Source: a virus. Taken from it: 64,000 bases of DNA. Below the pieces are notes generated by a model, which made no database searches, was not told the origin of the DNA, and saw only the letters and a program-made list of their open reading frames with translations. The stretch spans positions 177-64,176 of the IMG/VR virus record IMGVR_UViG_3300031146_000002. One strand, 5' to 3'. How positions within the stretch are numbered: position 1 is the first letter of the stretch; the number at the start of each line of letters is the position of its first letter. Shown piece by piece: positions 1 through 64,000 of the stretch. Made by a program: the position numbers and the translations under genes.

Positions 1-2
1 GG

Positions 3-341
3 CCGCTCCCGGTACTCGATGGCCCGGCGGCACGTGCCGTAGTCGGACGGGCCGACCCCCCAGCCGTTACCGAGCCGTCCGGCGCGCTGGATCTCGGAGT
101 GGGCGGCGATGTCCGCGAGCGGGTCGCTCTCGTCCGCCGCGGCAGCGCGCCGGGCCAATTCCCACGCCGGATCGACGCGGAACTCGGAGCAGGCCGCGGT
201 CGAGTGGTCCGGTCTGGTTGCCCCGCAGACGCAGACGGCCGTGTCCGGGTCATTCGCCCGGCCAGCGGCCACGAACTCCCGGGCCCGGAGCACCTCCGGG
301 GAGAGATCAGCAGGCGCCGAAGCGCCCACAGTGCTCGTCAT
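3..341 (-). CDS. Hypothetical protein, partial (runs off left edge)
   Basis: Manual translation MTSTVGASAPADLSPEVLRAREF..., open to the window edge. GGGAGG RBS upstream and hairpin element at 362-382. Confidence 0.6.
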   Translation of the reverse strand, partial: MTSTVGASAPADLSPEVLRAREFVAAGRANDPDTAVCVCGATRPDHSTAACSEFRVDPAWELARRAAAADESDPLADIAAHSEIQRAGRLGNGWGVGPSDYGTCRRAIEYRER

Positions 342-361
342 AGGGCGGTTCCTCCCTTTTG

Positions 362-382
362 GGGCGGGTCGCTCACCCGCCT
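362..382 (-). promoter_or_regulatory. Leader hairpin element, variant copy (AGGCGGG-TGAGCGA-CCCGCCC)
   Basis: Same loop as other copies; T-A to G-C compensatory stem change; just upstream of RBS of the gene starting at 341. Confidence 0.65.
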
Positions 383-583
383 ACGCGACCCAGGCCGGCA
401 CCGTAGGTGCGGGCCTGGGTTTGCGTCGCGCCCACATCCTACGGGCGCTAGTCACAGTTATGCAAACTGCGCGGACCCCTGCGCGGCGGGCGTCGGCGTG
501 TCGCGCGCGCCGCGGAACTGGCCAGCCGCTAAGCTGAAGGAGCTTCCTTTAGATCCTGGTTCAGGGTCTCGTGGATGAAGGCG

Positions 584-618
584 ACAGAGCCCCACCTCAT
601 CTCAGGGTGGGGCTCTGT
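584..618. terminator. Probable intrinsic terminator hairpin downstream of TA-like pair
   Basis: ACAGAGCCCCACC / GGTGGGGCTCTGT perfect 13-bp inverted repeat. Confidence 0.6.
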
Positions 619-653
619 TACGTCTACGAGGCTGGCGAAACGAACCGCGGTGT

Positions 654-938
654 CTATGCCGCCTCGCGCTTGGCGAGGCGGGCGATCGCTGCCTGTAGGT
701 CGGCGACGCTCACGGTGGCGGACTGGTCAATCTCGGTGAGGCCTCTGTCGAGGATCTCCCGCATCAGCGCGGAGGGCTTCATCTGGCGTCGCTCGGCCTC
801 GCGGAAGATCCGCTCGGCCAAGGCGACCGGCATCCGCAGCGACATGACGACGGTTTCGGCTGGCTGGCCGGTGTCGGGAACCGCCCGGGACCAGTCGCGT
901 GACTCGAGGTGATCCGCCACTCTCATCGTCTTACCCAT
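654..938 (-). CDS. Ribbon-helix-helix/CopG-like protein, putative BrnA-like antitoxin
   Basis: VVMSLRMPVALAERIFREAERRQMKPSALMREIL is an RHH pattern; overlaps upstream toxin-like gene by 8 nt. Confidence 0.65.
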   Translation of the reverse strand: MGKTMRVADHLESRDWSRAVPDTGQPAETVVMSLRMPVALAERIFREAERRQMKPSALMREILDRGLTEIDQSATVSVADLQAAIARLAKREAA

Positions 939-1212
939 GGCTCTCTCCCCTCATCCGTGCGATGGCCTGGATCTCCTCCTGGTCGAGGTACCGGGCGGAC
1001 AGGACGAGGTACTCGTCGTCCCCCTGCTCGATCAGGGCGACCACCAGCCAGGTTCCGGCCCGGTCCTGGCCGGCGATGTGGAGGACCGAGCCGATGTGCC
1101 GTCGGGCGACCCTCCCGCCGTGGAGTACCTGCAGCACCGAAATGGGGCTGACCTCGACCTCGGCCAACCGGTCAAAGGTCTCCTCGGTGAAGTGGTATCG
1201 CTCCTCGGGCAC
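931..1212 (-). CDS. Putative BrnT-like toxin
   Basis: 93 aa; GQDRAGTWLVVALIE...VLSARYLDQEE resembles the BrnT pattern; precedes an RHH gene. Confidence 0.55.
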   Translation of the reverse strand: MPEERYHFTEETFDRLAEVEVSPISVLQVLHGGRVARRHIGSVLHIAGQDRAGTWLVVALIEQGDDEYLVLSARYLDQEEIQAIARMRGESHG

Positions 1213-1284
1213 ACGACCACTGTATTACAAGTGTAAACATGATCTTCTAATCTGGTAGCAGTTAGCAGCAGATTTGGCGGAAAG

Positions 1285-1328
1285 CGGTTGGGCCCGGGGT
1301 GGCTGTACGCCCACCCCGGGCCCAACCG
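1285..1328. terminator. Terminator hairpin downstream of Bet-like gene
   Basis: 18-bp perfect inverted repeat CGGTTGGGCCCGGGGTGG with 8-nt loop. Confidence 0.7.
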
Positions 1329-1340
1329 TCCGTGCCAGGA

Positions 1341-2609
1341 TCACGCCTGGCCGGCGCCCTCGGCTGCGTTGAGCAGTTCCGTGAGCTCCTCGAGCGACCG
1401 GCCGAACAGCAGCTGGACCGTGTTCGGGGCCGTCACGGTGCTGTAGGCGTCCGCCTCCTCGTGCAGGCCGGCGACCCGCAGCCGGTTGACCACCGCGGGC
1501 CGGACCGTCTGCACCAGCTCGGCCAGCTGCTCCTCGCTCAGCTGGTCCACCTCGTCGACGCCGTGAAGGCTCAGCTGCCGATGCGCCAGGGTCTCCCGCG
1601 CGACGCTCATGACGAGGGCCTGGGCGGTGAGCTCGTCCAGCAGCAGTGCCTTCCGGTCGACCTCAGCCGGAGCGTCCGGCAGCGGGTCCTCGGCGGCGGC
1701 CGCCGGCGCAGTGGCCGGCGGTGGCGCGGCGGCCGCCTGCTGGGCCGCCAGCATGGCCTCCTCGCGCCGCTTGCGCGCCCTCTCCGCGGCCTCTGCGGCG
1801 CGCGCCGCACGGTCCTCCTCCGCCTGCCGGGCCAACTCCTCCGGGGTGAAAACGCCGCTGAGGATCTGTGGGAACGCCTGCCGAAGCGCGAGCGCCTCGG
1901 CGACCTTGGCGAGCATCAGGCAGGCCTTGCCGCCCTGCGCGCCGGGCAACCACATCTTCACCGGCTTCCGGCCGATCTCGATCCGTTCTTTGCCGTCCGG
2001 TCCGGTGCCGTAGATCGGCTCCGTCGGGGCCACCTCGTCGTAGTAGACGACGCCGTAGATGATCTGGTCGTTGGCCTCGCGCATGACCCCGACCCGGCAG
2101 GCGAGCGGGGCACGGTTACGGTCCGTCCAGACATCCCTCCACACACCGTCCTCGCCGGCGAACTGCGGGGGCAGCTGGCCGCGGTACTCGCCGGTCTGCT
2201 CGCAGCGGGCACGCATGGTGTGGATCGAGACGTGCCGCACGTACCGCGCGCCGCCGAACGGGTCCCGGTACCGGAACAAGTAGATCTCGTTGAGCCACGG
2301 GTTGAAGCCCTGCGCCAGGGCGGCGACCAGGAACAGCTTGACGGCGGCAGGGTCCCAGTCGGCCTCGATGCCGAGCGGGCCGAGCACCGACATCTGCGCC
2401 TCGGTGAGGGTCTTCTGGTCCGGGGTGAAGGTCAGGATCAGGCCCGCGACCGGCGTGGGGATGTGGATGGTGCCGTCGGGGTCCGACCACGGCCCGCGGT
2501 GGAGGGTGACGTCGGGGCGGATCGCGACGACCTGACCCCCAGCCGAAGCGTCACCGGTCTCGTCGGGGTCGTCGGGAAGGTGGGCAGGGTCAACGACAGC
2601 AGCAGTCAT
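1341..2609 (-). CDS. bet: Single-strand annealing protein, Bet/RecT family, with C-terminal extension
   Basis: LFLVAALAQGFNPWLNEIY, VSIHTMRARCEQTGEYRG and MLAKVAEALALRQAFP are Bet-like motifs. Confidence 0.85.
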   Translation of the reverse strand: MTAAVVDPAHLPDDPDETGDASAGGQVVAIRPDVTLHRGPWSDPDGTIHIPTPVAGLILTFTPDQKTLTEAQMSVLGPLGIEADWDPAAVKLFLVAALAQGFNPWLNEIYLFRYRDPFGGARYVRHVSIHTMRARCEQTGEYRGQLPPQFAGEDGVWRDVWTDRNRAPLACRVGVMREANDQIIYGVVYYDEVAPTEPIYGTGPDGKERIEIGRKPVKMWLPGAQGGKACLMLAKVAEALALRQAFPQILSGVFTPEELARQAEEDRAARAAEAAERARKRREEAMLAAQQAAAAPPPATAPAAAAEDPLPDAPAEVDRKALLLDELTAQALVMSVARETLAHRQLSLHGVDEVDQLSEEQLAELVQTVRPAVVNRLRVAGLHEEADAYSTVTAPNTVQLLFGRSLEELTELLNAAEGAGQA

Positions 2610-2631
2610 GGGTGGTTAGTCCCTTCGCGTG

Positions 2632-2652
2632 GCGCCCGTCGCTCACGGGCGA
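2632..2652 (-). promoter_or_regulatory. Leader hairpin element, swapped-stem copy (TCGCCCG-TGAGCGA-CGGGCGC)
   Basis: Identical loop with a different but complementary stem; just upstream of the bet RBS. Confidence 0.65.
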
Positions 2653-3046
2653 TGATCTGCCGCGGACGCTCCTTGCGTCCGACCAGCAGTCTACTCCGGG
2701 CCGCCGACAGCGAGGAAATGATCAAGGCCCGGTCCGATGGACCGGGCCCGTCACGTAGGTCTCACCTGCAGCAGCTAGTCCGGATCTACGCGCGAGCGAA
2801 ACACTCCCCGGACAGGCACCCGGGCCCCCAGGGTTGGCACACCAGCTGTAGAGACAGCCGGCCGGCCGGCGGAAGGTACACTCCGACCGCGTTGGCGCCT
2901 AACCCAGGGCAGCGGATGCTTTTCGCTGCGACAAGTCTGAGACCTGTCGTAGTGACTGTAGCAAGATTCCCCGGGGCGAGGCGAATGGCTCGCCCTGATC
3001 TCCGGCCGGTACCATCCGATGTGACGTTGAGCGACCGTCTGAGGGG

Positions 3047-3532
3047 GTGCCCATGCCTGTAGAGGTAGATCCTGCCCGGCTTGCTGCCCTGGGCATGGCT
3101 GAGGACGACCAGTACCGGGAAGCCTTCATCGCCTACCTTGACCGCGGCCGGCCCGACGATCTCGCCGTGCTGTTCCGGCACCCAGCCCTTCGGCGCCGCA
3201 CGCAAAAGGCAATCGCGAAGGTGCTCCGATACGCGGATCGGCACGGCGACCGTCACGGCGCCCCCGAGAAGGACCGCGCCGCGTGGCGGCACCGGCGCGA
3301 GCAGGCGAAGGCTGAGCGCGCCGTGCTGCTCAGCCTGGCTGATACCGAGGCAGGCCCGCCTTCCCTGCGTCGGCTGGCCTTCCAGCGGCTCGCCGAGGAG
3401 TACGCGGACGACTGGCGGACGCTGGTGGATACCCGCCCTTCGCCGGTGAGTATGCGCGCGTTGGTCCAGCTCACCCCCGGGCATGCCCGTCGGTTCCTCC
3501 AGCTGCTCCGCGAGGAGCGGGAGCGGGCCTAG
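3047..3532 (+). CDS. Hypothetical helical protein
   Basis: 161-aa ORF with GAGGGGG RBS-like sequence; converges on the holin-like gene. Confidence 0.65.
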   Translation: MPMPVEVDPARLAALGMAEDDQYREAFIAYLDRGRPDDLAVLFRHPALRRRTQKAIAKVLRYADRHGDRHGAPEKDRAAWRHRREQAKAERAVLLSLADTEAGPPSLRRLAFQRLAEEYADDWRTLVDTRPSPVSMRALVQLTPGHARRFLQLLREERERA

Positions 3533-3963
3533 GGCGAGGACGAGGCCGCAGCCGCCGTCGGGTAGCCCTCCGGGTGGCTGGTGTTGACCGACGCCACACC
3601 CACCGCACGCCCGTCCGGGTAGGGGGTATCGACCACGGCACCGACGACCTGGCCGTCCACCGTCTTCTGCTGGTTCTGCACGGCCGCGGAGATGCGGGAC
3701 AGCACGGTTCGGTAGGCCGCCTCGGAGACGGCGACGACGACGGCGACCACGGTCAGCCAGTGCATGCCGTTGGTGATCTGGCCGGTGGCGATCGCGTCGC
3801 CTACGCCGGTGCACACCGCGATGACGAGCGCGGCGAGCTGCTTCTTCCAGCCCGTCCACCACTCGGGGTGGACGTTGGTGACGAGCGAGGTGAGCAGGGA
3901 GGCGACAACGCCGAGCGCCAGCGCCAGCGAGTGAGCGTCTGTCCACAGGAGAACGTCAGTCAT
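3529..3963 (-). CDS. Holin-like membrane protein
   Basis: About three hydrophobic segments; located after the tail genes. Confidence 0.65.
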   Translation of the reverse strand: MTDVLLWTDAHSLALALGVVASLLTSLVTNVHPEWWTGWKKQLAALVIAVCTGVGDAIATGQITNGMHWLTVVAVVVAVSEAAYRTVLSRISAAVQNQQKTVDGQVVGAVVDTPYPDGRAVGVASVNTSHPEGYPTAAAASSSP

Positions 3964-4217
3964 GCCCGCCAGGATGCGCGGTCGCCTCCTCTTGCGTCCT
4001 CGCGGTGCTCACGGCCGGCCGGGTCACCGGAGCCGAGGGCAAGCGGAAGGCCGAGGAGCACCATCGCCACGGTGATGACTCCCCACCGCATCTCGTCGGT
4101 GACGACGACCTCGTAGATCAGGACGCCGGCACCGAGGAGGTAGGACACCAGATCTCGAACGGATCGGAAGCCCGTGGGGAGGCGCCGGCGCGGTGGTTTC
4201 CTGTGCGCACCGGCCAT
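3960..4217 (-). CDS. Small membrane protein (lysis region)
   Basis: Two hydrophobic segments; 4-nt overlap with holin-like gene; start revised to the ATG 7 nt after the promoter element. Confidence 0.65.
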   Translation of the reverse strand: MAGAHRKPPRRRLPTGFRSVRDLVSYLLGAGVLIYEVVVTDEMRWGVITVAMVLLGLPLALGSGDPAGREHREDARGGDRASWRA

Positions 4218-4282
4218 GCCCGCCACCATAGGCGGCGGTCACAGCTACCGTCACCGATCGCTTAGATCGGGCTCATGTAGTC
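4213..4282. repeat. ~70-bp direct repeat, copy 1 (copy 2 at 4988-5056)
   Basis: Two substitutions and one indel; spans a gene 3' end, a promoter element and the next ATG. Confidence 0.9.
4225..4252 (-). promoter_or_regulatory. Putative late promoter
   Basis: GACGGTAG-N14-TATGGT-N7-ATG. Confidence 0.65.
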
Positions 4283-4762
4283 GAACCTGCCGACGATCGC
4301 GTCCCCGGGGGCGAACGGGAAGGGCACGTTGTTGCGGATGTATGCCGCTCCTGAGCCGTCAAGGAGCGACAGGTCCGCCACCGCGACTCCACCGGGGCCA
4401 CCGCTCCCCGTGTTGCGCGTCAGGAAGCCGAGCACAGACCCCCCTGTGTTGGAGTCGTCGCGGACGGTGAACTGACCCCAGATGTCGGCTCGCCCGGTCG
4501 ATCCGCCGGAGAAGAACCCGGTTGCCGGCGTGGGAAGGGTCACCCTGTATATGCCGTCGCCAGGATTGGCGCCTTGACCGAAGAGGATGTATAGCTCGCC
4601 CCACACTCTCCCTGTGATCGGGTCACGCCACCAGCGCCCGCCCGTGCTTCCAGCGCCGATCGACGGGTTAGTGATCGACGCCAGCAACTGCGGCTGGTAG
4701 GTCTGCATCTGGATGGCGTGATGCTCGACCCGGATCTTGCCGAGGGGGCCTGGCTGAGTCAT
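4262..4762 (-). CDS. Small tail-associated beta protein, paralog A
   Basis: Shares GRWWRDPITGRVWG and FDYMSPI with 5036-5539; follows tail proteins. Confidence 0.7.
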   Translation of the reverse strand: MTQPGPLGKIRVEHHAIQMQTYQPQLLASITNPSIGAGSTGGRWWRDPITGRVWGELYILFGQGANPGDGIYRVTLPTPATGFFSGGSTGRADIWGQFTVRDDSNTGGSVLGFLTRNTGSGGPGGVAVADLSLLDGSGAAYIRNNVPFPFAPGDAIVGRFDYMSPI

Positions 4763-4799
4763 GGCAGCCTTTCGTGACTTCCCGCGGAATGGATAGAGG

Positions 4800-4827
4800 A
4801 TGTTGTCAAGCGGTCCGGACTAATGTC
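4800..4827 (-). promoter_or_regulatory. Putative late promoter
   Basis: GACATTAG-N14-CAACAT upstream of the gene starting at 4762. Confidence 0.55.
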
Positions 4828-4833
4828 GCGGCG

Positions 4834-4992
4834 TCAGGGCGGGCCCGGATAGCAGAACGTGGCCGCGACCGCATCGCCATTCGTCCATGCAAACGGGTAG
4901 GCGTGGGTGACGTTCGTGGCGGTGCCGTCGAACAGAGACAGGAATGCGAGAGCGACCCCACCGGGCCCTGCGTTGACCGTGTTGCGAGCCAT
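4834..4992 (-). CDS. 52-aa ORF matching the C-terminal third of the flanking paralogs (not in ORF track)
   Basis: MARNTVNAGPGGVALAFLSLFDGTATNVTHAYPFAWTNGDAVAATFCYPGPP aligns to TRNT..GGPGGVA...LS.LDG......P......DAI...F.Y of both neighbours. Confidence 0.6.
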   Translation of the reverse strand: MARNTVNAGPGGVALAFLSLFDGTATNVTHAYPFAWTNGDAVAATFCYPGPP

Positions 4993-5056
4993 GCCCGCAA
5001 CCATAGGCGGCGGTAACAGCTACCGTCACCGATCGCTAGATCGGGCTCATGTAGTC
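4988..5056. repeat. ~70-bp direct repeat, copy 2
   Basis: Near-identical to 4213-4282. Confidence 0.9.
5000..5027 (-). promoter_or_regulatory. Putative late promoter
   Basis: GACGGTAG-N14-TATGGT-N7-ATG (4992). Confidence 0.6.
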
Positions 5057-5539
5057 AAACTTGCCGGCGATCGCATCGCGTGGGGCCCACGTCCATGGTG
5101 TCTGGTGGTCCACTCGGACGTTCGTTCCGTCCAAGATTGACAGGTGGACCAGTGCCACACCGCCGGGGCCACCGGCCTGGGTGTTGCGGGTCAAGTACCC
5201 TCGGCGAGACGCCGACGAGGCGGAGTCGTCGCGGATGCTGAACCAGCCCAGAATGTCGGCCTGGCCAACGGATGTCGACTCGAAGCCATCGAACGCCGTG
5301 GGCATGGTGACGCTGTATATGCCGTTACCGGCAGAAGTGCCCGCGGTGCCGAACTTAATAATGAAGTCGCCCCACACCCGTCCGGTGATGGGGTCACGCC
5401 ACCAGCGGCCGCGTACTAGTGGATCGGTACCCAGCGTTGGGTTGGTGTTCTCGGCAAGCAGCTGCGGCGTGTACGACTGAACCTTGATGACATGCTGCTC
5501 GGCGCGAATCCTGCCGAGGGGCATGACGGGCAGTGTCAC
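5036..5539 (-). CDS. Small tail-associated beta protein, paralog B
   Basis: Paralog of 4262-4762; GGAGG RBS. Confidence 0.7.
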   Translation of the reverse strand: MTLPVMPLGRIRAEQHVIKVQSYTPQLLAENTNPTLGTDPLVRGRWWRDPITGRVWGDFIIKFGTAGTSAGNGIYSVTMPTAFDGFESTSVGQADILGWFSIRDDSASSASRRGYLTRNTQAGGPGGVALVHLSILDGTNVRVDHQTPWTWAPRDAIAGKFDYMSPI

Positions 5540-5621
5540 GGGACAGACCTCCCGATCGCAGTTTAGGTCGATCGGGATGGTGCCGAGCGATGCGCGTTAC
5601 CGTCCCAGGGTCAGATCCGAG

Positions 5622-8480
5622 TCAAGGCAGGTACCTAGGGATCTTCGCTGGATGGATCTCCGCCCCGGCCGGGATCGTGCCGGTGGCCGGCCCAGCCACC
5701 GGCGTCTGCGAGATGGTGAACGCCTGCGGGCTGGAAGCGCCGGTGATGGCGGTGACCTCGAGCTCCCAGTCTGCGACCGCGATGACGAGCGGGAACTCGT
5801 CCGGGTCGGTGGGGCAGAGCGCCGGGGCGTCCACGTTGACGAGTAGGGCGGTGTCGACACCGACCTGGAACGGTGCTGCGACGGTGAGGCCGTCGCTGTC
5901 ATAGCGGTCCACGTCGTACAGGGCTGGCTCGATCGGACCCTCGTGGGTGGTGATCTCGGCGGCGCGGACTGACACGAAATGGGTTGGCGGCAGCACGATC
6001 CTTGCCGAGCCTTGCACCGTCCACGTGCGACCAGTGGCATCCAGGAAGGTGGTCAATCCAGGGGCGAGCCTGGAGAAGTCGACCTTGGCGACGATCACCC
6101 CGTCGAAGCCGCCGTCGCGGAGCTCGAAGGAGTGGATGGTGCCGGCGAACATCTCGAGAGTCCCACCCTCCCGGCTCCCCACCTCGACGGGGGCGTCCGA
6201 CGAGAGCATGGTCAGCTCAGCCGCCTCCAGCGGGTCACCGAGCTCGACCCAGGGGCCGTCCATGCTCGGCGCGGTGTAGTAGATGCACCGCGAAACGGAG
6301 CCGGCGTGGCCAGCCCAGTCGAGGCCGACGCAGAGACGGCCAGCCGACGGCGACGCGGCCGCGATCGTGGACACATAGTTCTCTGTTGAGAACCCGTCGT
6401 TGGAGACGTCGAGCCGGAGCCGCCCATCGGACTGAAGCCTCAGACGCCAAGAGCGACGAAGGCCGATGCCGATGTACTTGGCCGCGATCGTCTGCTCGCT
6501 GGCCGGCCTCCATGTGTTGGGCGTGATCTCCACCCGGACGCCGAACCGGTTGGGGGTGGTGAGGGCCGGGTGGTGTGGGGTAAACGCGAAGCTGCCTACC
6601 GCCCCGGGTAGCTTGAGGCCGCCAGGCTCCTCTAGGCCTGGGCCGGGCCCGATGGCGTGGCCGAACGAAAGGTACCGCGGCGGTTGGGTCAGGAGGTCGT
6701 CGTCTTCGACGATGAGGGTTTTAACGCCATTACGCAGGACGTGGATCTCGTTCAGCACTACGTGCAGCTCCATCTGAACGTCCTGGCCGGGCAACAAGCC
6801 CAGGACGGTGGCGGAAGCCAGCTCGGTCACGACGCCATCGACCCACCGGTGGACCGATAGCTTTCCCGACGGGTACGCCAGCCGAACCTCGTACCCGTTG
6901 AGCTCGGCGGATTGGTCCGTAGTGGACAGGTGCGCGGTCCACGTCCACCCGGAGGCGTCGCCAACCGACTCGGCTCGCCACGTCCAGCGGATCTCGGCGG
7001 CGCCATCGACGTCGTAGGGGATTGGGTTGGCCCAGCCTTGGGTGACCCAGGTGGAGCTTTCGAATGGGCCGGACAAGAGCTGGGGCACCACCCACCGATC
7101 CGGCGCCAGGAACGTCCCTCGATCCGCCACCCCGTGCTTGACGAACATGCCCGGCCAGGGTGCCTGGCCACGGTACGGGCTCGCGGCGGTCCGGTACCGG
7201 CCGGGGTCGCCTAGGTAGAGCGGCTCGGACGTGATCCAGCCATACGGCCCGTCGCCCCACTCGTCCCGCGACACGTGGTCAAAGGCGTGCACGAGAACAC
7301 GGAGGTCCGCTGCGACGTACTGTTCCGCGAGCTCCGGATACGCGCTGTCTGCGGCGAACAGCAGCCATCGGGCCCCGGTCGCAATCACCATCGCCGGCGG
7401 CGGCCGGTGGCCACCGAGGTTGGGGCTCGAGGCGTACCCCATCGCCTGGATGCCGGCTTGGGCCGCGGCCGCGGCACCGGCGAGGCCGATCGAACCGACC
7501 ACAACCCATTCCTGGGCGCGGTGGCGGAGAACGAGTTCAACGATCGCGGGAACGTCGGCGGTGTTCGAGGCGAACAGGAATACCGGCACGCGACCGTCCA
7601 CCTGGGTCAGGATCTCGTCGACCGTGATGACCGGGTACCCGGTGGACCAAGTACCGAACGAGAGGTCGGCCGCGGCGGGATGACCGATCGCTGTGGCCAG
7701 CGGCGACTGGTAGATGCTCGCGATGTCGGTCGAGAGCCCTAGGTGCGGGTTGAGCTGGCTGAGGAAGGCCGAGGGCACGAGGATGCCTTCGCCCGTGCGA
7801 ATAACGTCGACCCAGATCGGGATTGATGCTGATACAGCCCACGCGAGGGTCTGCGGATACGGTCCGGGCATCTGGCCGGGGAGCCGGATGTCGAGCAGGG
7901 CCACGCCCTTGGGCAGCTCGTCCGGGTAGAACTCTGGCCCAGGGAACCCTGGCCGCCACAGCTGCCCGTCCGGGTTGACGAGCAACGTGCCGTCGAGTGG
8001 CGGCACCGGGGAGACATCGGACAGCTCGGCGAGCCGTGGCGGCACCGCGGCCGGCAGCTGCTCGGCGGGAATTCTGCCACCACTGTCCAACGTGGCCAGA
8101 CCGTTGGGCTGCCCGGCGGATGCCTCAAGCGTCTGCAGGCGGGCGGTCACGTCCTGCGCTGTGGTGGTCGCGACCAGTAGCGCGTCTTCAATCGCGTCGA
8201 TCCGGTCAGCAAGACCAGTTGCGTGGACCAGGAGCCGGCCGCGGCCGAAGTCCACCCACAACTCGTCAACGTTGTTGGGGCCGAAAAACCGGAGGCGGGC
8301 CTGTCGGTCGGAGATCAGCACACCGTCGGGGATCGGTCGGCCTTCCTCGTCGAGCAGGTCGGTGTAGCGGACGCCGCCGGTTTGGGCTGACCAGGCGGTG
8401 CCGCGGGCGCCCGGGATGGCGGGGCCGGCCGGCGATCGTGTGACGAGCGCGGGTGTACCGCCGAACAGAAACCTGGGCAC
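5622..8480 (-). CDS. Tail/receptor-binding protein 3: shared N-terminal domain, degenerate GDPD-like domain, lectin/LamG-like beta domains
   Basis: N-terminus paralogous to the next two genes; GLATLDSGGRIP motif; eroded GDPD-like segment; beta-rich C-terminus. Confidence 0.65.
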   Translation of the reverse strand: MPRFLFGGTPALVTRSPAGPAIPGARGTAWSAQTGGVRYTDLLDEEGRPIPDGVLISDRQARLRFFGPNNVDELWVDFGRGRLLVHATGLADRIDAIEDALLVATTTAQDVTARLQTLEASAGQPNGLATLDSGGRIPAEQLPAAVPPRLAELSDVSPVPPLDGTLLVNPDGQLWRPGFPGPEFYPDELPKGVALLDIRLPGQMPGPYPQTLAWAVSASIPIWVDVIRTGEGILVPSAFLSQLNPHLGLSTDIASIYQSPLATAIGHPAAADLSFGTWSTGYPVITVDEILTQVDGRVPVFLFASNTADVPAIVELVLRHRAQEWVVVGSIGLAGAAAAAQAGIQAMGYASSPNLGGHRPPPAMVIATGARWLLFAADSAYPELAEQYVAADLRVLVHAFDHVSRDEWGDGPYGWITSEPLYLGDPGRYRTAASPYRGQAPWPGMFVKHGVADRGTFLAPDRWVVPQLLSGPFESSTWVTQGWANPIPYDVDGAAEIRWTWRAESVGDASGWTWTAHLSTTDQSAELNGYEVRLAYPSGKLSVHRWVDGVVTELASATVLGLLPGQDVQMELHVVLNEIHVLRNGVKTLIVEDDDLLTQPPRYLSFGHAIGPGPGLEEPGGLKLPGAVGSFAFTPHHPALTTPNRFGVRVEITPNTWRPASEQTIAAKYIGIGLRRSWRLRLQSDGRLRLDVSNDGFSTENYVSTIAAASPSAGRLCVGLDWAGHAGSVSRCIYYTAPSMDGPWVELGDPLEAAELTMLSSDAPVEVGSREGGTLEMFAGTIHSFELRDGGFDGVIVAKVDFSRLAPGLTTFLDATGRTWTVQGSARIVLPPTHFVSVRAAEITTHEGPIEPALYDVDRYDSDGLTVAAPFQVGVDTALLVNVDAPALCPTDPDEFPLVIAVADWELEVTAITGASSPQAFTISQTPVAGPATGTIPAGAEIHPAKIPRYLP

Positions 8481-8490
8481 GGTGGCGCTC

Positions 8491-10332
8491 CTAGGTGACC
8501 GTGATGTTGGCGAACGAGAACTGGTTGCTGGCCGAAATAGTGGCGTACAGCGATACGTAGCCGCCGCGGTGCGTGGCGTCGTTGCCGACGACCGAGGATG
8601 AGCCGACGCGCTCTAGAGTCACCGAGGTCGGGGTCACTGTGAACCGAAGGGTCGCCGTGGAACCGACGGACAACGCCGGCGTCGAAGCGGTTCCGAGCGA
8701 GGAGGTCGATCCCGAGGTCAGCCGCTGCAGGACGAGCTGGCCGTTGACCCGAAGGAAGCCGATGTAGCCGGACAGGCTGCCGGATGCGTCGGTGGGGGCG
8801 GCGACGATCAAACCTGCATGGCTGGTGGTGTCGGAACTCGCGTCGACGCGAATGTCTACCTGCACCTGGTAGGTGCCCGTCGGTGACGGGACAGGGGAAA
8901 GCCACCCACACAGCCAATGGGCACCCCCGGCGGCGGCGGGGGGTGTCTGCCACCAGTTTGGTGGCACGAACTGGCCGCGGCCCGGGGCGCTCGACCCAGG
9001 GACGAAACCAGGTGGCCACGTTTGACCGTCGAACGTCAGGTTCGTGCGCCGGTACACAGATGGGGGAAGCCCGATGTATTGAGGCTCCCGGGTGAACATC
9101 CCGTGTACCCCTTCCGCCAGCACCTCGTCTCGGGCTACCTGACGGTCGATGGTCCATATCACGACGCGCATCCCAGCGGCCAGCAGCGTCGCGACGGTGT
9201 TCGTGGATGCAGCGGTCGACAGCCCGACCCACTGGATGCCGGCCGCGAGCAGGGCCGCTGGGTCCAGGCCAACCCCGTCGGTGTGGAGCAGCATGCAGGG
9301 GATACCGGCCGCGGCCGCCGGCGCCAGGTCGGCCAGGGTGAAGCTCTGGATGATGACGGTCTTCTCCCGACGGGACCTGACCACCTCGGCGGTCGCCTGC
9401 AAGACGGCATTGGCGGTCTGGCATTCGATCGCCAGCGGCACCTGCCCGCGCGTCAGTGCGAGGACTTCGCGGAGCGTGGGCACCGAGGTACGTGGCCACG
9501 TCGCCCCGAACCAGGTGTCGCAGTCCACGACGCGGCCTTTCAGGGCTGAGGAGTAGACCTGCCACGGGCTGCCCTCGAGCACCGTGTGGGTGTCCAGCGG
9601 GTCCACTACGCAAACGGGCACCCCGTCGATGGTCGGGTTACAGGTGACGTCGACCGGCATCCCAGCAGCCACCAGCGCGGCGACACCCTCGAGGGTGTTG
9701 TGGGGGTGGACGTTCTGCCCGGTTCGCGCGGCGAAGATCAGCGGCCACAGGTCGGGGTCGTCGACCAGGGCGGCGTGCCCTGGGTATCCAGGGCGCCACT
9801 TGCCGCTCGCGGCGTCATAGACGAGCGCGGTACCGCGCGGCGCCGGCGTCGGCACGTCGACGTCGGCCAGGTCAGTGAGTGAGCGCGCTCCAGTCGGTAG
9901 CGTCGGCAGCTGCGAGACCGGCACCCGTCCTGTGCTGTCCAGTGTGGCCAGTCCGTTCGGCTGCCCGATGGTGGCCGCGAACCCGACGAACTCGGATGCC
10001 GCTTCGGCCACCTGGTCCTCTACGTCTTCGGTGGCGTCGCTGGCGTCGGCCACGCGCGAGCCGGCGTCGACCGCCTCGACCAGGAACCGGCCGTAGCCGA
10101 AGTCCAGCAGCAGCCGGTCGGTGCCGTCGTCCGGGCCGAAGAAAGCCACCAGCGCGTCTTCGTCGGCGACCAGCACCCCACCCGGGATCGGGTGCCCGTC
10201 GAGGGTCTGGATGTCGGTGACCCGGGTGATGCCGTCGAGACGCCACACGGTGCCTTGCGCGCCCGGTTGCGCCGCGCCGGTGCGCGGGTCCTCGACGCGC
10301 GCGTCAGGGGTACCTCCGAAGGGTCTGCGCAT
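8491..10332 (-). CDS. Tail/receptor-binding protein 2 with GDPD-like domain
   Basis: IFAARTG..HPHNTLEG...VDVTCNPTIDGVPV, LAIECQT, VIIQSF, VVIWTID, GVHGMFT follow the GDPD barrel pattern. Confidence 0.75.
   Translation of the reverse strand: MRRPFGGTPDARVEDPRTGAAQPGAQGTVWRLDGITRVTDIQTLDGHPIPGGVLVADEDALVAFFGPDDGTDRLLLDFGYGRFLVEAVDAGSRVADASDATEDVEDQVAEAASEFVGFAATIGQPNGLATLDSTGRVPVSQLPTLPTGARSLTDLADVDVPTPAPRGTALVYDAASGKWRPGYPGHAALVDDPDLWPLIFAARTGQNVHPHNTLEGVAALVAAGMPVDVTCNPTIDGVPVCVVDPLDTHTVLEGSPWQVYSSALKGRVVDCDTWFGATWPRTSVPTLREVLALTRGQVPLAIECQTANAVLQATAEVVRSRREKTVIIQSFTLADLAPAAAAGIPCMLLHTDGVGLDPAALLAAGIQWVGLSTAASTNTVATLLAAGMRVVIWTIDRQVARDEVLAEGVHGMFTREPQYIGLPPSVYRRTNLTFDGQTWPPGFVPGSSAPGRGQFVPPNWWQTPPAAAGGAHWLCGWLSPVPSPTGTYQVQVDIRVDASSDTTSHAGLIVAAPTDASGSLSGYIGFLRVNGQLVLQRLTSGSTSSLGTASTPALSVGSTATLRFTVTPTSVTLERVGSSSVVGNDATHRGGYVSLYATISASNQFSFANITVT
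9212..9369. repeat. 158-bp identical direct repeat, copy 1 (copy 2 at 11091-11248)
   Basis: Compared base by base; no mismatch found. Confidence 0.9.
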
Positions 10333-10333
10333 C

Positions 10334-12190
10334 CTAGATCACCTCGATGCGGCGGATCGTGCCTTCCCAGTGGCCGCCCACGCCGACAAAGAAGTAGGGG
10401 CCGCGGCGAGGGGTGATGTCCCACTCGGACCAGACCAGCGGAAAGGAGCCATCTCGCTCCACCATCAGCTCGGTCGGCGTGACGATGATCGTCAGCGTGA
10501 CCAGCGCTCCCGTGACCATGCTTGGGGTGCGAAACGCCGGCCCCTCGGTCTCGACGCCAGCGTCGTAGCGCCGCCAGGCCAGTTCACCGTCGGCGTGCAG
10601 CACGAGCAGGTGATAGCCGTCAGTCTCCGACGGGGGCGACTCGATGATGTTGTCGGTTGGGCAGCAGAGCGCGATCGCGAACAGAGCATCGGCCAGGTCA
10701 GGGTCCGCCCCGTGGGTGAAGTTGGGCTCGAGCTCGATGACGATCGAGTACGGGCCTTGAGGCCGCGGTAACGGACAGGCCCAGCCCTGCAGCACGAACA
10801 CGGTCGAACTGTCGGTGGAGCGGACGAACCAGTGGCCGGAGGTCGTGAACGAGGTCCGGATCGGCGCGTTCGGCAGAGAGCGGAGGCCGTGGATGCGGCT
10901 TCGGCCGGCGAACGGCGCTTCTGGCAGCCGGTAGCTCGTCGTGTCGTGGTTGAAGTAGACAGGCTCGGCTGTGAAGAGGGCGTGGACGCCTCGAGACAGC
11001 CACAGCTCACGGTCGGTGTGGAGCCGGATGGTGTAGATCGCGACCCGTAGCCCGCCCGCGATCAGATCCGCCACCGTGTCGGCCGAAGCCGCGGTCGACA
11101 GCCCGACCCACTGGATGCCGGCCGCGAGCAGGGCCGCTGGGTCCAGGCCAACCCCGTCGGTGTGGAGCAGCATGCAGGGGATACCGGCCGCGGCCGCCGG
11201 CGCCAGGTCGGCCAGGGTGAAGCTCTGGATGATGACGGTCTTCTCCCGGTTTCGCCGTAGGACGACCTGCGTGGCCTTGGCGACCGCGGCCGCCGACTGG
11301 CACTCGATCGTGACGATCACCCGGCCACCGGTGACGCGCAGTATGTCGTCCAGCGTTGGGATGGCTCGGGCGGTGTCGTACACGCCGACATCGAGGTTCG
11401 GTCGGATGGTCGAGAGCAGCGCCGCGTAGTAGTAGCTCTCGGGGTTAGTAATGCTGAACCCGCCGGGGATGGGGTTGACCGTGCAGACCGCTACCCCGTC
11501 CGCGGTGACGTTGCAGGTCACGTCGACCGCGATCCCGGCCGCGGCGAGGGCGGCCGCGCCAGCGAGGCTGTTCGCCGGGTAGACCGGTTCCCCGGTGCGT
11601 GAGGCGATGATGAGCGGGCTCGGCGGGTTCGCGACGCGAGCGACGGTTCCAGCCCGGCCAGGGGTCCACTTACCGAGCGAGGCCGAGTAAGCCAGTGGCG
11701 TGCTGTCGGCGGGCGGCTCGGTGATCTCCACGTCCAGGAAGGCACTGAGCTCGTCGGCAGCAACCGGGAACGGGGGTAGGTATCGGCGAGGAATCAGACC
11801 GTCGCCGTCGAGCGGCACCAGACCGCGAGACTGCCCAACGGACCCCTCAATCGCATCGAGCTCGCTCTGGATCGCGGCGACGTCGTTGGTGAGCACCGTC
11901 GTGGCCGCTGCGAGCTGGTCGACGGTCTCGTCCAAGTCGGTGGCGTGTAGCAGCACCCGGCCATGACCCCAGTCGGCGATGAGCTTCTGCACCCCGTCGG
12001 GCCCGAGGAATGTGAACCGGCCCAGCTGGTCGGCGGTGACCACCTGGATCGGGGTGCCGTCCGGTGTCTGCAGGTCGGTGATCTGCTGGCCGGCGAGGTC
12101 CCGGATGATGACGGTGGCGCCAGGGATTACGGCCCCGTCCGGGCCGGTTACCACCGCGTCGGGCCCGCCTCCGAATGGATGCCTAGCCAT
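10334..12190 (-). CDS. Tail/receptor-binding protein 1 with GDPD-like domain
   Basis: IIASRTG..YPANSLAG...VDVTCNVTADGV; paralogous N-terminus. Confidence 0.75.
   Translation of the reverse strand: MARHPFGGGPDAVVTGPDGAVIPGATVIIRDLAGQQITDLQTPDGTPIQVVTADQLGRFTFLGPDGVQKLIADWGHGRVLLHATDLDETVDQLAAATTVLTNDVAAIQSELDAIEGSVGQSRGLVPLDGDGLIPRRYLPPFPVAADELSAFLDVEITEPPADSTPLAYSASLGKWTPGRAGTVARVANPPSPLIIASRTGEPVYPANSLAGAAALAAAGIAVDVTCNVTADGVAVCTVNPIPGGFSITNPESYYYAALLSTIRPNLDVGVYDTARAIPTLDDILRVTGGRVIVTIECQSAAAVAKATQVVLRRNREKTVIIQSFTLADLAPAAAAGIPCMLLHTDGVGLDPAALLAAGIQWVGLSTAASADTVADLIAGGLRVAIYTIRLHTDRELWLSRGVHALFTAEPVYFNHDTTSYRLPEAPFAGRSRIHGLRSLPNAPIRTSFTTSGHWFVRSTDSSTVFVLQGWACPLPRPQGPYSIVIELEPNFTHGADPDLADALFAIALCCPTDNIIESPPSETDGYHLLVLHADGELAWRRYDAGVETEGPAFRTPSMVTGALVTLTIIVTPTELMVERDGSFPLVWSEWDITPRRGPYFFVGVGGHWEGTIRRIEVI
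11091..11248. repeat. 158-bp identical direct repeat, copy 2
   Basis: Identical to 9212-9369. Confidence 0.9.
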
Positions 12191-12821
12191 AGCGCCTCAC
12201 CTTGATGATCGGGATGAGCCCGCTCGGGGTGCTGGCCAACAGGTTCGGCAGATTGAAGGTCGACGTCCCGTTGCCGCTCCCGAAGCTGGTGCCGACCAGG
12301 CCGAACAGCTCTGAGTACTCGGCACGGCTGATCTCCGCACCGTCGCAGATCGCCCAGGTCGAGGGTGCGCTCGAGCCAGCGAAGTACTGGACCGACCCGA
12401 CGGGGGCGAAGTCAAGCCTCGCCCACAGGCCGAGCCCGGTAGGGCTCTCGCCGAGCACCGGGTTGCCGGCGGCGTCGACGAACATCCACAGCGGCGTGTT
12501 GGCGTCTGGCTGCCGTTCGTACATGACGAAGATCGGCGGCGCCGATGCACCGCCAGGGCGGCGGATCTGCAGGATCGGCCTGTGCTGAGGGTCGGGCCAT
12601 GGCGGTGCGGACGAGTCGTCACCGCCGCCGGTGGCAAACCTGGTCTGCCCGCCGGAGTCGGTCACTAGCATCACGCCGCCGCGCACCAAGAGCTTGGACC
12701 CGGCGTCCACCGCCTGGGTGCCGCGGCCGCCGGCCTCGAGCCGGGTAACACGCTGCTGCAGCTCCTGGAACCGCTCCAGAAGCAGCGCGAGCGTGTCGGA
12801 CGGACGGTTGTAGCCGGGCAC
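12183..12821 (-). CDS. Minor tail protein with tail collar domain
   Basis: PVGSVQYFAGSSAPSTWAICDGAEISRAEYSELFGLVGTSFGSGNGTSTFNLPNL. Confidence 0.9.
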   Translation of the reverse strand: MPGYNRPSDTLALLLERFQELQQRVTRLEAGGRGTQAVDAGSKLLVRGGVMLVTDSGGQTRFATGGGDDSSAPPWPDPQHRPILQIRRPGGASAPPIFVMYERQPDANTPLWMFVDAAGNPVLGESPTGLGLWARLDFAPVGSVQYFAGSSAPSTWAICDGAEISRAEYSELFGLVGTSFGSGNGTSTFNLPNLLASTPSGLIPIIKVRRYG

Positions 12822-13940
12822 CTACATCACCTCCGGGGGTCCGACTGAGATGGGCGCCATCGTGAGGACCACCTCGCGCACCGCGTCGCGGCTGGCCGGT
12901 GTGACCTGTACCTGCACGACCCGGAAGTAGCTGTCCACTCCTGGCCTGCCGCCAGGGCCGGGCAGGTGGTAGCAGGACGTCAACCGGACCCGGGCGAAGT
13001 CGCCGGGCAGGATCTTGCCCGGGGCCGGGGCGTGTTCCCCTCGTAGGGTGATGACTGGCACGACCCGATTGCCGAGCGCGATGCGGAGATCCTCGGCGGC
13101 GTGCGCCGCCAACGTCTCCGGTTCGATGACGTCGAGGTAGCTGGATATCCCGTCGAGCTGGGGGTAGCCAGCATCGGTCTCGGTGGTGTCGATGGCGGAC
13201 GCAATGAGCTGGCCCGAGCCGGTGCCTGCACCGAGCGCGAGCCAGTGGTTCGCGCTCGAGGCTCCGTCGCTGGGCCACCGGTACTCGGCGATGTTGCCCG
13301 CGAGGGGCTGGCCGGGGATCTCCCGGTACCAGAGCAGTTGCGGGTAGACCCGACCCAGGAACGGGTAGCCGAGCCGCAACGCCCACGTCGGCCGCTGCTG
13401 CGCGTCGTAGGCGAACTCCTCGCGCAGGTCGAATCCGTTCTCGACTCGAGACAGCTCGGCGATCGCTTCCCCGACGTATTTATTGATCGCGTACGATCGA
13501 TCCCGCTTGACGCCGCTGTCGGTGTCGGGGCGCACCTGGAGGTGAATGTCTCCGGCGGAGGCGCCCTGTACCGCGTCAACGAGAGTCCGAACGATTTCGA
13601 ACTGGTCGATGTTCTCGAACTGGGTGTTCTCAGGGATGCGCCGCCGGTCGAGGTAGGACAGCGGGCCTGCCGCGGAGACGCGGAGCGTGCGACTCCGGAG
13701 GTTCGGTTCGGTCGTCCAAACAATGCCACCGGCGACGAGAACCTCGTCCTCCTCGATCCACAGCACTGACTTCCGCTCAGGAAGGAGCGGGACTGGGTGG
13801 TCCGGTGCGTCGAGGCTGACCTCTCCCTCGATGACCGTCGGCGCGCCCAGGCTTAGCGTGTACCGGCGGATGCTCATGGGCAGGCTGTGGCACAGCTTGC
13901 GCTGGGTGAGCAGGTCAGATGTCCAGACCCTCATGGGCAT
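12822..13940 (-). CDS. Minor tail/baseplate hub protein (ReqiPepy6 Gp37-like)
   Basis: Position after Dit; LVAGGIVW, LSYLDRR, DQFEIVRTLV, YPQLDG motifs. Confidence 0.75.
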   Translation of the reverse strand: MPMRVWTSDLLTQRKLCHSLPMSIRRYTLSLGAPTVIEGEVSLDAPDHPVPLLPERKSVLWIEEDEVLVAGGIVWTTEPNLRSRTLRVSAAGPLSYLDRRRIPENTQFENIDQFEIVRTLVDAVQGASAGDIHLQVRPDTDSGVKRDRSYAINKYVGEAIAELSRVENGFDLREEFAYDAQQRPTWALRLGYPFLGRVYPQLLWYREIPGQPLAGNIAEYRWPSDGASSANHWLALGAGTGSGQLIASAIDTTETDAGYPQLDGISSYLDVIEPETLAAHAAEDLRIALGNRVVPVITLRGEHAPAPGKILPGDFARVRLTSCYHLPGPGGRPGVDSYFRVVQVQVTPASRDAVREVVLTMAPISVGPPEVM

Positions 13941-13943
13941 GGC

Positions 13944-14879
13944 TCACCTGCCCGCGGGCTGGACGATGATGCGTCGTTCGGCGATCGAGCATAGGGTGGA
14001 GGGGTCGTCAACCCTGGCCACGCCGGTGACCGAGTACTCCTCGCCCGGGGTCAAACCGGTGACCAGGAACGAGTTGGCCTTCTGGTCTCCGCCATCGATC
14101 AGGTCGGACACCTCGCTGGTCCTCACAGCGTCGCGGGAGTTCGGCAGGCGCTGGTAGGAGAGGGGACCGTCGATGCGCGCGGAGAACGCGACCCAGCCGC
14201 CGCCGGCGAGAAGCCGAAGCCGGGCAGCGACCGTCACCAAGACCTGCCCTTCCGGTGGCGCGACAAAGACGCCTTGGGGACCACCGGCCAGCGGAGCCCA
14301 GGTCTCCGAGGTTGTTGACTCCGGGGTGTCGCTCGTGAACTCGACGGTCAGCGACGACGGGGGTAGCTCGATGCCGGCCAGCCACCGGCGACGGTCCACG
14401 ATGGTCGTCGGTTCGGTGGCGCCGGCGCCGACGAGCACCTCGGCGAGGATCTCGCTGTTCGGGGGTGGTGTGGGGGCGGCGGGGAGCGCTGCCGGGGTGC
14501 CGGTCACTGGCTCGACGGTGTAGGTGGTGCTGCCGGCGTTGTCGACCACCCGCGCCACGATGAGGTCGAGCCGGTCGAACGACGGATCTGCCGGGGTGAG
14601 CGCCTCCTCTGCCTGTGCCGTCAGCGCCACCGCGTAGCCAGCCTGCGTGCCCGTCTCGGTGCCAGGGATGATCGCCAAAAACGGGTTGATACGGACGGCC
14701 AACCCGGCTGGCGCGGCGGTCACCAGCCCCGGGTGGCCGGGCGTCCAGCGGATTCCTCCGCGCACACCGATGGGGGAGTCGCCGGCGACGAACACGCCGA
14801 GCGCCAGCAGTCGCAGCGCCTCAGCGTTGATGGGCTGCGGCTGGCCATCGACCCAGACGCCCGTGAGTGCAGTAGGCAT
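13944..14879 (-). CDS. Minor tail protein
   Basis: ADPSFDRLDLIVARV...GTPAA.PAAP.PPPNSEILAEVLV, typical of actinophage minor tails; start revised. Confidence 0.75.
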   Translation of the reverse strand: MPTALTGVWVDGQPQPINAEALRLLALGVFVAGDSPIGVRGGIRWTPGHPGLVTAAPAGLAVRINPFLAIIPGTETGTQAGYAVALTAQAEEALTPADPSFDRLDLIVARVVDNAGSTTYTVEPVTGTPAALPAAPTPPPNSEILAEVLVGAGATEPTTIVDRRRWLAGIELPPSSLTVEFTSDTPESTTSETWAPLAGGPQGVFVAPPEGQVLVTVAARLRLLAGGGWVAFSARIDGPLSYQRLPNSRDAVRTSEVSDLIDGGDQKANSFLVTGLTPGEEYSVTGVARVDDPSTLCSIAERRIIVQPAGR

Positions 14880-14881
14880 GA

Positions 14882-15784
14882 TCAGCTCCAGCAGGGGTAG
14901 GCGGTCATGGACAGACGCGGGTGGCCGGTGGTCGTCCCTGCGAACCGGATTGCGTTGCGGCCCTGGGCGAGCAGCCACCAGTCGGTGCCGTAGGTAATCC
15001 AGCCCGATCGGTCGCCACCGGCTTGGTCACGCACCTGGCCGGTCGAGGCATCCAGGCGCAGGTATTCCCCGGCGCGAAGGGTGAGGCTGAGCTCGAGCAC
15101 TGCCCCGGTGGTGTCGTTGACGATGCGCGGGTTGGTGACCGGCCCGGTGATGATGGCGGTCCACGGGGCCGGCATGCTGCCGATGTTGTCGATGAGCAGG
15201 TGACCGGCGCCGCCAGGCGAGCCGAGCACGATCGGCAGCGTGATTGGCAGCGTGAGCCCAGGGCCCGGGCCGGTTGAGATTCCTACCTCCCCGGTCGCCG
15301 GGTATAGGCCGTACCGGCGAGCATCGGGGGCCAGCAGCGACACCTGGGCGGTGGCAGTGCGGGGGTTTGGCTTGTCGACGAGCAGCTGGCCGGTCCGCCG
15401 GACCAGCGCCCAGGTCGGCTGCGGTTTTGAGTCGACCACGAGTCGGGCGGTCGGGGTGAACGGGACCGCGGCCTCGAGTTGGGCGAGCGCAACGTCCCGG
15501 CGTTCCTCGTCGGGCGCGCTGATGGTGATGGTCAGCCGGATGGTCCGGCCAGTCATGTAAGCCGGTCCGGCCCACACGCCGTGGTCGGTCGGTTTGTTGG
15601 TGGTGGTCCCGCCGGCTTCTGGCGAATCCCACCAGCCGTCAAGGTCGGTGAGCACCCAGGCGACGTGGTTGGCGTCGACCTCGCCGACCACGATGTCGCC
15701 GAGCCGGGCCCACGTGTGGCCGAGCCTCATGCCGACCGGGAGACCCGGCCCTGACGATGCAGGTGGGGCGGAGAGGATGGGCAC
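14882..15784 (-). CDS. Distal tail protein (Dit-like)
   Basis: Directly after tape measure; beta-rich; GPVTNPRIVN, WWLLAQGRN. Confidence 0.75.
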   Translation of the reverse strand: MPILSAPPASSGPGLPVGMRLGHTWARLGDIVVGEVDANHVAWVLTDLDGWWDSPEAGGTTTNKPTDHGVWAGPAYMTGRTIRLTITISAPDEERRDVALAQLEAAVPFTPTARLVVDSKPQPTWALVRRTGQLLVDKPNPRTATAQVSLLAPDARRYGLYPATGEVGISTGPGPGLTLPITLPIVLGSPGGAGHLLIDNIGSMPAPWTAIITGPVTNPRIVNDTTGAVLELSLTLRAGEYLRLDASTGQVRDQAGGDRSGWITYGTDWWLLAQGRNAIRFAGTTTGHPRLSMTAYPCWS

Positions 15785-18703
15785 CTATCCTGCCCTCCTC
15801 ATCTCCCAGGCGATTCGGGCTCCCAGCATCTCTAGTTGCTCCTCCGCGGTCAGGTGTGACCCGTGGAGGTGGATGTTGGTCTGGTGACCGGCTTGTGTCG
15901 CGGTCGGTGCCATCGCGAACGGTCCGGTCAGCGTCGCCGCGAGGTTCTCGATCGTCGCGGCCAGCCCGCTTCGGCTGTCCTCGAGGCCGAGCCGGAGGCC
16001 AGCGCCGATCTGCTGGCCGAACTCCCTGAACAATCGGCTCGGCGAGCGGATGCCGAACACGGCCCGAACCTGAGATGCCAGGCCGTTGGCGATGCTCTTG
16101 CCGGTCGACCAGAGGTCCTGGGCTCGCGACCACAGGCCGCTGATGAGCGACGAGATGATGTTTCGGCCGATGGTCCAGAACGAGCTGGCCAGGCTCGCCG
16201 CGGCGCCACGCAGCGAGTCGAACAGCGACCGGCCCACCTGGAGCGCTGTCGCAAGGCCACTCCCCAGCCCGCTTGCCAGCCGGTCCACCCAGTCACGGAC
16301 GGTCCGGAGCGCGCTTCCGACCCCGCCGAGCAGCGTGTTGATCAAGTTGAGGGCGCCGTTGACAACATCGAGGGCGGTCTTGAGCGCCCAGAATGCGAAG
16401 GCGAGTGGACCAACCTTCACGTTGGCTTCCAGCATCAGCTGGATGAGCAGGAGGAAGGCGTCCAGCAGGCTGTACCCGGACGGGCCCTTCTCGGTGAATG
16501 CGGTGAGGAGTCTGGTGACGCTGACGATCAGCTGGACGATCGTCGGCAGAAGCTGGAGGAACGCCGGCAGCAGCTGCCTGACCGCCACGATGGCGAGTTC
16601 GGCGACCATGGGCGACAGCGGCACCAGCGCCAAGGCCAGGTCAAGGAACGCCTGGAAGAGCGTCGGGATGTGAGGGATCAGCTGCCGCACGGCGTCCAAG
16701 AGCGCCCCACCGACCTCACGGGCGAGTTCGAAGAAGAGCGGCACCAGTGGGCGCGCGGCGGCGATGAACTGCGGCAGGTACCGAAGAAGCTGGCTGATCA
16801 GCGTCCGGGTGAGCTCGAACAGCAGCGGCTGCAGCTCCTCGAACGCGCCGATCAGTTCGCGGGCGGCCTGCTGAGCGAACGCCGTCACCAGCGGGATCAG
16901 CGGCCGTAGAGCCGCCGATACCTGGCGCATCATCTCCGCGAACTGGTCGAGAGCCCGCGATTCCAGGAGCGCCTTCAGTAGCTCGTCGAGGAATGCCGAT
17001 GCCAGCGCGGAGACGAGCTCAATGACTGGCGCGAGGAGCATCGCGAGGGCGGCGAGGCTCTGCGCCAGCCCGACCAGCAGAACCGCGGCGAGCTTGCCGA
17101 TCACGGGCAGCAGAGGCGCCAGCGCCCGCATGATTTCGCCGAGGGCCCGACCGACAGGCTCGGCGGCCGGTACGAGTGCGTAGAGCGCGTCAGCGACGGC
17201 CTCGGCGAAAACGACGAGCCCGGGAAGGGCAGACTTGAGGAGCTCGACGAGGATCACCGCGATCGGCCGCAAGATCTCGCCGAAGACCGCGCCCAGCTGG
17301 CCGATCGCGGGCGCCATTTCCTGCAGCCCGCGACCCAGGATGTCGAGGACAGAGACCAGGGCTGGCGCGACGCCGGTAACAAGGGAGGCGATCGCCGGCG
17401 CGAGCCCGTTGGCGATCGCGTTGACGAGCGCGATGAAGACAGGGGTGGCCTGCTCGCCGAGGTCCTCGAGCGCGTAGAAGAAGTTGAGGAGTGCCGCCTG
17501 GCCCTCGACGGAGTTGGCCCAGTTGGCGAAGGCGCCAGTGATGGCCACGAGAGCGCCGAGCGCACCGCCCGGTCCGGCCGCCTTGTTGGCCGCCTCCAGG
17601 ATCGCGCCGACGCCGCTGGCGACGTTGCCGATGACCCGGCCGAGCTGCTTGAGGACCTCGAGGCCCTCCTCGATCCACTCCCGCAGCTGGCCGGTTTCCT
17701 TGGCGTGGCGGACGAACTCGGCCGCCGCCTGGGCTGCCAGATGGAAGCCCATGGTTGAGTCGGCCAGGATGTCCCCGCCGACCTCGGAGATGTCGAGGAA
17801 GATCTGCAGCATCGGGCCGAGGCCCGACAGCAGGTTGTCGACGAGCTCTTTGCCGTTGATGAGGACGCGGAAGAACGAGTTCTTGGTGGCCTCGGTGTCG
17901 ATGTACTCGAGGGCTCGGCGGAGGCGGTAGTTGATGACCCCGGCGGTGGCCGTGAGAGCAATCTGCAGCTCCGGCAGGAACGAGGTGGCGAGCCTGGCGA
18001 CGCTCTCACCGAGGCCGTTGAAGAGCCGCTCTTGGACGTCAAGCCTCAGCTGGGTGAAGGCCGGAGCGAGTTCGGAGATGCGCAGCACGAAATCGCGCGC
18101 AGCAGGGGAGAGCCGCTCGAGGGCCTCCGCCAGGCGCTCCTGCTCGGCGGCGGACAGCTTCCCGCCGGCGGCCAAGGTGGCGTAGGCGGAGAAGGTCTCC
18201 TTGAGCGCATCGCCGACACCCTGGACACCGACCGCCAGCGTGGCGAACAGGCCAATGACCGTCGTCAGAGCGGCGGGAAGAATCCCGAGCGCCTGCCAAG
18301 CCGGGATGACGGCGCCGGCGAAGGCGAGCAGGTTCGCTGCACTCGCCGCGAGCCAGGTCACCAGCACGGACAGGCCGGAGACGATGCCTCCGATGAGGAC
18401 TGTCCGGGTCAGGACGCCGCCGGCCGTTCGGAGCGCGCTCAGGAGACCATTGATGGCTGTGCGGGCCGGGTTGGTGTCAGCGTCGACGCGGATGGTTGCC
18501 CGGGTGGTACGTGAGACGGTCTGGGCAGCGGCGTACGCCTCGGACAGGAACGGTGACGTGTTGGCCCTGGTGTCGATGACCGCGCGAATCAGGGCCGCCG
18601 CGCGGTTGACACCGCGGCGCAGCTCCGCGGCGAATCCGCGGAGCTGCGCAACGACCGAGATTTCTAGCCTGCCGGCTTCCTCGGTGTCACCCGGCTGGGT
18701 CAC
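15785..18703 (-). CDS. Tape measure protein
   Basis: 972 aa, Ala/Leu-rich helical; SPSRLFREFG near the C-terminus; follows chaperones. Confidence 0.92.
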   Translation of the reverse strand: MTQPGDTEEAGRLEISVVAQLRGFAAELRRGVNRAAALIRAVIDTRANTSPFLSEAYAAAQTVSRTTRATIRVDADTNPARTAINGLLSALRTAGGVLTRTVLIGGIVSGLSVLVTWLAASAANLLAFAGAVIPAWQALGILPAALTTVIGLFATLAVGVQGVGDALKETFSAYATLAAGGKLSAAEQERLAEALERLSPAARDFVLRISELAPAFTQLRLDVQERLFNGLGESVARLATSFLPELQIALTATAGVINYRLRRALEYIDTEATKNSFFRVLINGKELVDNLLSGLGPMLQIFLDISEVGGDILADSTMGFHLAAQAAAEFVRHAKETGQLREWIEEGLEVLKQLGRVIGNVASGVGAILEAANKAAGPGGALGALVAITGAFANWANSVEGQAALLNFFYALEDLGEQATPVFIALVNAIANGLAPAIASLVTGVAPALVSVLDILGRGLQEMAPAIGQLGAVFGEILRPIAVILVELLKSALPGLVVFAEAVADALYALVPAAEPVGRALGEIMRALAPLLPVIGKLAAVLLVGLAQSLAALAMLLAPVIELVSALASAFLDELLKALLESRALDQFAEMMRQVSAALRPLIPLVTAFAQQAARELIGAFEELQPLLFELTRTLISQLLRYLPQFIAAARPLVPLFFELAREVGGALLDAVRQLIPHIPTLFQAFLDLALALVPLSPMVAELAIVAVRQLLPAFLQLLPTIVQLIVSVTRLLTAFTEKGPSGYSLLDAFLLLIQLMLEANVKVGPLAFAFWALKTALDVVNGALNLINTLLGGVGSALRTVRDWVDRLASGLGSGLATALQVGRSLFDSLRGAAASLASSFWTIGRNIISSLISGLWSRAQDLWSTGKSIANGLASQVRAVFGIRSPSRLFREFGQQIGAGLRLGLEDSRSGLAATIENLAATLTGPFAMAPTATQAGHQTNIHLHGSHLTAEEQLEMLGARIAWEMRRAG

Positions 18704-19097
18704 CTTCCTGGACCACCCTCACGCGGCCGGCGGCCGCCATGCGGCGCGCCATATCCAACAGCGTCACTGACCCGGGGGTGGTCTGTGGTCTGTCGGGCCG
18801 CGGCACCTTGATGGGCTCCCGGCGCCGTCGGTCCGCGGTGAGCACCGAAGTCTCCTCGAGGAGGAGAGCGAGGAGCTCGTGAGTCAGGTCCCAATGCGGG
18901 GCCTGCGGGTTCCTCTGGCGTGTGGCTGCCTGCTCTGGAAGTGCCCGTAGGTGCGCCCGGAGCAGGCGGAGCCCGATCAGGTCTGGGTGCGTAGCCGGGA
19001 GCCAGACCCGGCGCGCGTCAACGCCTTGCGCACGGAGGTCCGACTCGATGTACCTCCACCGTTGCTGGAGGAGGTACCGAAGCCCAATGCTTCCCCC
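18687..19097 (-). CDS. Tail assembly chaperone, frameshift (G-T) extension
   Basis: Reached from 18977-19507 by a -1 shift at GGGGGAA. Confidence 0.7.
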   Translation of the reverse strand, partial: GGSIGLRYLLQQRWRYIESDLRAQGVDARRVWLPATHPDLIGLRLLRAHLRALPEQAATRQRNPQAPHWDLTHELLALLLEETSVLTADRRRREPIKVPRPDRPQTTPGSVTLLDMARRMAAAGRVRVVQEGDPAG

Positions 19098-19507
19098 AGG
19101 CTCACCCCGTAGACCGACCACGCGAACTTGGCCACCTTGATGTAGTCCGGGATGGACGGGTTCTTCGACCGCCACCGCGGCCACTGCTCCTCGCCGATGA
19201 GCCGCCGGAACACCTCGTGGATCGCGTCGAGCAGGTTCACCAGGATCAGCGGCCGCTCACGAACCTTCGCGAACAGATCGGTGAGGTCGGCGCTGTCGGG
19301 GTCGGCCGGGTTTCCTTCCGCCGCAAGGTCGACGAGGATCGTGATCAGGTCGTCCAGCTTGTGCTCGAACAGCGGGTCGAGCACCGCGGCCGGCAGCTGG
19401 ACGGGAAGCGTGAAGGTCTCGCCGCCCAGCTTGATTCGCGGCGGCTGGGCGTTGGCCTCGCGCCGCGCGGCGTCCAGATCCAGCTCGTACTCGTCCATCG
19501 TGGACAT
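18977..19507 (-). CDS. Tail assembly chaperone (G)
   Basis: Between tail tube and tape measure. Confidence 0.8.
   Translation of the reverse strand: MSTMDEYELDLDAARREANAQPPRIKLGGETFTLPVQLPAAVLDPLFEHKLDDLITILVDLAAEGNPADPDSADLTDLFAKVRERPLILVNLLDAIHEVFRRLIGEEQWPRWRSKNPSIPDYIKVAKFAWSVYGVSLGEALGFGTSSSNGGGTSSRTSVRKALTRAGSGSRLRTQT
19091..19097 (-). other. Programmed -1 frameshift site GGGGGAA
   Basis: CTG GGG GAA; the -1 frame stays open to 18687. Confidence 0.65.
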
Positions 19508-19552
19508 ACCAGGGGGGTCCTTCCTCTTCGTGTGGTGGTTCGGCTCGGTCGA

Positions 19553-20113
19553 CTACGCCACGGCCAGAGCGGGGTCGTTGGTGAGCAGGTACCAGTCGTC
19601 CTGCCCCTCCGCGCCGAGGATCGACAGCCGCAGCGGCAAACGGGTCTCAGGCTGCTTGTTCAGCTGCAACTCGACCTCGGACCGGTTGAAGCAGCGGGCG
19701 GCGCAGAACCTGTAGTGCTTGGGCCCGTCGTAGACGTCGAGGACCGCGGATACCTCGGTACGGCCACCGAACGCGGGCGGCCTGTATCGGTAGAGGCCAT
19801 CGCCCTCGTTGGTGATGGTGCCGCCGCCGAAGACTGCCTTGAGGTTGTCGCCCTTCCACTCCATGAGCTCAATGTCGATGCCGGCCGCGGTAGAGACCTG
19901 CATGATCATCACCGGGTAGTCGGACTGGTGGGCCATGACCGATTGGAACTCGGGCGTGACCCGGAAGCGAGCCGACTCCTGGTTCGTGTAGCCAACGTCG
20001 AACCAGCCGGTTCCTGGCTGGCTGAGGTCGGAAGGCATGGTGGCGCCAACAGCTGCAAGCCAGAGCCTCACCAGCTTGGCCTGCAACAGGTTCGCGGGGT
20101 TCGGACCGGTCAT
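19553..20113 (-). CDS. Major tail (tube) protein
   Basis: WFDVGYTNQES, IELMEW, AVLDVYDG, VELQLNK pattern; synteny. Confidence 0.85.
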   Translation of the reverse strand: MTGPNPANLLQAKLVRLWLAAVGATMPSDLSQPGTGWFDVGYTNQESARFRVTPEFQSVMAHQSDYPVMIMQVSTAAGIDIELMEWKGDNLKAVFGGGTITNEGDGLYRYRPPAFGGRTEVSAVLDVYDGPKHYRFCAARCFNRSEVELQLNKQPETRLPLRLSILGAEGQDDWYLLTNDPALAVA

Positions 20114-20152
20114 GGTGATGGCTGCCTCTCATCTGGTTGGCGGACGAGAGGC

Positions 20153-20180
20153 ACGCTAAGGACGCGCCCAGGCTTACGTC
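20153..20180 (-). promoter_or_regulatory. Putative late promoter (tail tube)
   Basis: GACGTAAG-N14-TAGCGT; box lies in the loop of a 10-bp hairpin. Confidence 0.6.
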
Positions 20181-20205
20181 CTGGGCGCGGGATGCTCCAC
20201 TGTAG

Positions 20206-20637
20206 TCACGCCGGCCGGAGGTGCAGGGTGACGGTGTGCGCCCAGCAGGGCTGTTTGGTCGCCTGGTCCGGTTGCCACCGGGCGGTGCCGACCGTGTGGG
20301 CGTGGATGACGACGGGCTGGCCCGGCTCCTCGATCTCGCGTGCCATGCGCAGCACGTGCTCGACCGCCTGGTAGAGCAGGCGGCGAAGCTGCTCGGACCC
20401 GGGGCTGCCGTCGAGATCGCCCCACATCTCGATGTTCACCTCGCCGATGAGGCGGGTGTCGAGCACGCCGTCGTCGCCGCCCGCGCTGGGCGCCACCCGA
20501 AGGTGGGGGTAGGGCGGCTCGTTCAGCCCGCTCACCCGGGCAGGGTCGACTCCGCCCATCGCGGCGAGCAGTTCCGTGTTCGTCTGGAGTCTGGCGAGGA
20601 CGATCCGCACGGGATCGACGTCAGCGAAGCTCACCAT
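20206..20637 (-). CDS. Tail terminator/completion protein
   Basis: Synteny; PPYPHLRV, VNIEMWG. Confidence 0.7.
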   Translation of the reverse strand: MVSFADVDPVRIVLARLQTNTELLAAMGGVDPARVSGLNEPPYPHLRVAPSAGGDDGVLDTRLIGEVNIEMWGDLDGSPGSEQLRRLLYQAVEHVLRMAREIEEPGQPVVIHAHTVGTARWQPDQATKQPCWAHTVTLHLRPA

Positions 20638-20646
20638 GGCCGGCTC

Positions 20647-21162
20647 CTACAGGCCGAGGCGACGCTTGATGGCGCGCAGAACTCGCCCGAGCCAGCGGGT
20701 TCCGTTGTCGTGGCCGTTGCCGAACTCCGACTCGGCGATCCGTGGCCCGGTGACGATCACCTTGCCGGTGACCTCCGTGCCGTTGACCCGCACGTCGGTG
20801 CGGATGTCGTGGATGATGCCGCCCTGCCGGATGTGCAGCTTGCACCGGCAGTTCGCGGTCAGGCCAGGTGACGCCTCGGGGTCGCGTGGTTCCCGCAGCC
20901 ACTGGGTCGGGCCGACGTCGTAGTGCTGCCGGTCGTAGTTCGGGCTGGGCAGGAGGAACCGCAGGTTCATAGGGATCTCGGTGCCGTGCACCAGCCGGTG
21001 CTCCGGGCGAACGTTGTGGTCCTCCATCGTGACCCACACCTTGGTGTCGGTCGCGGTTCGCTTGGCCTCCCGCACGAGCTCCTCGGTGATGCGGTTGACC
21101 CGCTTGGCGACCAGCCGCGCGACTTTGTAGTCCAGGTCGCGGTCGGGAACGAACGTCGTCAC
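20647..21162 (-). CDS. Neck (HK97 gp10-like) protein carrying a MuF-like motif
   Basis: KVWVTMEDHNVRPEH...ANCRCKL inside an otherwise gp10-like protein ending AESEFGNGHDNGTRWL. Confidence 0.6.
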   Translation of the reverse strand: MTTFVPDRDLDYKVARLVAKRVNRITEELVREAKRTATDTKVWVTMEDHNVRPEHRLVHGTEIPMNLRFLLPSPNYDRQHYDVGPTQWLREPRDPEASPGLTANCRCKLHIRQGGIIHDIRTDVRVNGTEVTGKVIVTGPRIAESEFGNGHDNGTRWLGRVLRAIKRRLGL

Positions 21163-21506
21163 AGCGGACCTCCTGGTTGGCCGCGGTCCGGGTCCGGCGG
21201 GTCCTGCCGCGCGGTGACCCGTACGTGGTCAACGTCGGGGTGGTCGGGTACAGCGCTGAGCCGGGGCTCGCCGTAAACGACCCACCGACTCCCGTCCTCC
21301 CGCTCCACCGTGTCGCCGGCGTGCACCGGCCACACCGACGGGTCGAGCCGTAGAGACCAGGACCCATCCGGCTGCTGGCCCGCAGCCCCGTCAACGAACT
21401 CGGTCCACGTTCCACCACCGGGCACCGGGAGGCCGTGCCCGTCCCGCGGCTGCGGGTGCGGCAGTCTCAGCACCCTGTACCGGCCATCGGCGAGCACCAC
21501 CACCAT
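21159..21506 (-). CDS. Head closure/stopper-like protein
   Basis: Synteny and size; TGATG coupling with upstream gene. Confidence 0.6.
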   Translation of the reverse strand: MVVVLADGRYRVLRLPHPQPRDGHGLPVPGGGTWTEFVDGAAGQQPDGSWSLRLDPSVWPVHAGDTVEREDGSRWVVYGEPRLSAVPDHPDVDHVRVTARQDPPDPDRGQPGGPL

Positions 21507-21889
21507 CAGTCCGCCCTCGCCCTCGCCCGCATGGCCTCCCACTGCGCGACCGCCCGCGCCGCAGCTGCCCGCACCTTCGGTGACACCTTCCCGCCGCCGC
21601 GCGCCCAGCGCCTCATCGTGGCGACCGCGACCGCGATCGCCCTCGAGGTCGACATGCCGCGCCGGCGCAGCGCGTTGGCCACGATGCGGATGTAGCGGGG
21701 GAGGCCGCCTGCCCGGTCGACCCAGTTCTGCCGCCCGCCTGGTGTTCCCAGACGAGCGTCGTCACCGACTCGCCCACCAGGGGTGATGGTGAGCGCCTTC
21801 GACTCCTCGATGATCGCCGCCTCGAGCTCTGCATCGCTGGGCAGTTCAATGCGCTCAGCGTGCAGCGTCGGTACGAGCAGGACGGCCAT
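21506..21889 (-). CDS. Conserved-looking hypothetical protein
   Basis: NWVDRAGGLPRYIRIVANAL...SRAIAVAV; leaderless start after promoter element; begins MAVLLVP. Confidence 0.7.
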   Translation of the reverse strand: MAVLLVPTLHAERIELPSDAELEAAIIEESKALTITPGGRVGDDARLGTPGGRQNWVDRAGGLPRYIRIVANALRRRGMSTSRAIAVAVATMRRWARGGGKVSPKVRAAAARAVAQWEAMRARARAD

Positions 21890-21896
21890 GGTTGGC

Positions 21897-21924
21897 ACGG
21901 TACTGGCGGGGCGGGGGTTGCGTA
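21897..21924 (-). promoter_or_regulatory. Putative late promoter
   Basis: TACGCAAC-N14-TACCGT-N7-ATG. Confidence 0.6.
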
Positions 21925-21928
21925 CTCG

Positions 21929-23410
21929 CTACTGTCCACGGGCGAGGGTAGCCAGGATGCCGAGGGTGAACTGGCGCAAACCAGGGCCGGCGTCGTACTC
22001 CGGCACCACGCGGAAGAGCTCCTCGATGCCAGCCGAGAACACCTCCCAGTGCAGGCTCGCGGGATCGTCCGGCTCCGGCAGCCCGTCCTCAATGTCCTCG
22101 TACGTCTTGCCCACGTAAGGATCGATCCAGTCGTCCGGGTAGACCCACTCGCCTCGCGCGTAGTGGCTGCCACCCGGCAGATCCTGCCGGTCGCGCGCCA
22201 GCTCGAGGTTGCCGTCGGGTCCGGTTGCACGGCGGCGTAGGTAGCTGAACTCGAGCTCCTTTAGCCCCGGGACCATCTGCTCCATCCGATGCGCGAGCTC
22301 GTGCACCATCGTCTCGAGCGCGTAGTCGCCGAAGCCGTCGGACGGCACCTGGTCAGCCTCGGTTGGCAACACACCAAGCAGCTTTCTGTCCGGATAGTAG
22401 GAGCCTCGAGCGTCGCCGGTCACGTAGAGCTCGTCCTGCGCGGACAGTCGCAACCAGTCGCTCGGGAAGAACTTCTCCGCGGCCTTCAGTCGCTCCCTCC
22501 AGTCGGAGCGCAGCGGCACAGGGCTGCGCCCGTACCACTCGGTGACGTACGTGTGCGAAACGCCGCCCATCTCGCGGAGCTGAGAGAGCAGCGCGAACAG
22601 GATCTGCTGCCGGCGTTGGGCCAGTTGAGCCCGGGCCGGAGTGCGCTTCGGAAGACCTCTGACGCCCTCCTCAGTCACCACGATGGGACCGGTCACCGGG
22701 GCCAGATCCTCCGGGGTAAGCAGAGCCTCAAGTCGCTGGATCTCCGGGTCTGCCCGGTAGGCGGCCTGCAACGCCTCGTCCAGTGCCGCGCCAGCGTCCA
22801 GCACGGCGTCGAGGTAGCGGTGGTACGCCTCCGGCGGCATCTGCACGCCGTTGGCGTCTTCCTCGTATCGAGGCCAGAGTTCCTCGGGCATGTCCGGGTC
22901 CAGGTCGGGGTTGCGGGTTCGGGCCTCTCGTTCGACCCGGCGGAGAGCGGCCTCGAGGTTTGCAAGCTCTCGCCGTTCCCTGGTGAGCACGTAGTCGTTG
23001 GCTACACGCATGTCGATCTCGTCGGCAGACAGGCCGTACTCCCGAAGCTGTTCCGTCAGCTCCTGTTCCCGCTGAGCAATCCGTCTGCGGGTGTCCTCCA
23101 TCTGCGCCCGGACCTTCGCGACGCGACGCTCGCTCTCTTTCTGGGCTGGAAAGTAGTGGCCCCGGGCAGACATCCAGTCAGCACGACTGGCCGGAAGGAC
23201 GGCACGGGCCGCCTCGATGCGAGCCCGTTGGGCTCTGGTCAGCCGTGGGCCGCTCGACTGCCGCCGGGTCGTTGCCCGGCTGGGCGCGCGGCCGGTGGCC
23301 GGGCTTGCCGCCCCCAGCTTCCGGATGAACCGGCCACGCCAGTCTCGTGGATGCAGTTCTTCTCGCCACACGCGAGCCTTGGTCCAGGCTGGGAAAAGCA
23401 GAACGCCCAC
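21929..23410 (-). CDS. Tagged effector: HExxH zinc metallopeptidase-like protein
   Basis: Leader MGVLLFPAWTK-ARVWREELHPRDWRGRF; TMVHELAHRME and downstream WEVFS. Confidence 0.75.
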   Translation of the reverse strand: MGVLLFPAWTKARVWREELHPRDWRGRFIRKLGAASPATGRAPSRATTRRQSSGPRLTRAQRARIEAARAVLPASRADWMSARGHYFPAQKESERRVAKVRAQMEDTRRRIAQREQELTEQLREYGLSADEIDMRVANDYVLTRERRELANLEAALRRVEREARTRNPDLDPDMPEELWPRYEEDANGVQMPPEAYHRYLDAVLDAGAALDEALQAAYRADPEIQRLEALLTPEDLAPVTGPIVVTEEGVRGLPKRTPARAQLAQRRQQILFALLSQLREMGGVSHTYVTEWYGRSPVPLRSDWRERLKAAEKFFPSDWLRLSAQDELYVTGDARGSYYPDRKLLGVLPTEADQVPSDGFGDYALETMVHELAHRMEQMVPGLKELEFSYLRRRATGPDGNLELARDRQDLPGGSHYARGEWVYPDDWIDPYVGKTYEDIEDGLPEPDDPASLHWEVFSAGIEELFRVVPEYDAGPGLRQFTLGILATLARGQ

Positions 23411-23435
23411 ACCGACCTCCTCCGGTTCGGAGAGG

Positions 23436-23463
23436 ACGGTATGGGCGTTGGAGGCCTTGCGTA
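23436..23463 (-). promoter_or_regulatory. Putative late promoter
   Basis: TACGCAAG-N14-TACCGT, then GGAGG RBS. Confidence 0.6.
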
Positions 23464-23742
23464 CTAGTGGATGGCGCCGGGGTTAGCTGTGACTCTTGGG
23501 AGATCCGGTGGGGTGCCGGTCACGGTCACAGGGCCCGGGATGATGCGGAGTGCCTGCAGGTACAGCCACGCCTCGTCACGGGGTCCGGTGGGCATGTAGA
23601 GCGGCCCCGTCGGTGTCATCGGCACTGGCCGGCCCGCCTGCTCCACGCACTCTTGGTGCGTGATCCGGTCTGCGGTCCAGGTCCCCTTGTCGTCAACTTG
23701 GAGAAACCGGCCGTCAGGCCCCGCTACCTTCCACTTCGGCAC
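23464..23742 (-). CDS. Hypothetical protein, tandem paralog 2
   Basis: AGRPVPMTPTGP.Y.PT.P.DE..LYL.AL..IPGP shared with 23761-24039. Confidence 0.75.
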   Translation of the reverse strand: MPKWKVAGPDGRFLQVDDKGTWTADRITHQECVEQAGRPVPMTPTGPLYMPTGPRDEAWLYLQALRIIPGPVTVTGTPPDLPRVTANPGAIH

Positions 23743-23760
23743 CCCATCAGCGTACGCCGA

Positions 23761-24039
23761 TTATGGCGTAGCGCCGGCCGGCACCTCGGTGTCGAGGTCG
23801 GGCACCTGGGGTGGTGTGCCCGTGATGGTGTGCGGGCCGGGGATCATGTGGAGCGCGAGCAGGTACAGCCCGACCTCATCGTCGGGGCTGGTCGGCTGGT
23901 AGGCGGGCCCGGTTGGCGTGACCGGCACAGGCCGGCCAGCGAACGGCAGCACGTCGATGGTCGTGGTGGGATCGGCCGAGACAGACTTGCCGTCGTGGGC
24001 CATCCACCGACCCTCGCTGCCCTCTACACGCCAAGCCAT
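23761..24039 (-). CDS. Hypothetical protein, tandem paralog 1
   Basis: Paralog of 23464-23742. Confidence 0.75.
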   Translation of the reverse strand: MAWRVEGSEGRWMAHDGKSVSADPTTTIDVLPFAGRPVPVTPTGPAYQPTSPDDEVGLYLLALHMIPGPHTITGTPPQVPDLDTEVPAGATP

Positions 24040-24054
24040 GGCTCACCCCCAATC

Positions 24055-24075
24055 GTGGGGGTCGACTGCCCCCAC
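24055..24075 (-). promoter_or_regulatory. Leader hairpin element, divergent copy (GTGGGGG-CAGTCGA-CCCCCAC)
   Basis: Same geometry; compensatory C/G swap; TACGAT -10-like hexamer 4 nt upstream. Confidence 0.5.
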
Positions 24076-24131
24076 ACACATCGTATCCGAAAGCGATTGA
24101 ACCGATAATCACTCAGGTCGATTGGAGAGCG

Positions 24132-24335
24132 ATGAGCCGATACATCCCACCCGGCGGGGGACCGACCCGCGTCGACCCAGGCGACCTCACACCACGGCAG
24201 CGGCGGGCCCTCCGGCGCCTCGCCCGCCGTCCGCAGCGACCGACCGCTCGGAAGACGATGCGGGGCGACGCCGACCGTACGTCGCCCCGCACCCTAGACC
24301 CCCCCGGGCTGGCCGAGCACGATACGGACCGGTGA
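24132..24335 (+). CDS. Small basic hypothetical protein
   Basis: GGAG RBS before ATG; 67 aa. Confidence 0.4.
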   Translation: MSRYIPPGGGPTRVDPGDLTPRQRRALRRLARRPQRPTARKTMRGDADRTSPRTLDPPGLAEHDTDR

Positions 24336-24375
24336 CAGGTTGTGTCCTGTCGTACAGGCGATCTAGCCTGCGCTT

Positions 24376-24999
24376 GTGTCGCTGCTCGTCGTGGAAGGGC
24401 CGGTACCTGGGTGGGTCGATGAGCCGCCACCGCGACCCGAGGATCTGACCGATCCGCTCGCGCAGAGGCTGTACGCCAAGGTCGAGGTGGCGGCGGCCCC
24501 CGCCGGGCGGTGGTTCATGGGCGCCTGCTGGCGCTACACCGGCAACACCAGCGGCGGGTACGGCCGAATCAAGGTGGGCGGCAAGCTGCGCCAGGCGCAC
24601 CGGGTCGCGTGGGAGCTGGAGCACGGCCCCATCCCGCCCGGGCTAACCCTCGACCACATCTGCCACGAGCCGACCCTCTGCCCGGACTGGCGAGTCTGCC
24701 CACACCGGCAGTGCATCCGGCCCGACCACCTCGGCCTGGTGAGCCGACCGGTCAACGCCACCCGTAACCTGTCCCCGCCCGCGATCTACGGCCGGGCCAC
24801 CCACTGCGTGCACGGACACGAGCTGGCCGGCGCGAACCTCGTCATCCGGTCGCGCAAGCCGCGCCGGCCGGGCGAACGTCGCCGGCCGCGCCGCGACTGC
24901 CGCACCTGCCTGCTGCGTCGGTGGCGGGAGTGGAACGCGCGGCTCAACGCGATGGAGGCCGCTCGCGAAGCGGCGATGGCAGCAGCGGCCGTCGGGTAG
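24376..24999 (+). CDS. HNH endonuclease
   Basis: CWRYTG..GGYGRI..AHRVAWEL..GPIP.GLTLDHIC..HRQCIRPDHL..VN; C-terminal THCVHGH...CRTC; start uncertain. Confidence 0.88.
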   Translation: MSLLVVEGPVPGWVDEPPPRPEDLTDPLAQRLYAKVEVAAAPAGRWFMGACWRYTGNTSGGYGRIKVGGKLRQAHRVAWELEHGPIPPGLTLDHICHEPTLCPDWRVCPHRQCIRPDHLGLVSRPVNATRNLSPPAIYGRATHCVHGHELAGANLVIRSRKPRRPGERRRPRRDCRTCLLRRWREWNARLNAMEAAREAAMAAAAVG

Positions 25000-25492
25000 G
25001 TTGATGGTTCTGGTGCGCGAACATAATGGCCTCTGCCAGCCCGGTCGGAATGATGAGCACCCGAAGGTGGGCCCGGGCCCCAGGGTTGATCTCCGAGTGA
25101 TGGCCGGCGCATACACCGAAGGTGGCGCCGGGGCTGAACGTCCTGGTCTCGATGCGGAGCGGCGTCAGCCCGTCCACCTCGTAGTGGATGCTGGCGGGCG
25201 TGGTGCAGTCGGGGAAGGCGCATGGTTCCCAGAGCCGAACCCACTGACGTGGGTTAACGCCGAACCGAGGAAGCTCGCCAAGCTGGAGCTCCAGCGTGAG
25301 CGCAGCGTCTCGCAGCTCGTGGTCGTGGTCGGGGCACAGGTCAACAAAGTCGCCCTCGACGAAGACACGGCCAGCCAGCTGGATCGGGTCGCGCACGTAG
25401 AAGGCGACGAGGGCGACGCTCGTGCATCCGGGCCGGATGCACGGGTGCCCCTCGCGGCGACGACGTTCGATCAGCTCTCCGACGTTCGGCAT
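24944..25492 (-). CDS. Cys-rich protein with an internally duplicated module
   Basis: CIRPGC...DLCPDH repeated as CAFPDC...GVCAGH. Confidence 0.65.
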   Translation of the reverse strand: MPNVGELIERRRREGHPCIRPGCTSVALVAFYVRDPIQLAGRVFVEGDFVDLCPDHDHELRDAALTLELQLGELPRFGVNPRQWVRLWEPCAFPDCTTPASIHYEVDGLTPLRIETRTFSPGATFGVCAGHHSEINPGARAHLRVLIIPTGLAEAIMFAHQNHQPTRRPLLPSPLRERPPSR

Positions 25493-25513
25493 GGCGCTGA
25501 GCCTACCGGCGGG

Positions 25514-25696
25514 TCAGGACCCTAGCCCTTCACGCAGGAGTGGAGCGAAGGCGTGCCGCGGGTCGAGTGGCTGACCGGCGACAAACACCTCGCGGCAGTG
25601 CGAGCAGACCAGTACCGCAGCGGGCGCGAATCGGTCGTCGTCGGCGACGTCGTACCAGATGAGCATGCCCGGGCAGATGGTCTCGTCGGGGTGCAT
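25514..25696 (-). CDS. Small CxxC protein
   Basis: MHPDETICPG...VCSHCREV; start uncertain. Confidence 0.5.
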   Translation of the reverse strand: MHPDETICPGMLIWYDVADDDRFAPAAVLVCSHCREVFVAGQPLDPRHAFAPLLREGLGS

Positions 25697-25704
25697 TGGT
25701 GCCC

Positions 25705-26307
25705 TCAGTACTCGGGTGGTCGGGTCCAGCCGGGCCGGATGTAGACGGTGCGGCCGGCGATGCGCCACTTGTCCATCGTGGACATCGGCGGCACGCCCTC
25801 GGCGGTGGTCGAGTCGTTGGTCTTGGGCTCGTCCACGTAGGTAACGGACTGGCCGTCGGCGGAGACGGATTTGATCTGCCGCGGCACCTTCGCCTGGACG
25901 ACGAGGCGCCGGACGAGCGGGTGGGCGAACGCGGCCGCCTTCTCGATGTACCGGCGGATCGCCACGTACGGCCGCTCGCGGGCGTCGATGCCGCCGATGT
26001 ACCGCACCGTGTAGAGGCCGGTGGCGATCTCGTCTTCGTCGAGTTCGGCGGTCTCCTCGAGGATCTGGACGATCGGCGGGTGCTCGACGTCGTAGGTGCG
26101 GCTGTGCTCGTCGTAGATCGCCCGAACGTGCTTCTCGGTGTACTCGGCCGGGATGATCGGCCGGCCCAGGTACGCCTCGACGTCAGCGATGACGTCCTGG
26201 ATCGCCTCTCTCACGGTGTCGAGCACGCCCTGCTGACTGGGGTCGAGACCGGCGAGACGCGCGACCTTCGCGGGGTCGACAACGAGGGGCGGGTCGGGCT
26301 CGGACAT
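25705..26307 (-). CDS. Head-tail adaptor (gp6/gp15-like)
   Basis: AIQDVIADVEAYLGRPI, IKSVSADGQSVTY; synteny. Confidence 0.8.
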   Translation of the reverse strand: MSEPDPPLVVDPAKVARLAGLDPSQQGVLDTVREAIQDVIADVEAYLGRPIIPAEYTEKHVRAIYDEHSRTYDVEHPPIVQILEETAELDEDEIATGLYTVRYIGGIDARERPYVAIRRYIEKAAAFAHPLVRRLVVQAKVPRQIKSVSADGQSVTYVDEPKTNDSTTAEGVPPMSTMDKWRIAGRTVYIRPGWTRPPEY

Positions 26308-26314
26308 GCCGGGC

Positions 26315-26342
26315 ACCGTACCCGCCCCCGAGGTCTACGGTC
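26315..26342 (-). promoter_or_regulatory. Putative late promoter
   Basis: GACCGTAG-N14-TACGGT-N7-ATG. Confidence 0.65.
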
Positions 26343-26343
26343 G

Positions 26344-26961
26344 TCAGCCGCCGCTCGCGGCCTCCACCGCCTTCTCGGCGGCGAGCATCTGTTGCACGGT
26401 CGCCCGGCTGACGTAGCTGCCCGCGGTGAACTTGAGCTGCTGCATCGGGGTCGTCTGCCCGGGCGGCCGGAACTGGATCTCTATGGGCCGGAGCACCTTC
26501 ACGATCGGCCCCGGGCTCGACAGGTCGAGCGCGTCAGCCAGCTTGAGCGGCCGACCCATGGCGTCAACGAACCCGAGGAAGTCCCCATCGGGGTTCGGCC
26601 GCGGCTTGGGCAGCACCGGCGGGGGAGGTTCTGGCACCGGCGGCGGGTCGAGCGGGGCCGCTGGGCTGTCGAGCACAACCTTGCCCGGGTCAGCAACGGC
26701 TGCCGCGGCGGCAGCCTTCACCGGAGGAGTAGCGGCCGGTGGCGGTGTCTTCTCCGCCGGGGGAGCAGCCGGTGGCGTCGGGGCCTCCTCGTCGTCCAGG
26801 CCGGTGTCGGACCCAAGCTCCTCTCGGGCGATCTGAGCGGCGAGCTCGTCGTCGAGCGCCGCGTCAACGAGCGCATCCGCCTCGGGGTCGCTGTGCTCGC
26901 GCGCGAGGAGCTCGTCCGGGTCCGGCCGGCGAGCGGCCGTCCTCCGTGGGCGCGGTGGCAT
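26344..26961 (-). CDS. Pro/Ala-rich head-region protein
   Basis: GGAG RBS; low-complexity N-terminus, globular C-terminus. Confidence 0.65.
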   Translation of the reverse strand: MPPRPRRTAARRPDPDELLAREHSDPEADALVDAALDDELAAQIAREELGSDTGLDDEEAPTPPAAPPAEKTPPPAATPPVKAAAAAAVADPGKVVLDSPAAPLDPPPVPEPPPPVLPKPRPNPDGDFLGFVDAMGRPLKLADALDLSSPGPIVKVLRPIEIQFRPPGQTTPMQQLKFTAGSYVSRATVQQMLAAEKAVEAASGG

Positions 26962-26993
26962 AGAAGCTCCTTCCATGCGGGGGTCGGTGAGCG

Positions 26994-27021
26994 AAGGTAG
27001 GGCCGGCGGGCCGCTAACGGC
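26994..27021 (-). promoter_or_regulatory. Putative late promoter
   Basis: GCCGTTAG-N14-TACCTT. Confidence 0.55.
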
Positions 27022-27985
27022 CATACGCCGGGTTCAGCAGCGCACCAGCCACTGACTGGCACACGCCGATGCCGTAGGCGAAGTCCTCTTCCCACGACGA
27101 CCGTGGTCTGAACCGCACCAGCACCGCCATGGCCCACGTCTTGGAGACCGCCATGCAGTTGACCCGCCACAGCCCGTCGCGCACGTAGTGGTTCCACCCG
27201 TTCTTGATCGCCACCCGGCTCCGCCCCGGCTCGGGCAGGACGTCACGGATGCCCCAGTCACCGATCCGCACGGTCCGCATCGCATCGAGCAGCCACGGAG
27301 TCCACTGTGGCCCTGCGGCTCGCCCGTCGGCGATGCAGTCCGCCACCCGGGCGGCGTCCGCGGCGGACACGCTGACGAACGACCAGCCGCCACCGGGGGT
27401 GGTGTCGGTCAGGCCGCAGGTGGCGATCATCCGACGGAAGGTCTCGTCACCACCGAGCCGCCGGTACAGGGTCTGGGCCGCCGCGTTGTCGCTGTCCCGG
27501 ATCATCGTGTCCAGCAGCTCCCCGTCGCCCTCGGTCAGGTGCGGGGTACGCGCCAGGTAATCGGCCGCCAGCCACGCCTTGAGCATCGACGCCGGCCACG
27601 TCGTCTCGTGCATGGTGGGCGACCCCCACAGCTGGCCGGTGGCCCGGTCGAGGACCGCGTACCCGACCCACACCCCGTCGTCGATGCGCACGGCCGCGGG
27701 CCGGAACCGGCCGGTCGGGGTCGGCGGAGCGAACGGCGACTCCGCGACCGGAGCGGAGAGCGCTACCTGCTCCTGAGCAATGGTGGCGGGGTTCTCCTGA
27801 GAGAGCGTGGCCGGGGTCGCGACGAGCGACAGCACCGAGAGCCAGACGACGACGCGACGCCACCATCTGCGGATGTTCGGGTCCGACACGCCGCGGATGA
27901 TGTCGAGGCCGAGATGCTTGCGTCCCCAATCCGCCCCAGCTAGCGTCTCAATCACGTGGGGCTCCATTGAGGGAACTGCATCCAA
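27014..27985 (-). CDS. Secreted or membrane-anchored serine hydrolase, class A beta-lactamase/DD-peptidase fold
   Basis: SxxK (ASMLK), SDN and K(T/N)G (IKNGW) motifs; N-terminal hydrophobic segment; start uncertain. Confidence 0.85.
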   Translation of the reverse strand: MDAVPSMEPHVIETLAGADWGRKHLGLDIIRGVSDPNIRRWWRRVVVWLSVLSLVATPATLSQENPATIAQEQVALSAPVAESPFAPPTPTGRFRPAAVRIDDGVWVGYAVLDRATGQLWGSPTMHETTWPASMLKAWLAADYLARTPHLTEGDGELLDTMIRDSDNAAAQTLYRRLGGDETFRRMIATCGLTDTTPGGGWSFVSVSAADAARVADCIADGRAAGPQWTPWLLDAMRTVRIGDWGIRDVLPEPGRSRVAIKNGWNHYVRDGLWRVNCMAVSKTWAMAVLVRFRPRSSWEEDFAYGIGVCQSVAGALLNPAYGR

Positions 27986-28100
27986 GCTCAGCTTGGCTCC
28001 ACCACCATCCCGGCATTGCTGGACCCCACAACCCCGTCAACCGCGAGCACGTTGAGGGGCAGACCAGATGGTCTGCCCCTCAACGCTTGTTCAGGATCGG

Positions 28101-29417
28101 CTACTCCTCCAGGCTGCCCTTCACGAACGCCTCGGGCCGGTCCACCGTCAGGCAGATCCGCTCGTAGGCGCGGACCGTCACGACGCGCCGCTCGAAGTTG
28201 TCCTGGTTCTCGGTCGAGAAGTCGACCTGGGCGCCCCGCCGCTCGAACAGCTGGGCCCCCATGCCGAAGGCGCCGACGAGGTAGGTGCCCTGGGCGATCG
28301 CCGTGGTCGGAATGACCCGAGTCCGCCACACCCGGAGGGTGGAGCCGTCCTGGATCGAGGTGACCAGCGTCAGCCGGCCCATGTCGTCCTTCTCGAGCTC
28401 CATCTCCTCCCAGTCGAGCGGGTTCACGACCACGCCCGTGGCCTGGTACTCGGCCAGCTGGACGCGGGTGAGAGCCCGCCGGATGGTGGAGGTCATCGGG
28501 TCACCGGGGCGGCTGGCCCGGTTGAAGGTCTGCACCCCCGGCGTCTGGAAGATGCCGCGGATGTTGGGGTCCTGGCCGTCGCCGTGCAGGATGTCGTAGT
28601 CCTCGGCGAGGCGGAGGCCCTCGCGCATCTTGCCGTCGATCACGTTCCGCAGCCGGGGCTCGTCCTCGAGCACCGTCTGGTGGATGTAGTCGATGTGCCG
28701 AATCTCCGAGATCGGGTACGACACGTTCTCGAAGGTGATCTTGGAGCGCGGCGCCTTCCCGAACGTGTCGGTGTCGCCACCGGTCGGCGCGCTCTCCCCG
28801 TCGGCCGCGGTGCGCTCACGCACACCCCGGGCCGCGTTGACGAAGCCCGTCTGCCGGATGCCCCAGATCACCGCCGCCGTCGTCTGCTCCGGCGGGAACA
28901 GCTCCCGCAGGTGGTACGACCGGTCCGGCTGGACGACGATCGGCCGCTGCATGTCGCTGCCGAACGCCTGCCGGGTCAGCGTGCCGGCCGCCAGGCTCCA
29001 GACGTCCTTGGCCTCCATGCCGGCGGTGCTGTCCCACCACGAGGCGTCCTTGATCTCGATCGAGACCGAGTGACGCGACCGGTCGGCGCGCCACGCCTTC
29101 CACGCCTCGCTCTCGATGACGGCCTGGCCGATCGACTTGACCGACGGCCCGGCGGGCATGTACGGGTTGGCGTCCACCCCGCTGCCCTCGGGGGCGTCCA
29201 GGTAGGACTTGACGCGGTTGCCGGTCTCGATGGCCTTGCACGCCGCCTCGATCTGCTGGATCTCGTCCAGCAGCGCCTTCATGGCCTCGGACTGGCCCTG
29301 CGGCAGGACAACGGTGTCGCCCTTGACCTGGATCTGCTGGGTGATGCTGTCCAGCTCGGCTTGCTTCTGGTCAAGGACCTTGCGCAGGTCCTTGAGCGTG
29401 TCGGTTGCGGTAGGCAC
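28101..29417 (-). CDS. Major capsid protein, HK97 fold
   Basis: Coiled-coil delta domain; AEDYDILHGDG, VVVNPLDW, NFERRVVTVRAYER; GAGGAG RBS before GTG. Confidence 0.93.
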   Translation of the reverse strand: MPTATDTLKDLRKVLDQKQAELDSITQQIQVKGDTVVLPQGQSEAMKALLDEIQQIEAACKAIETGNRVKSYLDAPEGSGVDANPYMPAGPSVKSIGQAVIESEAWKAWRADRSRHSVSIEIKDASWWDSTAGMEAKDVWSLAAGTLTRQAFGSDMQRPIVVQPDRSYHLRELFPPEQTTAAVIWGIRQTGFVNAARGVRERTAADGESAPTGGDTDTFGKAPRSKITFENVSYPISEIRHIDYIHQTVLEDEPRLRNVIDGKMREGLRLAEDYDILHGDGQDPNIRGIFQTPGVQTFNRASRPGDPMTSTIRRALTRVQLAEYQATGVVVNPLDWEEMELEKDDMGRLTLVTSIQDGSTLRVWRTRVIPTTAIAQGTYLVGAFGMGAQLFERRGAQVDFSTENQDNFERRVVTVRAYERICLTVDRPEAFVKGSLEE

Positions 29418-29563
29418 GGTGGTGCTCCTCAGCTCCTCATGCGAACACAGACCCGAATGGATGGGTCGATGACGAGTGGGATGTGCCTGGGTTGCTGTTC
29501 GCCGCGCCGCCTGGCCAACACCGGGACGCCCTCGCAGCATCCGCAGCCCGAGGCTGATGCGGC

Positions 29564-29591
29564 ACGCTAGAGGGCGCCCAATGTTTGTGTC
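29564..29591 (-). promoter_or_regulatory. Putative late promoter (capsid)
   Basis: GACACAAA-N14-TAGCGT. Confidence 0.55.
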
Positions 29592-29602
29592 TCGTCGCCG
29601 GT

Positions 29603-31459
29603 TCAGGCGATCGGGGCTCGCCCGACAGACGCGAGGAGCTGGTTGAGCTCGTCGACGGACATGGTTTCGACCTGGCCACCGTCCTTGGTGGACAGGTCCC
29701 CGGTGCCGTCGCCGTCCACAACCTCGACGTCCTTCTCGGACAGCATGTCGAGGACGTTCTTCACCTCGCCCTCGATGCCGGAAGGCACCGGCACACCGGC
29801 ACTCGCCGCGAGGACCACCGAGTCCACGATCTCGTTGAGCGCGGAGCGGAGCGCCGCCTTGTCGACCGCGCTGGTGTCCGGCTGCTCGTAGCTCTTGCCC
29901 TCGGTGTCGGTCTCGTCGTTGAGGTCCGTGTTCGGCCGGATGACGGTCGCGCTGATCTCCACCGGAACCGGGGTACCGAGCCGAACCTCGGGGACCCCGC
30001 TGCTGGAGTCAATGGTGTACTCGACCTCGTAGGTCTCGGTCACCGACGGTCCGCGGTCCGGGGAGATGTGCACGCAGAAGACCGCCCGGTCGGGGTAGGT
30101 GCCGATGATCCGCACCCACCAGTGCGGCCTCTCCTCGCTGTCCTCGTCGTCCTCGTCGTACTCGTCGAGCAGGTCGGCGAGGATGTCGTCCCGGACGAGC
30201 TCCTCCACCGCGTGCTCGACCCGCTCGCGGGTCTCCTCGTACGAGCCCGCGAGGACCTCCATGAGCTTGACCTCGACCCCATCCAGTCCGTCGGCCACGA
30301 TCGGGGTCGCGCCTGCGAGCAGGATCTGGTCGTCGGTGGACAGGGCCTTGCCCTGGGCCTGGGTGCGCTTGCGGTGCTCGGCGTTCCACTGCCGGCGCCG
30401 CTCCCGCTCCGCGGCCATCACCTTGTCGAACGCCTCCTGCCACTGGCGGCGCCGTTCGCGCTCCTCCTGCTGCAGCCGCTTCTTCTCGTCGCCCTCGGCC
30501 GCGTCGATGCGGCGCTCGGCATCGAGCCGGCGCTGCTTCTCGGCCAGCCGCTCCTTGTCCATGGCCGAATCGAAGGCGTCCCGCCGGTCCATCTCCTCGT
30601 TCCGGGACGCGATCGCCGCCTCGTCCCGGCGGCTTCGGCTGCTGCCGCCACCGCCGCGGCCCTCCACGAAGCGGGTGTCGCCGGCGAGCACACGGGACAG
30701 CCAGTTCTGCGGCAACGCGAATCCGCCACCGCGGCGGGACCGGTCGTCATCGTCGTCATCATCGTCGTCGTCGGCCCACTGGCCACCGTCCGGCCGTCCG
30801 GCGGGGACGCGCGGCTGGTTGGGGTCGTACTTCACCTCGGTCGGGTCGGTGACGAAGCCGGTGGGCGTGGGCTCGGCGGGTTCGTCCTTGGTCTCCATGG
30901 TGGCCGTGTCGTCCGGTCCGGCGTCCTTGGCTGCGAGGGTCATGGTCAGCGGAGCGGCACCGTGGGCGACGTCAGACCACTCCCACAGGTCGATGTCACG
31001 CAGCTCGCGAACGCCGTCCTTCCGCCGGACGGCACCGTTGGGACCGTGCGGGTTGTAGCCGATCGACCACTGGCCCTCGGCACCGAAGAACTTGGCGTCC
31101 TCGAAGGCGTCGCGGCCGTCCTTCGTGTTGAGGTTGTACTGGGCCTTGACGTAGAGGGCCCCGGCCTCCTTCGGCCACGGGGTCACGCCGTCGGCCAACG
31201 TCTTGGGCAGCCGCGGGTCGCCAGGCATCCACTCCTCGATCACCAACGCCTTGGCGACCTTGCGGGTCTTGTCGTGGTAGCGCAGCCCGATGGGCTTGAG
31301 CTGCTTGAGGGTGCGCTGGTACGCGCCGGGGATGATGATGTCCTTCTGCCGGTCAACGACCCCGGTGATGGAGACGAGCGCCTCGACGATGCCCTGCTCC
31401 TCGTCGACGCCGAGCACGGTGCTCGTACCGGGGTCAGCCTGCTTGTACTCGATTCCCAC
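29603..31459 (-). CDS. Prohead protease (HK97 family) with long C-terminal extension containing the effector tag
   Basis: GIVEALVSITGVVDRQKDII.PGAY, GLRYHD, WSIGY, LWEWSDV..GA; then EVKYDPNQPRVPAGRPDGGQW. Confidence 0.9.
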   Translation of the reverse strand: MGIEYKQADPGTSTVLGVDEEQGIVEALVSITGVVDRQKDIIIPGAYQRTLKQLKPIGLRYHDKTRKVAKALVIEEWMPGDPRLPKTLADGVTPWPKEAGALYVKAQYNLNTKDGRDAFEDAKFFGAEGQWSIGYNPHGPNGAVRRKDGVRELRDIDLWEWSDVAHGAAPLTMTLAAKDAGPDDTATMETKDEPAEPTPTGFVTDPTEVKYDPNQPRVPAGRPDGGQWADDDDDDDDDDRSRRGGGFALPQNWLSRVLAGDTRFVEGRGGGGSSRSRRDEAAIASRNEEMDRRDAFDSAMDKERLAEKQRRLDAERRIDAAEGDEKKRLQQEERERRRQWQEAFDKVMAAERERRRQWNAEHRKRTQAQGKALSTDDQILLAGATPIVADGLDGVEVKLMEVLAGSYEETRERVEHAVEELVRDDILADLLDEYDEDDEDSEERPHWWVRIIGTYPDRAVFCVHISPDRGPSVTETYEVEYTIDSSSGVPEVRLGTPVPVEISATVIRPNTDLNDETDTEGKSYEQPDTSAVDKAALRSALNEIVDSVVLAASAGVPVPSGIEGEVKNVLDMLSEKDVEVVDGDGTGDLSTKDGGQVETMSVDELNQLLASVGRAPIA

Positions 31460-31492
31460 CGGAGTCCTCCGCCGTTGGTGATGGTCCGGCGC

Positions 31493-31520
31493 ATCGTGAC
31501 CCCGGCCGTCGGCTTACGTC
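31493..31520 (-). promoter_or_regulatory. Putative late promoter (protease)
   Basis: GACGTAAG-N14-CACGAT. Confidence 0.65.
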
Positions 31521-33877
31521 CCAGTCGCGGCGAGCTCAGCCATGAGGGTTCGGGTGCGGCGCAGCGAGTAACGGATGCGGCACCGGCAGTTGATGACCTC
31601 CTGCGGCGGGCCGAGCGGGTCGCGCGGGTACCGCAGCATCGCACCGCCGACCAAGAACGGCCGGCCGACCGGCTGTGTCTGGCCGTCCGCCACCCGGTGG
31701 GTGGGCCGAACACGGTCGTCGCGCTTGGAGATCCAGGTGCCGGCGACGGTGAAGCCGAGCTTACCGAGCAGGGTCACGGCGGCGTGCCGGCCGGACTCGA
31801 TGGCCGAGGCGGTCGCGGTGTTGGCCAGGCGCCGTGCCCAGCCGATCATGTCGATGGACCGGATGGCTCGCTCCATGTCGGCGATTGACGCCCCCTGGTG
31901 GTCCATCTGGGACAGTCGGTTCGCGAGGCTGGCGGCGGCGCCGGCCGCGGCGAGCCCGACGGCGGTGGCGACCACGGCCACGGCTTCGTACACGGCGGCG
32001 GACAGGTCGACCGCGGACACGGCCACCTTGCCCTGGACCGGCTGCTCACCGGTCAGGTCCACCACGGTGCGCAGGGCCGCCTCGTCGCCGGCGGTGGTGA
32101 GCAGGTGGGTCACGGCCTGGACAGCCTCCGACCGCCACCGGTCCGGGTTGACTGCGGACATGACGTCGAGCACCCGGTCACCGACCCGCTGGTCGACCGG
32201 CATGTTCGGGTCCGGGGTCCAGTGGCGGGTGCCGCTGCGCAGCTTCGGCGACCGCAGGCGGGCGATCGTGCGCTCCGTCCACCGGTCGACCAGCCCGACA
32301 AGCGCGGCCGCGACGCGGGCTTCGGCGAGGTCCTGGGCGCGTTCGTCGAGTTCGGACGTTGCGGTGTCGTCCGCCTTGGTCTGCAGGGCCAACGGCTGGC
32401 CCGCCTGGGTGGCGGCCTGCTGCCCGTCCTGCCGCATGGCGGCGAGCTGATCGACGGGGGTCGCGAGCGGCGACCGCTCCTGGTCGACCGGCAGCTGGCC
32501 AGCCTGTGCCGGCTGCCCGGGCAGCCCGGGCTGCTGTGCCTCGGCGGCTCCGGGTGGCAACTCGCCGGCCATCTGCTGCTGTGCGCTGGGCAGCTGAACC
32601 CGCTCCTCGGCGCCGTCCTCCTGGTCGAGCGCCGTCTTACCGCTGGTGGCGAACCACAGCGCCCGGGTCTCCGGGGTCTCCTTCACCTCGTCGGTCAGGC
32701 CCGCCAGCTTCGCATACGACCAGATCGACCGGACACCGGCGGCAACCTCCTGCAGGGCGAGCTGCTTCTTCCTGGTGAGCGGGATCTGCAGCTCCTCGAC
32801 CTCGCTGACGTCAAAGAACGGCTCCAGCTTGGGGTTGTCCCGGTCGTGCAGCTTCGCGGCGATGATGCGGAGGATCGGCAGCATCGTGATGCGCCAGAAG
32901 ATGTACGCCTCCGCCTCGGCGTTGTCGTAGGTGCGGCCCGAGGCGTTGCCCAGCTGGGACTCGGGAACGCCGAACGCGGCGAGGGTCTCGATCTTCGCGT
33001 TCTGCGCCAGCTCCTTGTACTGCATGTCCCGCGGCCGGCTGGACAAGTCCACGAACTCAGCGCCGCCCATGTCCTGGCCGTCAGCGACGACGATTTTGCC
33101 GGCGTCGATCGGGCCGACGCCGAAGGCTTTCTCCAGCCGCTTCACGGTTGCGTCGGACGCCTGCCCCTTGAGCGTGACGATGCCGCGGATGTTGCCGTCG
33201 TTGCTCATCCACGAAACGTTGACCAGCCGGCCGAGGTCGTCCATCTGCACCGACAGGCCGGCCGCCGACATCGGGGTGACGGACCGGTACGGGTCGAGGG
33301 GGTGGTCGTTCTTGATCCACCGGATGTTCCGCATCTCCTCGCCGATGATCTTCCGGATGTTGCCGTCCGGGTACAGGACCTCGAACCGGTCGAGCAGCTG
33401 CGGGCCGGGGGAGGGGACTGGCACGGTGCGGTTGGGCGGGAGCACGTCGAGTCGAATCACGTCACCGCGGCGGGAAAACGTGGGCTCGACGAACACGCCA
33501 CGCGGCGACATCAGCAGCTGCGCGGCGATGCGCTTCTTGATCCCGGGGCCGGAGGTGAGCGGGTTGGCTTCGGGGCCGTTGAGGACCTCGTACATCGGGT
33601 GGTCCTCGATGACCTTGCCCTGGCCGTCGCCCTTCTTCTCCCGGTACCGGAACGGCAGCGCCGCCACATGGCTCGTGATGGTTTCGATGGCCTTGAATGC
33701 CCAGACGGTGCGCTCGTACACCTCGACGACCGCCCGCTCGACGTCGTACTCCCGCCGCGGCGAGCGGGCGCGCGACATGACGTACGGGTTGTTCGGCCAG
33801 AGGTCGTACGTGAACGGCACGAAGGGCGTGAACGCCTTGGCGGCCAGCGCCTTGCGCAACTCTGGGAACCAAGTCAT
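31514..33877 (-). CDS. Portal protein fused to MuF (gpF-like) domain
   Basis: HK97-type portal N-terminus; C-terminal WISKRDDRVRPTH...RYPRDP.GP.QEVINCRC. Confidence 0.9.
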   Translation of the reverse strand: MTWFPELRKALAAKAFTPFVPFTYDLWPNNPYVMSRARSPRREYDVERAVVEVYERTVWAFKAIETITSHVAALPFRYREKKGDGQGKVIEDHPMYEVLNGPEANPLTSGPGIKKRIAAQLLMSPRGVFVEPTFSRRGDVIRLDVLPPNRTVPVPSPGPQLLDRFEVLYPDGNIRKIIGEEMRNIRWIKNDHPLDPYRSVTPMSAAGLSVQMDDLGRLVNVSWMSNDGNIRGIVTLKGQASDATVKRLEKAFGVGPIDAGKIVVADGQDMGGAEFVDLSSRPRDMQYKELAQNAKIETLAAFGVPESQLGNASGRTYDNAEAEAYIFWRITMLPILRIIAAKLHDRDNPKLEPFFDVSEVEELQIPLTRKKQLALQEVAAGVRSIWSYAKLAGLTDEVKETPETRALWFATSGKTALDQEDGAEERVQLPSAQQQMAGELPPGAAEAQQPGLPGQPAQAGQLPVDQERSPLATPVDQLAAMRQDGQQAATQAGQPLALQTKADDTATSELDERAQDLAEARVAAALVGLVDRWTERTIARLRSPKLRSGTRHWTPDPNMPVDQRVGDRVLDVMSAVNPDRWRSEAVQAVTHLLTTAGDEAALRTVVDLTGEQPVQGKVAVSAVDLSAAVYEAVAVVATAVGLAAAGAAASLANRLSQMDHQGASIADMERAIRSIDMIGWARRLANTATASAIESGRHAAVTLLGKLGFTVAGTWISKRDDRVRPTHRVADGQTQPVGRPFLVGGAMLRYPRDPLGPPQEVINCRCRIRYSLRRTRTLMAELAATGT

Positions 33878-34101
33878 CAGCTACGGCTCCGCGACAGGCG
33901 GGCGCCGGCAGCGATCGCGAGCCCCGACAGCCACGCCCAGCCCAGGCGGGTGTCGAAACCAAACGTCACGGTCGTCATGCCGGCCGCCCCGACAAGCAGC
34001 AGGACGAGGCCAGCCAGCTCGCGCAGCAGCTGTCGAGAGACACGGACGACGTTCTTCTCGTCGTCCTTCCACACGGCGCGAGGGTCGGCGGGGTTTGTCA
34101 C
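33877..34101 (-). CDS. Small two-TM protein preceding portal
   Basis: Hydrophobic; TGATG coupling to portal; start revised. Confidence 0.65.
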   Translation of the reverse strand: MTNPADPRAVWKDDEKNVVRVSRQLLRELAGLVLLLVGAAGMTTVTFGFDTRLGWAWLSGLAIAAGARLSRSRS

Positions 34102-34108
34102 GCGCCGC

Positions 34109-34136
34109 ACCGTAGGCGCCGGTGGATGCTTGTGTC
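34109..34136 (-). promoter_or_regulatory. Putative late promoter (portal operon)
   Basis: GACACAAG-N14-TACGGT-N7-GTG. Confidence 0.65.
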
Positions 34137-34148
34137 CGATCTACCTAC

Positions 34149-34577
34149 TCAGGCGACGGCACGCCAGCCGGCGATGACCTCCAGGGGCGGCATGGGAGGC
34201 CGCTGGTAGTTGTGCGGCTCCTCGTGGAGGTGCTCGCACTTCGTGTAGAGGTCGTTGTGGATCGGGCACTTGCGCTTGCGCCGCACCCCGATCGGCCCGC
34301 CCCGCAGGTGGGTGTTGTTGTTCGGGTCGTTGGCCACGCACGGTTCGTCCCGCACGTCGTCGAACGGCCGGCGGCACGAGTTGCAGAAGACCTCGAGCAC
34401 GATGACCTTTGTGTTGATCGGCAGGACCATCGCGGCATCTCGGGCAATCCGGGCCGGATCGTCCTCATCCTCGACCGGAACGTAGGTGGCGGCCACCCAA
34501 TCGTGGTCGGCACCGGTCTGGTGTCCAGTGCGGGCGGCACGCGCGGCAAGGGTCACAGGCACGACGACCTCCTGCAA
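34149..34577 (-). CDS. Hypothetical CxxC protein
   Basis: VFCNSCRRPFDDV..EPC...HLRGGP; start uncertain. Confidence 0.6.
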   Translation of the reverse strand: MQEVVVPVTLAARAARTGHQTGADHDWVAATYVPVEDEDDPARIARDAAMVLPINTKVIVLEVFCNSCRRPFDDVRDEPCVANDPNNNTHLRGGPIGVRRKRKCPIHNDLYTKCEHLHEEPHNYQRPPMPPLEVIAGWRAVA

Positions 34578-34737
34578 GTTGGGGAGGGGCAGGCAGCATT
34601 CGTCCGCAGGGGTGAGTGACGGCGGCCGGCCAATGACGTAGGTTGGCTCTCAGTGGCCGCCCACCCCACTTTAGTGGTGCGGTGACGTGAAACCTAGACT
34701 GAAGTGGTGAGGCAGCGCAAGAGGGGACCCGACGGCA

Positions 34738-35139
34738 GTGGCCGACTTCAAGTCAAAGCTGAACGCTCTCATCGGCCAGAGTCGCGATCCGAAGACCGGT
34801 CGGCCGTACACGAACGCGCAGATCGCCCGAGAGGTCGGGGTATCGGAGTCGCTCATCGGACAGCTCCGAAGCGGTGTGCGCGCCAACCCGACGTGGCAGA
34901 CCATCGACGCCCTCGCCAAGTTCTTCAAGGTCCCGGTTGGCTACTTCTTTGACGAGCAGCCGGAGCAACCGTCCACCGTGGACCCGAGAGTCCAGGAAGC
35001 CCTACGGAACGCCGGTGTGGTCCACATCGCGACGCGCGCAGCAGAGCTGTCAGAAGATGGGCTTAGAACCGTCATGGACGTCATCGACGCCGTGCTCGCC
35101 CGCGAGCAGCTGGACCGTCAATCCCGCCCGAACGGTTGA
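34738..35139 (+). CDS. XRE-family HTH regulator (EspR-like)
   Basis: YTNAQIAREVGVSESLIGQLRSG.RANPTWQTIDALAKFFKVPVGYF. Confidence 0.88.
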   Translation: MADFKSKLNALIGQSRDPKTGRPYTNAQIAREVGVSESLIGQLRSGVRANPTWQTIDALAKFFKVPVGYFFDEQPEQPSTVDPRVQEALRNAGVVHIATRAAELSEDGLRTVMDVIDAVLAREQLDRQSRPNG

Positions 35140-35205
35140 CGGGCGGCTCGCCGGGCGGGCGATTGTGGAAGCAACTAGCTAGATCACTACTCTTGCCCTT
35201 GCGCC

Positions 35206-35790
35206 GTGTCGCTGTTTGATCACGGAGGGCAGCACTTGACAGCGCATTCCCTGGATCTCCTACGCGACGTCGCGGACAGGGTGGATCTACCTGATCCGTG
35301 GAGCTTGTCCGCGTTCGCGGAGCATGTGAGCAGGCAGCGGGGCAGGCCGTTTCACCTGCTGCCGATGAGGCTGGCCGACCTTCACGGCATTTGGGTCGCC
35401 ACTGAAGAGGCCGATTACGTGGCGTACGAGGTCCAGACGTCCAAGCCGCACCAGGCCCAGATCGTTCTCCACGAGTTCGCGCACATGGTGCTCCAGCACG
35501 AGCCACGCTCGGGCGAAGATCTCGCCTTGCACCGCAGGGCCCGGCTGCCGTACCAGGCGTGGGAGGAGAGGCACGCCGAGGCTTTGGCGTCACTGCTGCT
35601 CCAACGGATCGGCCTGACCCCGGCGCCGCAACTCACCGATGTCCTGTCACCAGCAGCGGCCAGGGTCGTCGGCACTTTCATGGCAGCCGAGAAGGCCGGG
35701 AAGGAGCGAGGGCATCATGATCAAGGCGCTGCTGGCCATCTCCCTGTGGCTGTGCGTGGCCGGGCTCGGGTTCATCCTGCACACGCATAG
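35206..35790 (+). CDS. ImmA/IrrE-like metallopeptidase
   Basis: IVLHEFAHMVLQH and EERHAEALA. Confidence 0.8.
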   Translation: MSLFDHGGQHLTAHSLDLLRDVADRVDLPDPWSLSAFAEHVSRQRGRPFHLLPMRLADLHGIWVATEEADYVAYEVQTSKPHQAQIVLHEFAHMVLQHEPRSGEDLALHRRARLPYQAWEERHAEALASLLLQRIGLTPAPQLTDVLSPAAARVVGTFMAAEKAGKERGHHDQGAAGHLPVAVRGRARVHPAHA

Positions 35791-37042
35791 GCCGACATCT
35801 CGCTCCGCCACCTGGGGTCTCTTCATCATGATCAAAACGTTGGCGGTGGCGCAGACGTTGGCGATCCCGGCGGTGTACGAGTGGTTGAGCCGCGAGATAG
35901 CCCCGAACTATGGGCATCTGTGGTTCACCGTGGGATGGTCGGTAGCGCTGACCGTCGGGATGGCGGTGTTGGCCTACTGGAGGTTCGATCCCCTCCAAGC
36001 CAGGCGGCGGATCGGCACCCGCCTCGGCTGGGGCGGGGCGGCAACACTCGCTTTAGTGATCTTGTTCCTCGCGAACCCGACACCGCCAGCACCACCGTCG
36101 CTGTGGGCTGTGACCTACGCAGACGAACGGCCAGGGGTTGCCCTGTACTGGCTGATCTGGAGCGGGCTGCAGTTCGCAGCCGGATTCGAGGCTTTCCAGG
36201 GCGGCTCGCGGCTCGCCCGAGAACTCCCGAATTTCCCATATATGCGCATGGGGATGCGGGCACTGGCAGTCAGCGGCCTGCTCGCAATGATCTGGTGCTA
36301 CTTCGACGCCGTGGCCGCGCTGATGAGCCTCGCCGACGTGTCGTGGCTGGCCGACCTTCACGTCTACCGCACAGCCCGTGACTGGACCGTGAACGGCACC
36401 GTCGGTTCGATCGCCCTGTTCGTGCTGCTGCCGGTGTCGGTGGTTGTCGGGACCGCGTTGCACCAGGCGGCCCAGTCAATCCGGCTGCGTCCACTGTGGC
36501 AAGCGATCATCGACGAGTTCCCCGAGATCACGGTCGTCTCACGCCCGGCGCCGGGCTGGCTCAGGGAGTGGTGGCGGCTGGTGTGCATGCCGGACGCGCT
36601 GCCCCTGCACCGGCGGGTCATAGAGATCCGTGACGGCTACCTGCGCCTTCGGAAGTGGCTGTCGCCCGACGTGGCCGACTCAGCAGAGTTCCACGCCAAG
36701 TCCCACGGGCTCAGCGGCGAGCGGCTGTCGGCCGCGGTCGAGGCCGCCATGATCATGGTCGCGTTGGAAACCAAGAAGCGCGGCTGGGAGCCGCCCGACC
36801 TTGGCGAGATCGGCGTCGGATCGGGTGTGGACTTGTCCAGTGAGGCCAGCTGGCTGGTCAAGGTCGCCGACGCGATGCGATCACCCGCGGTGCGCGCGGC
36901 GGTTGAACACGTCCTGGCCCGCGAAGAGGAAAAGGCCAAGGGGCCCCGCAGGTGGTTGGTGGAGCAGTACGAGCGTCTCGGTGTACCAGACCCGATGAAG
37001 CAGGTCGCGCGCGGCGTCGCGTCGGTTACGCCCCGGCGATGA
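35717..37042 (+). CDS. Multi-TM protein resembling MAB_1171c family (DUF6545-like C-terminus)
   Basis: About seven TM segments; LRPLWQAI, LHRRVIEIRDGYL.LR, SEASWLVKVA. Confidence 0.75.
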   Translation: MIKALLAISLWLCVAGLGFILHTHRPTSRSATWGLFIMIKTLAVAQTLAIPAVYEWLSREIAPNYGHLWFTVGWSVALTVGMAVLAYWRFDPLQARRRIGTRLGWGGAATLALVILFLANPTPPAPPSLWAVTYADERPGVALYWLIWSGLQFAAGFEAFQGGSRLARELPNFPYMRMGMRALAVSGLLAMIWCYFDAVAALMSLADVSWLADLHVYRTARDWTVNGTVGSIALFVLLPVSVVVGTALHQAAQSIRLRPLWQAIIDEFPEITVVSRPAPGWLREWWRLVCMPDALPLHRRVIEIRDGYLRLRKWLSPDVADSAEFHAKSHGLSGERLSAAVEAAMIMVALETKKRGWEPPDLGEIGVGSGVDLSSEASWLVKVADAMRSPAVRAAVEHVLAREEEKAKGPRRWLVEQYERLGVPDPMKQVARGVASVTPRR

Positions 37043-38783
37043 TCCGCACCGTGTCAACGACCGGCTCGTAGATCGCGAGTGCGATCGCCTCCGCCCGGTC
37101 GGGCGAGGTCACTCCTCGCTTGCGCATCGACTCCTTGCTCTCGACGACCGTCTCGCCAGCGGTGTTGGTCGTCTTCCGCGGGGCGCTGATCTGGTTCGCG
37201 GTGCGCTGGTCGACGCGCAGCCGCAGCGCCGGGTCACCGTCCGGCGGCCGCGGGACCAGCAGGGACCGCAGCGCGAGCCACATCTCGTCCCGCTTCCGGG
37301 CTGGCCGGAGTGTGGCCGCGTCGGGGGTGCGACGCGGCCGCTCCCGCACGTCCACGCGCACGATCTCGGCCTCGTGCTTGCCTTCCTCCCGCCACGCCTC
37401 GAGCTGGGACGCGACCGCCCAGCCGACGCCGATGACGTCCACCTTCACCCGCACCCGGTTCTTGGACCCGAGCGCCCGGGCGATCATCTGGGCGCGGAGG
37501 ATCTGCTCGAGCACCCGACCGGACACGTCGACCGCGTTGTGGTTGGCCTCGCCGGCGGCCCGGTGCTCGATGGTCACCAGGTCGCCGATCGCCCGGGCGA
37601 CGACCACCTCGTCACCGCCGTCGGCGGCCACGTCGACCCCGAGCCGCACCCACGAGCCGGGCAGCACCAGCCACTCCCGGGTCTCCTCCGGAACCCGCAG
37701 CGACGCCAGCGTGACCGCAGCCGGGTCGTCCGGCTCGTCCATCGCGATCGCCGCGTCCACCCACGAGCTCGGGATGAGCGTGTCCGGCCCACCGTGCGGG
37801 AACTTCGCGTGGACCTTCGCGATCACGTACCGGCTGTCGGGGCCGTGGTCCGCGATCTGGGCCTGCACCCATCGCTGGTCGACCAGATGCTTCGCGAGCG
37901 AGTGGGGTGGCACGCTCGCCGGACAGGACCGGCACTGAGGTGCCTCCTCACCCGTGAACGCCGGCGTGTCGTACGCCGAGATCGGAATGACGTTGACGTC
38001 GAACGTATCGCTGGCGTCGCCGCCGGCCTTGCTGGTGCACAGCCGCTCGAACCAGGTGTCCTCGTCGTCCGTGGGCGGGTTCCCGATCGCCAGCATGTGC
38101 GAGTCGGAGCCGACCAGCAGACCAGCCAGGTTCCGGCCGATCGCCGGGGCGATACCACCGGCCTCGTCGACCACCAGCAGCAGGTGGGGCGCGTGGATAC
38201 CCTGCACCGCGTCCTCGGCGTGCGGGGCCGCGGCGATGCCGTACGCCTGCGCGTGCTGCAGCCCCATGTGGTCGGTGATCGTCCACTGCGCCTGGTCGAT
38301 CCGGCCGGGCAGCCCGGCCCGGGTGACGATCCCGCGGATCTCCGGCCAGATCTGCCGCAGCACCTGACGCCACCGCGGCGCCAACGTGACCACCTTCGCC
38401 GTGCCGGGCGGGTGGACCATGTAGAACCAGGTCGCGGCCAGCGCGGCGAGCCGCGTCTTCCCGGACCCGAAGCACGACGGGACCGCGGTGACCTGGTGCT
38501 CGGCGATCGACCGCAGCACCCGCTTCTGCACCGACCACACGGCCTCGCCCAGCACCTGCTCGACGAACCCAACCGGGTCGCCCTGCCACAGCGCGTACGG
38601 CGTGCCCATCTCCATCGCCGAGGCCTGCATGACCACGGCGATGTCGGCCTCGCTCAGCTCCTTGAGCGCACGCCACCGCTGCGCCGGCGGCGCCTCGAGC
38701 AGGGCGGAGAGCAGGTCCCGCGCGATCGCCGATCGGTCAACGACGGGTCGACGATCGCGGACAGCGGTACGTCTACCGGCCAT
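37026..38783 (-). CDS. terL: Terminase large subunit
   Basis: Walker A (SCFGSGKT), Walker B (LLVVDEA), GNP motif, nuclease GVDVA..GGDE, SPDRAEA. Confidence 0.92.
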   Translation of the reverse strand: MAGRRTAVRDRRPVVDRSAIARDLLSALLEAPPAQRWRALKELSEADIAVVMQASAMEMGTPYALWQGDPVGFVEQVLGEAVWSVQKRVLRSIAEHQVTAVPSCFGSGKTRLAALAATWFYMVHPPGTAKVVTLAPRWRQVLRQIWPEIRGIVTRAGLPGRIDQAQWTITDHMGLQHAQAYGIAAAPHAEDAVQGIHAPHLLLVVDEAGGIAPAIGRNLAGLLVGSDSHMLAIGNPPTDDEDTWFERLCTSKAGGDASDTFDVNVIPISAYDTPAFTGEEAPQCRSCPASVPPHSLAKHLVDQRWVQAQIADHGPDSRYVIAKVHAKFPHGGPDTLIPSSWVDAAIAMDEPDDPAAVTLASLRVPEETREWLVLPGSWVRLGVDVAADGGDEVVVARAIGDLVTIEHRAAGEANHNAVDVSGRVLEQILRAQMIARALGSKNRVRVKVDVIGVGWAVASQLEAWREEGKHEAEIVRVDVRERPRRTPDAATLRPARKRDEMWLALRSLLVPRPPDGDPALRLRVDQRTANQISAPRKTTNTAGETVVESKESMRKRGVTSPDRAEAIALAIYEPVVDTVRIIAGA

Positions 38784-38820
38784 CAGCAGATCAAAGGACG
38801 TCGGTGGGGGTCACCGGCGG

Positions 38821-38848
38821 ATCATGCCCGGGGTGGCCGGATAGCGTC
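38821..38848 (-). promoter_or_regulatory. Putative late promoter (terminase)
   Basis: GACGCTAT-N14-CATGAT-N6-GTG of a 7-codon mini-ORF. Confidence 0.5.
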
Positions 38849-38868
38849 CTACGTGGTATCATTTGTGT

Positions 38869-38889
38869 GTGCGGGCGAGCGACCCGCAC
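38869..38889 (+). promoter_or_regulatory. Leader hairpin element with TATCAT -10 six nt upstream
   Basis: GGTATCAT-N6-GTGCGGG-CGAGCGA-CCCGCAC. Confidence 0.75.
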
Positions 38890-38905
38890 GGAGGGAGTTG
38901 GAAAG

Positions 38906-39139
38906 TTGGACCTGTTGTTCGACGAGGCCAACCTGCTCCTCGTCCCCGTCATCGACGTTCCCGGTGAGCGCTGCCCGGCGTTCCTCCTCCAGACCGCTGA
39001 TGGCAAAGAGGGGTGCGGGAACCACGACTGCGGCCTTGGCAACCACGTCCCCGGGCCCGGCGAGTGGGTCCACCGGTGCCGCTACTGCGGCTACTCGTGG
39101 AACCTCTACGAGTCCCCCGAGGACTGGGCTGCCAGCTAA
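38906..39139 (+). CDS. Small Cys/His-rich hypothetical protein
   Basis: Follows hairpin element; CGNHDC...HRCRYCG; TTG start uncertain. Confidence 0.55.
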   Translation: MDLLFDEANLLLVPVIDVPGERCPAFLLQTADGKEGCGNHDCGLGNHVPGPGEWVHRCRYCGYSWNLYESPEDWAAS

Positions 39140-39177
39140 CGTTGAGGCCCCTGCCAACTAGGCAGGGGCCTCAACGT
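39139..39177. terminator. Bidirectional terminator between convergent genes
   Basis: 17-bp perfect inverted repeat ACGTTGAGGCCCCTGCC. Confidence 0.75.
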
Positions 39178-39528
39178 CTACATCGGCCGATGGTGGTACG
39201 TGGTGGTCTTCTGCCTAGTGAACAGCCAGTGGAAGAACCACACGATGCCCCAGCAGCCGCAAGTCACGAACGTCAGGATGAGGTGCACCGTCGTGCCCAT
39301 GGCGCTCAGCCCGGTCTTGGAGACCGTCTTCGTCGGAGGCGGATAGCCGGGCGGGTAGTTCGACGGCGGTGGCGGATACGTAGCCGGCAACTGCTGCTGC
39401 TGGTACCCGGGCTGCGGGGGAGGTGGCGGGTACCCGGCCGGCGGGTACGGCTGAGGAGCTGGCTGCTGGTATCCGCCGGGGCCGGCCGGTGGTTGCGCCC
39501 CCGGGGGTGGAGGTGGAGGGGTCGTCAT
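39178..39528 (-). CDS. Pro-rich small membrane protein
   Basis: Pro/Gln/Tyr-rich N-terminus, then HLILTFVTCGCWGIVWFFHW. Confidence 0.65.
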   Translation of the reverse strand: MTTPPPPPPGAQPPAGPGGYQQPAPQPYPPAGYPPPPPQPGYQQQQLPATYPPPPSNYPPGYPPPTKTVSKTGLSAMGTTVHLILTFVTCGCWGIVWFFHWLFTRQKTTTYHHRPM

Positions 39529-39623
39529 GGCAGCACAGTCTGCAACATGCGCCTCACCCGGCGTTGCCCCAGGGTCCAAGGTATGCAGATGCCCCACCAG
39601 CAAGATCGCCGGTGGGGCATCCG

Positions 39624-39845
39624 TCATGCTCCGCGACCGCCCGCCAACCGGGAATAGTAGTCGTCCTCCATCTCGGCAGTGGCCGCGATGTCGAGCGTGT
39701 GCTGGTTCGCGACCGACTCGGGGCCGACCTCGCCGAGCGGGAGGCCGGCCTCCTGGTCGGCGTACTTGCGTACCCACGCCGTGTGGGCGGCCTCGGTTGC
39801 TCGGAGCCGCTCCAGGCGCGCCGCTGACGGCCTGACTAGAGCCAC
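39624..39845 (-). CDS. Small partner protein of GNAT effector (homolog of 55613-55861)
   Basis: GGGAGG RBS; overlaps GNAT gene stop; aligns with 55613-55861. Confidence 0.7.
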   Translation of the reverse strand: MALVRPSAARLERLRATEAAHTAWVRKYADQEAGLPLGEVGPESVANQHTLDIAATAEMEDDYYSRLAGGRGA

Positions 39846-42436
39846 AGCACTGCCTCCCACTGCGATCCCATGCCGAGCCGCAAACCCAGCCACGTGTCAG
39901 TCTGCGGGCTCATGCCGGGTTGCCGGCCGATAGCGACGAACTCAGCGGGCGTCGGGAAGTCGTCGCTCCCCAGCCCGCCTTTCGTACGCTCAAGAATAGC
40001 ACGAGCGTCGATGAGTTCGCGCTTGAGTTGATCACGCAACGCGATCAGCTTCGCCTCGTCCCCGACGTTCTCTTTCTTGATCAACGGCACCGTCTGTGTG
40101 ATCTCGTACCTGTCGTCGGCGATTCGCTCCGGGGCGCGCGGGCGGCCGCCTTCCCGCTCGATCCGGATGTCACGGAGGAGCCGGTTCACCGCCCGCAGCG
40201 CGGATTCGTTCTCGGGGATGATGACCGACCGGAGCCTGGTGATCATCGAGTCGGCAGCGTCCTGGTCGCGGAAGTCGAAACCCGCCCGGGCCCAGGCGTA
40301 CCCGCCGACGTCGAGGCTGGCGAACAGGTGGATTCGCTCGACCCCGCCGGCCCTGTACCAGGCCTTGAGGTGCTCGAGGTACTCGGTCGCGAACCCCTGG
40401 CCGCGGACGCCCGGGTTGAGCTTGAGGATCTCGTGACGGGCGTTGAGCCCGGGCCCGTCCTCGTCGTCCTCGGTCCCGTCGGTCAGGAATCGTTCGCCGC
40501 CACCGACGAGGTTGCCGTCGTCGTCGTAGATCGAGATGTCGATGACGGTCTGGCCGGGCCTGAACCGAACCTCGTCCACCTTCACCGTCAGGCCGCCGAA
40601 GGTGCCCTCGTACGCCTCCCGGATTCCCTCCATCGCGGCGTCGCGGTCGAAGCTGCCGTCGTCGTCGTACGGCAAGATCACGTCGCGGGGCAGGTATTCC
40701 CAGTCCCTTCCCTGCGATCCCCGGCCGGCCGCGGCCGATGACCGTGCCGGCCGTGCCCGTGGCACGTCGCCGATGGCCCCGATGAGGTCGCTGACCCAAC
40801 GGCCGGAGAGGATGCCGTGCCCGGCCGGCACGCGAGGCTGGGTCCGCCAGTGATGGTCCTTGGTGCCCCACGTGAGGCTGATCGTCTTGGTGTCCGCTGT
40901 GGCGTCCAGCAGGGCGAGGACCCCAATCACGAACGCCCGCAAATCTCCCTTCGGGTCGAACCGACTCTTCCGGCCGAAGGTCTCCTCCATCCCCGTCGTG
41001 AACACCTCGGAGTGCTCGAAACCGTGACGGGCCACGGTGAAGAGCACGCCGTCGACGGTGGTGGTCGGCTCGTAGGTCCGCCCGGTGTAGGCGTCGGCCA
41101 GCTGGTCGCGGAACGTGTACTCGTTCTCCTGGCCGCTGATTCCGGGGCGGGCCTCTGTCATCGAGACCACGGGCTCGACCACGCCGCGGTGGGTCGTTCG
41201 GCGGCGCAGCCAGGCGAACTGGAGCTCCATCAGCCCGGGGATCACCGACTCCATCTGGTGCCCGAGCTCGTGAACAACAACCTGCTCGGTGTGATCACGG
41301 AAGGCCCCGGCGTAGGGCATGCGGTCGTCGGCCCCGCCCTCCCTGGGCATGGCGAGGACGGCGCTGGTGCCCCGGTCGAGGTGGTATGCGCGAGCGCTGG
41401 AGGCGATCGTCAGCCGCATCTGGGACGATCGCTCGATCCACGAGGTCGGGTAGTACTGCTCGGCCGCAGTCAGCCGCTCACGCCAGTCGCTCCGTGCACC
41501 GCCGGTCCGCGCCGCGGATGGATAGACCCGGGCATGGGTGGCGCCGCCGAACGGTCGGACCTGGGCCAGCAGCGCCCGCACCGTCTCAGCCTCGAGCGTC
41601 CGAACCTCACGGCCGGCCTCGGAACGCTCCAACACGGCCCGGGCACGCTCCCGGCTGCCGGCGGGCAGGAAGGCGATCGCCTCGGGTGACAGGTCCCCGA
41701 CCGTGAGCCGGCGGGCCAGCTCCCGGTACCGCTGATGGCGACGCAGGTACGCCTCGGCTTCATCGAGGATCGCCTGGCCAACCTCGAGCACAGTGTCGAG
41801 GTGGCGCTCGAGCTCGGGCGACGGCACCCGTTGGCCGAACGGGTCGGTGCGCAGGGCGGTCTGTGTCCCGGCGGGAATGGCCGGCAGCATGTCCTCATCG
41901 GGTCCCGCCCGCTCCGCCGCGGCCCGCGCCTCAGCTAGGGCCTTCTCCGCGGCCCGCACCCGCTCCCGGTATTCGGCCACCACCGAGTCGCGCCCGAGCT
42001 GCAGAAGACCCTGCCGGAACTGCTCGGCGTGCTGCACGGGAACCGGGTCACCGTCGAGCCAGCTTTCGATGGCGGCGAGATGCTGCCGGGCCCGGTCGAG
42101 CGCGACTTCGGCCTCCGCGACCTTCCGGTCTACCGCCCGCTCCTGCGGCCGCACCCATGCGTCGCCGACCCAGCCAGCGCGGGTAGTCGGCAGGGAGGCC
42201 CGGGCCCGTTCGATCCGGGCACGGAGGTCGGCCGACAGCGAGGGGGTCACGCTGCTCCTCGCCGGCGCCGGCGAAGTCCGGGACGCCGCCACCCGCGTCG
42301 GGGTGCTCCGCGAGAGGCGCAGCGGCGCCCTCAACAGCGAGCTGGGTTTGCGGGCGAACCGGCCACGCCAGTCCCGCACGACTCGCGACTCGTCCCAGAT
42401 CCGAGCCTTGGTGTAGTAGCGGGCTGCCAGGAGCAC
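39836..42436 (-). CDS. Tagged effector fusion: HExxH peptidase + internal second tag + GNAT-like domain
   Basis: Leader MLLAARYYTK-ARIWDESRVVRDWRGRF; VVHELGH; TWGTKDHHWRTQPRVPAG..SGRW; PGVRGQGFA..VGGYAWA. Confidence 0.8.
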   Translation of the reverse strand: MLLAARYYTKARIWDESRVVRDWRGRFARKPSSLLRAPLRLSRSTPTRVAASRTSPAPARSSVTPSLSADLRARIERARASLPTTRAGWVGDAWVRPQERAVDRKVAEAEVALDRARQHLAAIESWLDGDPVPVQHAEQFRQGLLQLGRDSVVAEYRERVRAAEKALAEARAAAERAGPDEDMLPAIPAGTQTALRTDPFGQRVPSPELERHLDTVLEVGQAILDEAEAYLRRHQRYRELARRLTVGDLSPEAIAFLPAGSRERARAVLERSEAGREVRTLEAETVRALLAQVRPFGGATHARVYPSAARTGGARSDWRERLTAAEQYYPTSWIERSSQMRLTIASSARAYHLDRGTSAVLAMPREGGADDRMPYAGAFRDHTEQVVVHELGHQMESVIPGLMELQFAWLRRRTTHRGVVEPVVSMTEARPGISGQENEYTFRDQLADAYTGRTYEPTTTVDGVLFTVARHGFEHSEVFTTGMEETFGRKSRFDPKGDLRAFVIGVLALLDATADTKTISLTWGTKDHHWRTQPRVPAGHGILSGRWVSDLIGAIGDVPRARPARSSAAAGRGSQGRDWEYLPRDVILPYDDDGSFDRDAAMEGIREAYEGTFGGLTVKVDEVRFRPGQTVIDISIYDDDGNLVGGGERFLTDGTEDDEDGPGLNARHEILKLNPGVRGQGFATEYLEHLKAWYRAGGVERIHLFASLDVGGYAWARAGFDFRDQDAADSMITRLRSVIIPENESALRAVNRLLRDIRIEREGGRPRAPERIADDRYEITQTVPLIKKENVGDEAKLIALRDQLKRELIDARAILERTKGGLGSDDFPTPAEFVAIGRQPGMSPQTDTWLGLRLGMGSQWEAVLWL

Positions 42437-42442
42437 GCCAGG

Positions 42443-42470
42443 AGGGTGCCCGCCCCGACCCGCTACCGTC
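42443..42470 (-). promoter_or_regulatory. Putative late promoter
   Basis: GACGGTAG-N14-CACCCT-N6-GTG. Confidence 0.6.
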
Positions 42471-42488
42471 CCCGGCCGCGCCGCCGGC

Positions 42489-43145
42489 CTACGTAGCCTG
42501 CACGGTCGCCTGGACGGGCACAATCCGCTGGCGCTCGTACACGAGCTCGTAGCCGGGTCTCACAACGGTGGCCGTGGCGCCGCGAGGAATGGGAGAGCCG
42601 ACGCTGCGCATCGAGGTCGGGTCGAACCGAACAGTGTCCCCGACGTTCGCTCCCGCGACCAGGGTCATCCTTCGCGCGGCCGCGATCGACGCGACCGCAT
42701 CCCTGATCTTGTCCGGGTCACCGTCACGTAGCGCCCGCGTGAGGGGCGCGAGGACCCGCTGAACCTCCTTCGGCAGCCGCCCATGGGTGTTGGCCGCCCA
42801 GTTCAGCGTCCGCTGGCTGGCCTCGTTCTCGACCATCTCGAGAGCGTCCGCTAGGGCGTCGCCCACCGTGCGGAACTCGGCGATGACCGTCTGCCGAGCC
42901 TGCTCCCGGGCCGCCTGCGCCGGAACGCCGCGGTCGAGCGCGTCAGCCAGAGCACGCAGCGCGGGCGTCCGCAGGCCGGGAGGGATGCTCACGCCGTGCC
43001 GGCGCACCCGGGACCGCAGAAGGCTGAGCGGCGATCGCCGGCCGCCCGGCTTAGGGGCAAACCGCCCTAGGGCGTCACGGAAGACCCGCGACTCGTCCCA
43101 GACGCGGGCCTTGGTGTACCAGAGCGGCGCATAGAGAACGGGCAC
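42489..43145 (-). CDS. Tagged protein with GrpE-like C-terminal beta domain
   Basis: MPVLYAPLWYTK-ARVWDESRVFRDALGRF; GDTVRFDP...ATVVRPGY. Confidence 0.7.
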   Translation of the reverse strand: MPVLYAPLWYTKARVWDESRVFRDALGRFAPKPGGRRSPLSLLRSRVRRHGVSIPPGLRTPALRALADALDRGVPAQAAREQARQTVIAEFRTVGDALADALEMVENEASQRTLNWAANTHGRLPKEVQRVLAPLTRALRDGDPDKIRDAVASIAAARRMTLVAGANVGDTVRFDPTSMRSVGSPIPRGATATVVRPGYELVYERQRIVPVQATVQAT

Positions 43146-43152
43146 GGCCGGG

Positions 43153-43180
43153 ATGCTCGCCCGGCCGTGCCCGTAACGTC
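43153..43180 (-). promoter_or_regulatory. Putative late promoter
   Basis: GACGTTAC-N14-GAGCAT-N7-GTG. Confidence 0.65.
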
Positions 43181-43184
43181 CCGA

Positions 43185-43613
43185 TCAGGCGTCCCTGTAC
43201 TCAAGCGGTCCCGTGCGGCGGTGGGCAACGTCGACTCCATGCGCTACCTCGCGCACAAAGGTGCCGGATCGGCGAAGAGCGTTCGCCGCGTCGTACGCCG
43301 CCTCGCGGGCCTCCCCCCGCGTTCGGCCGGCGATGGTGACGTTCTGGTCGTCGGCGAGCTGCTCCATGCGGTCACCGAGCTGGTTCAGAATCTGCTGCAG
43401 GCTGCCCAGCGCGGGTCGGAGCCCGCCCAGGACCTCGTACACCTGACTCGGGTACTGCAGGGAGCGCGACGTCCGGGTCGCGTTGGCGATCCGCCGCGTC
43501 AGCTCTCTGATCGCCTCGGCAGCGTCGACAATGGCCTGCGGGTCGTGGGGGCCGTCGTACCGCAACACCGCGTCGGCCCAGGTATCGACGTTGAAGGTCT
43601 GCGGGTTGTCCAC
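43185..43613 (-). CDS. Hypothetical helical protein
   Basis: GGAGG RBS; 142 aa. Confidence 0.7.
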   Translation of the reverse strand: MDNPQTFNVDTWADAVLRYDGPHDPQAIVDAAEAIRELTRRIANATRTSRSLQYPSQVYEVLGGLRPALGSLQQILNQLGDRMEQLADDQNVTIAGRTRGEAREAAYDAANALRRSGTFVREVAHGVDVAHRRTGPLEYRDA

Positions 43614-43626
43614 GGGTACCTCCGGT

Positions 43627-43968
43627 TCAGTCGATTCTCTTCAAGGTCACCGTGGGCTGGATCGCGTCCCGAATACACAGGTCACTGACGGGCCCGATCA
43701 TCGCCTTCGGTTCGGGTCGCGGTCCGAGCTGGTAGGTGACCCGCCCGACTCCGGCCCCGAAGGTTCCGAACGACACCCTGGTCCGGTACGGGAGCACCTC
43801 GACGACGAAGTACGGACCAAATGCGCCGTGAAGCAGTCCCTCCACAACATTGAAACCGAGCGTGACCTCTTCATCGGCCCGGTCCACGATCAGCCGGTCA
43901 CCGTCCACATGCGCGACGATCCCGCCTAGGTCGAGCTCCATGGGCGGCTCGGCGGTGTTGTCAGCCAT
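43627..43968 (-). CDS. Hypothetical beta-rich protein
   Basis: Realistic composition from MADNTAEP; start revised. Confidence 0.6.
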   Translation of the reverse strand: MADNTAEPPMELDLGGIVAHVDGDRLIVDRADEEVTLGFNVVEGLLHGAFGPYFVVEVLPYRTRVSFGTFGAGVGRVTYQLGPRPEPKAMIGPVSDLCIRDAIQPTVTLKRID

Positions 43969-44017
43969 GGCCCCGGACTCTACTGGCAGGTGCCCGGGCC
44001 GCCGGGGTCGCAACGCG

Positions 44018-44266
44018 CTACAGGATGCTGCGCGTCTCAGACGTTTCCGACCCCAGCTTGTGCTCGGGCGGCCAGACGTGCCAGTTGCAGCCCTCGGTCG
44101 CGGCGCAGTACCAGACGTGGTGGCCGCGTTGCCCGGGGGTGCAGGTGCAGTGGGCAAACGAGAGCGACACCTTCCCACCTGTCCAGGGCTGGCCGCATCC
44201 GCCGCACCGGGCCGGCACCCAATCGGGCCAGTGGTCGGGTCGGCGCTCCCACGTTTCCCACGGCAC
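44018..44266 (-). CDS. Small Cys/His-rich (Zn-binding) protein
   Basis: CGGC, HCTC, HHVWYC...C. Confidence 0.55.
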   Translation of the reverse strand: MPWETWERRPDHWPDWVPARCGGCGQPWTGGKVSLSFAHCTCTPGQRGHHVWYCAATEGCNWHVWPPEHKLGSETSETRSIL

Positions 44267-44287
44267 ACCGTGGATAGTACGGGTGTA

Positions 44288-44458
44288 CTACTCCTGGGTG
44301 GCGTCTGCGGACCGGCCCTCGTCCTGCTGCGCGGTGAGCCGGCGGAACAGCTCCTGCTGTGCGGCCCGACCGCCGTGCAGGGCCGCGAGCGTGATCATCT
44401 CGTCGGATATCTCCGTCACCTGGTCCGACGAGATGATGCCATCGAGCCTGTCTGCCAT
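44288..44458 (-). CDS. Small protein downstream of zincin effector
   Basis: GAGGAG RBS; adjacent to stop of 44467-46806. Confidence 0.6.
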   Translation of the reverse strand: MADRLDGIISSDQVTEISDEMITLAALHGGRAAQQELFRRLTAQQDEGRSADATQE

Positions 44459-44466
44459 CGGTCTCC

Positions 44467-46806
44467 TCACCGGTTAGGGCGGGGGCGCTTCCGCCAACCG
44501 TACCTGCGGGCGTACGCGAGGACCGCGGGGTTGTCGGTCTCCCCGTAGGTGTGGAACCACTCGGCCCACGCCTCGGCGTACCCCTCCGATGCGTCGGTTT
44601 GCCCGTACTCCCCGAGGTGGTGCATGTGCCCGGCGTGGAAGTCGTGATCCGAGCCGTCCCCGCCTCGCCGCTCCGGGTCCACGATGTGACCCCACTCGTG
44701 GGCGAGCGTGTACGCGCCCGGTGACACCGAGCTCGAGCTCGGCATGTAGAACCCCGGCCCGGGGCCCTGGTCGGGGATGCCCGACCGGCGGCGGCCTGTG
44801 AACCGGTCGTCATACAAGAAGATGGTCCGCGAGTCTGGCCACGCGAACGCGGTTAGGTCGGCCAGCGCCGCGAACGGGAAGTGCTGGCGGATACCGGCGC
44901 GCGACTCGAACCGCACGGTGACCGGCTCGGGGAAGTCCTCGCCGGTCAGCGCGATCAGTTCGTCGATCTCGGCGAGAGCCGCCTCCCGGTGGTCATCGGG
45001 TACGTCAGCGTCCCACGAGACGATCATGGTGTGGGGCCCGTTGACGTACACGTCGTCGGGCGGGTTGTCGTCGAGCCGGGCCAGCGCCTCCTCGAGCCGG
45101 GCCTGGAACTGGTCGAGTTCCTCCTGCGACGGGTCCGGGTGTTCCCGACGGAACATCTCCTCCAAGGACCGACGCAGGCTGTCCTTGCGCCGCTCCATGA
45201 CCTCCCGACCGTCAACCCGGTACCACCGGCCGGGCTGGTAGTCCTCGGGTACCTCGTCGAGAGGTGTGATGCCGTGGCTCGACTGGTCACGGATAGCGGC
45301 GAGCAGGCGCCGCTCGGCCGCGGCCCGGTCGCTACTGCTCTGGCCGAGCCTCCGCGGCGGCTGAAAGCCCGGCTTGGGCCGCGGGGTCGTTGGTGAGGTG
45401 GAGCCCAGCGTGATGGGTCCGGGCGGACCAATCTCGACCGGCTCGTCCGGGGCCTCGCCGAGCAGCCGGCGCAGGTCGTCCTCGCTGGTGTCGCGGAAGC
45501 TCGACGTGATGCCGAACCGGTCCCGGGCCTCGTCGTACAGGTCCGCCTTGGTCCGGCGTCGGGCGGCGGGACGGGCCGCCTGCGCCACCGCCCGATCGAC
45601 CGACGCCCTGTCGCTTCTGCGTGGCGCCTCACGGTCCCCGGACGGTGTGGCTGCCGATCCCACTGCGGACCGGGTGTCCGGAACGGCATCGGCGTTCGGC
45701 GTAGGTGAGGAGTCACGGCCACGCACAGCAGCGGGAATGACCGCCTCCACACGGTCATCGGTGACCCGGACCAGGCCGTCGCGCTCCAGCTGCCGTACCG
45801 TCTCGCCCGTGAGCGGAACGCTGTCCATGAGCGTTCGCACCGACCGGCTGGTCTCCGGGTCGCCGCGCAGCAGCAGGGCGTACAGCTGGCCTGCGGTGGT
45901 GAGCCGCAGGACCTGCTCCGGTTCACCTCGTGGGCCCGTGCCCATCTGGCCGACCTCGGCCAGGCCGTGCTCCATGAGCCACGACGAGGTGGCCTCGTCG
46001 ACGTCGGCCGCGCGGAGCCCGGTGCTCTCCGACAGCCGGTCGATCACGGCCCGGTCCGGGCCTTGGCCGGCCGCCCCTGTGGCCGAGGTCGTCGCCGGCC
46101 GGCGAGGCGTAGCCGGTCGCCGGGGTGTGGCCGGGGCGGCGGCCGGTGTCGCGGGAGCCTCGCCGGGCTGACCGGCCAGGTGTGCCCTGATACGGGCGAT
46201 CAGGTCGGGCTTCTCCCCGTCCTCGGGGAGCCCGTAGTAGCGGGCGAGGTTACGCAGCCCGGCCTTCGGCATCCGGTCGAGCACCGACGGGTCCGCCGTC
46301 CAGTCACCGAACATCCGCTGCGCGGCCTCGAAGCCGGTGATGGTGCCGCCATCGGCGGTCGGGTAGGTGGCCGCCAACGGCGACTGGCGAGCGGCCGGCG
46401 CGGTGGTCTTCTTCGCCGGCGGCACGGCCTTCGCCGGTGTGGCCTTGGCCGGGGTCGCCTTCTTGGCCGCCGTCTTCTTCGCGGCCGCCGGCGTCGTCTT
46501 GACCGGGGGCGCCGTCCGCTTCGTCGGGGTCGGCTCCGCACGTGACGCGGCCGGGGGCACGCGGGGAGCCCGCACAGCGGTCTGGCGGGGCTGCTGCGCC
46601 GGCGAGGACACCGCCCCGGCGGCCAGCGCCGACCCGCCCGTGGCGCCGGCCGCCCGCCGCCGAACAGGGTCAGGAGTGTCGATGAACCGGCCCCGGTGGT
46701 CCCGCGGGTGCAGGTCCGGGTTCCAGTTCACCTTCGGCGCACGCGGCGCCCGGACTCGAGGAGCCCGAACCTTGGTCGACCACGCGGGGACGAGCAGCTG
46801 CGCCAC
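44467..46806 (-). CDS. Tagged effector: large protein with C-terminal HExxH zincin domain and Lys/Ala/Pro repeats
   Basis: MAQLLVPAWSTK...WNPDLHPRDHRGRF; AAKKTAAKKATPAKATPAK; YTLAHEWGH...YGQTDASEGYAEAWA. Confidence 0.8.
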   Translation of the reverse strand: MAQLLVPAWSTKVRAPRVRAPRAPKVNWNPDLHPRDHRGRFIDTPDPVRRRAAGATGGSALAAGAVSSPAQQPRQTAVRAPRVPPAASRAEPTPTKRTAPPVKTTPAAAKKTAAKKATPAKATPAKAVPPAKKTTAPAARQSPLAATYPTADGGTITGFEAAQRMFGDWTADPSVLDRMPKAGLRNLARYYGLPEDGEKPDLIARIRAHLAGQPGEAPATPAAAPATPRRPATPRRPATTSATGAAGQGPDRAVIDRLSESTGLRAADVDEATSSWLMEHGLAEVGQMGTGPRGEPEQVLRLTTAGQLYALLLRGDPETSRSVRTLMDSVPLTGETVRQLERDGLVRVTDDRVEAVIPAAVRGRDSSPTPNADAVPDTRSAVGSAATPSGDREAPRRSDRASVDRAVAQAARPAARRRTKADLYDEARDRFGITSSFRDTSEDDLRRLLGEAPDEPVEIGPPGPITLGSTSPTTPRPKPGFQPPRRLGQSSSDRAAAERRLLAAIRDQSSHGITPLDEVPEDYQPGRWYRVDGREVMERRKDSLRRSLEEMFRREHPDPSQEELDQFQARLEEALARLDDNPPDDVYVNGPHTMIVSWDADVPDDHREAALAEIDELIALTGEDFPEPVTVRFESRAGIRQHFPFAALADLTAFAWPDSRTIFLYDDRFTGRRRSGIPDQGPGPGFYMPSSSSVSPGAYTLAHEWGHIVDPERRGGDGSDHDFHAGHMHHLGEYGQTDASEGYAEAWAEWFHTYGETDNPAVLAYARRYGWRKRPRPNR

Positions 46807-46814
46807 GGCACGGG

Positions 46815-46842
46815 ATGCTCCCGGCTGGGTGGCCCTAACGTC
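46815..46842 (-). promoter_or_regulatory. Putative late promoter
   Basis: GACGTTAG-N14-GAGCAT-N8-GTG. Confidence 0.6.
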
Positions 46843-47068
46843 CCTCGGTCTCCGACTCCTCGCCGTCGGCCGGATCGTCGTCGTCGAGCGTCAGCTGGTC
46901 GGCGTTGCCGGCCGTCCAGCCCGCCACCCAGGCCCGGCGCATCGCAGCCTCCCAGGGCCCGCCGTCCGTCCGGAAGCGACAGTCGGTGAAGTCACGGCCC
47001 TCCTGCGCTGCCAGCAGACCCATGACCGTGGCCTGTCGCAGCTCATCCCTGGTCGGATGCCGGCTCAT
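46835..47068 (-). CDS. Rmf/CrpP-fold-like small protein
   Basis: G..AAQEG...DC.F......RRAWVAGW resembles the RMF motif; ATGA-coupled to 47065-47865. Confidence 0.55.
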   Translation of the reverse strand: MSRHPTRDELRQATVMGLLAAQEGRDFTDCRFRTDGGPWEAAMRRAWVAGWTAGNADQLTLDDDDPADGEESETEGR

Positions 47069-47865
47069 GCGACCATCCTCCTCCCACGGATCGGTCGGCC
47101 GGTCAGCCCAGGCAGCGCCTGGTCGCGTGGCGTGTCAGGGCTGCGTCGCGACGAGCGCCGCCGGCCGGGCGAGAGAACCGGCGCGTACTGGGCCCGCCAA
47201 TCGCGGAACGTCTTCCACGCTTCGGGGTGCGCCGCCCGGTAGTCCTGCAGCTCCCGGCTCGCGTACCGCTCGAAGTCACGCTCGGATGTCCAGACCCGCA
47301 GCGCCGACACCCCGGCCCGGCGGCCACGCTCGTTCACGAAGTAGCCCATCGTCTCCGCCTCGGCCGCGATCATCTGCTCCTGCACCCACGCGAGGTACTC
47401 GTTTCGCAGATACCGCATGGCGTTCATGTCGCCGCGCCGCGCCAGGATCTGCCGGGTCAGGTCCCGCAGGTACTCCTCGTTGGCCCGGGCCTCCTCGATC
47501 CGCCGCTCCCGCTCCTCACGCTCCTCGAGCAGCCGGTCAGCCTTCTCGACGAGGGTGGAGTCCCGCTCGGTGACGACCAGGAAAGCGGCCCGGAACCGCT
47601 CGCTGTTCCAGTCCCGCGTCTCCAGCTCCTGCAGGAGCTCGGCGTTCGTCATGCGCCGCGCGGCAGCAAGCACACGGGGCCGGATCGACTGCGCCGGGCT
47701 GGCCGGCTCGTCCGCGGGGGCCGCCCGGCCGCGGCCCGTACGGCGCGGCTCGGGCAGGTCGACCGCGGCCGTGAGCTTACGGATGAACCGCCCATCCGGG
47801 CCGCGCGGATGCTTGCTGGGGTCCCACGCCTTCGCAAACCACGCCGCGACCAACAGCAGTGCCAC
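47065..47865 (-). CDS. Tagged protein of unknown function
   Basis: MALLLVAAWFAK-AWDPSKHPRGPDGRF; helical C-terminal domain. Confidence 0.75.
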   Translation of the reverse strand: MALLLVAAWFAKAWDPSKHPRGPDGRFIRKLTAAVDLPEPRRTGRGRAAPADEPASPAQSIRPRVLAAARRMTNAELLQELETRDWNSERFRAAFLVVTERDSTLVEKADRLLEEREERERRIEEARANEEYLRDLTRQILARRGDMNAMRYLRNEYLAWVQEQMIAAEAETMGYFVNERGRRAGVSALRVWTSERDFERYASRELQDYRAAHPEAWKTFRDWRAQYAPVLSPGRRRSSRRSPDTPRDQALPGLTGRPIRGRRMVA

Positions 47866-47872
47866 GGCCGGG

Positions 47873-47900
47873 ATCGTCCCGGCCCAGACGGTCTACTGTC
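47873..47900 (-). promoter_or_regulatory. Putative late promoter
   Basis: GACAGTAG-N14-GACGAT-N7-GTG. Confidence 0.6.
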
Positions 47901-47961
47901 CCAGCAGTTCAGGTCAGGCGGTCGCCACGCGAACGCCGAGGATGGTGCCCTCCAGCCGGGT

Positions 47962-47999
47962 CGTCATGACTTCATGATGGCCGTCATGACGTCATGACG
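47962..47999. other. Candidate tyrosine-recombinase core site (16-bp arms, 6-bp asymmetric spacer)
   Basis: CGTCATGACTTCATGA-TGGCCG-TCATGACGTCATGACG, one mismatch; overlaps the recombinase stop codon. Confidence 0.55.
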
Positions 48000-49011
48000 G
48001 ATCGGATGGCCCGAGGAGGTCCTCGGCGATCGCGAACGACGGGTGCGTGTCCCGGTCGAGATGGGACCGGTCGTAGCCGCGCGTGGTGTTGACGCTGGCG
48101 TGGCCGGCCGCCCGCTGGAGCCGGTCGACGGGGATGCGCAGCTCGTGGCCGCGGGTGATGTAGGCGTGCCGCAGGGTGTGCGGGCCGATCGCGGCCCTGA
48201 TGCCGGCGTCCCGGCCGAGCCGGCGGATGATCCGCCACGCCTCCTTGCGGCCGAGCTGCTTCCCCATCGAGTTGCAGATGATCAGGCCTTCTCGACGGCC
48301 GGCTGCGCAGCGCATGATCCGCTCGTACGCCGGGTCGGGGAGTGGTACCTTCTCGCCCTTGTCGCCCTTGCGGACCACCCACAGCAGGTGGGTGCCGTTC
48401 TCGTAGGTGATCTCCTCCAGTCGGGCACGCAGGGCCTCGGAGACCCGCAGGCACACGAGCACCAGCAGCGCCACCAGGGCGGCCGAACGCGGCCCGTCCT
48501 GGTCGGCGGCGGCGATCAGCGCCCGGATCTCGTCCGGGGCGAGGTATGGCTGCCGCGACTCGCGGTTGACCCGCGGCCGGTCCTTGATCGGCACCGGGTT
48601 CCGGTCCGTGAACTGCTCCTCGACGCAGCGGGTGTAGAACGACGACAGGGCGGACAGGTGCCGGTTGACCGACCGGCGCGACAGCGGCCGCGGCCGCTCC
48701 ACCGCCGGGTTCCCCACCCGCTGGAGCGCGGCGGTGTAGGCGTCAACATCGGACCGCAGCGCTTCGAACGGCGGAACGTTGATGATCTGGCACCAGGTCC
48801 GCCACGACAGGTACACCCGCCGGTACTGGTCCACCGTGCCGTTCGCGAACCGCGTGCTCCGGAGCCACACTTCCGCAGCCGCGTCCGCCCGCCGCCACGG
48901 ATCGGCTTCGTCGTGCAGCGCCTCCTGCTCAGCCGCCCGGGCAGCGGCCGCGATTGAAAGGAACCGCTGCCGCACGACCTCCGGCGAGACGGCCGCCAGT
49001 GCCTGGCTCAC
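47992..49011 (-). CDS. Tyrosine recombinase (XerC/Cre-like)
   Basis: LRVSE, KGDK, HTLRH, AGH, TRGY catalytic set; start revised by GTGA coupling. Confidence 0.92.
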   Translation of the reverse strand: MSQALAAVSPEVVRQRFLSIAAAARAAEQEALHDEADPWRRADAAAEVWLRSTRFANGTVDQYRRVYLSWRTWCQIINVPPFEALRSDVDAYTAALQRVGNPAVERPRPLSRRSVNRHLSALSSFYTRCVEEQFTDRNPVPIKDRPRVNRESRQPYLAPDEIRALIAAADQDGPRSAALVALLVLVCLRVSEALRARLEEITYENGTHLLWVVRKGDKGEKVPLPDPAYERIMRCAAGRREGLIICNSMGKQLGRKEAWRIIRRLGRDAGIRAAIGPHTLRHAYITRGHELRIPVDRLQRAAGHASVNTTRGYDRSHLDRDTHPSFAIAEDLLGPSDPS

Positions 49012-49190
49012 CGTATCGCCTCCCTGTGCTGGCAGGGGCACCAGGTGGATCGCACCGTGACCAGCTGCGGCTTCCGGGTACCGTCGCAGCACTCACCCTG
49101 CTCGGGGCGGCAAGCCCCCTCGCAGGGGTTCACGACCTCGACGGCGGGGCACTGAGCGTGGTTGCCCTGGGCACATGGCTCGCAGATCAT
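49008..49190 (-). CDS. Small Cys-rich protein
   Basis: MICEPCAQGNHAQCP...CPCQH; coupled to both neighbours. Confidence 0.6.
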   Translation of the reverse strand: MICEPCAQGNHAQCPAVEVVNPCEGACRPEQGECCDGTRKPQLVTVRSTWCPCQHREAIR

Positions 49191-49882
49191 CGATGACCCT
49201 CCAAGGTGGGAGCGGAGACTCCGGTGATCCGGCACATAGTGCGGATGCACGCCCTGCAGGTGGGGTAGTCGGCATCCGGCGTGTCGAGGTCGGGGAAGTC
49301 CTGGTGACGCTGCCGGCTCGGGACCGTGCACAGCGCGGACCGGGCCGCCCGGTGGAGCCGGCCGGCGCTGAGCTCCTCGAGCGCGATGACGTGCCTGGCA
49401 CCCTGACTCCACCCCGCGTAGTGGTGGCCGCCCGAGTAGTTGTAGGCGACGGCCACGGGCACCGGGAACGCCTGGCGCAGGGCTGCCCACTCAGCCCACC
49501 GCGCGTCCTCGACGGCCGCCCGCCGCTGCTTTGCGGCCTCCCGCTCAGCCGCCTCGCGCTCACGCTGCTCGACCAGCCACGCCGGCCGCGGCGGGTCCAG
49601 GTCCCGCTCGTCCGCGATCAGCAGCATGTGCAGGTCCAGCAGAGACGGCCGCAGCCCCGGGTCGTGGCCGAGCACCGCGACTCGCCAGTCATATGGCCGG
49701 CGCAGCTCCTCGAAACGGCGCAGCTTCGCGGGGTCAACGAAGCCGCCATCGGCCCGTATCGACGCCTCGGCTGCGGCCTGCAGCTCCTCGTACCCGGGGT
49801 ACGGCGACGTCAGAGTGCCCACGATTCGTGCGGGTCGAACGGCGACGTCGCGGTGCCCCTCGCGACGAGTGATTGTCGGCAT
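49187..49882 (-). CDS. Hypothetical protein with C-terminal CxxC
   Basis: GGAGG RBS; follows hairpin element; PTCRAC. Confidence 0.7.
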   Translation of the reverse strand: MPTITRREGHRDVAVRPARIVGTLTSPYPGYEELQAAAEASIRADGGFVDPAKLRRFEELRRPYDWRVAVLGHDPGLRPSLLDLHMLLIADERDLDPPRPAWLVEQREREAAEREAAKQRRAAVEDARWAEWAALRQAFPVPVAVAYNYSGGHHYAGWSQGARHVIALEELSAGRLHRAARSALCTVPSRQRHQDFPDLDTPDADYPTCRACIRTMCRITGVSAPTLEGHR

Positions 49883-49899
49883 GTAGATCCTCCATCCGT

Positions 49900-49920
49900 G
49901 TGCGGGTCGCTCACCCGCAT
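49900..49920 (-). promoter_or_regulatory. Leader hairpin element
   Basis: ATGCGGG-TGAGCGA-CCCGCAC upstream of the RBS. Confidence 0.7.
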
Positions 49921-49924
49921 CTCA

Positions 49925-50383
49925 CTACGGTAGTGGATCGATCAGCTCTACCGGCACGCCGACCTTGCGTGCGTACCGGATGGTGGCCCACGTGCCAGAC
50001 CTCAGCTCCTGTTCGAGGGTGCGCGGGGTGGCGAGCAGGACGTTGCTCTCGTGCACGATGTGGCGGTTCCGTACGAGAGGGGGCTTCGGCTCCCGTACCT
50101 CGGCCCCAGGGACAACCGCTGCTGTGAACGCCGCCCGGTCGGACGGGTGCGAGATGATCCGGCAGCCGAGGTCGTGCGCGATCGCGCCAGCCTCGTCGTC
50201 CGCCCCAACGGCCTGGCCGTAGTGGAACACCACCTCACCGTGCTCAGCCTGCAGCTCAGCCAACCGCGCACGGAGTCGGTCACGCTGGTAGGGCGTCATG
50301 CCGGACCGGGGGCCGGTGAAGCCGACATGGAAGCCCGCGCGCAGGCTGAACAGCGCCAGATCGTGCTGCCTTCGTTCGCTCAT
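49925..50383 (-). CDS. SLOG-superfamily (YspA/DprA-like) nucleotide-binding protein
   Basis: VGFTGPR, HYGQAVGAD, RNRHIV, SGTWATIRYA. Confidence 0.8.
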   Translation of the reverse strand: MSERRQHDLALFSLRAGFHVGFTGPRSGMTPYQRDRLRARLAELQAEHGEVVFHYGQAVGADDEAGAIAHDLGCRIISHPSDRAAFTAAVVPGAEVREPKPPLVRNRHIVHESNVLLATPRTLEQELRSGTWATIRYARKVGVPVELIDPLP

Positions 50384-50670
50384 CCAAGTGCACCGGCCGC
50401 GCTGTGGGATGCGAGCAGTCTCGCATGATCAACACCGCCGAACCAGCGATCACAGATCGCCTCGGTGGAGGCCGTCATTAGATCGATGACGGCCTGTGCC
50501 TCGGGTGTCAGGCCCGACTCGGGACCAGCGCTGGGTCGCAGGTAGTCGCGAGCGGTGTTCCGCGGGTCAACGTGGCCCAACGACGCCGACAGGGGCCCGA
50601 GTCGAAGGAGCACTTCGCCGATCTGAGCCGGGTCGAGGTCCATGAACGGAGGGTGGTTTGTAGTGCTCAC
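50380..50670 (-). CDS. Hypothetical protein
   Basis: 96 aa; coupled to SLOG gene. Confidence 0.55.
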   Translation of the reverse strand: MSTTNHPPFMDLDPAQIGEVLLRLGPLSASLGHVDPRNTARDYLRPSAGPESGLTPEAQAVIDLMTASTEAICDRWFGGVDHARLLASHSAAGALG

Positions 50671-50713
50671 AGGGCCAGTCTACGCCACGAAACTGTGATT
50701 TAGCGGCACCTAG

Positions 50714-50750
50714 AAACACAGTGGCGACACGGCGTGTCGCCACTGTGTTT
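50714..50750. promoter_or_regulatory. 17-bp perfect palindrome between divergent genes (operator-like)
   Basis: AAACACAGTGGCGACAC-GGC-GTGTCGCCACTGTGTTT. Confidence 0.6.
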
Positions 50751-50780
50751 GTTCGATGTCTTGTTGGTACAGTCTTGATC

Positions 50781-51074
50781 ATGTCCGAAGGCCAAGATGA
50801 TCTCGTCCAGCGGGCGCTGCGGTCCGCCGCCTTGGATGAGCTGACGGCCGCTCGCCGGCACTACGAGGCTGTCGCCCGCACGATGAAGGAGGCGCAGGAC
50901 CGGCTGACAGCGGCGGTCGTTCGGGCCCTGCGACACAGCGACGACGTGAGCGAGATCGTGGAGGCGTCAGGGTTCTCGGCGACGTACGTCCGTCGGCTCG
51001 CGAGGGCCGCCGGGCTGCCCGCCCGCAAGGGCGGGCCAAAGCCCCGTTCGACAGGTGCGGGTGAGCGCCGGTAG
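50781..51074 (+). CDS. Small HTH DNA-binding protein
   Basis: VSEIVEASGFSATYVRRLAR; TACAGT -10-like hexamer 7 nt before ATG. Confidence 0.75.
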   Translation: MSEGQDDLVQRALRSAALDELTAARRHYEAVARTMKEAQDRLTAAVVRALRHSDDVSEIVEASGFSATYVRRLARAAGLPARKGGPKPRSTGAGERR

Positions 51075-51084
51075 CGGCAGGCCG

Positions 51085-52512
51085 TCAGCGCGCCGTTGCG
51101 CCGTCTCCTCCGATCTGGTGGCGTGCGTGCCAGGCCCGGATGTCGGCCGGCCGGTAGAGCGGCACTCCCCGGTCGGTGCCGACCGGCTCGGGGAAGTCGT
51201 CGAACTGGACGATCCACTGCCGGAGCAGCTCCCGGTTGATGCCGAGGATCTGGGCGGCGTCGCTGACGGTCTTGGCGAGGTCCTCCTGGCGGCCGGGCGC
51301 CTTGAGGGCCACCCTGCCGGGGTGGCCGGGCTCGAGCGCCAGCCACGCCCGGATCTGCTCCGGGTCGTAGTAGAACACCCCGTCCACCTCAGCGACGGGC
51401 CCAGGGAAGCCCGGCTCGCGCGACCAGGCAGCAAGCTGCTCGGGCTGCACACCGAGAGCCCGGGCGAGGTCCGCGCGGCGGACGGCGCCCGGCGGTGGCC
51501 CGCCGGCCGGCCGGTCCTGACCGGCCCGGGCCCGGATCTCCGCGAGCCGGGCCATCATGCTGGCGTACCAGTCTTGCCGGCCGCGCCGCTCGAACTCGGG
51601 CTCGAGGAGCCGGAGTCTGGCCTCCACTTCGTCCAGGTCGATGCCGGCGCCAGCGATGACTTCCCCCCAGCGACCCTCACGGTTGACCTCGGTGAGGTAC
51701 AACGCGAACGGTGAGGCGTTGCCGCGCAGGCCGGGGAACTCCTCGTAGCGCTGCCGCCGCAGTACCTCGTCGATCCCGACCTCCGGGCCGACCCCGAACG
51801 AGCCACCCTGATCGATGGGGACCGTGCGACCGTCCGGAGTCCGCATGATGTTGAGGGGGTGCCGGTCACCTTCCGCGGTGAGCAGGTCAGCGATGCCGAG
51901 CCGCACCCCGACGGGTTCAGCGGCCCAGCCTTCCTGCCGCCACGGAAGGAACCGCCAGTGGGTGCCCTCGACGTACTCCATGTAGACGGTGCCTGGCCGA
52001 TCACCGGAGACAGCGACTGGCACACCGGTGTCGAGCGCATCGAGGACCAAGGCACCCAGCTCTTCCCGCTCGGCTTCCCTCACCCCAGCCGGCGTCGGCC
52101 CGTACTCCTTCACCACGATGGACTCGCTGCCGGCGGTCCATTCTTCGATCGACCGAGCCGACCGCCTGGCCGCGGCCGCCTCCGGTGACGAGGAGGGGAA
52201 GACGCGCCGCTCGACGTGGGCGATGTTCCCACCGCCGAGCGCGATCCGGTGGTAGTCGGTACGGGCGGCCAGCTGCCGGAGCTTCTCCTGGCGTTCCCGG
52301 TACGACTCCAGCCACCGCCTCGCCGAGGCCGCCCGGTCACCGCTGCTGCTCGATCCGCCACCACGAGGGCGGGCGGCCGCGGCGAAGCTCCGTGCGGCGG
52401 GCCGCCACCGGCCGCCGACCGAGATGCCGCCGATGATGGCGCCGGAGGGCCAACGCGGCTGCAGCGGGTTGAACCGCTTGGCCTCGAATCTAGGGGTGAG
52501 CAGCACGGGCAC
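51085..52512 (-). CDS. Tagged effector: atypical (PI3/4K/HipA-like) kinase with two C-terminal MerR/Xis-like wHTH domains
   Basis: MPVLLTPRFEAK-RFNPLQPRW...GGRW; VVKE, EREE, DRHPLN, IDQG; LARALGV.PEQLAAW and AAQILGINRELLRQW. Confidence 0.82.
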   Translation of the reverse strand: MPVLLTPRFEAKRFNPLQPRWPSGAIIGGISVGGRWRPAARSFAAAARPRGGGSSSSGDRAASARRWLESYRERQEKLRQLAARTDYHRIALGGGNIAHVERRVFPSSSPEAAAARRSARSIEEWTAGSESIVVKEYGPTPAGVREAEREELGALVLDALDTGVPVAVSGDRPGTVYMEYVEGTHWRFLPWRQEGWAAEPVGVRLGIADLLTAEGDRHPLNIMRTPDGRTVPIDQGGSFGVGPEVGIDEVLRRQRYEEFPGLRGNASPFALYLTEVNREGRWGEVIAGAGIDLDEVEARLRLLEPEFERRGRQDWYASMMARLAEIRARAGQDRPAGGPPPGAVRRADLARALGVQPEQLAAWSREPGFPGPVAEVDGVFYYDPEQIRAWLALEPGHPGRVALKAPGRQEDLAKTVSDAAQILGINRELLRQWIVQFDDFPEPVGTDRGVPLYRPADIRAWHARHQIGGDGATAR

Positions 52513-52519
52513 GGGCAGC

Positions 52520-52547
52520 ATGGTGCCCCCCGTGCAGGGCTTGTGGC
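52520..52547 (-). promoter_or_regulatory. Putative late promoter
   Basis: GCCACAAG-N14-CACCAT-N7-GTG. Confidence 0.6.
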
Positions 52548-52772
52548 CTACGACAACGGCGACTCGGGCGGGATCGGGTAGAACGCGAGGTAGCCGTTCG
52601 ACCAGCCGCCCTGCATCACCTCGTCGACCACCTTGGCGACGTCGCCGTTCAGCTGCCGGATGCGGTGAGCGAGCACCATCTCCGCATCGCCCTCCAGCCG
52701 ACGCTCCTCGCCGTCGCGGACCACCGCCCCGATCGCCTCTCCGGTGCTGACCACCCGCAGTTCACGCCGCAC
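52548..52772 (-). CDS. Hypothetical protein (74 aa)
   Basis: GGGAGG RBS before GTG; start revised. Confidence 0.6.
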   Translation of the reverse strand: MRRELRVVSTGEAIGAVVRDGEERRLEGDAEMVLAHRIRQLNGDVAKVVDEVMQGGWSNGYLAFYPIPPESPLS

Positions 52773-52850
52773 CTTGTGCCTCCCTTCCCTGCACAGTCTG
52801 CCCTGAGATGTCGGTACGCGCGCCACATCAAGATCTGGTATCATCAATGT

Positions 52851-52871
52851 GTGCGGGCGAGCGACCCGCAT
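52851..52871 (+). promoter_or_regulatory. Leader hairpin element with TATCAT six nt upstream
   Basis: GGTATCAT-N6-GTGCGGG-CGAGCGA-CCCGCAT. Confidence 0.75.
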
Positions 52872-52891
52872 GAGGATGAAGTGAGGAACCG

Positions 52892-52975
52892 GTGGATCAC
52901 TCCGCCCAGCGGTACGGCCTGGACCGGAATCAGCTGGCGGCCGCGAGCCCATACCGGTACACCGGACCCGCCTGA
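52892..52975 (+). CDS. Candidate 27-aa small ORF (or sRNA)
   Basis: GAGGA RBS, GTG; MDHSAQRYGLDRNQLAAASPYRYTGPA; bracketed by promoter element and terminator. Confidence 0.4.
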   Translation: MDHSAQRYGLDRNQLAAASPYRYTGPA

Positions 52976-52979
52976 CGCG

Positions 52980-53014
52980 AGAGCCCTCCGGCTATGCCGG
53001 GGGGCTCTTCTTTT
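52980..53014 (+). terminator. Intrinsic terminator
   Basis: AGAGCCCTCCGG/CCGGGGGGCTCT stem followed by TCTTTT. Confidence 0.7.
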
Positions 53015-53345
53015 GGGCGAGAAACACCGTAATCCGCATGGCTTTTTCGTCGTGGCTGTGGCCGTCCCACTCGCCGTCGTAGGGCGGCGACGGCGGTGTC
53101 CCGGTGGGCAGATGCCAGGACACCTGGCCCGTGGGCAGGTCGATGTAGGCAACCACCGAGAAGTCGCGGAACTTCCGGTCGTGGCCGTATCCGGCCCGCA
53201 GGCCGGCGGCGAGCGCCAGCTCGACCGATCGGATGACGAGCTTGTTTCGCAACGCCCATTCGGTTGAGGTTCCGGCATCGGGCTTGTGGTCGAGCCGCTG
53301 GTCAAGCTCGAGCAGTTGGCGAAGACAGTCCCGTAACTCGTGCAC
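52992..53345 (-). CDS. WDGH-type domain protein
   Basis: VAYIDLPTGQVSWH...WDGHS. Confidence 0.7.
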   Translation of the reverse strand: MHELRDCLRQLLELDQRLDHKPDAGTSTEWALRNKLVIRSVELALAAGLRAGYGHDRKFRDFSVVAYIDLPTGQVSWHLPTGTPPSPPYDGEWDGHSHDEKAMRITVFLAQKKSPPA

Positions 53346-53493
53346 GGGTGCAATTTACTGCGATCGTTGCGGCTCCCTGCGCATTGACTCCCAGATACGA
53401 GGGTCGCGATTTCGGCCGGTATTTGACACGAATCCGAACGACCGGTAAAAGCGGATCAACCTGGCCACGTTTGTTCGCTCGCCAGCGGGCGGC

Positions 53494-54693
53494 TCAGGGG
53501 TCAGTCCGATTCGTAGCCCGTCCGTCGCCGGTAAGGCGCTTGGAAGTCACGCCGTCCGGGCGGCGCCGATAGCCCATGCGCTCCCAGAAGCCACGCGACG
53601 AGTCGAGAAGGGTGATCTCCTCGACGCCCTCGTCCCGGAGTACGACTTCCAGCCGCTCGACCCACCGCCGCGCGATGCCGCGGCCACGGAACTGGTCGCG
53701 GACGGAGATGCCGTCGACCTCGGCGCGCAGCTCCTCGCCGTTGGTCTTGAGCTGGATGCTCCATGACCCGGCCCACTGCTCGTCGATGTAGAAGTCGCCG
53801 GTGATGCCGCCGATGCGGAAGCTGCCGGTGCCGCTGACGTAGGTGCTGCGGATCTCCGACCGCTCCCCCGCCGGGTCGCTGTACTGCAGATGGTCGGTCG
53901 CCCACTGCCGCAGCCCTGGGCTTTCCGCGCCGAACGACTCCGGAGCGGACGACAAGGTGTCCAGCAGCGCTCGGCGCGGCTGCTCCCCGCCCGATTCTTC
54001 GCCTCGCTCGGGGGCCGTGTCGTCCTGAGCGCCGCCAGGGTTGCGCCGCCGCTCGAACCACTCACGTACGGCCCGGCGGGAGTAGACCGCCCGCCCGTTG
54101 CGGTAGTCGATGGGCTTCGGGAAGTCCGGGTGCCGGGCCGCCCAGTTGGACACGGCGGATGGCCTGACGCCGAGCTCGCGGGCGATGTCGGCGGCGTACA
54201 CCTCGTCGTCCGGGTCCCGGCCCTCCGTGGGAGGGTTGACCTCCGCCGGCCTGGACTGGCCCGGGCGGAGCAGCCCGAGCTGCTCGCGCCGTTCCCGCCG
54301 CTCACGCTTCTCCCGCTCGGCTTGGGCCTGGCGCTCACGCGCCTCGCGTTGCGCCTGCTGCCGCCGATCGAGCCACGCGAGGACCTCAGAGCGGCGGTAC
54401 ATGACGGATGCGGATGGGCTGTCGATCCGCTTGGGGAAGTCCGGGTGCCGGGCCGCCCAGTTGGTGATGGCCGCGCGGGTGACGCCCAGCTCACGGGCCA
54501 GCTGGGCAGATGTAGCGATGTCAGGGTCGTTGATGGCTCCCGCCGACTGTGATCGGCGCCGACCACGGCCGCCCCTGCCGTGCTCCGGTGCCCACCGCCC
54601 ACCGACGGAGATCCCGCCGATGATCGTGCCGGCGGCCCAACGCAGCTGGTCCGGGCGAAACCGTTTGACCTCGAATCGGGGCACGAGCAGCAC
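53494..54693 (-). CDS. Tagged effector: two wHTH domains plus GNAT acetyltransferase
   Basis: MLLVPRFEVK-RFRPDQLRW...GGRW; ARELGV...NWAARHPDFPK twice; VRDQFRGRGIA...FWERMGY. Confidence 0.82.
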   Translation of the reverse strand: MLLVPRFEVKRFRPDQLRWAAGTIIGGISVGGRWAPEHGRGGRGRRRSQSAGAINDPDIATSAQLARELGVTRAAITNWAARHPDFPKRIDSPSASVMYRRSEVLAWLDRRQQAQREARERQAQAEREKRERRERREQLGLLRPGQSRPAEVNPPTEGRDPDDEVYAADIARELGVRPSAVSNWAARHPDFPKPIDYRNGRAVYSRRAVREWFERRRNPGGAQDDTAPERGEESGGEQPRRALLDTLSSAPESFGAESPGLRQWATDHLQYSDPAGERSEIRSTYVSGTGSFRIGGITGDFYIDEQWAGSWSIQLKTNGEELRAEVDGISVRDQFRGRGIARRWVERLEVVLRDEGVEEITLLDSSRGFWERMGYRRRPDGVTSKRLTGDGRATNRTDP

Positions 54694-54699
54694 GCGGGG

Positions 54700-54727
54700 A
54701 TCGTGCATGCCCGAAAGGGCTTGTGAC
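54700..54727 (-). promoter_or_regulatory. Putative late promoter
   Basis: GTCACAAG-N14-CACGAT-N6-GTG. Confidence 0.6.
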
Positions 54728-54738
54728 TCAGGCGTGAA

Positions 54739-55566
54739 CTACGCGAGCACCGTCGGCTTCTCGAGCACGACGACGGTGCCGTCGGGCAGCTGCCAGCGGT
54801 ATCCGGGGCGGATCACCTGGGCGGTACGGCCGCGGGCGATCGATCCGATCGGGGTGTGCTCGCTCGGGTCGAACATGACCCGCTCGCCGGGCTGGGCGAT
54901 GGGCTCGAATCCGGCCTGGGACATGAGCCGACGAACCTCGGCGACGATCGAGTCCCGGGGCTCGCCGGCGCTGACCATCGCCTCCACCTGGGTGGCGATC
55001 GCGGCGAGCGTGCCCGCAGCGACCTGCTCGATCTCGGTGCGGGTGTTGACGTCGTGCACCCGCCCGACCGTCGGCGTGATCGGCAGGTCCTGGTCGGGCT
55101 GCCGCCACGTGTAGGAGACCGCGCTGCCGGTGCCGGTTGGCTCGAGGCGCAGCCGGCGCATGTGGGACCGGACCCGGTGCAGCACCGCTCGGTCCGAGGC
55201 GCCCTTGGCGATGTCCTCCTCGACCTGGGAGGCCAGGCCAACGACCTCGCGGGCGGTGTCGGTGCGGACCTGCTCGAGCGCCGACGACGGGCCGGTCGTG
55301 CCGAGAGCTTCGCGGCCGGCGTCGGTGAGCTCCCACCCACCGTCCGGCCTCTGCCTGATGAGCCCGCGGCGGCTCAGGGCCCGGATCGTTGCTGGCCGGC
55401 CACCGCTGCCGCCGGAGGCGAGCGACCGGAGCGCCCTCGTCTGGGGCAGCGACAGCCGTGGGCCCCCGATCCTCACCCAGCGGCCAGCGCCGGGCATGCC
55501 GCGTGGGATGCGCGGCTGGTCGGGCCGGTACTTGACCTCGAGGCCGGGGAAGAGCAGCACGGGCAC
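54739..55566 (-). CDS. Tagged protein: wHTH plus GrpE-like C-terminal domain
   Basis: MPVLLFPGLEVK-YRPDQPRIPRG..GAGRW; RALSRRGLI...WELTDAG; GERVMFDPSEH...VIRPGY. Confidence 0.75.
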   Translation of the reverse strand: MPVLLFPGLEVKYRPDQPRIPRGMPGAGRWVRIGGPRLSLPQTRALRSLASGGSGGRPATIRALSRRGLIRQRPDGGWELTDAGREALGTTGPSSALEQVRTDTAREVVGLASQVEEDIAKGASDRAVLHRVRSHMRRLRLEPTGTGSAVSYTWRQPDQDLPITPTVGRVHDVNTRTEIEQVAAGTLAAIATQVEAMVSAGEPRDSIVAEVRRLMSQAGFEPIAQPGERVMFDPSEHTPIGSIARGRTAQVIRPGYRWQLPDGTVVVLEKPTVLA

Positions 55567-55572
55567 GGCGGG

Positions 55573-55600
55573 ATCATGCCCGCCTGGACCGCCTTACGGC
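55573..55600 (-). promoter_or_regulatory. Putative late promoter
   Basis: GCCGTAAG-N14-CATGAT-N6-GTG. Confidence 0.65.
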
Positions 55601-55612
55601 TCGGGCCCGCTC

Positions 55613-55861
55613 CTAGTCGGTGGCGGGCCCGTCGCTGAGGATCTCGTTGAGGCGCCGGAAGAACCGGTCCTGCGCCTCGGCGGGGGCGTCCATCATCGTC
55701 GCGTGCAGGTTGTAGTCGGACGATTCCCGGTTCGTTCGGTCATCAGGCACGGGGCCGTCTACGCCGGCGGTGAGCTGCTCAGCGATCCACTGGCTGTGGA
55801 GCGCCTGCATCTCTCGGGCGCGCCGTACCCGCTCGTCGACGGGAAGAAGTCTCACCGCCAT
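55613..55861 (-). CDS. Small partner protein of GNAT effector (homolog of 39624-39845)
   Basis: Directly after GNAT gene; aligns with 39624-39845. Confidence 0.7.
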   Translation of the reverse strand: MAVRLLPVDERVRRAREMQALHSQWIAEQLTAGVDGPVPDDRTNRESSDYNLHATMMDAPAEAQDRFFRRLNEILSDGPATD

Positions 55862-55892
55862 GTCCTAAGTGTACCAGTTGCATCGATGGGCT

Positions 55893-57719
55893 TTACAGGT
55901 ACAGGACGCCGCGCCAGCTCGAGCCCAGCATCAGCCACTTGCCTGGCCAGATCGCGTTCCGACCGCCTTGGCCTTCCTGGCGGCCGAATCGGGCGATCTC
56001 CGGGGCGCTTGCCGGGCGTCGACCGGCGAGCATGTCGTCAATGTAGTCGAGCAGCTCGTCCATCTGCTGACGAGTCAGCCCCGCCGGGGGTGCGTTCCGT
56101 GCGGCCTCGACCCTGGTGCGTGCCCATCTGAGGAACGAATCAGCGGCGGCCTCGTTCTCGAACTCGAATCCCTGGGTGGCCCATGTGTAGCCGCCCACGT
56201 CGATGTTGGCGTGGAGGCGGACCCTGGTAACACCCGAGCGCCGGTACCAGTCGAAGAGGTTTGCCATGAGGCCGTGGGCGAACCCCGTCCCCCGCACGTT
56301 CGGCTCGAGGCGCAGGTAGGAGTGGTAGGCAACGAGTTCGCCGGTGAACGGATCGCGGTCGATCCGCGCTTCGGCGTGGCCGACCCGCCGACCAGTGGCG
56401 TCGTAGACGCTCGCGTCGAATGAAAGCCCGCTGGCCCGGCCGTCACTGCCACGCGCCACGGTGGCGCGGTCGACCTCCAGCCGCAGATCGCCGTACGTTC
56501 CCTCGACACCCATGCGGATGCCCTGCACGGCCTGCTCTTCCTGGGTCGACGCGGTAGCGATGAGCTCATTCAGCGGCCGGGTCCTACGGTTGAGGAGCAT
56601 GGACGGGTCCGGTGCTGCGACCGTGGGAGCGGCCGGCTCCCGGACCGTGACCCTCGACGTTCTAAGCCGTGGTGTCGGCGTCGGTGGGGTTTGCCGCGCC
56701 CGCCGGCGGGCCTGTTCCTCGGCGAACAACGCCAGGGCATCCATTGCGGCCTGGCGTGTGCGGAACGGTCCGCCAGGCACCCGGATGCCGGGCTCACCCG
56801 CAGGTGGAAGGGCGTACGCCTCCCATCCCGTCGAGCCTCGCTGACGCACCACCTGGCCCACGTACTCCCCGCCGCCGGATCTAGCGCTCGGGCCGGCGTA
56901 GACGTCGTACACGCCGGCCATGGCGGGAGCGCGGACTGCCCTGGTAGCCGGCGGCGTCCTTGTGCTCGGTGCGGATTCACCGGCTGCTGCGTCCATTAGC
57001 AGCCGGATCGCGCTGTCGCGGTCGTCGACAGCAGCTGCGGCACCCGGGGAACGCACGATCCGGCCATCCGGGGCAAGCGCAAGCCACCGCCCGGCCGGGG
57101 TGTCAACGACGATGCCCAGGTTGCGTTCGCCCTGCGTGACCCGGAACGCGGACCGCTCAGGAGCGGGCCAGGACCACGGGGTGAGCGTCACCTCCGGCAC
57201 GGACGTCGCCGCCTGGCGGGCCGCGCGGTCCTGCATCCGCTGGTGGTGGGCCAGCACCGTTTGAACCGCGGAGGCTTTCAGCCTGTTCGGGCCGTTGACC
57301 TGCAGCCACTGCCCGTCGGCGTCCTCAACGGACCACCCGAAGCTCCAGCGGTGGATGGCTCCCACCCTGGTGGAGCCCACGTAGATGTCGTGACTCTCCC
57401 TGGCAGGCCCCCATTGGTTCCGCGCCGGGGTCTCCCGACGAACCCCGTACACACCGGTCATGCCACCGGTGAGGTTCCGCGGCAGGGTTACCGCGCCTTC
57501 CGGAAGGCCTGCTGGGCGGGTACGTCTCGTTGACCGTGGCGCCGACCGTCGCGTGGTCGTCCGAGCCGCGCTGCTGGACCGCCGCGGCCTGGCCGATGAG
57601 CCGCCGAGGATGGCCGCCCAGCGGCCGCCGACGGCGATGCCGCCGATGATGGTGCCGGCGGGGTGGCGCGGCTGGTTGGGGTTGAAGCGTTTGACGGTGT
57701 ACCGCGGCGTCAGGAGCAC
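55893..57719 (-). CDS. Tagged effector with C-terminal GNAT-like domain
   Basis: MLLTPRYTVK-RFNPNQPRHP...GGRW; LEPNVRGTGFA...ANIDVGGYTWATQGF. Confidence 0.8.
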   Translation of the reverse strand: MLLTPRYTVKRFNPNQPRHPAGTIIGGIAVGGRWAAILGGSSARPRRSSSAARTTTRRSAPRSTRRTRPAGLPEGAVTLPRNLTGGMTGVYGVRRETPARNQWGPARESHDIYVGSTRVGAIHRWSFGWSVEDADGQWLQVNGPNRLKASAVQTVLAHHQRMQDRAARQAATSVPEVTLTPWSWPAPERSAFRVTQGERNLGIVVDTPAGRWLALAPDGRIVRSPGAAAAVDDRDSAIRLLMDAAAGESAPSTRTPPATRAVRAPAMAGVYDVYAGPSARSGGGEYVGQVVRQRGSTGWEAYALPPAGEPGIRVPGGPFRTRQAAMDALALFAEEQARRRARQTPPTPTPRLRTSRVTVREPAAPTVAAPDPSMLLNRRTRPLNELIATASTQEEQAVQGIRMGVEGTYGDLRLEVDRATVARGSDGRASGLSFDASVYDATGRRVGHAEARIDRDPFTGELVAYHSYLRLEPNVRGTGFAHGLMANLFDWYRRSGVTRVRLHANIDVGGYTWATQGFEFENEAAADSFLRWARTRVEAARNAPPAGLTRQQMDELLDYIDDMLAGRRPASAPEIARFGRQEGQGGRNAIWPGKWLMLGSSWRGVLYL

Positions 57720-57730
57720 GGCCGGATGAT
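57616..57730. repeat. 115-bp direct repeat, copy 1 (copy 2 at 58761-58875), encoding the tag
   Basis: Four mismatches, all synonymous in the tag. Confidence 0.9.
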
Positions 57731-57753
57731 CCGCTGGCCGCTCCGTTTACGTC
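57726..57753 (-). promoter_or_regulatory. Putative late promoter
   Basis: GACGTAAA-N14-GATCAT-N6-GTG. Confidence 0.65.
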
Positions 57754-57757
57754 GAGG

Positions 57758-58864
57758 TCAGCGGCCCCGTCTGCGGCTGCGCTGCGCGGCCGCCAGCGAC
57801 CCGTCGAACATCCAGTCGTAGTCCGGGACCTTCGGCTTACGACGGTCGTCGGCCGCCTTGGTTTCGACCAGCTGGCCCGTGTCGGGGTCATACACGCCGA
57901 CCTGCTCGAGCTCGATCAGGTAGCGGTCGCCATCCTCCGCTGAGGTCTTCTCGACGCGCACAATGCGGAACCTACCCCCGGTGACGTACTCCCGCGGGTC
58001 GTAGCGCTCCATGAACTGGGTGTATTCGCCGGCCGGGAGGTCATCGGGCGCGTCCAGTTGCCCACCCCGGACCGCCTTGGCGTCCCGGACCACGAACGTC
58101 ACGTCGGTTCCGTATCGGGCAACAACGTCCGCACGGGTGCCGAACGACGCGAGCGGCAGGTCGATGAAGGCGCCTTCCTTGAAGACAGCCGGCAGACCCA
58201 TGCCCATCAGGTCGACCCCGCGGTACAGCTCGGGCACACGAGGCGCGTCGCGAACGCCGCTCATCAGCACGTAGGCCTGCATGCGTCGAAGCTCTGGGAC
58301 GTTTAGGTTCCGCGTCACGCTGAAGCCGACGCGAGCCCCCGGGGCCTCGTCGTGGGAGACGTGTACATCCGCCTCGCGCCCTTCTGTGTCGAAACCGGCG
58401 AGCTCGAAGGCAGCGCGGCGGATCTCCCGTGCTGGAATCCAGTAGTCCCAGTCGCCACCCGACGCCATCAGCCGGGCTAGCACCTGCGGCGTGACCTCAC
58501 CGTCGTCCAGGCCGACCTCATCGAGCAGGCGGAGCTTCACGCCGGTCGTGTCACCGATCCGAACCCTGATCCGCTCGAGCTCAATCTGGCTCTCGCCGGC
58601 CTGACGCCGCCGGTGGTAGTCCCGCACCTGCTCGAGCAGCTCCTGGGCCCTCTCCCGGGCCCGGGAGCGAACGAGCGCCAGCGGATCGGGCGCGGCCGGC
58701 GCCGACGCTGCAGACCCTCCCGGCCAACGCCGCGAACGAAGGGCGCGGCCCAGGACCCGAGCCCAGCGGCCGCCGACGGCGATGCCTCCGATGATCGTGC
58801 CGGCGGGGTGGCGCGGCTGGTTCGGGTTGAAGCGCTTGACGGTGTACCGCGGCGTCAGGAGCAC
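57758..58864 (-). CDS. Tagged effector: ADP-ribosyltransferase (VIP2/exoenzyme, R-S-E type)
   Basis: LYRG, LASFGT, PREYVTGGRFRIV. Confidence 0.8.
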   Translation of the reverse strand: MLLTPRYTVKRFNPNQPRHPAGTIIGGIAVGGRWARVLGRALRSRRWPGGSAASAPAAPDPLALVRSRARERAQELLEQVRDYHRRRQAGESQIELERIRVRIGDTTGVKLRLLDEVGLDDGEVTPQVLARLMASGGDWDYWIPAREIRRAAFELAGFDTEGREADVHVSHDEAPGARVGFSVTRNLNVPELRRMQAYVLMSGVRDAPRVPELYRGVDLMGMGLPAVFKEGAFIDLPLASFGTRADVVARYGTDVTFVVRDAKAVRGGQLDAPDDLPAGEYTQFMERYDPREYVTGGRFRIVRVEKTSAEDGDRYLIELEQVGVYDPDTGQLVETKAADDRRKPKVPDYDWMFDGSLAAAQRSRRRGR

Positions 58865-58875
58865 GGCCGGATGAT
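58761..58875. repeat. 115-bp direct repeat, copy 2
   Basis: Matches 57616-57730. Confidence 0.9.
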
Positions 58876-58898
58876 GCCGACCAGAGGGGACTTGCGTA
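58871..58898 (-). promoter_or_regulatory. Putative late promoter
   Basis: TACGCAAG-N14-CATCAT-N6-GTG. Confidence 0.65.
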
Positions 58899-58909
58899 CG
58901 AACAGCGAG

Positions 58910-58939
58910 AGGCCCCCGACCTTTGTGGATCGGGGGCCT
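58910..58939. terminator. Terminator hairpin after ArdC-like gene
   Basis: AGGCCCCCGA/TCGGGGGCCT. Confidence 0.6.
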
Positions 58940-58945
58940 GGGGCG

Positions 58946-59347
58946 TCAGGCGGCCTTCCGCTCGGCGATCTCGTCCGTCTGGGAGATGTCGAACACGTAG
59001 GCCACCCGGTAGCGCATGCGCCCTTCCTCGACGACGTTCCCCTCATCGTCGGTGACGGGCTCCGTCTGACCGGCGGGGGCGAAGATCAGGATGCCCTGCT
59101 CACCCTTGCGGACCTGCCGACCCCGCTTCTGCCAGGCCTTGTACCCGTCGACGTCGGTGGCGGTCGGCATCTGCATCGCGATCAGCAGAGCGTTCCGCAT
59201 CGAGTAGCCGTCGAACCGGGCGGTGATGACCGCGATCTCGGCCTCGCTCAGCTCCGCCTCGTACTGCTCGAGCCTTGCCTTGAGGTCGGCGATCTGCTGG
59301 CGCCGGGCGGCGATGTCGGCTGCGGTCTTGCGGCGACGGTAGCTCAT
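58946..59347 (-). CDS. Stand-alone ArdC-like N-terminal ssDNA-binding domain protein
   Basis: YSMRNALLI, GYKAWQKRGRQVRKGE.GI.I, VFDISQT. Confidence 0.88.
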   Translation of the reverse strand: MSYRRRKTAADIAARRQQIADLKARLEQYEAELSEAEIAVITARFDGYSMRNALLIAMQMPTATDVDGYKAWQKRGRQVRKGEQGILIFAPAGQTEPVTDDEGNVVEEGRMRYRVAYVFDISQTDEIAERKAA

Positions 59348-59365
59348 CGTGGCGATCTCCCTCCT

Positions 59366-59386
59366 GTGCGGGTCGCTCACCCGCAC
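59366..59386 (-). promoter_or_regulatory. Leader hairpin element with TATCAT six nt upstream
   Basis: GGTATCAT-N6-GTGCGGG-TGAGCGA-CCCGCAC. Confidence 0.75.
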
Positions 59387-59427
59387 ACACATATGATACC
59401 ACGATGATCGTCAGTGGCGCAAGATCA

Positions 59428-59781
59428 CTAGCCGGCGTAGTAGGCGTTCGGCTGGCCCGCCCTGGCCGGGTCCTCCTCACGGCCGCTCCGCTTCGCGGGC
59501 TTCTTCGCCGGTGCCTTCGCCCCGGAGCTCGTGTCCGCGGTACGGCCTTCGTCGGCCGGCTGATTCCTGGGCTCCTCGCCGGCGTTCTGCTGCGCTGGCT
59601 GGCCACCTCGAGGTCGGGTCCGCGGCTTCGGGTTGCGGATCCAGTCGGGTAGGTCGTCGACGGTCTCGGCCTCGTCCGCGGCCCGGAGGAGCTCGTCGAA
59701 CTCGGGGTCGCCGGGCAGCAGCTGCATGACGTTGACGGCGCGGGCGCACGCTCGGCTGATCTCGGGGTCATCCTCAGCCAC
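59428..59781 (-). CDS. Small protein downstream of ART-like effector
   Basis: GGAGG RBS; acidic N-terminal half, low-complexity tail. Confidence 0.65.
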   Translation of the reverse strand: MAEDDPEISRACARAVNVMQLLPGDPEFDELLRAADEAETVDDLPDWIRNPKPRTRPRGGQPAQQNAGEEPRNQPADEGRTADTSSGAKAPAKKPAKRSGREEDPARAGQPNAYYAG

Positions 59782-59840
59782 GGCTGGCCTCCTTCACGCT
59801 TGTCGATCGGTCTGGCATCGTAACCAACGCCGTACCGCCG

Positions 59841-60665
59841 TTAGGCCTTCTCAACGATCACCGCGGTCCGGTTGAAGATCACGATGTAGTCGCGGCCCTC
59901 GACGTGCATCGCGTCGTAGCCGAGCCGCGCAGCCAGCGCCCCGGGGTCGATGAACACCCCCGTCTGCTCGTACTCCTCCCGAGCCAGCCGGGCCATCTCC
60001 AGCCCCGATGCGATCACAGCGTCGCGGTGCAGGACCATGCGGATCATCACCCCGCCCATGTCGGGCTGGGCCCACGCACTGACCTTCTCCCGGTTCATGC
60101 CGGTGTAGATGCCGTTGCCGTGGGTGCCCTCGCCGTAGTAGGCCGGGCCAGTGCGGAACTGCTCGGCCTGCTGCAGAGAGATCTTCCGCTTCTCCCGGCG
60201 GGATAGGGTCTGCCCATCCCGGCCGCGCTGGTGGATACCGCGCCACAGCTCGATGCCGCCGGCCTCGATCTCCGCATCCAGGTCTGCTGCCGTGCCCACC
60301 CGCGGCGGGCCGTCGAAACCCTGCAGGTGCGCGTACGCAGCCACCAGCCTGGAGTTGGGCGTCGAGTGCTCCTTGACCGCCTCGAGGGCCTCGGTGATGT
60401 CCACGTCCCGGCCAAGGTCTCGGCCACGAACCATGATGTGAGTCGTCACCCTAGGCTGCTGCTGGCCCGACGGCCTGCCAGGCTGCTGCTGTCCTGGGAC
60501 CGGCCCAGGGCCTGACGGGCTCGCCGATCGTCGGCCACGGCCGCCACTGCTCCGCGGGGCATCGGGGACGTCGATGAACCGTCCGTCGGGCCCGCGGGGG
60601 TGCAGCAGGGCGTTCCACGGCCGGCGGATCTTCACCTCGTATCGGGGCACCAGGATCGCCGGCAT
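59841..60665 (-). CDS. Tagged effector with probable ART-fold domain
   Basis: MPAILVPRYEVK...WNALLHPRGPDGRF; ELWRG, YYGEGTHGNGIY, LGYDAM, YIVIFNR. Confidence 0.65.
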   Translation of the reverse strand: MPAILVPRYEVKIRRPWNALLHPRGPDGRFIDVPDAPRSSGGRGRRSASPSGPGPVPGQQQPGRPSGQQQPRVTTHIMVRGRDLGRDVDITEALEAVKEHSTPNSRLVAAYAHLQGFDGPPRVGTAADLDAEIEAGGIELWRGIHQRGRDGQTLSRREKRKISLQQAEQFRTGPAYYGEGTHGNGIYTGMNREKVSAWAQPDMGGVMIRMVLHRDAVIASGLEMARLAREEYEQTGVFIDPGALAARLGYDAMHVEGRDYIVIFNRTAVIVEKA

Positions 60666-60672
60666 GCCGGCC

Positions 60673-60700
60673 ATCATCCGCACCAGCCCCGGCTAAGGTC
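60673..60700 (-). promoter_or_regulatory. Putative late promoter
   Basis: GACCTTAG-N14-GATGAT-N7-ATG. Confidence 0.6.
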
Positions 60701-60722
60701 CGGGCCCCTGCCGGCAGGCATG

Positions 60723-60762
60723 AAAAGAGGGCCACCCCGCCGGCTGAACGGGATGGCCCTCC
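60723..60762 (-). terminator. Intrinsic terminator
   Basis: AGGGCCATCCCG/CGGGGTGGCCCT stem followed by CTTTT on the minus strand. Confidence 0.7.
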
Positions 60763-60809
60763 TCGGCGTGCCTGGCGTTCAGCCGGACCGCCAGGTCCGA
60801 CCGAGCCTG

Positions 60810-61436
60810 TTACGCCTGTGCACCAGCGTAGGTGCCGTTGACCGGGGCGGCCGGGGCAGCCGGGCCGACCACCGGGCTCTTGGGGGCGATGTCGTCGATC
60901 TTGGGAGCGACGGGCGCCTTGCGTGGCCGCCGCGTCCTCGTCTTGCTGCTGGCCGCGATCCTTTGCGCCGCTGGCGTCATCCGAGGCTGGGCGGTTTGCT
61001 CCGCGCGCTTCTTCTGCCGCCGGCGTTTGGGTCGACGGCCCCTGATCATGGAAACGCCGGTCTCCACCACCAGGATCACGACGACTAGGAACAGGCCGTA
61101 ACCCGCTACTCCCCAGGCTCCGTCGATGAGGCCCGAGCCGACGTTGCAGGCGGTGGACATCGCGAAGCCGAAGATCATCACCCAGAACCCGTACCGGCGG
61201 GCGTGGCGCGTGAACGTCAGCAGCTTGCCGTACACGGCCACGAAGTCGATGAAAATGAATAGGGTTTCCGCCTGGTAACCGGGTAGGCCTAACCAATGCC
61301 CGATATGGGTGATGTGGGCGCGGGAGATGAAGAGGCCATACCCCATGATCGCGAAGCCGGAGACGTAGCTCAGGATCTCTGCGGCGAGATCCAGCCGACT
61401 GAGCTTCTTCTTGCCCCCCTGCTGCTTCTTCTCCAT
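60810..61436 (-). CDS. DUF2637-like multi-TM protein with basic tail
   Basis: ISRAHITHIGHWLG..GYQA..LFIFIDF; four TM segments; GGAGG RBS. Confidence 0.7.
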   Translation of the reverse strand: MEKKQQGGKKKLSRLDLAAEILSYVSGFAIMGYGLFISRAHITHIGHWLGLPGYQAETLFIFIDFVAVYGKLLTFTRHARRYGFWVMIFGFAMSTACNVGSGLIDGAWGVAGYGLFLVVVILVVETGVSMIRGRRPKRRRQKKRAEQTAQPRMTPAAQRIAASSKTRTRRPRKAPVAPKIDDIAPKSPVVGPAAPAAPVNGTYAGAQA

Positions 61437-61634
61437 CGGTCCCTCCTCCGATGTGAGGCCAGGTGCGTCCTGGCGTCCGGGGCTCGCGCTTTCGCTGGCC
61501 CCCGCGACCAGCGACGTGCTGCGGTAGCCCTTTTGGGTCGGCGCTGCGGTCGCGGCTCGTGCCGTTCGCGCGCTCGAGGCCCGTTGGACTGCACCTGGGG
61601 CGATGGGGCGACGATTGAGTTGTCAAGGAAACCA

Positions 61635-61655
61635 GTGCGGGTCGCTCACCCGCGC
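61635..61655 (-). promoter_or_regulatory. Leader hairpin element with TATCAT six nt upstream
   Basis: TATCAT-N6-GCGCGGG-TGAGCGA-CCCGCAC. Confidence 0.7.
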
Positions 61656-61705
61656 ACAACAATGATAGTTGTGGTCGGGAGGCTATGCAAGCCTAGTCAT
61701 GAAGA

Positions 61706-61733
61706 AACCCCGGCACCGTGCAGTGCCGGGGTT
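61706..61733. terminator. Terminator hairpin
   Basis: AACCCCGGCAC/GTGCCGGGGTT. Confidence 0.65.
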
Positions 61734-61754
61734 AGCCCCTTCCCACCTTGGCCG

Positions 61755-61973
61755 CTATGCCTCCTGGCTGCCCTCCTCCTTGGTGTCACCAGCCTCGGCC
61801 GGGCCCTCCGAGCTGCCAGCCTGCTCGGCGGACTCGTCCGTGCTGTCGCCCGAGCTGACCGCCGAGTCGCTGGCCTCCGGCGCCGGGTCCGTCTCGCCGC
61901 TCGAGGCGTACTCCTGCGCGGCGGTGTCCGGGCCCGACGTGTCGACCGCGATCGCGGTCTCGTCTCCTGCCAC
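61755..61973 (-). CDS. Small acidic, probably disordered protein
   Basis: GGGAGG RBS before GTG. Confidence 0.55.
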   Translation of the reverse strand: MAGDETAIAVDTSGPDTAAQEYASSGETDPAPEASDSAVSSGDSTDESAEQAGSSEGPAEAGDTKEEGSQEA

Positions 61974-62075
61974 TCTGCCTCCCGAATCGGTCGGTGCGAT
62001 CGTTCGGGTACCGAAGCTAGGCACGAAACCGGCCAGAGACCTGGAGCAACTTCTGCTCGGCGTGTCGTGCGCGGA

Positions 62076-63224
62076 CTACCGCGCACCCCGCAGCCGCGCC
62101 TGCAAGTCGAGCAGCTGCCGGTGCAGCTCCACCCGCTCGCGGAGCAGAGCCTCGGCCTCGGGCCGGCTCATTCGAGCTGGCACACCCACCTTGGCGATGT
62201 TCCGCGAGAGGGTCACCGTGTTACGGCTGGCCGGCCCGATGACGGCCTGCAGCTCAGCGAGTGACCACCCATACGTGAGGTGAAGCACCGCGGCGGCCTG
62301 GTAGATAGTCTCGCGGACCTCCGCACGCGCCTTCCGCAGAGCGGACCGTGCCGGAACCTTTCCCCGGCCCGTCGCGAGCGCCGTCTCGACCTGCTCGGAG
62401 AGCGCCTCGATGTTAGGGACCTCGGCCGGCCGGTAGCGTTGCCGCTTGGCGTGGCGGACGGTCAGCCGCTGCGCCTCGTTCAGGTCCTCGATACGGTCAC
62501 GCAGCTCCCGGGCCCGGATGGAGAGGTCGGCGAGCCGCCGGTCCAGGTTGGGCCGCTTGGGAGCCGGCTCGGCCGCGAGGGTTCGGTCCCGCCCGGTGCC
62601 GGCGATCCGCCGGACCGGCTCGACCGGCCAGCCCCAGTGCTCGATGACCGCCCGGGCGACAGCGTTCCGCTCGCCGGTCACCTCGGCGAGCTCCGCCTTC
62701 GTGGAGGCGATCCGCTCCCGAATGTGGGCGAGCCGCTCGTCGGGGGCGTCCGGCAGGTCGTCCGGCGGGGTCGGGGTGTGCCGCGACGCCTCCCAGGCGC
62801 GTGCCGCGGCCTCGAGCGCCTCGGACCAAACACGGTGCACGCCAGCCGACAGCTCAACTAGGTCGGTGAGCCGCTCCTCTGCCTTCGGAACCCGCTTGGG
62901 CTGGGGGTTCCGAAGGACGGCCCGCTCGAAGGCCGCGCGGTCGCGCGGGCCGACACCGATGATCCGGCCGACCCGGCTCAGCGGCCAACCTGCCCGGTGC
63001 ACGAGGTACGCGGCGACGACGTTGCGCTCGTCAACGAGGCGGTCCCGCAACACGTGCGCCCGGCAGGCGACCATCTCCAGTTCGATGGCGCGCCGCACGG
63101 GGTCGTCGATCCCGCTGGCCGTGGCCAGCGCGTCGCGCAGCGCGTCGATGTCGTAGCGAGTCACGGTTGGCTCCAGAGCCTCGTCGTCAAGCACCACATA
63201 AGTGGCCTCGACGGTGATTGTCAT
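62076..63224 (-). CDS. Protein with three repeated helix + HTH-like modules
   Basis: GWPLSRVGRIIG, GWPVEPVRRIAG, GWSLAELQAVIG; GGAGG RBS. Confidence 0.7.
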   Translation of the reverse strand: MTITVEATYVVLDDEALEPTVTRYDIDALRDALATASGIDDPVRRAIELEMVACRAHVLRDRLVDERNVVAAYLVHRAGWPLSRVGRIIGVGPRDRAAFERAVLRNPQPKRVPKAEERLTDLVELSAGVHRVWSEALEAAARAWEASRHTPTPPDDLPDAPDERLAHIRERIASTKAELAEVTGERNAVARAVIEHWGWPVEPVRRIAGTGRDRTLAAEPAPKRPNLDRRLADLSIRARELRDRIEDLNEAQRLTVRHAKRQRYRPAEVPNIEALSEQVETALATGRGKVPARSALRKARAEVRETIYQAAAVLHLTYGWSLAELQAVIGPASRNTVTLSRNIAKVGVPARMSRPEAEALLRERVELHRQLLDLQARLRGAR

Positions 63225-63244
63225 TGTCGTTGTACCTCCCATCC

Positions 63245-63265
63245 GTGCGGGTCGCTCGCCCGCAC
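63245..63265 (-). promoter_or_regulatory. Leader hairpin element
   Basis: GGTAGCAG-N5-GTGCGGG-CGAGCGA-CCCGCAC. Confidence 0.7.
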
Positions 63266-63292
63266 ACACACTGCTACCGTAGCACACGAAAA

Positions 63293-63317
63293 CGGGCCAG
63301 GAGCAACTCCTGGCCCG
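63293..63317 (-). terminator. Intrinsic terminator
   Basis: CGGGCCAGGAG/CTCCTGGCCCG followed by TTTT on the minus strand. Confidence 0.7.
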
Positions 63318-63332
63318 CCTAACGGGTGAAGA

Positions 63333-63557
63333 TCAGACGCCCAGCCGGGCGTACACCCTGTCGCGCAGCTCCCGCGCCTTGTCGGGACCCAACCTCTCGA
63401 CGATGGCGTACGCCTGCTTCCGCCGCTCCTGCTGCTGGTCGGGCGGAAGCTGCGCGATCCAGTCGATCGGTATCTTGTTGCTGCTCCGCTGCTGCTCCCA
63501 GTCCCACCACTCGATGAGGTCGGCAACCTCCAGATCTATAGGTTCCGGTGCTGTCAC
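63333..63557 (-). CDS. Hypothetical protein
   Basis: GGAGG RBS before GTG. Confidence 0.6.
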   Translation of the reverse strand: MTAPEPIDLEVADLIEWWDWEQQRSSNKIPIDWIAQLPPDQQQERRKQAYAIVERLGPDKARELRDRVYARLGV

Positions 63558-63630
63558 GGGTGAGCCTCCCGGGGGTAGCGGATCGGGGTGCGCCAGGACG
63601 GCCGAGCGCACCCCGAAGTTGGACGGGGAA

Positions 63631-63999
63631 TCAGGCGGCGGCCTTCATCTGGGCGTTCGCCGCGAGAATCTGGGCCAGCGTCTTGGCGGCCGACGGTAGG
63701 ACCAGGATCGTGACGGTGATGGTCCCCTGGACCTTCCTCGCCGCGCTGTACACGTCGCGCGCGACGGTGCCGGTCACGATCACGTCGTGAGTGACCTCGA
63801 GGAAAGGATCGACCCGCGGAACCACGTCGGCACCGAGCACCAACGGGCGCCAGGCCTGGCCGCAGATCAGGCGATGCAGCGCGTTCTCACCTCGTGTGGT
63901 CGTCGCGGTCTCGATGTCCACGTTGGCGACCCGGGCCGCGGCGAGGACCTCACGGCGCGTGTCGTCGTCGTCGGTGATCAGCAGAGGGGTGGTGGCCAC
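63631..63999 (-). CDS. Hypothetical protein, possibly 5'-truncated; weak resemblance to Ssd/CpaE N-terminal receiver-like domain
   Basis: PLLITDDDDTRREVLAAARVANV...LVLGAD...LVLPS. Confidence 0.5.
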   Translation of the reverse strand: MATTPLLITDDDDTRREVLAAARVANVDIETATTTRGENALHRLICGQAWRPLVLGADVVPRVDPFLEVTHDVIVTGTVARDVYSAARKVQGTITVTILVLPSAAKTLAQILAANAQMKAAA

Positions 64000-64000
64000 T

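What the first reader, a model, noticed from the sequence alone, without database searches (positions are those of the whole stretch)
21929..60665. Eleven diverse effector proteins share one N-terminal tag: candidate modular capsid-packaged effector system
SEEN: eleven proteins with unrelated bodies begin with the same two-part tag, a hydrophobic leader ending x[VTA]K followed by an aromatic..PR/R..G[R]F/W motif. They are: 59841 MPAILVPRYEVK..WNALLHPRGPDGRF (ART-like); 57758 and 55893 MLLTPRYTVK-RFNPNQPRHPAG..GGRW (ART; GNAT); 54739 MPVLLFPGLEVK-YRPDQPRIPRG..GRW (wHTH + GrpE-like); 53494 MLLVPRFEVK-RFRPDQLRW..GGRW (wHTH x2 + GNAT); 51085 MPVLLTPRFEAK-RFNPLQPRW..GGRW (kinase + wHTH x2); 47065 MALLLVAAWFAK-AWDPSKHPRGPDGRF; 44467 MAQLLVPAWSTK..WNPDLHPRDHRGRF (zincin); 42489 MPVLYAPLWYTK-ARVWDESRVFRDALGRF (GrpE-like); 39836 MLLAARYYTK-ARIWDESRVVRDWRGRF (peptidase + GNAT); 21929 MGVLLFPAWTK-ARVWREELHPRDWRGRF (peptidase). 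Domains recur in different combinations, so they are being shuffled behind the tag. KNOWN: T4 loads internal proteins through a short N-terminal capsid-targeting sequence removed by the prohead protease. ART, GNAT, kinase, zincin and ArdC-N domains are typical of phage polyvalent proteins and MuF-linked toxins. INFERENCE: the tag is a packaging/ejection address, and the phage injects a cocktail of separately encoded host-modifying or anti-defence enzymes. HPR..GRF-like motifs may already be noted in other phages; I cannot check whether the system as a whole has been described.
Basis: partly seen in the sequence, partly recalled or inferred. Interest (0 to 1): 0.95.

Follow-up and report, generated by a model that had tools for sequence, protein, structure and literature searches.

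The report
Shared header tag on phage cargo proteins
A 64-kb temperate actinomycete phage encodes eleven different enzymes and DNA-binding proteins that all start with the same short peptide header, which also sits inside its capsid-maturation protease and recurs between modules of giant phage proteins elsewhere, so it is probably the label that loads and processes proteins carried in the virus head and injected with the DNA.

Summary
**Observation: confirmed.** Eleven minus-strand genes begin with a two-part header: a hydrophobic leader ending in Lys, then [WFY]..P..[HQ]PR...G[RQ][FW]. Two further copies are internal, one in the prohead protease and one at the module junction of a fused protein, giving 13 in all.

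**The core motif is not unique to this phage.**
- A profile of it finds 836 cluster representatives among 1.84 billion proteins.
- Most are giant phage proteins with up to 18 copies at domain-sized intervals.
- These proteins carry ART, GNAT, Zeta-toxin and similar modules, and some are fused to MuF, portal or S78 prohead-protease domains.
- Bodies of the window's tagged proteins are homologous to modules inside such giants, so this phage carries an "unbundled" polyvalent protein.

**Relatives.** Syntenic Micromonospora prophages keep the same header on different cargo, and keep the protease-embedded copy.

**Best reading (about 0.55).** The Lys is a cleavage site for the HK97-type protease. 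The motif plus the basic, apparently disordered linker is a handle for capsid-internal cargo. No direct evidence of packaging exists; the one complex prediction gave no verdict.

**Prior description.** I found none in papers, Pfam, NCBIfam or the PDB. This scan has met the motif before on other DNA (e1-3441897, e1-3878168, e1-5346072).

**Verdict.** A new variant of a known kind (head-packaged polyvalent or MuF-linked effectors).

The parts
59841..60665 (-). g60, tagged cargo gene (274 aa), ART-PolyVal-like body; tag at nt 60576-60665
   Evidence: Tag. External HMM E = 1.5e-6. Body is 37% identical to an internal module of the 3,149-aa P0023. Atlas look-alikes are ART-PolyVal clusters at 0.92, lead level. 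No Pfam hit.
57758..58864 (-). g58, tagged cargo gene (368 aa), ADPrib_exo_Tox-like body; QPR..GGRW-type tag at nt 58763-58864
   Evidence: Atlas look-alikes are ADPrib_exo_Tox clusters at 0.94. Body is homologous to a module of P0009. No Pfam hit.
55893..57719 (-). g57, tagged cargo gene (608 aa) with C-terminal GNAT; tag at nt 57618-57719; first 35 aa identical to g58
   Evidence: Pfam Acetyltransf_1 E = 1.3e-5. C-terminal module is homologous to g42 and to modules of P0080, P0041 and P0032.
54739..55566 (-). g55, tagged cargo gene (275 aa); tag at nt 55477-55566; C-terminal domain shared with g43
   Evidence: No Pfam hit. 'GrpE-like' was tested only on its g43 relative and remains a weak lead. 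The wHTH label found no support.
53494..54693 (-). g54, tagged cargo gene (399 aa): two HTH_17/MerR-type HTH modules plus GNAT; tag at nt 54592-54693
   Evidence: Pfam HTH_17 3e-10 and Acetyltransf_1 7e-9. PHROG excisionase/HTH families.
51085..52506 (-). g52, tagged cargo gene (473 aa): PI3/4-kinase-like region (sub-threshold) plus two MerR-type HTH modules; tag at nt 52405-52506
   Evidence: Pfam MerR_1 3.8e-9. PI3_PI4_kinase E = 0.0055, below cut-off. HTH modules are homologous to g54.
47065..47865 (-). g47, tagged cargo gene (266 aa), body of unknown function; tag at nt 47785-47865
   Evidence: Best external-HMM hit, E = 6e-10. No family hit.
44467..46806 (-). g46, tagged cargo gene (779 aa): Lys/Ala/Pro-rich basic region, SAP-like motif, C-terminal HExxH (HEWGH) module; tag at nt 46684-46806 with an Arg/Pro-rich insert between leader and motif
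   Evidence: C-terminus is homologous to the C-terminus of P0147. External HMM E = 1.5e-7.
42489..43145 (-). g43, tagged cargo gene (218 aa); degenerate tag (H-P replaced by V-F) at nt 43059-43145; C-terminal domain shared with g55
   Evidence: E = 0.08. The same protein is on record on 12 contigs in other assemblies.
39836..42436 (-). g42, tagged two-module cargo gene (866 aa): g23-like HExxH peptidase module, internal tag, then g57-like GNAT module; N-terminal tag at nt 42356-42436
   Evidence: 32% identity over 461 aa to g23 and 30% over 278 aa to g57.
40796..40885 (-). Internal tag of g42 (aa 518-547) at the junction of its two modules
   Evidence: a leader-like stretch ending in T-K, then W..QPR...GRW.
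21929..23410 (-). g23, tagged cargo gene (493 aa) with HExxH peptidase-like module, located between head and tail genes; tag at nt 23327-23410; ordinary GGAGGAGG ribosome-binding site
   Evidence: External HMM E = 2e-8. Module is homologous to P0081.
29603..31459 (-). Prohead protease (618 aa): S78 catalytic domain (aa 1-166, His62/Ser132), linker with embedded tag, poly-Asp, charged coiled-coil-like region, C-terminal domain; net charge -48
   Evidence: Pfam S78 at threshold; homologues carry PF04586. Alignment and model. Charge.
30776..30862 (-). Tag copy embedded in the protease (aa 200-228): ..T-E-V-K then Y-D-P-N-Q-P-R....G-G-Q-W, followed by ten Asp
   Evidence: Conserved at the same place in two Micromonospora prophage proteases. 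Region predicted disordered.
31514..33877 (-). Portal-MuF fusion protein (787 aa)
   Evidence: Pfam Phage_portal 5e-32 and Phage_Mu_F 1e-6. 38% identical to the Gilgamesh portal-MuF fusion.
28101..29540 (-). HK97-fold major capsid protein with N-terminal delta-like region (438 aa from the start used elsewhere); candidate maturation site after Lys187 of the long ORF (..E-A-K / D-V-W-S)
   Evidence: Pfam Phage_capsid 8e-30. 140 homologues; the K-D-V context is nearly invariant. Spacing matches the HK97 gp5 K103/S104 site.
37026..38783 (-). Large terminase, directly downstream of the tagged-gene block on the same strand
   Evidence: PHROG 2, E = 1.4e-19.

Best explanation
The eleven genes are the separately encoded modules of what other phages make as one giant 'polyvalent' protein, meaning enzymes and DNA-binding proteins carried inside the capsid and delivered with the DNA. 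Each begins with a bipartite header.

**Part 1: the leader.** A 10-12-residue hydrophobic leader ends in [VTA]-K. It supplies the P-side of a cleavage site for the HK97-type (S78) prohead protease, which cuts after Lys.

**Part 2: the motif.** A short linear motif, [WFY]-x-[PE]-x-x-[HQ]-P-R-x(3-13)-G-[RQ]-[FW], is followed by a basic linker rich in disorder-promoting residues. It stays on the mature module as a flexible N-terminal handle. It docks the cargo to a procapsid-internal partner (capsid inner surface, acidic protease-scaffold, or portal-MuF) and/or to DNA.

**The protease copy.** The protease carries the same unit right after its catalytic domain. There it would serve both as its self-release site and as its anchor.

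**Shown:**
- the tag copies and their positions;
- peptide-level conservation;
- the wide distribution of the motif as module punctuation;
- motif-bearing polypeptides that also carry protease, MuF or portal domains;
- conservation of the whole arrangement in relatives with different cargo.

**Inferred:** cleavage at Lys, physical packaging, the binding partner, and ejection.
For: 1. **Protease-embedded copy.** It is conserved in the window and in two Micromonospora prophages at the same position. It lies in a disordered linker just after the confidently modelled catalytic domain. By my recollection of Duda et al. 2013, not checked here, this is where HK97 gp4 carries its capsid-targeting tail.
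2. **Module punctuation elsewhere.** 836 representatives carry the motif. Giants have up to 18 copies spaced 150-500 aa apart, with the first copy often within 60 aa of the N-terminus.
3. **Body homology.** The bodies of g60, g58, g57, g42, g46 and g23 are homologous to internal modules of such giants. g42 keeps an internal tag at its module junction.
4. **Head-assembly domains in the same polypeptide.**
   - S78 protease at the N-terminus of four giants.
   - Peptidase_S78_2, Phage_Mu_F and Portal_Mu in the census.
   - MuF directly upstream of the motif in L005 and L011.
5. **Head-gene neighbourhoods.** TerL, portal and MuF lie nearby. Gilgamesh gp48 follows portal-MuF, and Sixama gp73 follows the portal.
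6. **Lys before the motif.**
   - 13 of 13 in the window (12 within 6 aa of the aromatic; g46's leader Lys lies 15 aa upstream, with a second Lys 2 aa upstream).
   - 6 of 6 in relatives.
   - 14 of 14 within 6 aa in S78-fused giants, and 197 of 400 in other hits, against 30% expected.
   - HK97 gp5 reads K/S at its maturation site.
   - The MCP family keeps a nearly invariant K-D-V.
   - S78 homologues keep [VA]-K at the end of the catalytic domain.
7. **Charge.** The segment after each tag is among the most basic in the proteome and rich in disorder-promoting residues. The protease-scaffold is strongly acidic, with poly-Asp after its own tag.
8. **Peptide-level selection.** Synonymous codons differ at conserved residues.
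9. **Gene arrangement.** The tagged genes lie on the late strand directly upstream of terL, here and in the relative. They share a GGGAC(G)GTAR-type upstream element with the protease and tail genes.
10. **Transcription.** In four metatranscriptomes, whole RNA contigs fall on small untagged patches, not on head-gene or tagged-gene bodies.
Against: - There are no virion proteomics, N-terminal data or structures for any tagged protein.
- The only binding test (tag versus capsid protein) returned no verdict.
- In the protease model the tag does not dock anywhere.
- The motif is conserved from actinomycete phages to proteobacterial phages and a haloarchaeal virus, whose capsid proteins and proteases are very divergent. 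This argues for a more universal partner, such as DNA, or for an intrinsic role.
- In hits outside the S78 lineage only about half of the copies have a nearby Lys, so Lys cleavage cannot be the general rule.
- Three tagged proteins are HTH DNA-binding proteins that could equally act as ordinary regulators.
- RNA evidence comes from contigs only, so strand and level are unknown.
Confidence: 0.55

Rival explanations
1. Processing punctuation only. The unit is a recognition and cleavage signal for the maturation protease, or for the HExxH peptidase modules the cargo set itself carries. It separates modules, while packaging is decided by something else such as fusion to MuF, portal or protease, or bulk entrapment. 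In this phage the N-terminal copies would be relics of former polyprotein junctions.
For: - The motif lies at module junctions in giants and in g42.
- Lys is enriched upstream.
- It sits where a protease-scaffold release site would be expected, by analogy with the release site of herpesvirus assemblin precursors (my own knowledge).
- HExxH modules occur in g23, g42 and g46, and Iyer et al. 2017 predicted zincin-mediated processing of polyvalent proteins.
Against: - Eleven separately translated proteins, and four more in a relative, keep a conserved leader plus motif under peptide-level selection although nothing needs separating.
- The first copy in giants also lies near the N-terminus.
- A Gly-rich or basic flexible linker follows the motif rather than preceding it, as for a tethered handle.
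Confidence: 0.2
2. Post-assembly handle. The motif acts inside the filled head or during and after ejection. It might bind DNA so the modules leave with the genome, lead the unfolded module through the portal and tail channel, or engage a conserved host factor. It would not address cargo to the procapsid.
For: - Conservation across very different phages and an archaeal virus suggests a universal partner such as DNA.
- The motif is rich in Arg and aromatic residues and is followed by strongly basic linkers.
- Under the cleavage model the motif stays on the mature module.
Against: - It does not explain the copy inside the protease, which is normally degraded or lost from the head.
- It does not explain the conserved leader.
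- No known DNA-binding family matches.
Confidence: 0.12
3. Host export or toxin-delivery signal. The tagged proteins would be prophage-encoded polymorphic toxins exported by the lysogen through a host pathway, with the header acting as the trafficking domain.
For: - ART, GNAT and Zeta-toxin bodies are typical toxin domains.
- Small homologous ORFs follow the two GNAT genes, like immunity genes, and lie at RNA-covered patches.
Against: - The leader is too short for a Sec or Tat signal and has no similarity to known trafficking domains.
- The motif is mostly internal in giant proteins and occurs in the same polypeptides as head-assembly domains.
- The bodies of the tagged genes show no whole RNA contigs where the small ORFs do.
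Confidence: 0.04
4. DNA-level cassette boundary. The shared 5' end (upstream element, hairpin, leader codons) would be kept alike by recombination or gene conversion that swaps cassettes, with no function for the peptide.
For: - g58 and g57 have nearly identical 5' ends.
- Upstream elements and hairpins are shared.
Against: - 49 of 116 identical-residue codon pairs differ synonymously.
- The same peptide motif is conserved in contigs of 45-73% GC and in unrelated proteins.
Confidence: 0.02

Closest known systems
Phage polyvalent proteins (Iyer, Burroughs, Anand, de Souza, Aravind 2017, PMC5512222)
   Same: - The domain repertoire matches: ART, GNAT, zincin-like HExxH peptidase, HTH.
- They are encoded beside portal, terminase and MuF genes and were predicted to be head-packaged and injected.
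- The window's modules are homologous to modules inside giant ART-PolyVal-containing proteins.
   Different: - Here the modules are eleven separate genes of 218-866 aa rather than one polypeptide.
- A term search of that paper and two follow-ups found no mention of the HPR motif or of a peptide-motif/cleavage-site description.
- They reported assemblin-like peptidases at the C-termini of polyvalent proteins. Here and in four giants the S78 domain is N-terminal.
MuF polymorphic toxins of temperate phages (Jamet et al. 2017, PMC5576092)
   Same: - Temperate phage, with variable toxin-like C-terminal domains linked to head morphogenesis genes.
- In some viral contigs the motif lies directly after a MuF domain.
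- Possible immunity-like small ORFs are present.
   Different: - The tagged proteins have no MuF domain. MuF is fused to the portal.
- The defining N-terminal element here is a peptide of about 30 residues, which the paper does not describe.
T4 capsid-targeting sequence of internal proteins, and the N-terminal targeting of P1 Dar proteins (own knowledge; reviewed in PMC3012670, PMC9026906, PMC9024508, seen only in search results)
   Same: A short N-terminal peptide shared by unrelated proteins directs them into the prohead. In T4 the prohead protease removes it, and the cargo is basic and leaves with the DNA.
   Different: - No sequence similarity. The T4 signal ends in L-x-E and is cut by an S77-type protease.
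- Here a second, much more widely conserved motif follows the putative cleavage site and would stay on the cargo.
- The same unit is also used internally in giant proteins.
C-terminal capsid-targeting tail of the HK97 prohead protease gp4 (Duda, Oh, Hendrix 2013; own knowledge, not checked here)
   Same: Both are S78 proteases. A short flexible segment directly after the catalytic domain is what brings the protease, and foreign fusions, into the prohead. The embedded tag occupies that position.
   Different: - The HK97 gp4 tail has no HPR/GRF-like sequence.
- In HK97 the signal is not shared with a family of cargo proteins.
Encapsulin cargo-loading peptides (own knowledge)
   Same: An HK97-fold shell, and diverse cargo enzymes that share one short conserved peptide tethered by a flexible linker.
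   Different: The consensus is different, the peptide is usually C-terminal, and there is no protease step and no DNA. This is an analogy only. Binding to the capsid protein was not supported or refuted here.

Membership tests
Polyvalent proteins (Iyer et al. 2017) | One polypeptide combining 2 to 15 effector or other domains | tested here: not met
   Most tagged proteins have one module. g42, g54 and g52 have two or three. The set as a whole matches, but it is split into 11 genes.
Polyvalent proteins (Iyer et al. 2017) | Domain repertoire of ART, GNAT, zincin-like peptidase and nucleic-acid-binding domains | tested here: met
   GNAT and HTH by Pfam. HExxH motifs. ART only by Atlas look-alikes. 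Modules are homologous to parts of giant ART-PolyVal proteins.
Polyvalent proteins (Iyer et al. 2017) | Phage type: encoded with the portal-terminase head genes | tested here: met
   The block lies directly upstream of terL, portal-MuF, protease and MCP on the same strand. The relative has the same arrangement.
MuF polymorphic toxins (Jamet et al. 2017) | N-terminal MuF (PF04233) domain in the toxin polypeptide | tested here: not met
   No MuF hit in any tagged protein. MuF is at the C-terminus of the portal protein.
MuF polymorphic toxins (Jamet et al. 2017) | Cognate immunity gene immediately downstream | tested here: inconclusive
   Weakly homologous small ORFs follow g57 and g42 (31% over 71 aa). 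The one after g42 coincides with an RNA patch in four metatranscriptomes. No function is shown.
T4-type capsid-targeting sequence | N-terminal peptide sufficient for encapsidation and removed by the prohead protease | not testable with these tools
   Only indirect evidence: a conserved Lys before the motif, and HK97-type cleavage after Lys.
T4-type capsid-targeting sequence | Sequence likeness to the T4 signal (ends in L/I-x-E) | tested here: not met
   The leaders end in [VTA]-K. The comparison with T4 rests on my own knowledge of its consensus.
S78 (HK97 gp4-type) prohead protease, for the protein carrying the embedded tag | S78 fold with catalytic His and Ser | tested here: met
   Pfam PF04586 at 22.1 bits against a cut-off of 21. 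BLASTP to HK97 gp4 gives E = 2e-7. His62 and Ser132 are invariant in 8 homologues. Domain model pLDDT is about 90.
HK97 gp4 capsid-targeting tail | Sequence similarity of the post-catalytic tail | tested here: not met
   The gp4 C-terminus read from NC_002167 has no such motif. The likeness is positional only.
Encapsulin cargo-loading peptide | Peptide binds the inner face of the HK97-fold shell protein | tested here: inconclusive
   The complex prediction of tag with MCP scored 0.00, a 'no answer' verdict that counts neither for nor against.

The most novel reading that the evidence does not exclude
The [WF]-D/N-E/P-x-x-H-P-R-x3-G-R-F peptide is a general, portable cargo header for tailed-phage capsids, used from actinomycete phages to proteobacterial phages and haloarchaeal viruses. 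It would be the phage counterpart of the encapsulin cargo-loading peptide, combined with a protease site. If so, a simple motif search would list the 'injectome' of thousands of phages, and any protein could be loaded into such capsids by adding about 30 residues.
Probability: 0.3. Interest if true: 0.9.

Novelty: new variant of a known kind. Interest (0 to 1): 0.72.

Why it matters
How phages choose which proteins travel inside the capsid is known for only a few models (T4, P1, P22, HK97 protease). How the giant polyvalent proteins are loaded and cut up is unknown.

- **A candidate signal.** It is a short header found on at least 836 protein clusters. Here it appears in its cleanest form: eleven single-module genes, plus a copy in the maturation protease.
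- **Testable with cultured material.** Streptomyces phage Gilgamesh and Micromonospora lysogens both carry the header.
- **If confirmed.** It would allow prediction of injected anti-defence and host-takeover proteins directly from sequence. It would also give a handle for loading foreign proteins into phage heads.
- **An evolutionary point.** Polyvalent proteins and arrays of small tagged genes appear to be interconvertible forms of one system.

Tried and rejected
**Searches and predictions that gave nothing usable**
- Complex prediction of tag with full-length capsid protein: score 0.00, verdict 'no answer', not evidence either way.
- AlphaFold model of protease residues 1-245: the tag region is disordered and does not dock in cis.
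- Portal-based searches for close relatives in viral and genome contigs found none. Relatives came from the capsid protein instead.
- The genome search could not draw relatives for a virus record or read the prophage records.
- Short-peptide tblastn against cultured phages is insensitive: one query found nothing, two found only a few Gordonia, Streptomyces, Haloarcula and Rhizobium phages.
- The profile against PDB sequences returned only a chance antibody hit.

**Literature**
- Text searches for ways of writing the motif returned unrelated papers.
- The HHTV-1 proteomics paper is not in the library.

**Domain labels not supported by Pfam or PHROGs**
- ART for g60 and g58.
- wHTH and GrpE-like for g55.
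- GrpE-like for g43. The Atlas gives GrpE for g43 only at rank 58, score 0.86.
- A known peptidase family for g23 and g46.

**Other**
- The simple GAC..TAR regex is not enriched overall: 22 minus-strand hits against 29 expected from shuffles. Only its position before gene starts is notable.
- Laying DNA contigs of four other studies showed the same array at about 98-99% identity but no clear cassette gain or loss.
- Rejected: the idea that the shared 5' ends are a DNA-level recombination artefact.

Full report
**What the window is.**
- The window covers all but 188 bases of a single 64,188-bp virus contig. GC is about 69% and nearly all real genes are on the minus strand.
- Read in the direction of transcription it holds:
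  - a few small genes;
  - a 21-kb block of tagged genes (60.7 to 39.8 kb), interrupted by a tyrosine integrase, an anti-restriction-like gene and small ORFs;
  - large terminase, portal-MuF fusion, a 618-aa S78 prohead protease and an HK97-fold capsid protein;
  - head-tail genes with one more tagged gene among them, then tape measure and tail genes, and RecT.
- It is a temperate siphovirus-type phage.
- Its capsid protein is 49-56% identical to those of Micromonospora prophages, and less so to Nonomuraea, Planobispora and Streptosporangium prophages.
- The nearest cultured phage by portal protein is Streptomyces phage Gilgamesh, at 38%.
- The same DNA occurs in phyllosphere, soil and compost metagenomes from many studies.

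- All eleven proteins begin with a hydrophobic leader ending in [VTA]-K, followed by an aromatic residue, a [HQ]-P-R core and G-[RQ]-[FW].
- There are two forms:
  - six HPR...GRF copies, two of them degenerate;
  - five QPR...GGRW copies with an 8-13-residue insertion.
- In a six-frame scan the motif patterns hit these ORF starts and otherwise only scattered weak matches. None of those is a full leader-plus-motif copy.
- An HMM made only from copies in unrelated database proteins ranks the six HPR...GRF tags as its six best hits in the window, four of them between E = 6e-10 and 1.5e-6.
- The long-spacer form is linked to the family in two ways:
  - relatives carry the same leader with canonical spacing;
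  - QPR...GRW copies sit beside HPR...GRF copies in the same giant proteins.
- Two more copies are internal: protease residues 200-228, and g42 residues 518-547. Earlier first-reader notes e1-5360109 and e1-5360112 pointed to these, and I confirmed both.
- Conserved residues are often encoded by different synonymous codons (49 of 116 pairs), so selection acts on the peptide.

**The bodies.**
- Pfam supports GNAT in g57, g54 and, weakly, g42. It supports HTH modules in g54 and g52 and a SAP-like motif in g46.
- HExxH motifs are present in g23, g42 and g46.
- g52 has a sub-threshold PI3/4-kinase hit.
- g60 and g58 resemble ART-PolyVal and ADPrib_exo_Tox clusters only in the ESM Atlas.
- 'GrpE-like' for g43 is a weak lead. 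For g55 neither that label nor the wHTH label found support.
  - g42 is a g23-like module plus a g57-like module;
  - g55 and g43 share a C-terminal domain;
  - g52 and g54 share HTH modules.

**The motif is widespread and is module punctuation.**
- A profile of eight N-terminal tags was searched against 1.84 billion cluster representatives. It found 836 proteins at E <= 0.001 and 110 at E <= 1e-10.
- The best hits are proteins of 1-7 thousand residues with up to 18 copies spaced 150-500 residues apart. In 65 of the top 150, the first copy lies within 60 residues of the N-terminus.
- The consensus of 433 copies is [WF]-[DN]-E-x-x-H-P-R-[DG]-x-x-G-[RK]-[FW] followed by a Gly-rich stretch. The sequence upstream is not linker-like.
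- These proteins carry ART-PolyVal, ADPrib_exo_Tox, Zeta_toxin, GNAT, NUDIX and topoisomerase IB domains.
- Some carry head-assembly domains in the same chain: Peptidase_S78_2, Phage_Mu_F and Portal_Mu.
- Four giants begin with an S78 catalytic domain closely related to this phage's protease (E about 1e-64) and continue into motif-separated modules.
- Their genomic neighbourhoods are phage head regions.
- In IMG/VR contigs of 45-73% GC, the motif is N-terminal or follows a MuF domain.
- Gilgamesh gp48 (4,624 aa, right after portal-MuF) and Gordonia phage Sixama gp73 (right after the portal) start with the header.
- A haloarchaeal virus carries the motif in a 1,100-aa head-module protein.
- The bodies of six window proteins are homologous to internal modules of different giants.
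- The window's array is therefore best described as an unbundled polyvalent protein.

**Relatives keep the system with other cargo.**
- Two Micromonospora prophages are syntenic with the window from terL to the tape measure.
- In one of them, two ADPrib_exo_Tox proteins and a Zeta_toxin protein lie directly upstream of terL on the same strand. Each starts with leader plus motif.
- A GNAT-like gene between portal and protease does so too.
- Both relatives' proteases carry the embedded copy at the same place, preceded by Lys.
- The GGGAC(G)GTAR-type upstream element is also conserved.

**How it probably works.**
- *HK97 precedent.* HK97-type proteases cut after Lys. HK97 gp5 reads K/S at its known maturation site (the identity of the site is from my own knowledge).
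- *Capsid protein.* In this capsid family a K-D-V site at the matching distance from the fold is nearly invariant.
- *End of the catalytic domain.* All S78 homologues keep [VA]-K there.
- *Lys before the motif.*
  - all 13 copies in the window (12 within 6 residues of the aromatic; in g46 the leader Lys is 15 residues upstream and a second Lys 2 residues upstream);
  - all 6 in the relatives;
  - all 14 within 6 residues in the S78-fused giants;
  - 49% of the other copies, against 30% expected from composition.
- *Inferred cleavage.* I therefore infer cleavage after the leader Lys, which would leave the motif at the new N-terminus of each module.
- *Charge.* The motif is followed by one of the most basic stretches in the proteome (+4 to +11 over 60 residues in ten of the eleven), rich in disorder-promoting residues. 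The protease-scaffold protein has net charge -48, with ten Asp right after its own copy.
- *Protease model.* The catalytic domain is confident and the tag region is flexible. By my recollection, not checked here, that is the position of the HK97 gp4 capsid-targeting tail. The gp4 tail itself has no similar sequence.
- *Reading.* Together this fits a tethered N-terminal handle on capsid-internal cargo.
- *Unknown.* The partner has not been identified. The single complex prediction allowed (tag with capsid protein) gave no verdict.

**Expression.**
- The tagged genes share the strand and an upstream element with head and tail genes.
- Most have a small stem-loop ending 2-3 nt before the GTG, in place of a clear ribosome-binding site. 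Individually the z-scores are modest.
- In four metatranscriptomes, whole matching contigs recur at the same short patches: around 35.3-36.1, 38.2-38.8, 39.3-40.0, 43.2-44.5 and 46.65-47.0 kb.
- These patches are small untagged or opposite-strand ORFs. No whole contigs fall on the bodies of head genes or tagged genes.
- This is contig-level evidence without strand. It is what a lysogen that keeps late genes and tagged genes silent would show.

**Comparison with what is known, and novelty.**
- Head-packaged polyvalent proteins and MuF-linked toxins are described (PMC5512222, PMC5576092).
- Capsid-targeting peptides are known in T4, P1 and the HK97 protease.
- Term searches of those two papers and two follow-ups found no mention of this motif.
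- No Pfam or NCBIfam model covers it, and no solved structure contains it.
- This scan has met the motif before on other DNA (e1-3441897, e1-3878168, e1-5346072), with similar readings. I re-derived the distribution independently here.
- What this genome adds:
  - the fully unbundled form, with eleven single genes;
  - the lineage-specific leader ending in Lys;
  - the conserved copy inside the prohead protease;
  - the S78-fused giants.
- These tie the motif to procapsid assembly and to Lys-specific processing.
- I rate it a new variant of a known kind. It is of high interest to phage assembly and anti-defence research, with the function still inferred.

Noticed in passing
window 4252, 4827, 5569, 5604, 20180, 21936, 31520, 42470, 46842, 47900, 57753, 60700 (minus strand); also L021 upstream of its tagged genes: A GGGAC(G)GTA[AG]-type element lies 23-67 nt upstream of 12 gene starts, both tagged and virion genes (protease, tail genes). 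It is conserved in the Micromonospora prophage. The regex is not enriched overall; only its placement is notable. It may be a late promoter -10-like element.
   Followed up: partly
window 58865-58885, 57720-57742, 55567-55587, 47866-47886, 46807-46826, 43146-43172 (minus strand), and 23411-23443, 63290-63320: Short GC-rich stem-loops end 2-3 nt before the GTG of most tagged genes, where a Shine-Dalgarno would be. The stems differ in sequence but keep pairing, and individual z-scores are only -0.4 to -2.5. g23's leader buries its GGAGGAGG in a strong hairpin (z = -4.8), and the gene at 63287 has one at z = -6.1.
   Followed up: partly
window 35304-36108, 38188-38842, 39304-40040, 43197-43960, 44163-44520, 46652-46996: Four phyllosphere metatranscriptomes hold whole, perfectly matching contigs at the same short patches (small untagged ORFs, opposite-strand ORFs, the DUF6545 region). 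None falls on head-gene or tagged-gene bodies. These are possibly lysogen-expressed genes. Strand is unknown.
   Followed up: partly
window 55613-55861 and 39624-39893 (minus strand): The small ORFs that directly follow the two GNAT cargo genes g57 and g42 are weakly homologous (31% over 71 aa, E = 1e-5), like immunity partners. The second coincides with an RNA patch in all four metatranscriptomes.
   Followed up: partly
window 47992-49092 (minus strand): A tyrosine integrase (PHROG 1, E = 1e-41) sits in the middle of the tagged-gene block rather than at a genome end.
   Followed up: no
window 44467-46806, residues about 95-140 and 177-219 of g46: g46 has a Lys/Ala/Pro-rich, histone-H1-like basic repeat region and a SAP-like motif ahead of its HExxH module. 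This suggests DNA association.
   Followed up: no
window 27014-27985 (minus strand): A 323-aa protein with a Beta-lactamase2 (class A-like) domain (E = 6e-11) is encoded immediately after the capsid gene, an unusual neighbour for head genes.
   Followed up: no
whole genome: The g43 protein is on record on a 128,395-bp JGI contig, almost exactly twice the 64,188-bp genome. That is probably a concatemer or a circularly permuted assembly.
   Followed up: no
proteins P0138, P0036, P0123, P0049 (database hits): These giant proteins of about 2,000 aa begin with an S78 prohead-protease domain and continue into motif-separated modules, so cargo is fused directly to the maturation protease. The published polyvalent-protein survey placed assemblin-like peptidases at the C-terminus.
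   Followed up: partly
L016 8199-23286: A 65-kb contig carries four consecutive large ART-PolyVal proteins (1,695, 1,794, 1,290 and about 1,019 aa). At least the first two start with the motif, so this is an intermediate between one giant protein and many small tagged genes.
   Followed up: no
window 58946-59392 (minus strand): An untagged 148-aa protein matches a PHROG anti-restriction family (E = 4e-11) inside the tagged block. Not every putative counter-defence gene there carries the header.
   Followed up: no

Follow-up and report, generated by a model that had tools for sequence, protein, structure and literature searches.

An in-frame fusion of two tagged phage genes, for a zincin-like peptidase and a GNAT acetyltransferase, with a second tag at the junction

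Gene 39836-42436, found in an uncultured Streptomyces-type phage of roughly 120 kb, is well supported by sequence comparison as a lineage-specific in-frame fusion of two genes, both of which began with the same kind of short tag. Phages are known to encode polyvalent proteins; on the question of how the modules of such proteins are put together, addressed and parted, this gene gives a clear view of the elementary step, in which the tag of the second gene is carried into a disordered linker. The complete explanation, namely that the genes were fused in frame, that the tag is tied to the head and that the internal copy is processed or docked there, is considered reasonably probable.

The fused gene and its free-standing relatives

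The window (the whole 64,000-nucleotide stretch of DNA that was analysed) belongs to an IMG/VR virus record with genes for terminase, portal-MuF, protease and capsid. The product of the fused gene, P0001, consists of a tag, a helical region, a zincin-like peptidase, a linker with the second tag, a GNAT domain and a helical tail, in this order. The features are as follows.

39836..42436, minus strand: fused gene, 866 amino acids (P0001); open frame with a GTG start and high third-position GC
42347..42436, minus strand: N-terminal tag, residues 1-30; motif scan and alignment with 11 other tags
41552..42259, minus strand: predicted helical hairpin or coiled-coil region, residues ~60-295; AF2 model m386fad8403fe, helices 69-291
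40901..41545, minus strand: zincin-like metallopeptidase domain, residues ~298-512; conserved residues and structural match
41258-41272, minus strand: HELGH, residues 389-393, in the zincin-like domain
40733..40921, minus strand: predicted disordered linker, residues 506-568 (~65 residues); pLDDT 33-51 over model residues 1-63
40793..40894, minus strand: internal tag, residues 515-548; pattern scan, foreign-tag profile, shuffles and alignment
40202..40654, minus strand: GNAT acetyltransferase domain, residues ~595-745; Pfam Acetyltransf_1 and Foldseek
39836..40201, minus strand: C-terminal helical domain, residues 746-866, and stop codon; alignment; ends W.AV.WL
39624..39845, minus strand: small gene, 73 amino acids, overlapping the end of the fused gene
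21929..23410, minus strand: free-standing tagged zincin paralogue, 493 amino acids, in the structural module
55893..57719, minus strand: tagged paralogue with a C-terminal GNAT module, 608 amino acids; sequence alignment

Residues 8-510 of P0001 align with the whole of the product of 21929-23410 (33% identity, E 9e-59), so that the homology noticed in the initial annotation extends over the full length of the paralogue. The latter stops 4 residues past the aligned block, and its counterpart in phage G001 adjoins the capsid gene. The free-standing tagged peptidases P0006-P0008 also end where the first half of P0001 ends, and of the 77 homologues that have the peptidase module, about 75 carry it at their C-terminus. 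The sole homologue aligned beyond residue 510, P0026, has no tag there, and that stretch of the alignment was rejected as spurious.

The peptidase half contains an HExxH motif, in which H389, E390 and H393 are invariant in 38 homologues, and a downstream Glu; E396, E456 and E477, which are invariant or nearly so, are candidate third ligands. The two halves of P0001 were folded separately. When the zincin model was compared with the catalytic domain of lethal factor (1yqy_A) by VIA-align, 154 residues spanning model residues 298-515 were aligned with an rmsd of 3.9 and a Z of 7.2, below the level of about 8 that the tool calls common. Foldseek matched the peptidase-half model to M32 zincins only (E 0.05-0.3) and gave no significant match for the 515-residue N-terminal module, the helical region of which resembles generic helical hairpins only. 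No match to the zincin domain was found in Pfam or by sequence search of the PDB, and its family is unnamed in Pfam and PHROGs. Sequence-profile matches of the peptidase half to the PDB were discarded as coiled-coil noise.

The second half is predicted to have a GNAT fold with an acetyl-CoA binding motif (Q/R-x-x-G-x-G/A), which reads R678-G-Q-G-F-A683 in P0001. Residues 595-732 align with residues 391-530 of the product of 55893-57719 (40% identity, E 8e-25), the relative to which this domain had initially been assigned. Pfam Acetyltransf_1 falls just under its cut-off in P0001 (E 0.0011, 19.7 bits against 20.7) and passes it in the paralogue and in homologues, and the top Foldseek matches of the GNAT half in the PDB are all GNATs (Naa50, NatD, TacT and GmvT). 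The C-terminal helical domain always accompanies this type of GNAT, which it follows in the homologues. Three free-standing GNAT proteins of 266-348 amino acids, P0075, P0118 and P0145, share the C-terminal W.GV.WL motif with the GNAT half; each of them starts with a tag that matches the internal tag of P0001 column for column. The small gene 39624-39845 is homologous to 55613-55861 (BLASTP E 8e-6), which follows the other GNAT gene; the small downstream partner was thus duplicated along with the GNAT, which counts in favour of a fusion.

The initial annotation had proposed that two tagged genes were fused and that split homologues should be sought. Such homologues exist: P0006-P0008 for the peptidase and P0075, P0118 and P0145 for the GNAT are free-standing tagged versions of the two halves, with ends and starts that match the junction. 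Both parental forms, the tagged peptidase and the tagged GNAT with its small partner gene, persist in this genome and in other phages. The fusion is taken to be lineage-specific because the order peptidase-then-GNAT is absent from all 149 database homologues and all 80 viral loci. Neither the protein and viral-locus searches nor 34 motif-bearing genomes of the Streptomyces group turned up a diverged orthologue of the fusion. The word-based protein search with P0001 returned only the query itself, the IMG/VR related-locus searches with P0001, P0014 and P0075 gave no match, and the 34 genomes yielded one weak peptidase homologue and no fusion orthologue in a stricter first look that may miss weak matches.

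It is very improbable that the long frame is a frameshift or assembly artefact and that there are really two genes. Since the identical 866-residue protein is recorded on several public IMG and Logan contigs, up to 128 kb in length, the frame is not an accident of assembly. The codon bias is even across the junction. A separate second gene would also want a start: no in-frame start codon was found upstream of the internal tag, where the only GTG is out of frame, nor was a promoter-like element found before it, of the kind of which 20 precede the tagged and virion genes.

The internal tag

The second tag was found at 40793-40894, within a few codons of 40796-40882, where it had first been placed, and only 8 residues past the normal end of the peptidase. 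It is composed of DTK, the leader TISLTWGTK and the core W-RT-QPRVPAG-HGILS-GRW, with candidate cut sites after K517 and K526. The tag at the N-terminus of P0001 has the leader LLAARYYTK and a degenerate core, W-DES-RVVR-DWR-GRF, from which HPR has been lost; its pLDDT in the model is low.

The internal tag is a weak, degenerate copy, yet it is not due to chance. The pattern QPR.P.G occurs six times in all six-frame open reading frames of the window (115 k residues): five occurrences are N-terminal or protease tags, and the sixth is the internal tag. The combination of a leader Lys, an aromatic residue and [QH]PR...G.[FWY] did not arise in any of 20,000 composition-preserving shuffles of the body of P0001. 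When a profile was made exclusively from 32 foreign-protein tags, the internal tag came first among all non-tag positions of the window, with 8.6 bits (i-E 0.1), the next background match having 6.5 bits and good copies of the tag 15-23 bits. Profiles trained on the 12 tags of the window itself were dropped because of over-fitting; with 5-6 bits, the internal site was within their background and was not separated from it.

The internal tag arose by an in-frame deletion between a tagged gene for the zincin peptidase and the tagged gene that came next, for a GNAT acetyltransferase. Lost with it were the stop codon of the former and both promoter and start codon of the latter, whose complete two-part tag is consequently translated inside the protein. 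The tag carried in by this event, a short leader ending in Thr-Lys followed by an aromatic..QPR..G-R-W core, all within the disordered linker, is probably still an exposed processing or docking site, and the peptidase and GNAT halves are probably parted in the maturing head. The most probable agent would be the S78 prohead protease, with its cut following Lys526 or Lys517. This fate of the internal tag is the weakest step of the mechanism and one that we infer; splitting at an internal Lys by the maturation protease is consistent with the data.

The tag in head genes and its possible processing

The tag heads 11 genes in the window, all driven by the promoter type of the virion genes, and neighbouring tagged genes have near-identical promoter-plus-tag DNA in common. 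One further copy lies within the prohead protease-scaffold protein, and a Lys of the capsid protein is a predicted cleavage site.

30776..30841, minus strand: tag inside the prohead protease-scaffold protein 29603-31459 (TEVK, then YDPNQPRVPAG-RPDG-GQW), just past the catalytic domain
29007..29009, minus strand: codon of capsid Lys178, the predicted site of maturation cleavage (EAK, then DVWS), invariant among the three related capsids

A tag at the same place is conserved in the protease of phage G001 (40% identity); Gordonia phage Gray, whose protease is related, has no tags. In other proteins internal tags are taken to be functional: near-perfect copies precede each of the 4-6 modules of the foreign proteins P0014, P0084 and P0091, and the tag stands between NUDIX and GNAT in a portal-NUDIX-tag-GNAT fusion, in agreement with the initial suggestion that multi-domain proteins are built from tagged modules. 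In the cultured relative Streptomyces phage Gilgamesh, gp48, a tagged protein of 4,624 amino acids encoded between portal and protease, has one tag only, at its N-terminus; internal tags are therefore not required for packaging. Remote homologues of both domains of P0001 are C-terminal in MuF proteins that adjoin portal genes. A tblastn search of cultured phages with short tag peptides, queries too short for that database, gave no match, and a literature search for the motif spelled out found no published description. This context suggests that the tag is a widespread header or junction motif before the effector modules of phage head-associated polyvalent proteins. Most likely it ties its proteins to head assembly, and we infer that the tagged proteins of this phage are packaged in the virion.

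Cutting after Lys is plausible because the capsid and the protease have invariant Lys sites and because the leader Lys is present in 13 of the 13 tags of this phage although Lys is rare (P0001 has 16 Lys and 107 Arg). Capsid Lys178 is located 28 residues ahead of the RSYHLRELF block, at a position that we take to be that of the HK97 K103/S104 cut. At this predicted cut position [A/G]-K followed by [D/S] is invariant in the three capsids, and [A/V]-K followed by [D/S]-A is invariant at the end of the protease domain. The sequence LEVK of the Gilgamesh protease was considered as a tag leader and rejected, as the alignment pairs it with the conserved site, Lys178, at which the catalytic domain of the protease ends. 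A rule of cutting after Lys would be specific to the present lineage, since other lineages have a residue different from Lys ahead of the core motif.

The fusion could have occurred in the same way, recently, and have left the internal tag as a relic without function; the protein would then be loaded by its N-terminal tag and never cut. The degeneracy of the internal copy (5-9 bits) speaks for this, as does an architecture that is unique among the homologues and viral loci and so probably young, and Gilgamesh gp48 works with its single tag. Degeneracy, however, is equal or greater in the tags at the N-terminus of P0001 and in 42489-43145 and 53494-54708, which yet head intact genes. The leader Lys and the QPRVPAG...GRW core have both been retained in the internal copy, and internal tags are strongly conserved in other polyproteins. 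A relic is thus rather unlikely, though it is the most credible of the alternatives.

Cleavage by another enzyme is less credible. The halves might be parted by the zincin of P0001 itself, which would act in cis or in trans and either ahead of packaging or following injection, with the prohead protease uninvolved. The intact HExxH motif and conserved downstream Glu stand directly upstream of the linker, the predicted fold resembles lethal factor at the sub-threshold Z given above, and Iyer et al. (2017, PMC5512222) propose that metallopeptidase domains act in this way in polyvalent proteins. The majority of the tagged proteins here, however, lack a zincin domain and keep the same leader-Lys tag, which the serine protease-scaffold protein bears as well, and almost every homologue ends with the zincin domain, with no module beyond it to set free. 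Self-cleavage is therefore improbable. Slightly more improbable still is a tag that is no head-assembly signal and acts after entry, for instance by letting each module dock on a partner that belongs to the host or is bound to DNA; every module would then keep a copy of its own, cut free or not. Near-perfect copies at every module of P0014, P0084 and P0091 would fit this role, and so would the tag within the portal fusion, where an address is superfluous. Against it, the prohead protease-scaffold protein, which bears a conserved copy, has no evident task in the next host, the promoter type is common to tagged and virion genes, and in related phages the genes are placed among those of the head. 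Processing or docking of the internal tag in the maturing head is accordingly the preferred reading.

A cassette model, with the tag serving as recombination handle and functional junction alike, is supported by the conservation of the tag in the protease-scaffold protein, its presence before every module of larger polyproteins and the near-identical promoter-plus-tag DNA of neighbours. Much more tentatively, the leader Lys and [HQ]PR...G[RK][FW] might form a 'load and cut here' junction that is portable and is recognised by the HK97-type prohead protease-scaffold machinery. Enzyme genes that gain the tag would then become head cargo, and neighbouring tagged genes could fuse or split freely, the junction being processed either way. 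The tag would in that case be a programmable cargo-loading signal and the gene a snapshot of fusion and splitting. Should the tag prove to be a loading or cleavage signal, it would offer a simple means of filling HK97-type capsids with foreign proteins and would make injected effectors predictable in phage genomes.

Comparison with known systems

In HK97, studied by Duda, Hendrix and colleagues, the S78-family protease reportedly removes the delta domain after Lys103. HK97 is not known to have cargo proteins that share a tag. The present phage resembles HK97 in its HK97-fold capsid, S78 protease and invariant capsid Lys at the homologous position, and differs from it in that the protease has a long scaffold-like region fused to it and carries a tag.

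Polyvalent proteins of phages and conjugative elements combine several unrelated enzyme domains in one polypeptide, as described in passages of Iyer, Burroughs, Anand, de Souza and Aravind (2017, PMC5512222). P0001 has two enzymatic domains, the zincin peptidase and the GNAT, with a disordered linker between them, and its domains recur in homologues that range from solo proteins of 200 amino acids to multi-GNAT proteins of up to 7,601. The hub zincin-like metallopeptidase, related in those passages to lethal factor, is combined there with GNAT as in P0001, and further likenesses are solo versions of the domains, an association with MuF and portal and a proposed proteolytic release of modules. 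P0001, a 'mini-polyvalent' protein, differs in having two modules only, and the same passages make no mention of the header or junction motif (aromatic-[DN]P..[HQ]PR...G[RK][FW]).

In T4, the capsid targeting sequence (CTS) of IPII and IPIII localises internal proteins to the prohead core (Mullaney and Black 1996, reviewed in PMC9958956), gp21 trims small N-terminal peptides from IPI-III and from Alt, an ADP-ribosyltransferase, and IPI is injected together with the DNA (PMC9958956). Like the tag, the CTS is a leader common to otherwise unrelated proteins, roughly 10 residues long and N-terminal (PMC9958956). The tag differs in its sequence and in its association with an HK97-type (S78) instead of a T4-type protease. 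It is, moreover, two-part, with a core of ~15-25 residues that would remain on the product, it occurs also internally and within the protease itself, and it is known here from genes alone.

The same types of GNAT and zincin are C-terminal in MuF-anchored effectors encoded directly after the portal (Microbacterium phage Jera gp5 and Bacillus phage vB_BboS-125 gp68). There the carrier is a whole MuF domain, whereas the effectors described here bear a short tag only; P0001 gave no match to MuF (PF04233), which sets it apart from the MuF polymorphic toxins. The portal of this phage has MuF fused to it, and 20647-21162 encodes a second, short MuF copy.

The two halves of the fused gene

The product of 39836-42436 (-) has 866 residues. 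Residues 8-510 align with the entire 493-residue product of the free-standing peptidase gene 21929-23410 (33% identity, E 9e-59), which stops four residues past the aligned block. Residues 595-732 align with the C-terminal part of 55893-57719, a tagged gene whose product ends in a GNAT (40% identity, E 8e-25). Both homologies claimed in the initial annotation are borne out, the former over the full length of the peptidase, and the sequence that it quoted lies between the two blocks, at residues 515-548 (window 40793-40894). All 38 homologues compared keep HExxH, and several acidic residues downstream of it, unchanged. In the predicted structure, the N-terminal piece (mean pLDDT 84) comprises a disordered tag region, a long helical hairpin and a domain, residues 298-515, for which the anthrax lethal factor catalytic domain is the only domain-wide structural match (Z 7.2, 154 residues), in agreement with the relevant parts of Iyer et al. 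on polyvalent-protein metallopeptidases (PMC5512222). The C-terminal piece (mean pLDDT 79) falls below 50 at residues 506-568, internal tag included, and is near 90 in the remainder; its top matches in the PDB are all GNATs, the toxins TacT and GmvT among them.

An exhaustive phmmer search over 1.84 billion representatives yielded 1,385 homologues, and domains were mapped in the best 149. Of the 77 proteins in this set that have the peptidase module, about 75 carry it at their extreme C-terminus; its closest homologues, the foreign proteins P0006-P0008 (38-39% identity), are ~500 residues long and carry the same N-terminal tag. The GNAT and the helical tail form one unit, found by itself, as the last part of proteins with MuF or portal domains, or in as many as nine copies in proteins that reach 7,601 residues. 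In the free-standing GNATs P0075, P0118 and P0145 (266-348 residues), the N-terminal tag aligns column for column with the internal tag, and the terminal W.GV.WL motif is the same as in the fused protein; residues ~515-866 thus correspond to a whole GNAT gene with its tag. Free-standing tagged homologues exist for each half, which upholds the original proposal that two tagged genes were fused. Fusion of two genes with retention of the second tag is very likely.

The peptidase-then-GNAT order was found in none of the homologues mapped (best 149 of 1,385), and the peptidase is present anywhere in 0 of 80 IMG/VR loci with this GNAT. The GNAT is absent from the related phage G001 (IMGVR_UViG_3300031912_000871; 87 kb, 95% complete), where a tagged peptidase adjoins the capsid gene. 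With the order unique among the homologues, the 80 loci and G001, the fusion is, by sequence comparison, specific to this lineage. The tagged zincin right after the G001 capsid gene is the single tagged cargo gene of that phage.

The internal tag as a probable junction motif

Eleven genes of the window start with a tag made of two parts. The first is a short, hydrophobic leader that finishes with [V/T/A]-Lys; the second consists of an aromatic residue, [HQ]PR, a variable-length loop and G-[RQ]-[FW]. A twelfth copy is found immediately past the catalytic domain of a head protein:

30776-30841 (-), tag in the prohead protease-scaffold protein, at the same position in G001 (L009:6448-8391)

Both parts recur in the internal tag of the fused protein, whose leader is ISLTWGTK and whose core has the heptapeptide QPRVPAG in common with the protease-scaffold copy. 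It is a weak copy, at 5-6 bits inside the background of profiles built from the tags of the window itself. Despite this score it is real by three independent tests. QPR.P.G has six matches in the 115,405 residues of the six-frame ORFs, five in recognised tags and the sixth in the internal tag. An independent profile of 32 tags, all from foreign proteins, gives nine window tags 15.6-22.4 bits and the internal tag, which comes next, 8.6 bits, above all background. The pattern of leader Lys plus core arose in 0 of 20,000 shuffles of the fused-protein body. The tag is also placed at the exact junction of the two homologous blocks. HPR is gone from the fused protein's N-terminal tag and from two others, all of which score below the internal tag with the foreign profile; the working tags of this phage are thus commonly degenerate. 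The gene directly upstream, 42489-43145 (-), shares its first ~96 residues with the fused gene (42149-42436 (-); 42% identity, E 1e-10), namely a tag with the same HPR-less core and the following stretch; this duplicated 5' region heads two different bodies. The N-terminus encoded by the upstream gene also has a weak match to the central part of PHROG 113, a portal family.

More generally, the tag seems to serve as a junction motif. A near-perfect tag precedes each of 4-6 modules, GNAT and ADP-ribosyltransferase domains included, in the foreign proteins P0014, P0084 and P0091, as anticipated by the earlier suggestion that multi-domain proteins could be built from tagged modules. The X-tag-GNAT order is seen in several viral ORFs, one of which (L039:655-6636; 1,994 residues) reads portal-NUDIX-tag-GNAT; its internal tag is within a protein already part of the head. 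Gp48 of the relative Gilgamesh (L008:4806-18680; 4,624 aa), encoded between portal-MuF and protease, has one N-terminal tag copy; it has no Pfam domain and begins LEVK..RRK-WNPALHPRDSKGRF. Links to the head are provided by the protease-scaffold tag, which is kept in G001 with a protease only 40% identical, and by a promoter type that tagged genes have in common with virion genes. Both domains have remote homologues in the C-terminal parts of MuF proteins encoded beside portal genes (Jera gp5, vB_BboS-125 gp68). The internal tag is about equally likely to be still functional or not.

Candidate cleavage of the linker

Two lysine codons outside the fused gene bear on whether the linker is cut:

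29007-29009 (-), capsid K178 codon; invariant in three related phages; small residue-Lys then Asp/Ser; candidate maturation cleavage site
30926-30928 (-), protease K178 codon; invariant in three related phages; small residue-Lys then Asp/Ser; candidate self-release cleavage site

The capsid lysine ([A/G]-K then [D/S]) is 28 residues before the block aligned with HK97 RRLTIRDLL, the position of the HK97 Lys103/Ser104 maturation cut. The other ([A/V]-K then [D/S]-A) ends the protease domain. The leader Lys is present in 13 of 13 tags although lysine is rare (16 Lys versus 107 Arg in the fused protein), and the internal tag offers candidate sites at K526 (T-K then D) and K517 (T-K then T) in a predicted disordered linker. 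These patterns are consistent with cutting of the internal tag. They should not be over-read, since the pre-core residue in other lineages is not Lys and the giant gp48 manages with a single tag. Alternatively, the zincin next to the linker could be the cutting enzyme; such cutting was proposed for polyvalent-protein metallopeptidase domains in the pertinent parts of Iyer et al. (PMC5512222). Cutting by the prohead protease, specifically after Lys, is a tentative reading, its likelihood well short of even.

Origin of the fusion, related systems and host

Tagged genes are mostly leaderless, with a promoter-like element (KACnnWA[GC], 14 nt, nAnnnT) 6-8 nt before GTG. The coding strand has 20 copies of the element, against one on the opposite strand and 1.4 in shuffles. 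It is also found upstream of the protease gene, of the portal operon and of genes in the tail region:

60700, 58898, 47900, 46842, 43180, 42470, 34136, 31520, 27924, 26342 (-), promoter-like element (motif scan)
23463, 21924, 20180, 5027, 4827, 4252, 3998, 2679 and others (-), promoter-like element (motif scan)

Its usual place, before tagged and virion genes alike, is 6-8 nt from GTG or ATG, a spacing that implies that the genes are leaderless. Upstream of the internal tag there is neither the element nor an in-frame start, and the internal leader begins only eight residues past the usual peptidase end; a small in-frame deletion therefore removed the peptidase stop codon together with the promoter and start codon of the GNAT gene.

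The small gene 39624-39845 (-) is homologous to 55613-55861 (-) (E 8e-6), and one such gene, of 73-82 aa, comes after each of two GNAT genes. That the GNAT brought its small downstream partner along supports cassette-like behaviour; the partners may be immunity- or antitoxin-like, because the modelled GNAT structurally resembles TacT and GmvT. The neighbours 57758-58864 and 55893-57719 have ~105 nearly identical nucleotides, followed by abrupt divergence:

57560-57760 and 58705-58905 (-), near-identical DNA, -10 region and whole tag, 4 mismatches (sequence comparison)

This also supports cassette-like behaviour and looks like cassette-style exchange at the tag. The finding adds a minimal, well-documented fusion event with both parental forms still at hand.

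By domain composition and phage origin, the fused protein is a small polyvalent protein as defined in PMC5512222; that class was already known, and the fusion event is what is added here. The fused protein would work most like the T4 capsid-targeting sequence with gp21 trimming (PMC9958956); unlike the T4 signal, the tag is two-part, internally reusable and in an HK97-type phage, and the two are unrelated. Lacking a MuF domain, the protein does not belong to the MuF toxins. In the literature searched, which included parts of PMC5512222, the tag motif was not found described.

The virus record (64,188 bp, 51% complete by CheckV) is almost all covered by the window, which has 70% G+C and nearly all genes on the minus strand. 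Encoded are a large terminase (nearest, Streptomyces phage Gilgamesh, 48% identity), a portal-MuF fusion, an S78 prohead serine protease fused to a long scaffold-like region, and an HK97-fold capsid protein. The 866-residue protein is on record, identical, from contigs of up to 119-128 kb. Near-identical giant Gilgamesh-like ORFs headed by the tag (L091-L125) recur in about 33 Streptomyces and Kitasatospora assemblies, many on ~125-kb contigs; because of this recurrence and the phage context, the host is very probably a Streptomyces-group actinomycete. Such contigs may represent plasmid-like prophages, or else phage that the cultures carried. The gene that directly follows the capsid gene, 27014-27985 (-), specifies a beta-lactamase-family (PF13354) protein and has a promoter-like element of its own.
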